This document shows, one piece after another, positions 1 to 21,501 of a stretch of DNA of 21,501 bases. The position numbers were made by a program, and so were the translations under genes. Position 1 is the stretch's first letter. The number at the start of each line of letters is the position of its first letter. This DNA is from a virus (Duplodnaviria; Heunggongvirae; Uroviricota; Caudoviricetes): IMG/VR virus record IMGVR_UViG_3300021388_000002. One strand, written 5' to 3'. The notes below the pieces were generated by a model that searched no databases, was not told the DNA's origin, and saw only the letters and a list, made by a program, of their open reading frames with translations.

Positions 1-194
1 AGACCGAGTACCGGACCTGGTATGAGATCACCCCGGACGAGCTGCCCGCCCGGCTCGGCATCGGTGTCCCGGAGGGCGGCCAGGTGCACCTGGAGCACGT
101 CAGCGCCACCAGCAAGCGGGTGACAGCGATCGGCCCCGGCCATACGCTCGTGCTGCGCATCACCTGGACGGAGAAGGCCGATGGCGAAACATGA
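1..194 (+). CDS. Hypothetical protein, 5'-truncated by window edge
   Basis: Frame open from position 3 (TEYRTWYEITPDELPARLG...) to TGA 192-194, with GC3-rich codons; overlaps next start at 181. Confidence 0.6.
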   Translation, partial: TEYRTWYEITPDELPARLGIGVPEGGQVHLEHVSATSKRVTAIGPGHTLVLRITWTEKADGET

Positions 195-411
195 CGGGTT
201 CTGGACCGGGGTCCGGATGCTGGCCGTGCGCTGGCTGGAGCCGCAGCCCTACCCGGGTGAGGCCTGGTGCGTGAACTGCTGCCTGAACAGCTGCCATACC
301 GTGCTGCTGCCTCTCCACGGGCTCGATCTGCACGAGGATCTGCACCGCCGTACCGGCCCCGCCGGGCATACCCTCCGGTTCCGCTGCAACTACCCGCCTG
401 AGCTGAGCTGA
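181..411 (+). CDS. Hypothetical phage protein (76 aa, CxxC motif)
   Basis: ATG preceded by GGAGAAGG; GC3 bias; tightly packed with neighbours. Confidence 0.65.
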   Translation: MAKHDGFWTGVRMLAVRWLEPQPYPGEAWCVNCCLNSCHTVLLPLHGLDLHEDLHRRTGPAGHTLRFRCNYPPELS

Positions 412-412
412 G

Positions 413-670
413 GTGCGGGTCCGGGTCGATGACACCGGGGGCACCTGCACGCTGGTGCTCGGCCGCGGCGCGGGCTGGCCGCTGGGCGTATCCGGGCTGA
501 CCGAGCACGACCTGCGCGACCTGGAGTTCGAGCTGGCGCGCAGGCGCGCGATGGGCCGGGTGTGCCAGTCTGTGTATGGGGAGCACACCTGCAGCCTGGC
601 CCCGGAGCACGAGCATGGCGGGGGTGCGCATCTGTGCCGGGCATGCACCACGACCTGGAGGGCCCGATGA
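413..670 (+). CDS. Hypothetical Cys/His-rich (putative Zn-binding) protein
   Basis: C-terminal C..C..HxH..HxCxxC pattern; ATGA overlap with next gene. Confidence 0.6.
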   Translation: MRVRVDDTGGTCTLVLGRGAGWPLGVSGLTEHDLRDLEFELARRRAMGRVCQSVYGEHTCSLAPEHEHGGGAHLCRACTTTWRAR

Positions 671-1053
671 GAAGCTACGCCGAGCGCCGGAGGAGGCACC
701 AGATGCCGCGGTGGCCGCTGTTCTGGATGGTGGTGTGGGCAGTTTTCGCCGCCGTGTTCCAGTACGGCCTGCGCTGGGACGGCCTGCGCTCGCTGGGCGC
801 CTCGGCCGTCTGCATGGCCGCGCTGGGCGGCGTGACCCGGCTCGTGCAGGCCACCTGGCCGCCCGCCGTCCCGCCCGAGCTGGCCGAGGACTACCAGGCT
901 TACGTGAACCGCGGCTGGCGCCGGGCCCGGGTGCACCGCTGGTGGGAGTGCACCGCCGGGCGCGACGGCAAGCCGCACGTGCATCTGGTCAACCCGGCCC
1001 TGCGCGCACCGGGCGGCGGCAGAGCCCGCACAACTTTGCAGGTCGGGCACTAG
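667..1053 (+). CDS. Hypothetical membrane protein (128 aa)
   Basis: ATG 667 overlaps upstream TGA; two hydrophobic segments (WPLFWMVVWAVFAAVFQYG; LGASAVCMAALGGV). Confidence 0.65.
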   Translation: MRSYAERRRRHQMPRWPLFWMVVWAVFAAVFQYGLRWDGLRSLGASAVCMAALGGVTRLVQATWPPAVPPELAEDYQAYVNRGWRRARVHRWWECTAGRDGKPHVHLVNPALRAPGGGRARTTLQVGH

Positions 1054-1070
1054 CCGCAGATCTGGCGCGC

Positions 1071-1168
1071 TACCGTTAAAAAACAGCAGTAACCGCGGCC
1101 GGGAAGCCACCGGAGCCGGGAATCCAGCCCTGGATCGACACGCCACTGGGAGGGACCCGGCTCCGGTC
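1071..1168 (+). promoter_or_regulatory. Putative -10 (TACCGT) and leader RNA motif copy 1 with competing anti-initiation helix
   Basis: CCG-CGG-CCGG-loop-CCGG-AGC-CGG at 1093-1119; 1109-1120 is a perfect 12-bp complement of 1156-1167, which lies between RBS and ATG. Confidence 0.7.
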
Positions 1169-2932
1169 ATGTCTGCGCTCGGATTCGTCCCGGATCTGTG
1201 GCTGCCCGATGGCTCGGTCCTGCGCGGGAGCGAGCAGCAGGCCGCGGTCACCGGCAGCCAGGTCCCGCGGTTCTGGACCGCGCCGGTCCGGCACCGGGAC
1301 AAGGACAGCGAGTGCGCCGCCTGCCGCAACCCCGATTACGCCTGCGGCTGCGGCAACTACCAGGCCACCGAGCTGCTGGAGTGGTGCCCGGCTTTCGGCT
1401 ATGACCTGGACCCGTGGCAGGAGTGGTGGCTGACCGAGGCCACCGGGACCCGGCCGGACGGGCGCTGGGCCGCGTTCGAGTGCATGCTGATCGTCAGCCG
1501 CCAGAACGGGAAGAACCAGTGCCTTGAGGTCCGTGAGCTAGGCGGTCTGTTCGTGTTCGGCGAGCGCATGCTGATTCACACCGCGCACGAGTTCAAGGCC
1601 GCGGCTGAGCATTTCCGCCGGGTCCGGGACACCATCACCGCCTACGATGAGCTGCGCAAGCGGGTCAAGGCCATCGCGACGTCCCACGGCGATGAGGCCA
1701 TTGAGCTGAAGCCCGCCCCGACCCTGATCTTCGGCGCGGCCGGCAAGATGATCCGCCGCAGCGTCGGCGGGCGGCTGCGCTTCCTGGCCCGCTCCCGCGG
1801 CTCGGGCCGGTCGTTCACCGCCGACTGCGTGGTCTACGACGAGGCCATGATCCTGAGCGACGAGCAGGTGGGCGCCTCGATGCCCACCATGTCGGCCGTG
1901 CCGAACCCGCAGATGATCTACACCGCCAGCGCGGGCTACCGGGACAGCCTGCAGCTCGGCTCGGTCCGCCGCCGGGTGCTGCGCGGCGATGACACCCTGA
2001 TGGGGGCCGAGTGGTCCATTAACGCGCACACTGACACCTGCCCGCGGGACGAGGTGGCGGGGCGGCGCAGCAACCGGTACATCGTCTGCGGGCTGCACGA
2101 CGACCGGGATGACCTGCACAGCTGGGCCCGGGCCAACCCCGCCTTCGGCACCCGGATCGCGCCGGCGCACATCGCCAAGGAACTGGCCTCCATGTCCGGC
2201 ACGACGTTCGACCGGGAGCGCCTGGGCGTCGGGGACTGGCCGAATGAGGACGAGGCCTGGGCGGTGGTCAGCGAGGAGCAGTGGCAGGCCTGTGCCCTGC
2301 CCGACCCGGGCGGCGCGACCCGGCCGGTGACCTTCGCGGTGGACGTGGACCCGGACATGCTCTCCGCGACGATCGCCGCGGCCTGGTACCGGCCCGAGCC
2401 GGGCGAGCCCCGTGCGCAGGCCCGGCCGGTGGTGGAGATCCCGCAGGGCTGCCACCGCGAGGGCACGTCCTGGGTCATCCCCCGGCTGGCCGAGCTGCGC
2501 CGGGCCTGGCGCCCGCACGCGATCGTCATCCCGAAGAACGGCCCGGCTGCCTCGCTGGTGGATGAGGCCGAGCGGATGGGGATCGAGGTCACCCGGGCGG
2601 TCAGCGGCGATGAGGCTGCCGCCTTCGGGCTCATGGTCCGCTCGATCCGGGCCGAGGTGGTGGACGGCAAGCCGAGCCCGCGGCTCATCCACCTCGGCCG
2701 CGCGAACGCGCCAGGCCTGTGGACCTCGATTGCCAGCGCGGAGACCCGCGACGTCGGGGACGGCGGCCGGGCCTGGTCCCGCCGGGACAGCGAGGCGGAC
2801 ATCACCCCGGTGACCGCCGCCACACTGGCCCTGTGGGCGCTGAACAAGACGCGGCGCGCGTATGACCCGGCCCGCTCGATCGCGCCGCCCAGCCGGGTCC
2901 AGGGCGCGCCTGACTGGATGGCGGGGGCGTGA
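1169..2932 (+). CDS. terL: Terminase large subunit
   Basis: LDPWQ, Walker A VSRQNGKN, HTAHEF, Walker B VVYDEA, YTAS coupling motif, WARANP, RERLG, nuclease FAVDVD and C-terminal DITPVTAATLA; upstream of portal. Confidence 0.95.
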   Translation: MSALGFVPDLWLPDGSVLRGSEQQAAVTGSQVPRFWTAPVRHRDKDSECAACRNPDYACGCGNYQATELLEWCPAFGYDLDPWQEWWLTEATGTRPDGRWAAFECMLIVSRQNGKNQCLEVRELGGLFVFGERMLIHTAHEFKAAAEHFRRVRDTITAYDELRKRVKAIATSHGDEAIELKPAPTLIFGAAGKMIRRSVGGRLRFLARSRGSGRSFTADCVVYDEAMILSDEQVGASMPTMSAVPNPQMIYTASAGYRDSLQLGSVRRRVLRGDDTLMGAEWSINAHTDTCPRDEVAGRRSNRYIVCGLHDDRDDLHSWARANPAFGTRIAPAHIAKELASMSGTTFDRERLGVGDWPNEDEAWAVVSEEQWQACALPDPGGATRPVTFAVDVDPDMLSATIAAAWYRPEPGEPRAQARPVVEIPQGCHREGTSWVIPRLAELRRAWRPHAIVIPKNGPAASLVDEAERMGIEVTRAVSGDEAAAFGLMVRSIRAEVVDGKPSPRLIHLGRANAPGLWTSIASAETRDVGDGGRAWSRRDSEADITPVTAATLALWALNKTRRAYDPARSIAPPSRVQGAPDWMAGA

Positions 2933-3004
2933 ACGGCGTGCCCCGGGTGCGCAAACTGTATGGCGTCTTCGCATTCTGGCTGTTTTAAGCACGCATGCGG
3001 GGGA

Positions 3005-3195
3005 TATGCTCTGGGAACGCGCGGTGAGTGGGGTGAGCTGTCTTCCCGGGCCGTGCAGGGACGCACTCTGGCTCACCAGGGCGGGTGGTGCAGCAGGCAG
3101 TGGCCGCACCGAACGGCAGCGGTGCCGGGGTGCGTCCCGCGGGAACTGCGCCGGATCGCGACCCCACCCCCAACGCGATCCGGCGCACTTCTTTT
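3005..3195 (+). ncRNA. Candidate structured ncRNA (~180 nt) with own -10 and terminator
   Basis: TATGCT 3005-3010; 15-bp helix 3058-3072/3124-3138 with two G-U pairs enclosing two hairpins; 6-bp helix 3043-3048/3140-3145; terminal terminator. Confidence 0.5.
3147..3195 (+). terminator. Intrinsic terminator
   Basis: Perfect 14-bp inverted repeat TGCGCCGGATCGCG/CGCGATCCGGCGCA, 13-nt C-rich loop, then CTTCTTTT. Confidence 0.8.
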
Positions 3196-3217
3196 CCCCG
3201 GGGCTTATTCTCAGATC

Positions 3218-3366
3218 ATGCGCCGCCGGGAAGATCTCTGTGCCAGGCTGTTGGCCGGGCGCGAGGCCGCCGTCTGGCCGTGCAGGGCCAGCTCAGCGCC
3301 TTCGTGCGGGACGAGGTCCGCCGCGAGACCGAGCGCATGGAAGCAGACTTCACGAAGGAGAGCTGA
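3218..3366 (+). pseudogene. Small frameshifted ORF (about 49 aa if one C is restored near 3274)
   Basis: ATG 6 nt after TATTCT (leaderless-like); GC3 bias switches frame at GTC/CTG 3272-3276; ends in TGATG overlap with next gene. Confidence 0.35.
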
Positions 3367-3641
3367 TGACGACCCTGGCTGACGCCATCCCGGTGGACCG
3401 CCTGCAGGGCCAGGCCACGCAGGCCCGGCCCGGCCGCGTCATCGCCACCGTCATCACGGCGGTCTTCGTCGGCGTGGGCTGGGTGCCCGGCGCCCTGTGG
3501 CGCTCGCTGGCGTTCATCGCCGTCAGCGTCCGGTACGGCTGGCTGCGCGGCCGGGGGCTGACCGATGAGGACATTGCCGCCCGCGCCGCTGCCCGCGCTG
3601 CCCCGGCGCCAGCACCGCCGCCACCCGGCCCGCGCGCCTGA
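3366..3641 (+). CDS. Hypothetical membrane protein (91 aa)
   Basis: AAGGAG RBS; hydrophobic VIATVITAVFVGVGWVPGALWRSLAFIAVSV; Pro-rich tail. Confidence 0.75.
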   Translation: MTTLADAIPVDRLQGQATQARPGRVIATVITAVFVGVGWVPGALWRSLAFIAVSVRYGWLRGRGLTDEDIAARAAARAAPAPAPPPPGPRA

Positions 3642-3669
3642 GCATCCTCCCGGGCCTGGAGGGGGGATC

Positions 3670-4383
3670 GTGAGCGCTGCCGCAACCCTGGCCGTGCATC
3701 ACCCGCACGTCACTGCTGTCCACGCCGTGCTGCTGCTGCACCCCGCTACCGTGAAGCTCATCCGCACGGTGCTGGCCGCGGTGGCCGGGCGCAAGCCGAA
3801 GGTCTCGGTGGTCACCCCGACCTGGCGGCGCGCCCGGCTGCTGCTGAACCGGTGCATCCCGAGTGTGCAGGCCCAGACCTACCGCGGCGAGATCGAGCAC
3901 ATCATCGTCAGCGACGGGCCAGATCCCGCGCTCGATCACATACCAGGCGTGCACCAGCTGGCCGAGCACCGGCTGTGCGTCAACCGCGGCGTGTGGGCCC
4001 GGCTGGCGGGCACCGAGCTGGCCACCGGGGAGATCTTCGCCTACCTGGATGATGATAACGCCTGGCGCCCGCGGCACCTGGAGGTGCTGGTGGACGCGAT
4101 CACCGCCAGCGGGGTCAGCTTCGCTTACAGCCAGGCCCTGTGCCAGTCCGACACCGGCCTGCGCTGGGTGATCGGCTGCAACCGGCCGGTGTTCGCCCAG
4201 ATCGACACGTCCCTCATCGTGCACAACGCCGGGCTGCTGGAGACCGCCACCTGGGAGCCGTCCGGGCGCCCGGCGGACTGGCACCTGGTGGACCGCTGGC
4301 TGGCCGCCGGGGCGACCTGGGCGCACGTCCCGGAGATCACCCTGGACTATTACGCGCGCCGGGCAGCCGCTACCGTGACATGA
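3670..4383 (+). CDS. Glycosyltransferase family 2 (GT-A fold)
   Basis: GGAGG RBS; VSVVTPTW, SVQAQTY, IIVSDG, GEIFAYLDDDN (DxD), ADW motif. Confidence 0.9.
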   Translation: MSAAATLAVHHPHVTAVHAVLLLHPATVKLIRTVLAAVAGRKPKVSVVTPTWRRARLLLNRCIPSVQAQTYRGEIEHIIVSDGPDPALDHIPGVHQLAEHRLCVNRGVWARLAGTELATGEIFAYLDDDNAWRPRHLEVLVDAITASGVSFAYSQALCQSDTGLRWVIGCNRPVFAQIDTSLIVHNAGLLETATWEPSGRPADWHLVDRWLAAGATWAHVPEITLDYYARRAAATVT

Positions 4384-4410
4384 GACCCCACTGCCCGAGG
4401 AGCCACTGCC

Positions 4411-4617
4411 ATGCCCCTGACCAAACGACCTGCCCCGGACGGCACGTTCGAGCTGCTGCGCGGCGGCAAGGTGATCGCCCGCGGCCTGTCCGAGCTGGAT
4501 GCCGACGTCCAGATCGCGGGTGACCGGGGCGAGACCGGCCCGCCGCAGGACAGCAAGCCCGGCACCGCCGATGACCCGGCCGGGGCCGCTGCGGGCGGCC
4601 GGAAGGACAGCAAGTAG
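4411..4617 (+). CDS. Hypothetical protein (68 aa)
   Basis: GAGGAG RBS; GC3 bias. Confidence 0.65.
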   Translation: MPLTKRPAPDGTFELLRGGKVIARGLSELDADVQIAGDRGETGPPQDSKPGTADDPAGAAAGGRKDSK

Positions 4618-4619
4618 CC

Positions 4620-4931
4620 GTGCCCGGCGAGGACAAGCCCGTACGCAAGTACGAGGTGCAGGATGACCCTGCCCATAAAGGCCGGTTCCGGGTGGTGGAC
4701 ACCACGCAGCACGGCCCGGACGGCGGCCCGGACGTCAAGGGCGCCAACATGGACAAGACCACGGCGACGAAGCAGTGGCGCCTGCTGGAGGCGGTGGAGC
4801 ATGACCCGGGTTTCCGGCCCGCCCCGGGTGTGCCCAGCACCCTGAAGCACACCCCCGGGCCTGGCAAGCTGCCGGGCAGCGGGTACAGCAAGACGCCGCC
4901 CGGCGGGGGCCGCCACTACGGGAACAGCTGA
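4620..4931 (+). CDS. Hypothetical protein (103 aa)
   Basis: GC3 bias; TGATG overlap with next ORF. Confidence 0.65.
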   Translation: MPGEDKPVRKYEVQDDPAHKGRFRVVDTTQHGPDGGPDVKGANMDKTTATKQWRLLEAVEHDPGFRPAPGVPSTLKHTPGPGKLPGSGYSKTPPGGGRHYGNS

Positions 4932-5068
4932 TGCCGCGCGACCCGGTGCCCTGCAGATGCGGGCACACCGCTTTCGCGCACGAGCACTACCGGCCGGGCT
5001 CAGAATGCTCGATTGCCGGCTGTGAGTGCCGCCGGTTCCGGCGCAAGTGGTGGCGCTGGCTGGCGTGA
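4931..5068 (+). CDS. Small Zn-finger-like protein (45 aa; not in ORF track)
   Basis: MPRDPVPCRCGHTAFAHEHYRPGSECSIAGCECRRFRRKWWRWLA; CxCxH..HxH..C..CxC; coupled start. Confidence 0.65.
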   Translation: MPRDPVPCRCGHTAFAHEHYRPGSECSIAGCECRRFRRKWWRWLA

Positions 5069-5138
5069 GTTCCCGGGAAACCGGGCGATTCCCGCGTCAG
5101 CCGGGAAGATCTGATCGCTAAACCGGCCTGACGTGGCG

Positions 5139-5210
5139 TAACCTGATCACAGCAACACCCGTGGCCGGAACGGAGCCGGGTACCACCCCGTTCCGAGGAG
5201 TTCCGGCCCC
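5139..5210 (+). promoter_or_regulatory. Putative -10 (TAACCT) and leader RNA motif copy 2
   Basis: ACCCG-UGG-CCG-GAA-CGG-AGC-CGGGU 5157-5181; alternative pairings 5166-5173/5188-5195 and 5163-5170/5201-5208 flank RBS GAGGAG 5195-5200. Confidence 0.7.
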
Positions 5211-5336
5211 GTGGGGCTGATCGAGCGTATCCGCCACAGCACCGGCCTAGCCCGCCGTGCTGGCAGTGCGCTCTTTTTCGTGCCGCCTGCTCTCCTGCGT
5301 AGCCGGGGGGAGGTGGTTGGCCATGGGTCTCATTGA
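5211..5336 (+). CDS. Putative leader peptide (41 aa) starting with the same MGLIERI as the portal
   Basis: GTG after GAGGAG; open to TGA 5334-5336, overlapping portal ATG 5323. Confidence 0.5.
   Translation: MGLIERIRHSTGLARRAGSALFFVPPALLRSRGEVVGHGSH
5223..5278 (+). terminator. Attenuator-like hairpin plus U-tract within the leader ORF
   Basis: GAGCGUAU/GUGCGCUC, GCCA/UGGC and GCA-CGGC/GCCG-UGC helices followed by TTTTT 5274-5278. Confidence 0.6.
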
Positions 5337-6988
5337 GCGTATTCAGGCAAGTCGTGCTGAGTCTCGCGTTATTGGTGGGGTGCCCTGGCGATTAACGCCC
5401 GTGGGACTCGCCGTTTTTCCGCTTCTCGCAAGGCGGGCCGGTTCACCCGGTGCGGTCGTTCTACGGCAAGGACGAGGCGCTGGGCCTGCCCGCGCTGTAC
5501 GCCGGCTGCCGCTTGCTGGCCGACTCGGTGGCCTCGCTGCCGCTGAAGGTCTACACCCGGGCCACCCGGGACGGGCACGCCATCCGGTACGGCGGCCCGA
5601 CCATTTTCGACGCGCCCTCGGTGACTGGCACGCTGTTCGACTGGCTGTTCACCGCCATGACGAGCCTGGTGCTGCAGGGTAACGCCTGGGGCTTCATCAC
5701 CGGCCGCGACGGCTTCGGCTTCCCGAACGGGATCGAGTGGATTCCGCCCGAGGACGTCATCGTGGCCGACGATGAGCAGCAGCCGTGGAACCCGCTGCGG
5801 AGCCGGATCTACGTCTACGGCCGGCTGATGGACCGCTCGGAGCTGTTCCACATCAAGGCGTTCAGCCTGGCCGGCCGGACCGAGGGGATCAGCCCGCTGC
5901 GCGCGTTCGCGCTGACGATCCTGGCGGGTACCGAGGCGCAGCGCTACGGCACCGACTGGTACAAGGCGGGCGGGTTCCCGCCGGGGACCTTCCAGAACAA
6001 CGAGATCGAGATCGACGCCGATCAGGCCGAGCAGATCCGCGCGACGCTGTCGGCGACGATCCGCAGGCGTGAGCCCCTGGTCTACGGCCGGGACTGGGAT
6101 TACAAGCCGGTCACGGTGCCGCCGAACGAGGCGCAGTTCATCCAGGCCATGCAGATGAACGCCACCCAGATCGCCGCCGTGCTCGGGCTGCCGCCGGACC
6201 GCCTGGGCGGCACCCGCGGGGACAGCCTGACGTACTCGACGGTGGAGCAGTCCACGCTGCAGATCATCGAGGCGCTGCGCCCGTACGTGGTGCGGCTGGA
6301 GCACGCCTTTTTCCAGCTCATCCCGGCCAACCGCTACGTCCGGTTCAACACCGACGCGCTGCTCAAGACCGACCTGAAGACGCGCACCGACATCTACCAG
6401 ATCCAGCGCAACATCGGCCTGCGCACCACTGATGAGCTGCGCGACCTGGAAGACCTGGAGCCGCTGCCCGGCGCGTCCGGCGGGGAGAACATCCCGCTGG
6501 AGGTCATGGTGGCGATGTCGCGCTCGATCCGCGGTATCCCGAACTCGATGCTGTCCGCCATCACGCTGGAGATGGACCTGGCCACCGACCGGCTGCAGCA
6601 GCTGGAGAAGGAGGGCCTGGCCGCCGACTCGGGCCAGCCGATCCCCGGCCCGGAGCAGATGCTGGGCCAGGTCATCGAATCCCAGCGCGGCACGGCACCG
6701 GACCTGCGCGACGTCCGTGATATAGCTGGTGCCTTCCGGCAGCTCGGCATTGATCTTCCAGGTGAGATCATCAGCTCTCTTGCCAGGGAATATGGCCGCT
6801 TCGCGCCCGGTAAGTCCGGGTCCCGCGGGCGGTGGGGGAAAGAGCCCGAGTTCGTGGGCGCCTGGATTCCGTCCCGGCACGAGCTGGTGCTGGACGGGGC
6901 GAACTCGGCTAACGGGAACGGCCACGGCAGCCCTGATGGTGGCGGCGGGCATGGCCTGAACGGAGTCAATGGGTGGTCGCATGAGTGA
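5323..6988 (+). CDS. Phage portal protein (HK97 family), frame-interrupted at 5389-5398; about 552 aa if 7 nt are bypassed
   Basis: ALYAGCRLLADSVASLPL, LVLQGNAW, ELFHIK, GISPL, AQFIQ, IAAVLGLPP, YSTVEQ, TTDELRDLEDLEP; strong RBS GGAGGTGG before ATG 5323, whose frame differs from the main 5396-6988 frame. Confidence 0.93.
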
Positions 6989-7196
6989 GATCGCACGGGA
7001 TCGGCTGGCCTGGTGGGACTACGCCCAGCGCTCCAGGTTCGAGGAGCGCCGCGCCAGTGGCGTCTATGCGCACAACCAGCCGGGTGAGCAGCAGGAAGAT
7101 GCGTCCCTGCGGGATCTGCACGGGGCCCTGCTGAGTGTCATGGAACCAGAGCCGGTTGATGACGAGCCGGACCAGATCAGGACAAGAAGGCATTGA
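6981..7196 (+). CDS. Hypothetical protein (71 aa)
   Basis: ATG overlaps portal end; fills gap to protease. Confidence 0.55.
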   Translation: MSEIARDRLAWWDYAQRSRFEERRASGVYAHNQPGEQQEDASLRDLHGALLSVMEPEPVDDEPDQIRTRRH

Positions 7197-7223
7197 TATG
7201 CCGCGTGAGAGGGGTGTTGCGTA

Positions 7224-8234
7224 ATGGCCGATATGAGCAGCGCGGCGATCAATGATCTCCCGGATTCTGCTTTTGCTTTCATCGAGCCCGGAGGCGCGAA
7301 AGACGCCAGTGGCAAGACAACGCCACGGAGCAAGCGTCACTTTCCTGTGCATGATGAGGCTCACACCCGGAATGCCCTGAGCCGGGCGCCGCAGAGCCCG
7401 TTCGGCAAGCAGGCCATGCCGAAGATCATGAGCGCTGCGAAGAAGTTCGGCATCAACGTCTCCGGTGACCAGCGCGCCGCGTTCGGCATCGTGGAGATGG
7501 ACGGCTGGCCCGAGCGCCGGTTCACCCGGTTCCCGCCGGAGATCCGCCAGCAGCGCGACGGCGGCCCGACCACCATCTACGGCTACGCCGCCGCGTTCGG
7601 CAAGCTGAGCCGCAAGCTCGGCGGGTTCGTGGAGCAGGTGGACCCGCGCGCGTTCAACGAGTCCAAGACCGAGGGCTGGCCGGACGTGGTGTGCCGGTAC
7701 AACCACAAGGACGACATGCTGCTCGGCACCACCTACGCCCGGACACTCCGGCTGGCGCTGGATGACACCGGCCTGGCGTATGAGGTCCAGCCGCCGCAGG
7801 CCCGCTCGGACGTGCTGGAGTACGTGGCCCGCGGCGACGTGCGGCACAGCTCGTTCGCCTTCCGGGTGTTCCCCGGCGGGGACGAGTGGGGTGTCTCGGA
7901 GTTCAACTACCCGATGCGGACGCTCCTGTCGGTGCAGCTGGTCGATGTCGCGCCCGTGCTCGACCCGGCCTACCCGGATGCCACCAGCGGCGCACGGGCC
8001 ATGAACGGCGCGATCGAGTCCCTGGCGGGCTGGGTCCAGGGTGATGTGGAGGAGGTCCGCGCCCGGGTCAATGAGGGCCGGGCCATGGAGTTCTTCAAGC
8101 GCACGGACAACGCCGGCCCCGCGAAGAAGGACAGTACCCGCCAGCGGCAGGCGCCGAAGCCTGCCATGACGGGCGCGCAGGCCCTGCTCGCTCTGCAGGG
8201 CAACATGGAAGACCCCTGGGCGGACGAGGATTAG
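7224..8234 (+). CDS. HK97-family prohead maturation protease with extra N-terminal domain
   Basis: GYAAAFG, FVEQVDPRAF, YNH, GLAYEV, RGDVRHSSFAF, LVDVAPVLDPAYPDA; N-terminal ~80 aa LPDSAFA..RHFPVHD..HTRNAL resembles DUF6582 (from recall). Confidence 0.92.
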   Translation: MADMSSAAINDLPDSAFAFIEPGGAKDASGKTTPRSKRHFPVHDEAHTRNALSRAPQSPFGKQAMPKIMSAAKKFGINVSGDQRAAFGIVEMDGWPERRFTRFPPEIRQQRDGGPTTIYGYAAAFGKLSRKLGGFVEQVDPRAFNESKTEGWPDVVCRYNHKDDMLLGTTYARTLRLALDDTGLAYEVQPPQARSDVLEYVARGDVRHSSFAFRVFPGGDEWGVSEFNYPMRTLLSVQLVDVAPVLDPAYPDATSGARAMNGAIESLAGWVQGDVEEVRARVNEGRAMEFFKRTDNAGPAKKDSTRQRQAPKPAMTGAQALLALQGNMEDPWADED

Positions 8235-8274
8235 CCAGCTCAGGGCGTAAAACCGTACACAAGTAAAGAGATCT

Positions 8275-8358
8275 GCTGAGGCCGTAGCTGCCGCCGGTAT
8301 GGACGGAGCCAGTGCAGATGCCATCACGAGAGGAGAACATCGTGGCATCTGAAGTGGC
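8275..8358 (+). promoter_or_regulatory. Leader RNA motif copy 3 with start-codon-sequestering hairpin
   Basis: GCUG-AGG-CCGU...ACGG-AGC-CAGU 8275-8313; CAGAUGCCA 8315-8323 pairs UGGCAUCUG 8343-8351, extended by GCCA 8308-8311/UGGC 8355-8358. Confidence 0.65.
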
Positions 8359-9601
8359 CAAGCGCCTCCGCGACAGGCGGCAGAACGTCTGGAACGACGC
8401 CAAGGGGATCGCCGAGCAGGCGGCCCAGGAGAACCGTGCCCTGACCGATGAGGAGCAGGGCCGGTGGGACGCGATGCAGGAGGAGATGTCCAAGCTGGAC
8501 ACCCGCATCCGCGCCGTCCTGGACACCGAGAAGCGGGCCAAGGAGGCCGACGACGCGTTCGACGCGCTGTCCGGCCGCAAGCCCGACCAGGGCCAGGCCC
8601 AGCGCACCGCCGGGGGCTCCCGGATGCTGGAGGAGGTCCGCAAGTGGGCCCGCGGCGAGGAGGGTGCGTCCCGGCACCTGGAGATCCGCCGTGACCCGGC
8701 CCTCGGCCCAGTCAACTACCGTGTCCTGACCACGGGGTCACAGGGCACAAACGCCAGCAGTATCGTGCCGACTGACTTCTACGACATGCTGATCGCACAC
8801 CTGATCGAAGTGTCCGGGGTCATGCAGTGCGGGCCTACCGTGATCAACACGGGCGGCGGCGAGACGCTGCAGGTGCCCAAGACCACGGCGCACTCCACCG
8901 CGGCCTCGGCGGCCCAGGCGGGCACGATCCCGACCTCGGACCCGGCGTTCAGCATGCAGCCCCTGTCGGCCTGGAAGTACGGCATCATGCTGCAGGTCGC
9001 GCGGGAGCTGATCGATGACACCGCCGTGGACCTGCTTGGCTACCTGGCCATGCAGGCAGGCCGGGCGCTCGGCAACGCGTTCGGCAACGACCTGGTCAAC
9101 GGCTCCGGCAACAGCCAGCCGGCCGGCATCGTGACCACCGCCACGACCGGCGTGACCGGCTCGGTGACCGGCGTGTCCGGCAGCCCCAGCTACGCCAACC
9201 TGGTGGACCTGGAGTACTCGGTCATCGCTCCCTACCGCCAGTCGCGCAGCTGCTACTGGCTGGCGGCGGATAAGACGATCGGTTCCTTCAGGAAGATCAC
9301 CGACACGGTCGGCCGCCCGATCTGGGAGCCGTCCGCGGTGCTCGGCAGCCCCGACCTGCTGCTCGGCAAGCCCCTGGTGGCCGATCCGTTCATGCCGGCC
9401 CTGGCCACCAGCGCCAAGTCCATCGCGTTCGGTGACTTCAGCCAGTACTTCGTCCGCCTGGTCGGCGGGGTCCGGTTCGAGCGCAGCGATGACTTCGCGT
9501 TCGGCTCTGACCTGGTGACCTTCCGCGCGATCCTGCGCGGCGACGGCACCCTGGTTGACCGCACAGGCGCGATCAAGGTGTTCCAGGGCGCGTCCAGCTA
9601 A
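8342..9601 (+). CDS. Major capsid protein, HK97 fold, with N-terminal coiled-coil delta/scaffold domain (419 aa)
   Basis: AGGAG RBS before GTG 8342; ENRALTDEE, IVPTDF, VARELIDD, NGSGNSQPAGI, GRPIW, LLGKPLV, IAFGDFS, FRAILRGDG. Confidence 0.95.
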   Translation: MASEVAKRLRDRRQNVWNDAKGIAEQAAQENRALTDEEQGRWDAMQEEMSKLDTRIRAVLDTEKRAKEADDAFDALSGRKPDQGQAQRTAGGSRMLEEVRKWARGEEGASRHLEIRRDPALGPVNYRVLTTGSQGTNASSIVPTDFYDMLIAHLIEVSGVMQCGPTVINTGGGETLQVPKTTAHSTAASAAQAGTIPTSDPAFSMQPLSAWKYGIMLQVARELIDDTAVDLLGYLAMQAGRALGNAFGNDLVNGSGNSQPAGIVTTATTGVTGSVTGVSGSPSYANLVDLEYSVIAPYRQSRSCYWLAADKTIGSFRKITDTVGRPIWEPSAVLGSPDLLLGKPLVADPFMPALATSAKSIAFGDFSQYFVRLVGGVRFERSDDFAFGSDLVTFRAILRGDGTLVDRTGAIKVFQGASS

Positions 9602-9608
9602 CCAGGCC

Positions 9609-9657
9609 CGTCCCCCGGCCGTGTCACGAACGTCGGCGATGGCGCGGCCGGGGGGCG
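9609..9657 (+). terminator. Strong hairpin after capsid gene (terminator or mRNA stabiliser)
   Basis: 18-bp stem 9609-9626/9640-9657 with three G-U pairs; no U-tract. Confidence 0.6.
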
Positions 9658-9673
9658 CTCCACGAGAGGAGCC

Positions 9674-10741
9674 ATGATCATGGCAGACATCCGGCCCGAG
9701 GAACGGGCTGACACTGACGAACCGCGGGCTCGCCGTTCCCGGACCGGGAGCCGGACTGTCCGCATGATCGAGGGCATCTCCGGTTCGCGGCACGACGGCC
9801 AGCCCTGGCCTGCTGCGGGCGGGACGATCGAGGTGCCCGACTGGGAAGCAGACGACCTGGTCGGCTCCCGGGTTGCCGTGGAGCACGGCGAGGAGCTGGA
9901 GGTGCCGTGGGGCGAGACCGTGCCCGCGACGCCCCCGCCCGGCTACAAGGCCACCGGCCGCGCGGCCAGCGGGGAGGCCAGCGACTGGGAGGTGGCCACC
10001 GGCCACCCGGAGGACCCCGGGGCCGAGGAGCGGGCCGCCCGCGAGCAGCACGGCGGCCGGTACGACGAGGAGACCGGCCTGCTCCGGCACGGCCACCCGG
10101 ACCCGCGCCCGGACAGCCAGATCCTCGCGGAGGACTACACCGACGAGGAGCGGCAGGCGATCGAGCTGGGTGAGCGGGCCGCGCACAAGGCCAAGGCCGC
10201 GCCGCGCGAGGAACGCCGCAAGGACCGGCAGGAGGGCCGCGTGGCCGCGGGACGCCGCCGGGCAGCCGAGCAGAAGTCCGCCGAGCGGTACGGCGCCGAG
10301 GGGGTCGCGGGCGCGCCCGGGGCCGAGGTGCCGCGGCTGGGTGACGGCGATGGCGAGCCCGCGCCGTGGCCCGAGGGCGTGCGGCCGGACAGCCAGGTGG
10401 AAGCGGAGGCTCCCGTGTACGAAGGCGAAGACCTGTCCGAGGAGGAGAAGGCCGAGCGGGCCACCCGGGTGCCCGGGTACACCCGTGAGGACGACGGCAC
10501 CGCGCACGGCATCGGCGCCGGGCGGTCTCCCTCGATGCCCGCCGAGGCGGACGTCACCTTGTCTCCCGGCCAGGACGTGAAGGTCAGTGCCGAGGAGAGC
10601 GGCGATGGGTCTGATGTCCCGTCGCCGGGCGCCTCCAAGCAGGCCTGGGTGGACCACGCCGTCGCCCGGGGGGCCAGCCCGGACGAGGCGAACGCTATGA
10701 CCAAGGCCGACCTGATGAGCCGCTTCGGCGGCCGGCTGTAG
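9674..10741 (+). CDS. Acidic capsid-adjacent protein with C-terminal helix-extension-helix-like domain
   Basis: GAGGAG RBS; Glu/Asp/Ala/Gly-rich; C-terminal ASKQAWVDHAVARGASPDEANAMTKADLM. Confidence 0.7.
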   Translation: MIMADIRPEERADTDEPRARRSRTGSRTVRMIEGISGSRHDGQPWPAAGGTIEVPDWEADDLVGSRVAVEHGEELEVPWGETVPATPPPGYKATGRAASGEASDWEVATGHPEDPGAEERAAREQHGGRYDEETGLLRHGHPDPRPDSQILAEDYTDEERQAIELGERAAHKAKAAPREERRKDRQEGRVAAGRRRAAEQKSAERYGAEGVAGAPGAEVPRLGDGDGEPAPWPEGVRPDSQVEAEAPVYEGEDLSEEEKAERATRVPGYTREDDGTAHGIGAGRSPSMPAEADVTLSPGQDVKVSAEESGDGSDVPSPGASKQAWVDHAVARGASPDEANAMTKADLMSRFGGRL

Positions 10742-10756
10742 ATCAGACCCCGGCGT

Positions 10757-10824
10757 TATGCTGGGTAGCAGGAAGAACCGCCCGCGGCCTACTGGGAGCC
10801 GGGCTCCAGATGACAGGAGCCCAG
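10757..10824 (+). promoter_or_regulatory. Putative -10 (TATGCT) and leader RNA motif copy 4
   Basis: GCCCG-CGG-CCU-ACU-GGG-AGC-CGGGC 10780-10804; competing GGGCUCC 10801-10807/GGAGCCC 10816-10822 covers the RBS. Confidence 0.7.
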
Positions 10825-11388
10825 ATGGCTAACAGCAGCCAGGTCCCCGGCTACGACGGCACCCGCCGCACGACAGGCGGGAACCCGCCGTACTCGGGTG
10901 TTCAGCAGGGCGGGGACCCCACCACCGAGCCCGGCCAGTACCCGCCGCCGGACCAGAACGCCTTTTTCGGCGGCCCGCTGCCCACCAGTACCGGAGCCCC
11001 CGGCACCCAGGGCGCGCGCGGCACCGGCAGCGTGGACCCGACCAACGAGCCGGGCCAGACCACCGACAGCCTGACCGGGCTGCCCGCCTCCGACGTCGCC
11101 AGCACGGGCGCGCCCGGCTCGCCCGGCGCCGACCCCAGCCTGGGGTCCGGGCCGGACTCGGTCACCATCACCCGGCCGGGCAGCTACCTGTCCGGCAGCA
11201 ACGCGCAGGACACCGTGCGCGCGGCGGTGTCCGGGCCGGGCGACTGGACCCAGGCCAACAACGAGGGCTACGGCAGCGACGCGAACCAGCTGCCCGGCCT
11301 GAAGGGCAACCAGCCGGCGCCTGGCGGCCGGTTCCAGCCCGGCGGCGGCGGCCAGGTGCTGCGCGGCGGCCGGGCCGTCCGGGGCTGA
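10825..11388 (+). CDS. Gly/Pro/Ser/Thr-rich protein with internal repeat (187 aa)
   Basis: AGGAG RBS; DPT(T/N)EPGQ x2 and STGAPG(T/S)xGA x2. Confidence 0.75.
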   Translation: MANSSQVPGYDGTRRTTGGNPPYSGVQQGGDPTTEPGQYPPPDQNAFFGGPLPTSTGAPGTQGARGTGSVDPTNEPGQTTDSLTGLPASDVASTGAPGSPGADPSLGSGPDSVTITRPGSYLSGSNAQDTVRAAVSGPGDWTQANNEGYGSDANQLPGLKGNQPAPGGRFQPGGGGQVLRGGRAVRG

Positions 11389-11390
11389 CC

Positions 11391-11699
11391 GTGGTGTTCA
11401 CGTCCGGTACCCGCGAGGTCGGTGCGGAGGCGGCGGTGCGGCTGTGCGCCGTGCCGCCCGAGGGCGCCCTGGTCAAGAACCTGGGTGGCTCCCGCATCTA
11501 CCTCGGCGGGCCGGATGTGGGCACCGAAGGCGACGCGGCCGGGTTCCCGCTGGACGCGAGCGAGGCCCAGGTCATCACCGCGCCGCAGCCGCTGATGAGT
11601 TTCCGGACCCCGGCCCCGCCCGGTGATGGCGCTCCCGCGGTGCTGTACGCCCGGTCGGCGCAGGGGATCAGCAAGGTCGCGTTTCTCGTGGCCAGCTAG
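11391..11699 (+). CDS. Hypothetical small beta-rich protein, possibly virion-associated
   Basis: LVKNLGGSRIYLGGPDV...GFPL...LYAR; GC3 bias. Confidence 0.65.
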   Translation: MVFTSGTREVGAEAAVRLCAVPPEGALVKNLGGSRIYLGGPDVGTEGDAAGFPLDASEAQVITAPQPLMSFRTPAPPGDGAPAVLYARSAQGISKVAFLVAS

Positions 11700-11708
11700 G
11701 AGGAGCCC

Positions 11709-12011
11709 ATGGAAGACCTGACCCACCTGATCCCCAGCGACCCGATCACCGCGCTGGCCCCGACCTCGATGGCCGGCGGCAACATGATGAGCGACAACCG
11801 GTTCGCCATGACCGCGCCCGGCTCGCCGCCGGTTGACCCGCTGCCGCCCGCCAAGCAGCAGTCGGACCCCGAGATCGCCGCCAGCAACCCCGTGCCCGTC
11901 CGGACGGGCGACTCTGGCAAGCCGCGGGCCAGCGCAGCCCGGGGCGGCTGGCAGCCCGGTACCCCGTCCTGGGGCAAGACCACCACTCCCGGCGTCGTCC
12001 GGGAAAGCTAG
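11709..12011 (+). CDS. Hypothetical Pro-rich protein (100 aa)
   Basis: AGGAGGAG RBS. Confidence 0.7.
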   Translation: MEDLTHLIPSDPITALAPTSMAGGNMMSDNRFAMTAPGSPPVDPLPPAKQQSDPEIAASNPVPVRTGDSGKPRASAARGGWQPGTPSWGKTTTPGVVRES

Positions 12012-12020
12012 GAGGCAGTT

Positions 12021-12206
12021 ATGCCACGCGTTTCCGCCGACATCACGTCCACCCCGGAAGTCCCGGGCCAGCCGTACGACGCTACTACCGATGGCACCCT
12101 CGGCAAGTGGGCCTCGGTCAATGCCAACTCCGGCCCGGCTGACACCCGGACCGGCAATGCCACCGGCTCGTTCGAGGACGGCCCCGGTCCCTGGAAGCAG
12201 ACTTAG
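12021..12206 (+). CDS. Hypothetical protein (61 aa)
   Basis: AGGAGG RBS; ends WKQT-TAG at the HNH insertion junction. Confidence 0.7.
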   Translation: MPRVSADITSTPEVPGQPYDATTDGTLGKWASVNANSGPADTRTGNATGSFEDGPGPWKQT

Positions 12207-12774
12207 GCCGCGTGGCTGAGGCGGCAGTGCAGGTGCTTGCCCTTGCTGCTGTTACACGGCATGCAAAGAACCTGATAGCCAGGCGGAAACCCTGCTTTAA
12301 CCAGCCAGCGGTAGAAATGATGGCCGCCAATATCAGGCTGGCCGAGTACCGCTTGGCGGTGCTGTGCACCACCACCGTTGACGTGATCGATCGTAAGCCG
12401 GTGAGTAGCCCCACAGCAGGCACAAGATGGCGGCATCGTAGAGCTGTAGTGCGAGAGGACAGCCGCACGGGCAGCGTCGCGCCGATGTCGTTGCTGTTCG
12501 CGCTTGGCTCTCTGGCTGCTTTCCAGTACACGATAAGCCTTGGCCAGTTTGTGCACGGCGTCAGGGTTTTTCTCCCGGTAGCTGCGCGAGCTTTTATTGG
12601 CGCAATCTTTGCACCAGGCCGCGTGACCGTCAGGCCTGCCTGCGTGTTTGCCGAAGCCGGCGAGTACTTTAACGTCGCCGCATTTAGAACAGCGTTTGCG
12701 GGCAGGTTCGTTCACACTGCTAACTATATGACATGGAAGGAAGCAGATATGACAAGCTCAGATAGGAAGCAGAC
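12193..12774. mobile_element. Lower-GC HNH cassette flanked by 10-bp direct repeats GGAAGCAGAC
   Basis: Repeats at 12193-12202 and 12765-12774; removing the cassette restores TGG AAG CAG ACG TGA with a GTGA overlap to the next gene. Confidence 0.7.
12203..12715 (-). CDS. HNH homing endonuclease with N-terminal Zn ribbon
   Basis: KRCSKCG..WCKDC; CACCG..LTIDHVNGGG..YQVLCMPCNSSKG; minus-strand TATAGT (12723-12728) 7 nt before GTG suggests a leaderless mRNA. Confidence 0.88.
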   Translation of the reverse strand: MNEPARKRCSKCGDVKVLAGFGKHAGRPDGHAAWCKDCANKSSRSYREKNPDAVHKLAKAYRVLESSQRAKREQQRHRRDAARAAVLSHYSSTMPPSCACCGATHRLTIDHVNGGGAQHRQAVLGQPDIGGHHFYRWLVKAGFPPGYQVLCMPCNSSKGKHLHCRLSHAA

Positions 12775-12939
12775 GTGAGCGACCTCGCCCGCGTCTACGC
12801 GCCTGGCAAGGAGCTGGGCCTGGTCTCCGGCTCAGCCGCCGCCAACGCGGCCGGGTCCGGGGTGCCGCAGCCCGCCGGGAAAGAGCTGGCGCACGCTGGC
12901 AACGCCGGGCTGGCCCGGGCCACGGACGCCGACCGGTGA
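12775..12939 (+). CDS. Hypothetical protein (54 aa; not in ORF track)
   Basis: MSDLARVYAPGKELGLVSG...GKELAHAG...DADR; GTGA overlaps at both ends. Confidence 0.65.
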   Translation: MSDLARVYAPGKELGLVSGSAAANAAGSGVPQPAGKELAHAGNAGLARATDADR

Positions 12940-13136
12940 GCCTGGCCCAGGCCACTGGCGTCTTCATCTCGGCCGCCGGGGGTGCCAATGGCATCCTGGT
13001 GCTGGTCGCGCTGATCCTGTTCGCGGTCGCCGCGTTCCTGGCGGGCACCCTCACCTCCACCGCCCGGCCCTGGTGGGCCATCCTGGTGTCCGCCGGGCTG
13101 GCGGTGGCTATGCTCGCGCTGCTCGTGGGCAGCTGA
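12936..13136 (+). CDS. Small two-TM membrane protein
   Basis: GILVLVALILFAVAAFLAG and WWAILVSAGLAVAMLALLVG. Confidence 0.7.
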   Translation: MSLAQATGVFISAAGGANGILVLVALILFAVAAFLAGTLTSTARPWWAILVSAGLAVAMLALLVGS

Positions 13137-13137
13137 C

Positions 13138-13677
13138 GTGGCGCTGCCTGACCTGAGCGGCCTGGTGCAGTACAAGGCCCTGCCGTTCGCTCCCGGGTAC
13201 CCGCCGGAGGCGCTGACGTTCTACTCCCCGGTCGATGACGTGCCCGGGGTGCTGAAGGCGCTCATCGCCTCGGCCGCCAAGTCCCTGATAATCGCGATGT
13301 ACGGGTTTGACGACCCGGATCTGGCCGCCATCATCCACGGCAAGCTGGCTGACCCGGGATGCTTCGTGCAGCTGACCCTGGATTCCAGCCAGGCCGCCGG
13401 CGCGCACGAGAAGGAGCTGCTGGCTAAACAGGATTATCCGGCCAATTCAGTGGCGGTCGGCCGCTCTGAGAAGGGTGCGATCCTTCACCTGAAATTGGCT
13501 ATAATAGATGGTGTAGATACTGTTACCGGATCTACAAACTGGAGCGTAAGCGGGGAGACGCTGCAGGATAATCAGCTCACTGTTATCCGGTGTCCGTATG
13601 TTGCGGCTGAAGCGCGCGCCCGTGTTGACGTCATACACACCAGCTGCCTGCAGCAAATGGCAAGGGGTGCTAAGTGA
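13138..13677 (+). CDS. Phospholipase D superfamily (Nuc-like, single HKD) nuclease
   Basis: SLIIAMYGF; HLKLAIID (HxKxxxxD); GSTNWS; QDN. Confidence 0.9.
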   Translation: MALPDLSGLVQYKALPFAPGYPPEALTFYSPVDDVPGVLKALIASAAKSLIIAMYGFDDPDLAAIIHGKLADPGCFVQLTLDSSQAAGAHEKELLAKQDYPANSVAVGRSEKGAILHLKLAIIDGVDTVTGSTNWSVSGETLQDNQLTVIRCPYVAAEARARVDVIHTSCLQQMARGAK

Positions 13678-14207
13678 AACCGTGTTCTATGTGCGGCCTG
13701 CCAACGACATCACAATATGAAATGTGCCAGCGATCGGGTGCTTGCAGCCAGGCATATCGTGCAAAATGGGCTCGGGAACAGCCGAAGGAACGGCGCAATG
13801 AAGTAGTCCGTCGCTGGCGGCAAGGCCGGCAGAAGGGTGCGCCGCACGTTTACGGTATCTGGTTCCCCGCGCCACAGGTGCTGAAAGTAGGCTTCACGGC
13901 CAATACATCTGGTGCGATATATCTGGGTACAGCGCGCCAGGGTGCCAAACGCCGGGGCTGGAAGACTGAAGATAGTTCATGCATCTGGCGGCGCCAAGGC
14001 GATGTGCGTACAGAGGCGTGGTTGCAGGCGACGCTAGCCTTCAGATGGCCTGGCGCGGCAGAAAAGCGCCAGAACCGGATTTGTGAGTGGTTCGCTGTGC
14101 CTGGGCTTCTGGAGGAGGAGATCGCTGCGACTCTTGATGCTGTATACGGCCTGGTGCCTGCTGACCTGATTGCCGTCCAGATGGCCCGGGTGGCGAAGGC
14201 GCCGTGA
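13674..14207 (+). CDS. GIY-YIG-like (T5orf172/MUG113-type) putative homing endonuclease with N-terminal Cys cluster
   Basis: HVYGI..LKVGFT..EAWLQ..EWF; lower GC than flanks. Confidence 0.65.
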   Translation: MKPCSMCGLPTTSQYEMCQRSGACSQAYRAKWAREQPKERRNEVVRRWRQGRQKGAPHVYGIWFPAPQVLKVGFTANTSGAIYLGTARQGAKRRGWKTEDSSCIWRRQGDVRTEAWLQATLAFRWPGAAEKRQNRICEWFAVPGLLEEEIAATLDAVYGLVPADLIAVQMARVAKAP

Positions 14208-14665
14208 ATGAGCCCCGGCAGATGACCCAGACCGCGCCGTACCCGCAGATCCTGGCCGACCTGGTAAGCAAGCTCAGCTACCGTGAGCACCTGGGCTGGA
14301 AAGTCTGGCTGGATGACGACCTGCAGCGCGACAAGCCCGGCCGGCACGCCGGGGAGTCCCGCGGGCTGACCCTGGTGGTGCTGCGGGTGGGCCCGGACAC
14401 CTACAATCCGGGAACCGTCCTGCAGGTCGTGCACTACTTCCCGGTGCCGCCCGCCACCTATGATGAGCCGTCCTGGCTGCGGTGGCTGTTTGATCAGCTC
14501 GGCAAGGTCGATGATCACGAGCGGATGGAAGACTTCGTGATCGGCGGCCAGCGCCCGTTCGCGCCCATCCACAAGCCCGGCGCTGACCCGTACGCCCTGC
14601 GCCAGCTGTCCAGCTGGGATGAGGCAGACACTGATTTCCGCGGGGTCAGGAGCCACCCGCAATGA
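14204..14665 (+). CDS. Hypothetical phage protein (paralog A)
   Basis: VHYFPVPP..WLRWL..DHERMEDF..RPFAPIH. Confidence 0.75.
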   Translation: MNEPRQMTQTAPYPQILADLVSKLSYREHLGWKVWLDDDLQRDKPGRHAGESRGLTLVVLRVGPDTYNPGTVLQVVHYFPVPPATYDEPSWLRWLFDQLGKVDDHERMEDFVIGGQRPFAPIHKPGADPYALRQLSSWDEADTDFRGVRSHPQ

Positions 14666-14973
14666 TGGGCCTGGCCGAGCTGGAACGCGAGCTTGCCCAG
14701 TTCACTTACTGGCCGCGGTGGGGGTTCCGGCCGTACCTGGACACCCACCTCGGCCCGATGCTGTGGATTATCACCACCCAGCCGGACCGGGAGGACCCGG
14801 CTCGCACCATCGACCTGGGCATCAGGGTCCGCATCCCGCCACACGCCATGGAAACTCCTGACGCGCTCGGCCGCTGGCTGCTGTGGCGGATCGAGGAAGC
14901 GGCTATCCACGAAGTGCGGGAAGGCTTGCGGTACCGCGGCAAGCTGGTCGATGACCCGCACGCTGCCGGGTAA
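14662..14973 (+). CDS. Hypothetical phage protein (paralog B)
   Basis: VRIPP..LGRWL..IHEVREGL..LVDDPH; ATGA overlap. Confidence 0.75.
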   Translation: MMGLAELERELAQFTYWPRWGFRPYLDTHLGPMLWIITTQPDREDPARTIDLGIRVRIPPHAMETPDALGRWLLWRIEEAAIHEVREGLRYRGKLVDDPHAAG

Positions 14974-15009
14974 CCGCCGGAACGCGCGACACCGCCCGCT
15001 GCCGCTCGG

Positions 15010-15089
15010 TACGCTTAGCCCAGCTGGTACCCGTGGCCGGCGCTGCGCTGGAGCCGGGAACCTCCGTCACCACTGCCCGGAGGCCCGAC
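15010..15089 (+). promoter_or_regulatory. Putative -10 (TACGCT) and leader RNA motif copy 5
   Basis: CCCG-UGG-CCGGC-loop-GCUGG-AGC-CGGG 15030-15058; competing CGGG-AA-CCUCCG (15055-15066)/CGGAGG-CCCG (15078-15087) buries RBS GGAGG. Confidence 0.7.
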
Positions 15090-16049
15090 GTGCGTTACCT
15101 CATCACGGGCGGGGCCGGCTTCATCGGCTCTGCGCTCACCCAGTACCTTGTCCAGGCCGGGCACCAGGTCCGGGTGCTGGACAACATGAGCCGGGGCCGG
15201 CGCGACCGGCTGGCCGGGATCAGGTGCGAGGTCATCACCGCTGACATCCGGGACCCGGTGGCGGTGGCCGGCGCCGTGCACGGCTGCGACGCGGTGGTTC
15301 ACCTGGCCTACCTGCAGGGCACCCAGACGTTCTACGCCGAGCCGCGGCAGGTGCTCGACGTCGGGCTGCGCGGCATGCTGAACGTGCTCGACGCCTGCCA
15401 GGCCGCCGGGGTGGGCGACCTGCTGCTGGTCTCCAGCTCCGAGGCCTACCAGGTGGCCACGCAGGTGCCGACCCCGGAGACGGTGCCGCTGAGCGTCCCG
15501 GACCCGCTCAACCCGCGGTACTCCTACGGCGGCGGCAAGCTGGCCTGTGAGCTGATGGCCCTGGCCTGGCAGCGCTCCGGCGTGCTGGACCGGGTGGTGA
15601 TCGCCCGGCCGCACAACATCTACGGGCCGGACATGGGCCGCGAGCACGTCATCCCGGAGTTCTGCCTGCGCATGAACCGGCTGGTGGCTGGCCAGCCGGA
15701 GGGTGTGATCGAGTTCCCCATCCAGGGCACCGGGTCCGAGACCCGCTCGTTCTGCTGGATCGGCGATTGCGTGGACCAGCTCGGCCTGCTGCTGCGCCCC
15801 GCCACCCCGGGCGGCATCTACCATGTCGGCGCCATGGACGAGATGGCCATCGCCGACGTCGCCCACGAGATCGCCCACCAGTACGGGCGCCAGGTCAAGG
15901 TGGTGCCCGGCACGCTGCCCAAGGGCTCGCCGCCGCGCCGCCTGCCGGACCTGGCCAAGATCTCCCGGCTGGCCGGGGGCGCGCTGGCGTCCACCTCGTT
16001 CCACGCCGGCATCGCCCCGGCCGTGGCCTGGTACCGCAGCCATGACTGA
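15090..16049 (+). CDS. NAD-dependent nucleotide-sugar epimerase/dehydratase (extended SDR)
   Basis: YLITGGAGFIGS, VVHLA, SSSEAY, YGGGK (YxxxK), RPHNIYGP, GSETRSF. Confidence 0.93.
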   Translation: MRYLITGGAGFIGSALTQYLVQAGHQVRVLDNMSRGRRDRLAGIRCEVITADIRDPVAVAGAVHGCDAVVHLAYLQGTQTFYAEPRQVLDVGLRGMLNVLDACQAAGVGDLLLVSSSEAYQVATQVPTPETVPLSVPDPLNPRYSYGGGKLACELMALAWQRSGVLDRVVIARPHNIYGPDMGREHVIPEFCLRMNRLVAGQPEGVIEFPIQGTGSETRSFCWIGDCVDQLGLLLRPATPGGIYHVGAMDEMAIADVAHEIAHQYGRQVKVVPGTLPKGSPPRRLPDLAKISRLAGGALASTSFHAGIAPAVAWYRSHD

Positions 16050-17211
16050 GGCCCGCGGCGTGCTCACCGCCACTGATATCCCGGGCCGGGCCACCAGCGC
16101 CTGCATGACCTGCGGGCACCCGCAGCTGCGCGTGCTGCTGGACCTGGGCCGCCAGCCGCTGGCCGAGCGCGACGACGGGCACGTCTACCCGCTGGGGCTG
16201 GTGGAGTGCCAGCGCTGCGGCCTGGTGCAGAATAGCTGGCAGGTGGACCGGGACCAGGTGTTCCCGGCCGATCACCCCTATGCCACCGGGGACACCGCCG
16301 CGCTGCGGGCGCACTTCGGCGGGCTGGCCGCGGAGGCGGCGCTGCTGCTGGGTGACGGCGACCTGATCGTGGACATCGGCGCCAACGACGGCACGTTCCT
16401 GGCCCAGGTCAAGCGGGTGGCGCCCCGGGCCCGGCTGCTGGCCGTGGAGCCGACCGGGCAGGCCGCCGGCTGCCGCCGCCAGGTCATCCCGGTGGAGCAG
16501 GAGTTCTTCACCTTCGCCGCCGCCCGCCGGATCACCGCCGCGCTCGGGCAGGCCCGCGTGATCACCGCGTCCAACGTCCTGGCGCACGTGGCCGACCAGC
16601 ACGATTTCATGTCCGGCGTCGCGCACCTGCTCGCCCCGGGCGGGACGTTCATCACCGAGAACCACGACCTGACCGCGGTCATCAACGGCCTGCAGATCGA
16701 CACCGTGTACCACGAGCACCTGCGGTTCTACTCGGTGGCCAGCCTGGGCTACCTGCTGTCCATCCACGGGTTCGGCGCGGCCCGGATCGAGGAGATACCC
16801 ACTCACGGCGGCTCGTTCCGCACCTTCGCCACCCGGCTGGAGCTGGATCTGCAGGGCCGGGCGGGCCGGGCCCGGGAGGAGCTGCGCCGCCTGCTGGATT
16901 TCGCCGCGGAGGACGGCGCGATCTGGGGCGTCGGGGCGGCGACCCGGGCCGGGCCGCTGATCCACTTCGCCGGGCTGGAGGCGTGGCTGGACGCGATCGC
17001 CGAGGTGCCGGGCAACGCCAAGATCGGCCGTGACTTCCCCGGCACGTCCATCCCGGTGGTTGACGAGGCCGGGCTGACCGCCGCCCAGCCGCCGTGGGCA
17101 GTGCTGCTGGCCTGGCACATCGCGCCCACGCTGGTGCCCAAGCTGCGCGCCGCCGGGTACACCGGCCAGTTCATCGTGCCGCTGCCCCGGCCGCACATCT
17201 ACCGCGGATAG
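16042..17211 (+). CDS. NDP-hexose C-methyltransferase (SAM-dependent, Zn-binding; TylC3/TcaB9-like)
   Basis: CMTCG..LDLGRQPLA..YPLGLVECQRCGLVQ, VDIGANDG, NVLAHV, YHEHLRFYS, THGGS, LLAWH. Confidence 0.9.
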   Translation: MTEARGVLTATDIPGRATSACMTCGHPQLRVLLDLGRQPLAERDDGHVYPLGLVECQRCGLVQNSWQVDRDQVFPADHPYATGDTAALRAHFGGLAAEAALLLGDGDLIVDIGANDGTFLAQVKRVAPRARLLAVEPTGQAAGCRRQVIPVEQEFFTFAAARRITAALGQARVITASNVLAHVADQHDFMSGVAHLLAPGGTFITENHDLTAVINGLQIDTVYHEHLRFYSVASLGYLLSIHGFGAARIEEIPTHGGSFRTFATRLELDLQGRAGRAREELRRLLDFAAEDGAIWGVGAATRAGPLIHFAGLEAWLDAIAEVPGNAKIGRDFPGTSIPVVDEAGLTAAQPPWAVLLAWHIAPTLVPKLRAAGYTGQFIVPLPRPHIYRG

Positions 17212-17218
17212 GAGAGCC

Positions 17219-17623
17219 ATGGCTGAGCTGACCGCCTATGGCAACGAGGCCCTGCGTGCCGGGGTGCGTGCCCTGATGACGCCGCCGCGGGTGGTGACCG
17301 CCGTCGCCCGGTTTCGCGCCGGGCCTGGCCGGGAGGACGAGGCCGCGGGCGCCTGGGCGTTCGAGATCACCTACTACTTCACCCGGGCGGTGGGCGAGGC
17401 CCCTGCCGTCACCTACGCGCCCGGCTGGCCGGGTGAGCCCGGCGTCTACACCTGCACCGGGCTCATGCAGACCACCCATCCCGGGGATCACGACCCCACC
17501 GATTTCACCCGCGAGGAGCCCTGGTCACTGGATTACGTGACGGGCGCGGTGCGGCGGGCGCAGCTGCGCAGCATGTATCCCAGACGCAAGATCTGGTACG
17601 ACGGGAGAGATCACGATGCCTGA
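17219..17623 (+). CDS. Hypothetical protein (134 aa)
   Basis: AGGAG RBS; GC3 bias. Confidence 0.7.
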   Translation: MAELTAYGNEALRAGVRALMTPPRVVTAVARFRAGPGREDEAAGAWAFEITYYFTRAVGEAPAVTYAPGWPGEPGVYTCTGLMQTTHPGDHDPTDFTREEPWSLDYVTGAVRRAQLRSMYPRRKIWYDGRDHDA

Positions 17624-17921
17624 GCCAGCAGTGGGCCGCGCCGTGCACTATGTCAGCTACGGCACCCCGGGCGGGGAGTACGCCCAGGCCTGCCGGGCCG
17701 CCACCATTACCGCCGTCCAGGGGCGCCCGCACGATCCGCAGGTCAGCCTGTGCGTGCTGAACCCCACCGGGCTGTTCTTCAATCAGCTGGTGGCGCATGA
17801 CGAGGGCCAGGACGCGCCCCCGGTCCCGGTGACCGCGCTTGAGCCGGAGGCTGTCCCGCTGTGCGGCGGCCGGCACTACCCGGGCGGCACCTGGCACTGG
17901 CCCGAGCGCAAGGGGGACTAG
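17616..17921 (+). CDS. Hypothetical phage protein (101 aa)
   Basis: PAVGRAVHYVSYGTPGGEY..RAATITAV..LCVLNPTG..GTWHWPER. Confidence 0.75.
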   Translation: MPEPAVGRAVHYVSYGTPGGEYAQACRAATITAVQGRPHDPQVSLCVLNPTGLFFNQLVAHDEGQDAPPVPVTALEPEAVPLCGGRHYPGGTWHWPERKGD

Positions 17922-18277
17922 TGGCGGACCGGTATGAGGATGAGCGCGGCGTCATCCAGGATCTGTTCGGCGCCGTGGACGGCATCACCAAGATCACCAC
18001 GAAGGCCGGGGCGGTGCGCGGCAATCACGTGCACCCGGACACCACCCAGTGGACCTACATCGTCAGGGGCCGGATGCTGTTCCGCTGGGTGGAGGCCGAT
18101 GGCGTGATCACCGATGAGATCCATGGCACGGACGAGCTGATCGAGGAGCCGGCCGGCTGCCCGCACGCCTGGCAGGCCATCGAGGACTCCACCGTCCTGG
18201 TTATCACCCGCGGGCCGCGCTCCGGCGAGGGGTTCGAGGCCGGCACCCGGCGGCTGGAAGTGCCGATCCTGTTATGA
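17921..18277 (+). CDS. Cupin-fold sugar isomerase/epimerase (WxcM/FdtA/RmlC-like)
   Basis: DERG, VRGNHVH, QWTYIVRG, PAGCPHA; located in the sugar cluster. Confidence 0.8.
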   Translation: MADRYEDERGVIQDLFGAVDGITKITTKAGAVRGNHVHPDTTQWTYIVRGRMLFRWVEADGVITDEIHGTDELIEEPAGCPHAWQAIEDSTVLVITRGPRSGEGFEAGTRRLEVPILL

Positions 18278-18555
18278 GCTGCCTGCCATGCGATCACGGG
18301 CTGGGCTGGGCGCACTGCACGTGCGTGTACCGGTGCGGCCGGCCCGCCTGCGCGGCCCGGATGCGGCCCCCGGCCGACCCGCTGCCCGGCGAGCTGGGCC
18401 AGCTGACCCGGCTCATGGGCGAGTCCGGGATCAAGGGCGCCCGGCTGGGTTACGCCCTGGGCTACCTGCACGGCAAGTACGCCGCGGACCCCGACATCGC
18501 CACCGATGACCCGGCATTCCGGGTGGTCTCGGACCTCGGGCTGGGGCTGAAGTGA
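18274..18555 (+). CDS. Hypothetical protein with Cys-rich N-terminus
   Basis: ATGA and GTGA overlaps at the two ends. Confidence 0.6.
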   Translation: MSCLPCDHGLGWAHCTCVYRCGRPACAARMRPPADPLPGELGQLTRLMGESGIKGARLGYALGYLHGKYAADPDIATDDPAFRVVSDLGLGLK

Positions 18556-19223
18556 GCGCCACCCGCTGGCCGCCGCTGTGGCAGATCCTCATCGCCACCA
18601 TCCCGCACCGGCACGAGATGCTGTGCGGGCTGCTGGCCGAGCTGGACGCCCAGATGCGCCCTGGCGTGGCCGTGCTGGCGTTCCGGGACAACTGCGAGCG
18701 CACCATCGCGGCCAAGCGCCAGCTGCTGCTGACCTCGGCCACGGCCGACTACGTGTGCTTCTGCGACGATGACGACTGGATCGCCCCGGGCTACACCGGC
18801 CTCATCAGGATGGCGCTGCAGGAGGACCCGGACTACGTGGGCTTCCGGGTCCGCTGGCTGGTGGACGGCGAGGACCAGCTGATGCCCATCTTCCACTCGC
18901 TGCGCTACCAGGGCTGGTGGCACGACCAGGCGGGCATCTACCGGGACATCTCCCACCTCAACCCGCTGCGGCGGCGGCTGGCCCTGCTCGGCCGGTACGA
19001 GGGTGCGGATTACAGCGAGGATTCCCGCTGGGCCGCGCAGGTCCGGGCCAGCGGCCAGGTCCGGACCCAGGCCTGGATCGGGGAGTCCCTGTACTGGTAC
19101 CGCTGGCGCAGCGCCGACCATTCCGGCCAGCCCCGGGTACCGCTGCCCGCCAGCCAGATCAAGCCGCTGCCGGCCTACCCGTGGCTGGCCTGGCTCGACC
19201 CGGAAGGACGCGAGCATGACTGA
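18552..19223 (+). CDS. Glycosyltransferase, GT-A fold
   Basis: ILIATIPHR, IAAKRQ, ADYVCFCDDDD, SHLNP, SEDSRW. Confidence 0.85.
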   Translation: MSATRWPPLWQILIATIPHRHEMLCGLLAELDAQMRPGVAVLAFRDNCERTIAAKRQLLLTSATADYVCFCDDDDWIAPGYTGLIRMALQEDPDYVGFRVRWLVDGEDQLMPIFHSLRYQGWWHDQAGIYRDISHLNPLRRRLALLGRYEGADYSEDSRWAAQVRASGQVRTQAWIGESLYWYRWRSADHSGQPRVPLPASQIKPLPAYPWLAWLDPEGREHD

Positions 19224-19237
19224 GCGGCAGGTGCGCC

Positions 19238-19975
19238 GTGCGTGACCTGGCCCTGCTGGTGCCCAGCCGCGGCCGGCCCGCGCGGCTGTCCCGGCTGTGG
19301 GAGTCGGTGAAGGCCACCGCGACCGCCAGCACCACCCTGATCGCCGGGCTGGACGAGGACGACCCGACCCGCGACGGGTACCCGCCCGGCCCGGTGTATG
19401 TGACCGAGCCCGGCCTGCGCTACGTCACCGCCTGGGTCAACCGGCTGGCCGCCCTGTACGCGGACGGCTTCGCTGTGCTCGGCACCGTGGGCGATGACAA
19501 CGTGTGCGAGACCCCTGGCTGGGACAGCGCCATCGTGGCCGCGCTGGAGCGCAACCCGTTCGCGTTCGGCAACGACCTGTACCCGCTGCGCGCGCCGGGC
19601 ACGCTGGCCTGCCACATCTTCATGCGCCGGGCCACCTACCGCGCGCTGGGCTACTTCGGCCCGCCGGAGCTGACGCACATGTACGTGGACGTGGCCTGGA
19701 TGGCCTGGGGCGTGTCCTGCGGCATCAGCTACCTGGATGACGTGCACATCCGGCACGAGCACTACACCACCGGCCGGGCGGCGTGCGATGAGACCTATGC
19801 CCGCAGCGCGGCCCGGACCGCCGCGGACCTGGCCGCCTGGCATGCCTACTCCCGGCGGGAGGGGCCGGGCGGGCTGAACGCCGACATCGCCAGGCTCGGC
19901 GGCGAGCCGTTCACCGCCTCCCGGCTGGCGGACTTCAACCAGACCCTGGCCATCCCGGCGGTGTGGCCGCTGTGA
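19238..19975 (+). CDS. Glycosyltransferase, GT-A fold (divergent)
   Basis: LLVPSRGRP, LDEDDP, VGDDN, HMYVD, IRHEHY. Confidence 0.8.
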   Translation: MRDLALLVPSRGRPARLSRLWESVKATATASTTLIAGLDEDDPTRDGYPPGPVYVTEPGLRYVTAWVNRLAALYADGFAVLGTVGDDNVCETPGWDSAIVAALERNPFAFGNDLYPLRAPGTLACHIFMRRATYRALGYFGPPELTHMYVDVAWMAWGVSCGISYLDDVHIRHEHYTTGRAACDETYARSAARTAADLAAWHAYSRREGPGGLNADIARLGGEPFTASRLADFNQTLAIPAVWPL

Positions 19976-20241
19976 GCGCGTGCTACTGGGTGCTGATCAG
20001 CGACGACGCGCTGCCCTGGATCACCTGGCCGGACGGGATCAGGCCCGAGGGCATGTGCGTGCAGCCCGCCGCCGAGGTGCTGCCCGCCGAGCGGGACGTG
20101 CGCCCCGGCCCGGCGCGCTGGCACCTGGTGCGGGACCGGGATGCCGGCCCGGGCCTGGAGGGCTGCACGGTGGCGCTGGGCATGACCGCCCGCCCGGACG
20201 GCGGCTGGGAGATCACCCGCACCGTGATGGAGCGCGCATGA
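19972..20241 (+). CDS. Hypothetical protein (89 aa)
   Basis: GTGA and ATGA overlaps; GC3 bias. Confidence 0.6.
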   Translation: MSACYWVLISDDALPWITWPDGIRPEGMCVQPAAEVLPAERDVRPGPARWHLVRDRDAGPGLEGCTVALGMTARPDGGWEITRTVMERA

Positions 20242-20855
20242 GCGAGCTGCCCCTGGTCACGGTGATCACCCCGACCTGGCAGCGGCACGAGTACCTGCTG
20301 ACCCGGTGCATCCCCGGCGTCCAGGCCCAGGGCTACCCGGCGACCGAGCATCTGGTCATCAGCGACGGCCCGGACGCGGAGCTGGCCGCGAAGCTGTCCA
20401 TGCCCTGGCTGGATGGCTGGAAGAACCTGTGGTACCGCGAGCTGCCGGCGCACGACCCGGAGCCGCACCACGGCCACCATGCCCGCGCCTACGGCCTGGA
20501 GCTGGCCCGCGGGGAGTACATCACCTACTGCGATGATGATGACGCGCTGAGGCCGGCGCACTGCTCCCGGCTGGCCCAGGCCCTGGACGAGCACCCGGAG
20601 GCCGGCTTCGCGGTCAGCCAGATGTGCAGTCATGGCCCGCATGGCACATCCACCATCGGCGCCGGCCCGCTGGCCTGCGGCAACGTCGGCACCCCGATGA
20701 TCATGCACCGCCGGGAGATCGCCCAGGTGGCCAGCTGGGACCACGCCAGCGCGTTCGAGGACTGGGAGCTGGTGCTGGCCTGGCTCAACGCCGGCATCGA
20801 GCACGTCCGGGTGGATGAGGAGACCAGTGATGTGTGGCCGAGCCTGTACCGCTAG
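20238..20855 (+). CDS. Glycosyltransferase family 2 (paralog of 3670-4383)
   Basis: VTVITPTW, RCIPGVQAQ, VISDGPD, GEYITYCDDDD, FEDW. Confidence 0.9.
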   Translation: MSELPLVTVITPTWQRHEYLLTRCIPGVQAQGYPATEHLVISDGPDAELAAKLSMPWLDGWKNLWYRELPAHDPEPHHGHHARAYGLELARGEYITYCDDDDALRPAHCSRLAQALDEHPEAGFAVSQMCSHGPHGTSTIGAGPLACGNVGTPMIMHRREIAQVASWDHASAFEDWELVLAWLNAGIEHVRVDEETSDVWPSLYR

Positions 20856-20863
20856 GAGCCGCC

Positions 20864-21151
20864 GTGCCTGAGATCGACCCGGGCGCCCTGCCGCCGCTGC
20901 TGGACGCGGGCAACGCCCTGCTGGCCCAGGTGCCGGTCTCGCTGGTGGTCGGCAGCACCGAGACCGACGTCGGCAAGCAGGGCGTGGTGACCGTGCGGAC
21001 CCCCAGCACCACCCTGACCGTGGTCCTGGACCGGCCCGAGATCGAGCTGTGGATACAGAACCTGACCCTGGTCCGGGACGGCCTGGACGGCCTGATCGTG
21101 CCCGCCCGGGGGCCGTCCGAGCCGCTGCCGCCCCGAGAGGAGCAGAACTGA
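20864..21151 (+). CDS. Hypothetical protein (tandem paralog 1)
   Basis: AGGAG RBS; PGALPPLLDAGNALL..GVVTVRTPSTTLTVVL. Confidence 0.75.
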   Translation: MPEIDPGALPPLLDAGNALLAQVPVSLVVGSTETDVGKQGVVTVRTPSTTLTVVLDRPEIELWIQNLTLVRDGLDGLIVPARGPSEPLPPREEQN

Positions 21152-21152
21152 C

Positions 21153-21479
21153 ATGACCCAGCCCGGTGACCTGCCGCCGCTGTTCGATACCGGCAACACC
21201 CTGCTGCAGACCGATGTCCCGGCCGCCATGCTGACCGGCAAGGTGCCTGTCCCGGACGGCGAGCGCGGGGTGGTGACCATCCGGACCACCAGCGCCACGC
21301 TGACCGTCACCCTGACCAAGGCCGACGCCGAGCAGTGGGCGGCGAGCTTCGCGGACCTGGCGGCCAGCCTGTCCGGCGCGGGGCTGGTCGTGCCCAGCCG
21401 CGGCCAGGCCGTGCAGATCGCCGACGCGGCCCGGCGCAATGCCAACGGCGGGCCGCCGCAGCGCCCGGGCGGCCAGTGA
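21153..21479 (+). CDS. Hypothetical protein (tandem paralog 2)
   Basis: GAGGAG RBS; PGDLPPLFDTGNTLL..GVVTIRTTSATLTVTL. Confidence 0.75.
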   Translation: MTQPGDLPPLFDTGNTLLQTDVPAAMLTGKVPVPDGERGVVTIRTTSATLTVTLTKADAEQWAASFADLAASLSGAGLVVPSRGQAVQIADAARRNANGGPPQRPGGQ

Positions 21480-21501
21480 CCGCACAGCCGCCGGGCAGCG
21501 G

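Follow-up and report, generated by a model that had tools for sequence, protein, structure and literature searches.

A conserved RNA hairpin in the late-gene leaders of an uncultured high-GC phage as a candidate operator for common late regulation

Late-gene leaders and their shared hairpin

The window analyzed here is a stretch of 21,501 nt from the 164,420-bp record of an uncultured high-GC phage. It carries the genes for the large terminase, the portal protein and the major capsid protein, a post-capsid gene with its ATG at 10825 and a gene for an NAD-dependent epimerase starting with GTG at 15090, and the leader of each of these genes contains a copy of a short hairpin motif (Table 1). These five copies had been proposed in a first-pass annotation of the window, and all five were read where it had placed them. 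The exact 9-mer GGAGCCGGG occurs five times in the window, compared with 1.2 occurrences expected, and all five lie inside leaders. The covariance-model search suggested in the same annotation, performed with filters off on the entire 164,420-bp record, revealed eight motif copies scoring at least 23 bits, every one on the + strand of the window, and a clear score gap above the noise: the next-best match reached 19.7 bits, and matches near 19.7 bits were found on both strands. The genes behind the eight copies are those of the terminase, the portal, the major capsid protein, the post-capsid gene, two sugar-epimerase operons, an endolysin and a peptidase. The motif-led units, at least eight in this phage, are a late-function gene set, composed of structural, lysis or sugar genes in line with the late-gene regulon that had been postulated.

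Table 1. Hairpin copies, upstream hexamers, led genes and alternative pairing strands in the window.
Feature	Position	Strand	Basis or remark
-10-like hexamer TACCGT, copy 1	1071..1076	+	sequence read
Motif copy 1, terminase leader	1091..1121 (core 1093-1119)	+	covariance model 26.9-28.2 bits
Terminase anti-motif strand CCCGGCTCCGGT	1156..1167	+	between SD 1148-1154 and ATG 1169
Large terminase gene	1169..2932	+	phrog_9, E = 1.1e-62
-10-like hexamer TAACCT, copy 2	5139..5144	+	sequence read
Motif copy 2, portal leader	5157..5181	+	covariance model 34.7-36.9 bits
Short upstream ORF, copy of portal start (VGLIERI...)	5211..5333	+	sequence read
Portal gene	5323..6988	+	Pfam Phage_portal, E = 6.9e-52
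Motif copy 3, capsid leader	8274..8314	+	covariance model 23.1 bits
Capsid anti-start strand CAGATGCCAT	8315..8324	+	directly 3' of capsid motif
Major capsid protein gene	8342..9601	+	Pfam Phage_capsid, E = 8.4e-56
-10-like hexamer TATGCT, copy 4	10757..10762	+	sequence read
Motif copy 4, post-capsid leader	10780..10804	+	covariance model 32.3-34.6 bits
Post-capsid anti-SD hairpin	10801..10822	+	GGGCTCC (10801-10807) with GGAGCCC (10816-10822)
-10-like hexamer TACGCT, copy 5	15010..15015	+	sequence read
Motif copy 5, epimerase/sugar operon leader	15029..15059	+	covariance model 26.3-28.6 bits
Copy 5 alternative helix	15055..15087	+	CGGGAACCTCCG (15055-15066) with SD region CGGAGGCCCG (15078-15087), AA bulge

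In about 50 related IMG/VR contigs the same hairpin is found ahead of the same genes, and 91 of 91 motif matches in the relatives are located on the gene strand. An Rfam 15 cmscan of the whole window with E up to 1 yielded no match at any of the motif copies, which agrees with the earlier suggestion of an undescribed family; the sole Rfam match in the window was c4-a1b1 at 13264-13321, with 19.6 bits vs a gathering score of 46.7 and away from the motif copies.

In the folded motif, an outer stem of 4-5 bp leads into a symmetric 3x3 internal loop with 5'-NGG facing 5'-AGC, and two invariant C-G pairs close the inner stem above it. The cap varies in length (4-26 nt) as well as in sequence, and caps that contain insertions fold into helices of their own. 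Most copies comprise 6-9 base pairs in total. The covariation of the stems, which had been described for the window copies, was confirmed there and became much stronger with the relatives added: among 78 distinct sequences, 92.6% of the cells are paired vs 82.3% in shuffles, and none of 500 shuffles reached the observed value. All four Watson-Crick pairs are found at one outer-stem position; in the 78 sequences pair 5-72 is distributed as GC73/CG3/AU1/UA1 and pair 4-73 as CG67/UA8/UG3, both with zero unpaired cells. Across pairs 2-5 there are 15 G-U cells, a single A-G mismatch and no A-C. RNAalifold applied to a plain MAFFT alignment gives the same fold, and single-sequence folds concur. The reported invariance of the GG-CC...GG-AGC core also withstood the larger sample, as nine nucleotides, unpaired ones included, do not change in any of the 78 distinct copies, in contrast to the diverging flanks, and the N of the internal loop is C, U or A and was never found to be G. 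Judged from this conservation, the invariant internal loop resembles a recognition surface.

Upstream of the hairpin, a -10-like hexamer (TANNNT/TAnnCT) is present at a distance of 7-21 nt in 51 of 57 distinct leaders, compared with 3.3% in the background. In the window it precedes four of the five copies, as had been noted, and is missing before the capsid copy; the capsid copies of the phage's subclade have no -10 hexamer, but an A-rich stretch precedes them. No -35 or other upstream element is conserved among the 57 distinct leaders, so that the hairpin and the hexamer are the only regulon-specific conserved elements found. From this arrangement, the hairpin is probably located at the 5' end of the late transcripts; with an assumed start about 7 nt after the hexamer, 0-11 unpaired nt would precede it. 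No RNA runs containing this sequence were found. The 5' flank of the hairpin is A-rich and the leader following it is C-rich and G-poor, a compositional bias only, with no conserved linear box in the flanks.

Pairing of the motif with ribosome sites

The 3' end of the motif is separated from the start codon by 17-55 nt, and the Shine-Dalgarno sequence (SD) and the AUG are not overlapped. For each of the five window leaders, the first-pass annotation had drawn an alternative helix over or beside the ribosome-binding site (RBS). All five helices can be formed as drawn, of which only some exceed chance for GC-rich leaders, and those of copies 3 and 5 do not rise above the nulls. Compensatory changes are nearly absent from the alternative helices, as the motif supplies one of their sides and does not vary.

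The terminase leader contains a helix of 12 bp in which 1109-1120 is the perfect complement of 1156-1167. This helix is conserved in 13 relatives, RNAalifold returns it as the consensus for 13 terminase leaders, and the cross-pairing between motif and RBS in this leader exceeds a shuffled-motif null. In the post-capsid leader the anti-SD hairpin shares bases with the 3' strand of the outer stem, and the switch strand of copy 4 (the outer-stem 3' strand together with the 8 nt that follow it) ranks among the best 0.7% of the background. The helix of copy 5 is borderline against background (p about 0.08). The capsid copy has a CUG/CAG outer stem and a nested 17-nt upper hairpin and was aligned with 8 relatives; its CAGATGCCAT pairs with GTGGCATCTG (8342-8351) or alternatively with ATCTG (8271-8275), and the distant relatives L051 and L053 have another anti-start sequence aimed at the same capsid target. 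In the portal leader, the short ORF contains a terminator hairpin at about 5222-5272 and, directly after it, U5 (5273-5277), and the portal start at 5323 and the portal body from 5396 are in different frames (tblastn frame change). A duplicated portal start with hairpin and U-run is also present in the relatives L009, L018 and L039, while L017 has a short ORF and a hairpin with U4, a second GLIER-type start not being detected in the 230 nt examined. In these five phages the attenuator extends over codons 4-7 of the motif-led ORF.

With 138 other ribosome sites of the genome as background, the switch strand shows higher complementarity to the ribosome site of its own leader in 57% of 54 leaders, which come from related phages and are not independent samples. 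Excess complementarity is found in the terminase leaders, most post-capsid leaders, the endolysin leaders and one portal subfamily, and none in the capsid, VGLIERI-type portal and second-epimerase leaders. The predicted accessibility of the ribosome site is 0.36 for motif-led genes, close to the value of 0.42 for the genome background of 138 other genes; forcing the motif raises the predicted mean from 0.36 to 0.47, and in terminase leaders from about 0.2 to 0.33-0.67. When whole leaders are folded, the predicted minimum is up to about 29 kcal/mol below the motif fold, and in one leader the two are equal. The RBS-occluding fold is partly supported by these models: of the ON-switch logic that had been proposed, the part concerning the terminase and several other families stands above background, whereas occlusion is not general.

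Candidate operator function and its rivals

We propose, with a probability of roughly 40%, that the conserved late-leader hairpin is an operator for a putative trans-acting factor that gives common late regulation, most likely via release of the RBS. The recognition site would comprise the invariant internal loop and the two adjacent C-G pairs, and the reader would be a trans-acting factor, most simply a phage protein produced earlier in infection, which would impose late regulation after transcription has started. By the most likely route, the bound factor would lock the outer stem, and the 3' strand of the locked stem together with the pyrimidine-rich tail would be kept off the SD/start region, turning translation on. 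The wiring appears clearest in the terminase leader, where the 3' half of the motif is perfectly complementary to the sequence separating the SD from the AUG. Several portal leaders have the terminator built on the first codons after the motif-led start, and ribosome binding there might cause read-through; moreover, a 5'-proximal hairpin would be expected to slow 5'-end-dependent decay. No candidate binding protein emerged, as searches of the genome for CsrA, CSD, sigma70_r2, WhiB and T7-type RNA polymerase gave no match. In a more far-reaching version, which we regard as doubtful, the hairpin alone would define the late set and a phage RNA-binding protein would activate the translation of every virion, lysis and virion-glycosylation operon at once. 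If this were true, late timing in this clade would be set after transcription start and not at the promoter, and ribosome-sensitive attenuators would switch late-operon transcription as well.

Bacterial mRNAs are stabilized by 5'-terminal hairpins, and it is conceivable, albeit unlikely, that the motif is only a 5'-end stabilizer or processing mark against 5'-end-dependent RNase E/J attack and exerts no translational switching. The hairpin would then reside near the 5' end of the primary transcript, or of a fragment cut in the capsid A-rich tract, which fits with the 0-11 unpaired nt ahead of it under the assumed start, the A-rich 5' flank, the subclade capsid copies that follow an A-rich stretch without a -10, and an RBS occlusion that is not general. 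However, a hairpin of generic protective function would not require a particular sequence, whereas nine nucleotides are invariant here and N is never G, and the conserved terminase anti-motif, positioned exactly between SD and AUG, is left unexplained. That same anti-motif bears on the rather unlikely reading of the hairpin as a nut/put-like loading site, at which the nascent hairpin, alone or together with a phage factor, would modify RNA polymerase shortly after the promoter to read through terminators inside long late operons: both the anti-motif and the portal terminator are placed with respect to start codons, a positioning that suggests ribosomes and not polymerase. The hairpin directly downstream of each promoter-like element, the strong hairpin and U-run terminator after the motif in portal leaders of five phages, and the C-rich, G-poor tract resembling a Rho-loading tract would suit control of elongation; yet most leaders have no terminator between motif and gene, eight promoters per genome lessen the need for processive antitermination, a boxA-like second element is not conserved and the cap is variable, unlike that of boxB.

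The evidence for a sequence-specific factor would serve equally for a repressor operator of translation or stability, as known from T4 RegA and the RNA-phage coat protein, through which a host or early phage protein silences late messages until it is titrated or degraded. Unbound leaders are not strongly occluded, and the default state could therefore be ON. This reading is nevertheless quite improbable: the hairpin, 17-55 nt ahead of the start codon, leaves SD and AUG uncovered, so that a bound protein would not block the ribosome directly, and stabilizing the terminase hairpin is predicted to free the RBS. If a small molecule or ion instead bound the internal loop and stabilized the outer stem, the motif would be a very small riboswitch, for which an invariant internal loop between covarying stems and the alternative pairings with the expression region in several leaders could be quoted. 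We judge it very improbable in view of only about nine invariant nucleotides with no sign of tertiary contacts, the absence of a match to Rfam riboswitches, an expression platform that is not general, and no obvious metabolite common to capsid, terminase, lysis and sugar genes. The first-pass annotation had also named a DNA operator as an alternative. A DNA role as downstream promoter element, operator or extruded hairpin would account for the fixed position near the -10-like hexamer and the high conservation of both arms, but the compensatory changes inside single sites, the tolerance of G-U and lack of A-C, which fit the sense strand only, and arms 4-26 nt apart argue for a strand-specific RNA structure and render it extremely improbable. 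The inserted caps making their own helices, and a T7/N4-type RNA polymerase not detected in the genome (a weak search, whose control matched in no genome), point in the same direction.

Comparison with known systems

In phage T4, RegA and RegB exemplify one phage factor acting on many messages via a short RNA signal near the 5' end, with RegA sites being unstructured and overlapping the start codon, and RegB recognizing GGAG and cleaving early messages. Unlike in these regulons (reviewed in PMC3014915), the signal described here is a structured hairpin upstream of late genes. The SAS/ESAS elements of Cluster K mycobacteriophages and Cluster EF Microbacterium phages, for which a translational function was suggested, are like our motif short one-orientation repeats before many gene starts (PMC3203893, PMC7302621). 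SAS is a 13-bp asymmetric box, GGGATAGGAGCCC, at the RBS of non-structural genes, 3-7 bp from the start (PMC3203893), and ESAS consists of an inverted repeat around a variable spacer, with arm changes that do not support RNA pairing (PMC3203893, PMC7302621). Identity with SAS/ESAS was rejected, as the motif lies 17-55 nt before the start of late genes and shows clear covariation. GGAGYCC at the RBS is present in six genes, only one of which is motif-led, and is not specific to motif-led genes.

The boxB of lambda N/nut and the put sites of HK022 are small structured RNAs just after the promoter that act on the same transcript; boxB is read via its loop and paired with boxA, put consists of two stem-loops of about 70 nt, and there are two sites per genome. 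Our motif is likewise a small structured RNA next to a promoter-like element and is proposed to act in cis. A nut site (boxA and boxB) was rejected on the grounds of the variable cap, the conserved internal loop and the flanks without a conserved box, and most leaders here, unlike those of lambda and HK022, have no terminator. A T7-type RNase III site, with its internal loop set in a duplex of about two helical turns, was rejected, as most copies have only 6-9 bp in all. A kink-turn, i.e., a 3-nt one-strand bulge followed by tandem sheared G-A/A-G pairs, was rejected for the symmetric 3x3 loop NGG/AGC without tandem GA/AG. In stem IIB of the HIV-1 Rev response element, the major groove is widened at a purine-rich loop to admit an arginine-rich helix. 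The motif resembles it, as a resemblance only, in having an internal loop rich in purines, in which G-A and G-G oppositions are probable, and flanking G-C pairs, and differs in the order of oppositions, the lack of a bulged U and the unrelated biology.

In the Com/mom system of phage Mu, a late-gene hairpin competes with an RBS-hiding fold, and a phage protein binding the hairpin turns translation on. The terminase leader has the same wiring, as predicted from sequence and folding. While Mu Com uses one site, one gene and a known zinc-finger protein, the phage described here has eight sites per genome, an invariant internal loop, and occlusion in some leaders only.

The late-leader hairpin and the genes it precedes

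The window corresponds to the minus strand of bases 24,917–46,417 of an IMG/VR virus record that is 164,420 bp long and has direct terminal repeats, and its G+C content is ~70%. No match was obtained when the window was compared with 50,697 phage records by megablast, and the capsid protein shares at most 32% identity with those of cultured phages, so the close relatives of this phage are without any literature. The protein atlas and a portal-protein scan of bacterial genomes gave no usable host clue; we infer that the GGAGG-type ribosome sites and the −10-only TANNNT promoters are typical of Actinomycetota. A search of sequencing runs for the stretch turned up a single DNA run, which shares a small part of its words, and no RNA run. 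A sub-threshold Rfam match to c4-a1b1 (19.6 bits, E = 0.63) in a low-GC stretch at 13264–13321 is probably due to chance.

Genes of the window and the leader hairpins ahead of them (window positions)
Feature	Position	Leader hairpin	Remark
Large terminase	1169–2932	1093–1119	
Portal protein	start region 5323–5400	5157–5181	frame-split
Prohead protease	7224–8234		
Major capsid protein	8342–9601	8275–8313	
Conserved post-capsid gene	10825–11388	10780–10804	
NAD-dependent epimerase	15090–16049	15030–15058	first gene of sugar-modification block

All five hairpins which the first-pass annotation had placed in these leaders could be read in the sequence. Every window copy contains an outer stem of 4–5 pairs (GCCCG/CGGGC and variants), a symmetric internal loop in which 5'-NGG-3' faces 5'-AGC-3', and an inner stem that opens with two C-G pairs and ends in a variable cap, the size of the hairpin being 25–45 nt. 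In the window the 9-mer GGAGCCGGG is found five times vs. 1.2 times expected; four of these occurrences are motif copies, and the other one, a reverse complement, makes up the anti-motif of the terminase leader. A covariance model was built from 35 copies and then rebuilt from 91 hits. Applied to the whole genome with filters off, it returned exactly eight hits of at least 23 bits, all on the plus strand of the window, while the next-best matches on either strand reached 19.7 bits at most. Outside the window, the remaining three copies lie ahead of a GH25 endolysin that has a peptidoglycan-binding domain, of a second nucleotide-sugar epimerase and of a peptidase (phrog_16701); all eight led genes are of late-type function, as had been proposed for a late-gene regulon. 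A portal-protein scan of IMG/VR identified 49 related loci (51–86% identity), in which the model found 91 hits at E up to 1, all on the gene strand and ahead of the same gene families. Further contigs came from a pattern scan of the entire IMG/VR, in which leader-context copies were found only beside these families. Pattern matches in prophages of isolate genomes were rejected, as they lie inside long open frames, are without −10 or start codon and mostly have G as the first base of the NGG loop strand (N). The motif has no match in Rfam 15, in line with the annotation, which had not recognised it as a described family, and no description of it was found in the literature searched. Moreover, the late-leader hairpin is carried by two separate nucleotide-sugar epimerase operons (window 15090–20855 and G000:C1:3896–4972) that include a C-methyltransferase and glycosyltransferases, and this suggests that the sugar modification is expressed alongside the virion genes.

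A strand-specific RNA structure behind a −10-like hexamer

The enlarged alignment comprises 101 hits representing 78 distinct sequences, to which the following counts refer. Standard pairs fill 92.6% of the cells compared to 82.3% in shuffles, none of 500 shuffles being as high, and sliding the partner columns reduces pairing to 20–56%. The pair closing the internal loop is GC in 73, CG in 3, AU in one and UA in one sequence, and the adjoining pair is CG in 67, UA in 8 and UG in 3, without any unpaired cell at either position; the stem covariation read from only five copies thus holds in the wider set, including compensatory pairs. In pairs 2–5 there are 15 G-U cells and a single A-G mismatch but no A-C, a pattern in keeping with RNA of the sense strand and not of its complement. 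The same fold was obtained by RNAalifold on a plain MAFFT alignment and by minimum-energy folding of single copies, and long caps fold into helices of their own. The invariant core proposed earlier is retained as nine unchanged nucleotides: G7, G8, C9 and C10 and, on the 3' side, G, G, A, G and C. N is C in 45, U in 15 and A in 18 sequences and never G, a result repeated for the leader-context copies of a pattern scan in which N was left free. An alternative register with a G7-C27 pair and a bulged A was rejected, since C27 covaries with G5 while G7 is invariant. A trans-acting antisense RNA was likewise discarded, because, apart from the terminase leader, there is no enrichment of the 9-mer's reverse complement. 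The motif is a real, strand-specific and clade-wide leader RNA marking late operons.

In 51 of 57 distinct leaders a TANNNT hexamer with the consensus TAnnCT ends 7–21 nt (mostly 11–16 nt) before the hairpin, compared to 3.3% of random positions. Within the 35 nt upstream of the hexamer no position exceeds 0.5 bit in these leaders, so that there is neither a conserved −35 nor a conserved activator site. A or G is enriched 7–8 nt past the hexamer, and if the hexamers are promoters, the hairpin would start within about ten nt of the 5' end. The observation that all window copies except that of the capsid follow such a hexamer extends to relatives, as the capsid copies of this subclade lack it and lie behind an A-rich tract. 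In the most distant relatives, the IMG/VR loci L051 (13600–13650) and L053 (13590–13640), the capsid hairpin follows a canonical TTGTCA-17-TACTAT/TATTAT promoter. According to the bases behind them, the −10-like hexamers (window 1060–1095 and 15010–15020, many relatives) fall into two classes, TACGCT-TAG in terminase and epimerase leaders and TATCCT/TATGCT-GGG in post-capsid leaders. The hairpin is flanked by an A-rich 5' side and by a pyrimidine-rich, G-poor 3' side (YCC). A simple consensus scan for sigma-70 promoters and terminators was uninformative in such GC-rich DNA.

Possible alternative folds over ribosome sites and the portal leader

It had also been claimed that in every copy part of the motif can pair over or beside the ribosome-binding site or start. 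All five helices exist (1109–1120/1156–1167, 5163–5170/5201–5208, 8308–8323/8343–8358, 10801–10807/10816–10822 and 15055–15066/15078–15087). The terminase helix is a perfect 12-bp duplex of the motif 3' half with the spacer between Shine-Dalgarno (SD) sequence and AUG. It is the RNAalifold consensus of 13 diverged terminase leaders, in which the sequence between the strands is unconserved, and it shows little compensatory change because its motif side is invariant. In the capsid leader an anti-start strand lies directly 3' of the motif, CAGAUGCCAU pairing with GUGGCAUCUG; L051 and L053 use a different anti-start sequence for the same target, and in four of nine capsid leaders the strand can instead lengthen the outer stem via AUCUG on the 5' side. 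By partition function, motif-ribosome site pairing exceeded a shuffled-motif null in the terminase family, some post-capsid leaders, the portal leader of the window and the peptidase leader; capsid, epimerase and endolysin leaders were not above this null. The switch strand, defined as the 3' strand of the outer stem plus up to 8 nt, was ranked for complementarity to its own ribosome site against a background formed by the sites of 138 other genes. The own site falls within the best 10% in 57% of 54 leaders, the excess residing in terminase, most post-capsid and endolysin leaders and one portal subfamily, with epimerase leaders borderline. Forcing the motif raises predicted ribosome-site accessibility from 0.36 to 0.47 on average and from about 0.2 to 0.33–0.67 in terminase leaders; unconstrained, motif-led genes (0.36) are close to other genes (0.42). 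Within the full leader, the motif fold is less stable than the predicted minimum by up to about 29 kcal/mol, the two being equal in one leader, and RNAduplex comparison with shuffled ribosome sites gave only modest z-scores (mean −1.5). From the four quantitative tests, occlusion is recurrent but not universal. A SAS-like ribosome-site box was rejected, as GGAGYCC is not specific to motif-led genes.

In relatives the portal ORF (VGLIERIQASR...) begins right after the motif-led ribosome site. At window 5211–5333 and in the related loci L009 (7061+), L018 (783+) and L039 (4133+) a duplicated portal start (SD, GTG and GLIERI codons) after the motif opens a short ORF. A second GLIER-type start was detected in the window, L018 and L039; none was detected within the 230 nt examined in L009 or L017 (1909+). 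L017 has the short ORF and a hairpin with U4. Codons 4–7 of the short ORF (GAG CGY AU; E-R-I) supply the 5' arm of a strong hairpin, which has a folding energy of −26 to −33 kcal/mol and finishes with AUGCGCUC and U4–6 (window, L009, L017, L018 and L039), its structure being conserved while its interior differs between phages. This putative terminator would be unable to form while a ribosome occupies the short ORF, so that initiation at the motif-led site would result in transcription running on into the real portal gene. Because the terminator is placed on the first codons of the short ORF, its position argues for ribosome binding as the step that may be regulated; it is compatible with direct antitermination as well. 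The portal gene itself is frame-split in the window, residues 1–23 of the relatives matching the frame of ATG 5323 and residues 23–512 the next frame from 5396, with seven extra nt around CGA-TTAA-CGC at the frame change; an assembly error, a real frameshift or a bypass may account for the split.

Readings of the motif and comparison with known systems

With a probability of roughly 40%, the motif acts as an operator that frees ribosome sites when bound by a factor. When the genome was searched in six frames, no sigma70 region 2 (sigma70_r2), WhiB, CsrA or cold-shock domain (CSD) came up, and no T7-type RNA polymerase either, the last of these results carrying little weight since the search control gave no match in any genome. 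That the hairpin only stabilises the transcript is rather unlikely, and control of elongation, to which antitermination at the portal would belong, somewhat more so; the hairpin as operator of a repressor is improbable and a riboswitch is a still more distant prospect. An element acting as DNA is hardly credible, as the spacing of the arms varies from 4 to 26 nt, both arms of single sites co-vary and wobble occurs on one strand only.

The usual account of phage late genes is that they are switched on at the promoter, through sigma factors, activators or antiterminators. Within the present clade of large soil phages no late-specific element was found upstream of the −10, and the TAnnCT hexamer and the hairpin are the only conserved elements found to front the late units. 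If a factor reads the hairpin, this RNA would be a compact and portable tag by which high-GC bacteria could be made to co-ordinate expression, and RNA family databases would gain an entry. The timing of virion production in uncultured actinophage-like viruses becomes concretely approachable through loop mutants and the terminase anti-motif, and the motif is a simple marker of late operons in metagenomic contigs of this clade.

The nearest described repeats in actinophages are the Start-Associated Sequences (SAS) and their extended form (ESAS) of Cluster K and Cluster EF phages, which differ from the motif in sequence, start distance and gene class and are without support for RNA pairing. The modeled arrangement of the terminase leader may be likened to that of Com/mom in phage Mu. 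The nut and put sites are alike in their position after the promoter, whereas the motif differs from them in its variable cap and in having no second conserved box. Finally, the internal loop appears to resemble the purine-rich loop of the HIV RRE.

Follow-up and report, generated by a model that had tools for sequence, protein, structure and literature searches.

The case for bypassing triggered by the rare codon UUA has so far rested on three terminase genes and a single series of heterologous experiments. The large terminase gene of Streptomyces phage phiHau3 has two 10-nt gaps and that of prophage StrepC.1 a 7-nt gap, all proposed to be crossed by UUA-mediated bypassing (Smith et al. 2013 J Bacteriol). 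A survey of 100 genes contributed a third terminase gene, from an S. catenulae prophage, with a 7-nt gap, and the phiHau3 junction peptide was identified by mass spectrometry in E. coli using a UAA variant (Antonov et al. 2023 RNA Biol, PMC10732093). These authors note that the idea has mostly gone unnoticed (PMC10732093); a 2016 recoding review named these phage genes the best candidates for regulatory bypassing (PMC5009743), and a 2025 paper raised the Bxb1 primase as a possible case of bypassing (PMC12646305). Precedents cited in PMC10732093 include the work of Gallant and co-workers on E. coli reporters that showed bypassing at 'hungry' codons, the short tRNA hops described by Weiss et al. 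(1987) and the 'byp' elements of Magnusiomyces capitatus mitochondria, which are 27–55 nt long and GC-cluster-like (Lang et al. 2014). Our literature search returned no paper on UUA bypassing that concerned a portal gene or phages from metagenomes. The initial annotation of the DNA analysed here had mentioned UUA-linked bypassing as proposed for some Streptomyces phage genes, and the phiHau3 terminase is indeed such a precedent.

The stretch that we analysed, referred to as the window, comprises 21,501 nucleotides and corresponds to the minus strand of G000:C1:24917-46417, where G000 is the 164,420-bp IMG/VR record IMGVR_UViG_3300021388_000002, a contig with direct terminal repeats and 70% GC. 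The window encodes a large terminase (1169-2932) that matches annotated actinophage large terminases, a GT2 glycosyltransferase (3565-4383), the portal protein and, 3′ of the portal gene, an S78 prohead protease (7224-8234) followed by an HK97-fold capsid protein (8312-9601), so that the order terminase–portal–protease–capsid is that of an HK97-family portal. The closest cultured relatives are actinophages, with 34–37% identity in the terminase and 30% in the portal. Only two features, the 70% GC content and this distant similarity of terminase and portal to actinophage proteins, point to a possible Actinomycetota host. A search of 185,579 GTDB species genomes returned no portal relatives and no prophage relatives.

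The portal gene lies on the plus strand and is divided between two reading frames. From ATG 5323 the zero frame reads MGLIERIQASRAESRVIGGVPWR, with the codons GTG CCC TGG CGA at its tail, followed by TTA (L) and then T P V G. Reading UUA as leucine would lead to a TAA at 5680-5682 and a 119-amino-acid product, which has no Pfam match. The +1 frame is shut by a TAA at 5393-5395 that overlaps the UUA, and stays open between CGC 5396 and its stop at 6986-6988, beginning RPWDSPFFRFSQGGPVHP... The gene can accordingly be laid out as exon 1 (5323-5391, the ATG and 22 further codons, whose peptide is kept in relatives), a coding gap of 7 nt, TTAACGC (5392-5398), and exon 2 (5399-6988), which resumes at CCG 5399 with PWDSPFFRFSQGGPVHP... 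and encodes an HK97-family portal. Candidate sites for a ribosome hop are the last codon of exon 1, CGA (Arg, 5389-5391), as take-off; the in-frame UUA (5392-5394) as the slow or 'hungry' A-site codon that would trigger the event; and CGC (5396-5398), the last three bases of the gap, as the landing codon, which in this proposal is re-paired and not decoded anew. Removal of the gap yields VPWRPWDSPFF, as in most relatives, and the joined protein matches Pfam PF04860 (Phage_portal) across profile positions 1-321 of 321 (E 9e-52, 176.7 bits against a cut-off of 39.1). The frames, the overlapping TAA and the dead-end stop were all as the initial annotation had described them, and the contiguous peptide that it obtained by skipping 7 nt turned out to be the majority sequence of the family.

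A search of 5.8 billion proteins returned hundreds of portals at 56–79% identity, in which the majority sequence GGVPWRPWDSPF(F/W) equals the stitched window junction. Most of their N-termini read ...RVIGGVPWRPWDSPFW..., the same as the window minus its 7 nt; a few read VPWRLRPWD or VPWRLSRPWD, several open with CPGDYRPWDSPF, which is GTG CCC TGG CGA TTA C read in the +1 frame, and many are called from internal starts. About one-third of the database relatives have an internal or wrong-frame start. Gene callers truncate or misframe these portals, so that databases come to list essential genes from uncultured soil phages with a shortened N-terminus or in the wrong frame.

At the DNA level we collected relatives from IMG/VR (80) and JGI metagenomes (80) and added the portal-context matches of a pattern search for TGGCGATTA...CCNTGGGA. 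Gapless genes have 36 nt from the end of GVPW to GGPxHP, and every other distance between these landmarks comes from one or two short inserts, each led by TTA in frame with the preceding codon. Using a parser that permits skips of 2–15 nt solely at an in-frame TTA, we parsed 98 distinct N-terminal regions into one 20-residue motif, GGVPWxPWxxPxxxFxxGGP, with a single exception that has an apparent deletion (the parse GGG[TTATCAGC] in relative L174 is a parser artefact and was left out of the counts). The initial annotation had anticipated either a contiguous junction or short TTA-containing gaps in portal homologues, and the family holds both: 59 of the 98 regions are gapless and 39 bear gaps. 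These 39 contain 49 gaps representing 38 distinct alleles (29 frame-changing and 9 in-frame) at 9 codon positions and with lengths of 2–13 nt, among them 2, 4, 5, 7, 8, 10, 11, 12 and 13 nt. All 49 gaps open with an in-frame TTA directly 3′ of the last codon common to uninterrupted homologues, and TTAA or TTAG opens 24 of the 37 alleles that have a fourth base. Apart from the one apparent deletion, no non-TTA indel occurs in the 20-residue stretch across the 98 regions. Because every length deviation in these distinct relatives is TTA-led and in frame, the TTA-led gap lies far beyond chance.

Several properties of the series bear on how the gaps would be crossed. When landing and take-off codons were compared across the 38 alleles, they were identical in 11 (for example CAG[TTAACAG], AAT[TTAAT] and TGG[TTAAGCGTGG]), synonymous in 18 (the window's CGA[TTAACGC], TCT[TTAGTCC] and TAT[TTAC] among them) and near-cognate in 9 (TGG to AGG, CGG, TGC or TGT; GAT to GGY; ATG to ATT), and the nine near-cognate landings indicate that strict re-pairing is not universal. 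In 25 of the 38 alleles the take-off codon has A or T at its third position, although the GC3 of portal bodies is about 0.9; CGA supplies 15 of the 17 arginine take-offs, and landing codons are frequently the C-ending synonym. CGA-rich take-offs and C-ending landings fit with a peptidyl-tRNA that is loosely held on the take-off codon and pairs more strongly with the landing codon. CGA and CGC both encode arginine and are both readable by tRNA-Arg(ICG), CGA through a weak I–A wobble, and CGA is the rarest CGN codon here, with 10 occurrences among the 15,479 codons of the long open reading frames (ORFs) of the genome. The suggestion in the initial annotation that CGA is weakly read agrees well with this bias. 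Regions with two gaps (7+2, 7+8, 10+5 and 8+4) keep the canonical peptide RPWDSPYW in the shifted frame between them; several of these alleles have a zero-frame TAG between the gaps, and one 12-nt in-frame gap includes a TAA. Over the 22 codons 5′ of the gap, pN/pS was 0.25 in frame-changing-gap alleles versus 0.32 in gapless genes, with pS near 0.7; by this measure, exon 1 of the frame-changing-gap alleles is under purifying selection like that of gapless genes. Gap alleles lie scattered over a tree built from portal bodies, and near-identical bodies carry different gaps (L041 versus L032, L021 versus L019), a pattern that implies fast turnover or exchange of 5′ ends by recombination. The comparison as a whole shows a family-wide rule for the putative hop: a take-off codon, an in-frame TTA, 0–10 further bases, a matching landing codon and then the canonical sequence again.

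The leading codon of the gaps is almost unused elsewhere. TTA is the rarest sense codon of the genome, occurring once among the 15,479 codons of 31 long ORFs and twice among 42,206 codons over 199 coding segments, both times within four codons of a stop; one of these, at window position 18272, is the final sense codon ahead of a TGA. The near absence of TTA that the initial annotation had remarked on is borne out by these counts. The portal bodies of 67 relatives likewise hold only 1 in-frame TTA in a total of 34,074 codons. A first TTA screen by GC3 was too noisy to be used, as antisense frames of high-GC DNA score well too. The phage encodes 38 tRNA genes, including those for Leu(CAG), Leu(GAG), Leu(CAA) and Arg(ACG), and tRNA-Leu(UAA) is not among the 38.

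We consider it highly likely that the portal gene is expressed by programmed translational bypassing, in which the rare codon UUA triggers a short ribosome hop. Translation would begin at ATG 5323 and proceed through 23 codons, largely rare A/T-ending ones, before the ribosome pauses with peptidyl-tRNA-Arg on CGA 5389-5391 and an empty A site at UUA 5392-5394. The weakly paired peptidyl-tRNA would then release, the mRNA would slide by 7 nt, and the same tRNA would re-pair with CGC 5396-5398. Decoding would pick up at CCG 5399 to give a single portal protein with the junction VPWR-PWDSPFF and a predicted junction peptide, VIGGVPWRPWDSPFFR, that contains neither leucine nor threonine; if UUA were instead decoded as leucine, the 119-residue dead-end peptide would result. 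This stall at UUA and hop from CGA to CGC had been proposed in the initial annotation, and comparison with relatives strongly supports the proposal. That the hop takes place, how efficient it is and what purpose it has are inferred from sequence comparison; the hop could sense tRNA-Leu(UAA) supply or hold portal output low.

Set beside the described systems, the portal gene most resembles phiHau3. It shares with the phiHau3 type a UUA directly 3′ of the take-off codon, a short (7–10 nt) frame-changing gap, a matching landing codon and a contiguous junction in relatives, and both concern an essential virion-assembly gene in a high-GC, actinophage-like genome that almost never uses TTA. The two differ in that the gene here encodes a portal rather than a terminase, with the gap 23 codons from the start, and belongs to a phage of 164 kb that is uncultured, encodes 38 tRNAs and is not known to lysogenize, and for which we claim no bldA link. 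They differ too in the evidence: 38 alleles at 9 codons with gaps of 2–13 nt here, read from sequence alone, versus 3 genes in 100. As in T4 gene 60, peptidyl-tRNA would pass from a take-off codon to a matching landing codon further 3′, producing one protein from two frames; T4, however, has a 50-nt gap, a UAG after the take-off codon, a take-off stem-loop and a nascent-peptide signal, whereas the portal gap measures 7 nt, the rare sense codon UUA would act as the trigger, and no significant structure was found. The portal gene thus has neither the adjacent stop nor the gap of about 50 nt that characterize the T4 gene 60 type, and no significant counterpart of its take-off stem-loop. Hops at hungry codons likewise involve an A site left empty at a starved or rare codon and a peptidyl-tRNA that slides a few nucleotides to a nearby cognate codon; those events are low-level and were seen in artificial constructs, whereas here the event would be needed for an essential natural gene with a conserved architecture. 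Like the portal gaps, the byp elements are numerous short inserts whose flanking codons match and which vary between relatives, but they are 27–55 nt long, mitochondrial and GC-cluster-like and are not led by one particular rare codon.

Could the portal protein arise in some other way? +1 programmed frameshifting, with UUA read as leucine or a slip at the ACG or CCC-G just 3′ of it, would produce a portal with one or two additional residues, reading VPWRLRPWD or VPWRLTPWD. Natural in-frame alleles that read VPWRLRPWD or VPWRLSRPWD (P0029, P0052, P0068 and P0038; L042 and L046) mean that extra residues at the junction may be tolerated, and CCC-G at 5398-5401 is a +1-prone context. The initial annotation had argued that a simple +1 slip would terminate. 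That holds for a slip at or before the TTA, as a slip at UUA runs into TAA 5393-5395, but not for a later slip at ACG or CCC-G; because a slip after the TTA would miss the TAA, this stop by itself leaves room for frameshifting. The local sequence nevertheless does not resemble a +1 frameshift site of the prfB or Ty1 type: CGA followed by U gives no re-pairing on GAU, nor does UUA on UAA, the +1 A-site codon would be UAA, and no slow codon follows the UUA. A shift of one base also fails for gaps of 2, 5, 8 and 11 nt. Gaps of varied length need different shifts, and a single rule of take-off, UUA and landing covers all of them, which favours a hop over a single-base frameshift. Frameshifting leaves unaccounted for both the agreement of take-off with landing codon, seen in 29 of 38 alleles, and the exact restoration of the 20-residue motif in all 98 sequences, and in phiHau3 recoding was not lowered by a +1-frame stop within the gap (PMC10732093). 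We regard frameshifting as very improbable.

We give similarly little credence to the absence of any recoding, in which the 7 nt would stem from faulty assembly or sequencing or from a recent mutation that inactivated the gene, or the portal would begin at GTG 5450, where gene callers place its start (P0004). The exact window allele does come from one assembly only; its 21-mer has no second copy among metagenome contigs, and a look-up of database protein P0004 yielded no second contig. The same architecture, however, is seen in relatives from many samples, 39 distinct ones in all, and identical gap alleles were found repeatedly in independent metagenome assemblies. The contig has direct terminal repeats and a second, like-built gap in another gene (see below), and purifying selection acts on exon 1. 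An internal start at GTG 5450, which the initial annotation had entertained as a refutation of its reading, conflicts with the residues encoded upstream: the portal frame from 5396 to GTG 5450 contains no ATG, GTG or TTG, yet P2, W3, P6, F10, G13, G14, P15, H17 and P18 (P0002 numbering), all encoded 5′ of GTG 5450, are invariant in 40 relatives. Because family-invariant residues lie in this start-less stretch, the database call from GTG 5450 cannot be the whole protein. Least probable of all, in our judgement, is that RNA editing, a mini-intron or polymerase slippage removes the insert ahead of translation and leaves a contiguous mRNA. The idea has a precedent in that T4 gene 60 was at first suspected of containing an intron. 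The 2–13-nt inserts of the portal family, however, share nothing except the TTA, which is always in frame with the upstream codons, and the keeping of this frame, a property that the ribosome alone reads, speaks against removal at the RNA or DNA level. With the exception of TTT[TT], there are also no homopolymer runs on which a polymerase could slip, and the flanking codons match by amino acid and not by sequence, pointing to tRNA re-pairing. The portal gap is real, and very probably marks a programmed 7-nt bypass triggered by UUA.

A genome-wide screen located a second gap, outside the window, in a glycosyltransferase-like gene (PF13524). At codon 9 this gene carries GGT[TTAAGGT], reading ATG CGT GTA CTG ATA GTG CAC CCT GGT[TTAAGGT]CCC GAC, and 12 relatives are uninterrupted at this point, with the sequence MR(I/W)L(V/I)VHPGPxFSV. 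The device would therefore extend beyond the portal. We rejected a third genomic candidate, GCC[TTATCGCC] (G 16512), which has an ordinary ATG start just 3′ and no relatives that we could find. Scanning all fetched relative loci beyond the portal N-terminus gave no true gap and false positives alone, for example GCG[TTATGGCA], where the following gene has its ATG start, and tyrosine codons (xxT TAC) read out of frame.

The portal gap is a further case of a known but sparsely documented kind and, to our knowledge, belongs to the richest natural allele series of that kind. The family adds dozens of independent natural alleles that differ in gap length, position and codon pair, and so provides the comparative evidence that the bypassing hypothesis lacked; it also offers a ready construct set with which the rules that govern short hops could be worked out. 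Should the hop depend on the supply of tRNA-Leu(UAA), virion assembly would be coupled to host physiology. A constitutive role, such as attenuation of portal dosage or the breaking of a nuclease target, fits the data as well as the regulatory link proposed in the initial annotation, by which portal would be made when the bldA-type tRNA is scarce and assembly would be tied to host development. The portal is present in 12 copies per virion, and in T4 the gene 60 gap disrupts a conserved DNA target for mobA. More speculatively, and with a good deal more doubt than confidence, one may picture the first 40 codons of the portal family as a hot spot at which UUA-led gaps are gained, lost and moved over short spans of evolution, with near-identical bodies bearing gaps at different codons and with the gaps accompanied by a leader recast in rare A/T-ending codons and by a G-rich run, the gaps being neither passive passengers nor a simple bldA sensor but a tunable portal-dosage device or a breaker of a site-specific nuclease or gene-conversion target. 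If so, the 38 alleles would yield rules for short hops: a weak wobble pair at take-off, a strong pair at landing, and near-cognate landing for Trp and Asp.

Features around the gap offer leads for stimulators of the event rather than findings. A small hairpin, GGCG-AUUAA-CGCC (5387-5399, plus strand), would place the UUA in its loop and the take-off and landing codons in opposite arms, with a z-score of −1.06 in the window. UUA-in-loop hairpins appear in some relatives and not in all, and with z-scores for the window and relatives of −1.06, −0.16, −1.25, +0.93, −2.92 and −1.21, a span from −2.9 to +0.9, such hairpins are not a general feature. A G-rich, Shine–Dalgarno-like run, GGTGGGGTG (5374-5382, plus strand), formed by the Gly-Gly-Val codons 7–15 nt 5′ of the take-off codon, is a possible stimulator. 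GGAG, GAGG or GGGG is found in the Ile-Gly-Gly-Val codons of 19 of 22 gap-bearing versus 11 of 33 gapless alleles, in a post hoc comparison that ignores shared ancestry. The leader, taken as the roughly 20 codons preceding the motif, has a GC3 of 0.57 in gap-bearing versus 0.74 in gapless alleles, with bodies near 0.90 in both (Mann–Whitney p 1e-4, for a comparison likewise picked post hoc and ignoring shared ancestry). The leader of the portal gene in the window is the extreme case, with a GC3 of 0.40 versus 0.96 in the body of that gene.

A second 7-nt gap led by UUA lies elsewhere in the 164,420-bp phage genome that holds the window, at about C1:152,512–152,545 (L083:2092–2125, minus strand), in a glycosyltransferase-like gene (PF13524) outside the window. 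The 5′ end of this gene reads ATG CGT GTA CTG ATA GTG CAC CCT GGT[TTAAGGT]CCC GAC, with the gap in brackets. In a sequence comparison, 12 relatives of the gap-bearing gene carry the motif MR.L.VHPGP.FSV uninterrupted.

In-frame TTA is otherwise exceedingly scarce, accounting for only 2 of 42,206 codons in the genome. One instance, within CTG TTA TGA at window positions 18272–18277, is the final sense codon before a TGA that overlaps the ATG of the next gene; the other, at genome position 65589, precedes a TAG by four codons and likewise overlaps the ATG that follows. Among the bodies of portal genes, the sole in-frame TTA found (1 of 34,074 codons) occurs at locus L060, whose unusually long portal ORF of 1,055 codons is apparently a fusion. 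The phage encodes a block of 37 tRNA genes (genome positions 145,710–159,131, in window orientation) and one further tRNA gene elsewhere. These serve most amino acids, including through rare A-ending codons (CAA, AGA, AAA, ACA, CCA and GGA); the set found in this genome lacks Leu(UAA), Leu(UAG), Phe(GAA), Val(UAC), Ala(UGC), Ser(UGA) and Ser(CGA).

The portal leader (window 5326–5388) differs in codon usage from the rest of the gene, with a GC3 of 0.40 versus 0.96 there and an abundance of rare A- or T-ending codons. Gap-bearing relatives follow the same trend, their leaders having a GC3 of 0.57 compared with 0.74 in relatives without a gap. Upstream of the portal gene, we noted a second stretch coding for MGLIERI (GTG GGG CTG ATC GAG CGT ATC; window 5211–5231), 112 nt before the real portal start and followed on its 3′ side by a hairpin and a T-run. 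The context of this copy (..CCGGCCCCGTGGGGCTGATCGAGCG) matches the genuine start region in relatives such as L005, L008 and L024. The copy looks like what is left of a portal 5′ end that was replaced or duplicated, in keeping with N-terminal module exchange by recombination.

In the portal allele at L186 (Ga0318546_10005887), about 40 nt 5′ of the conserved GGPVHP motif, a ribosome-binding site, GGGGGTGATGCCTG, directly abuts GTTAGCCTGCAAATTTGAC, which is the W13 gap found in relatives L041 and L032. The allele appears to have lost its entire leader, and the loss may reflect a microhomology deletion or an assembly chimera. The portal similarity search also returned relatives of 780–930 amino acids (P0038, P0040, P0042, P0046, P0053 and P0079); their length suggests inserted domains, inteins or a fusion with the protease. 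P0073 contains PF04586.
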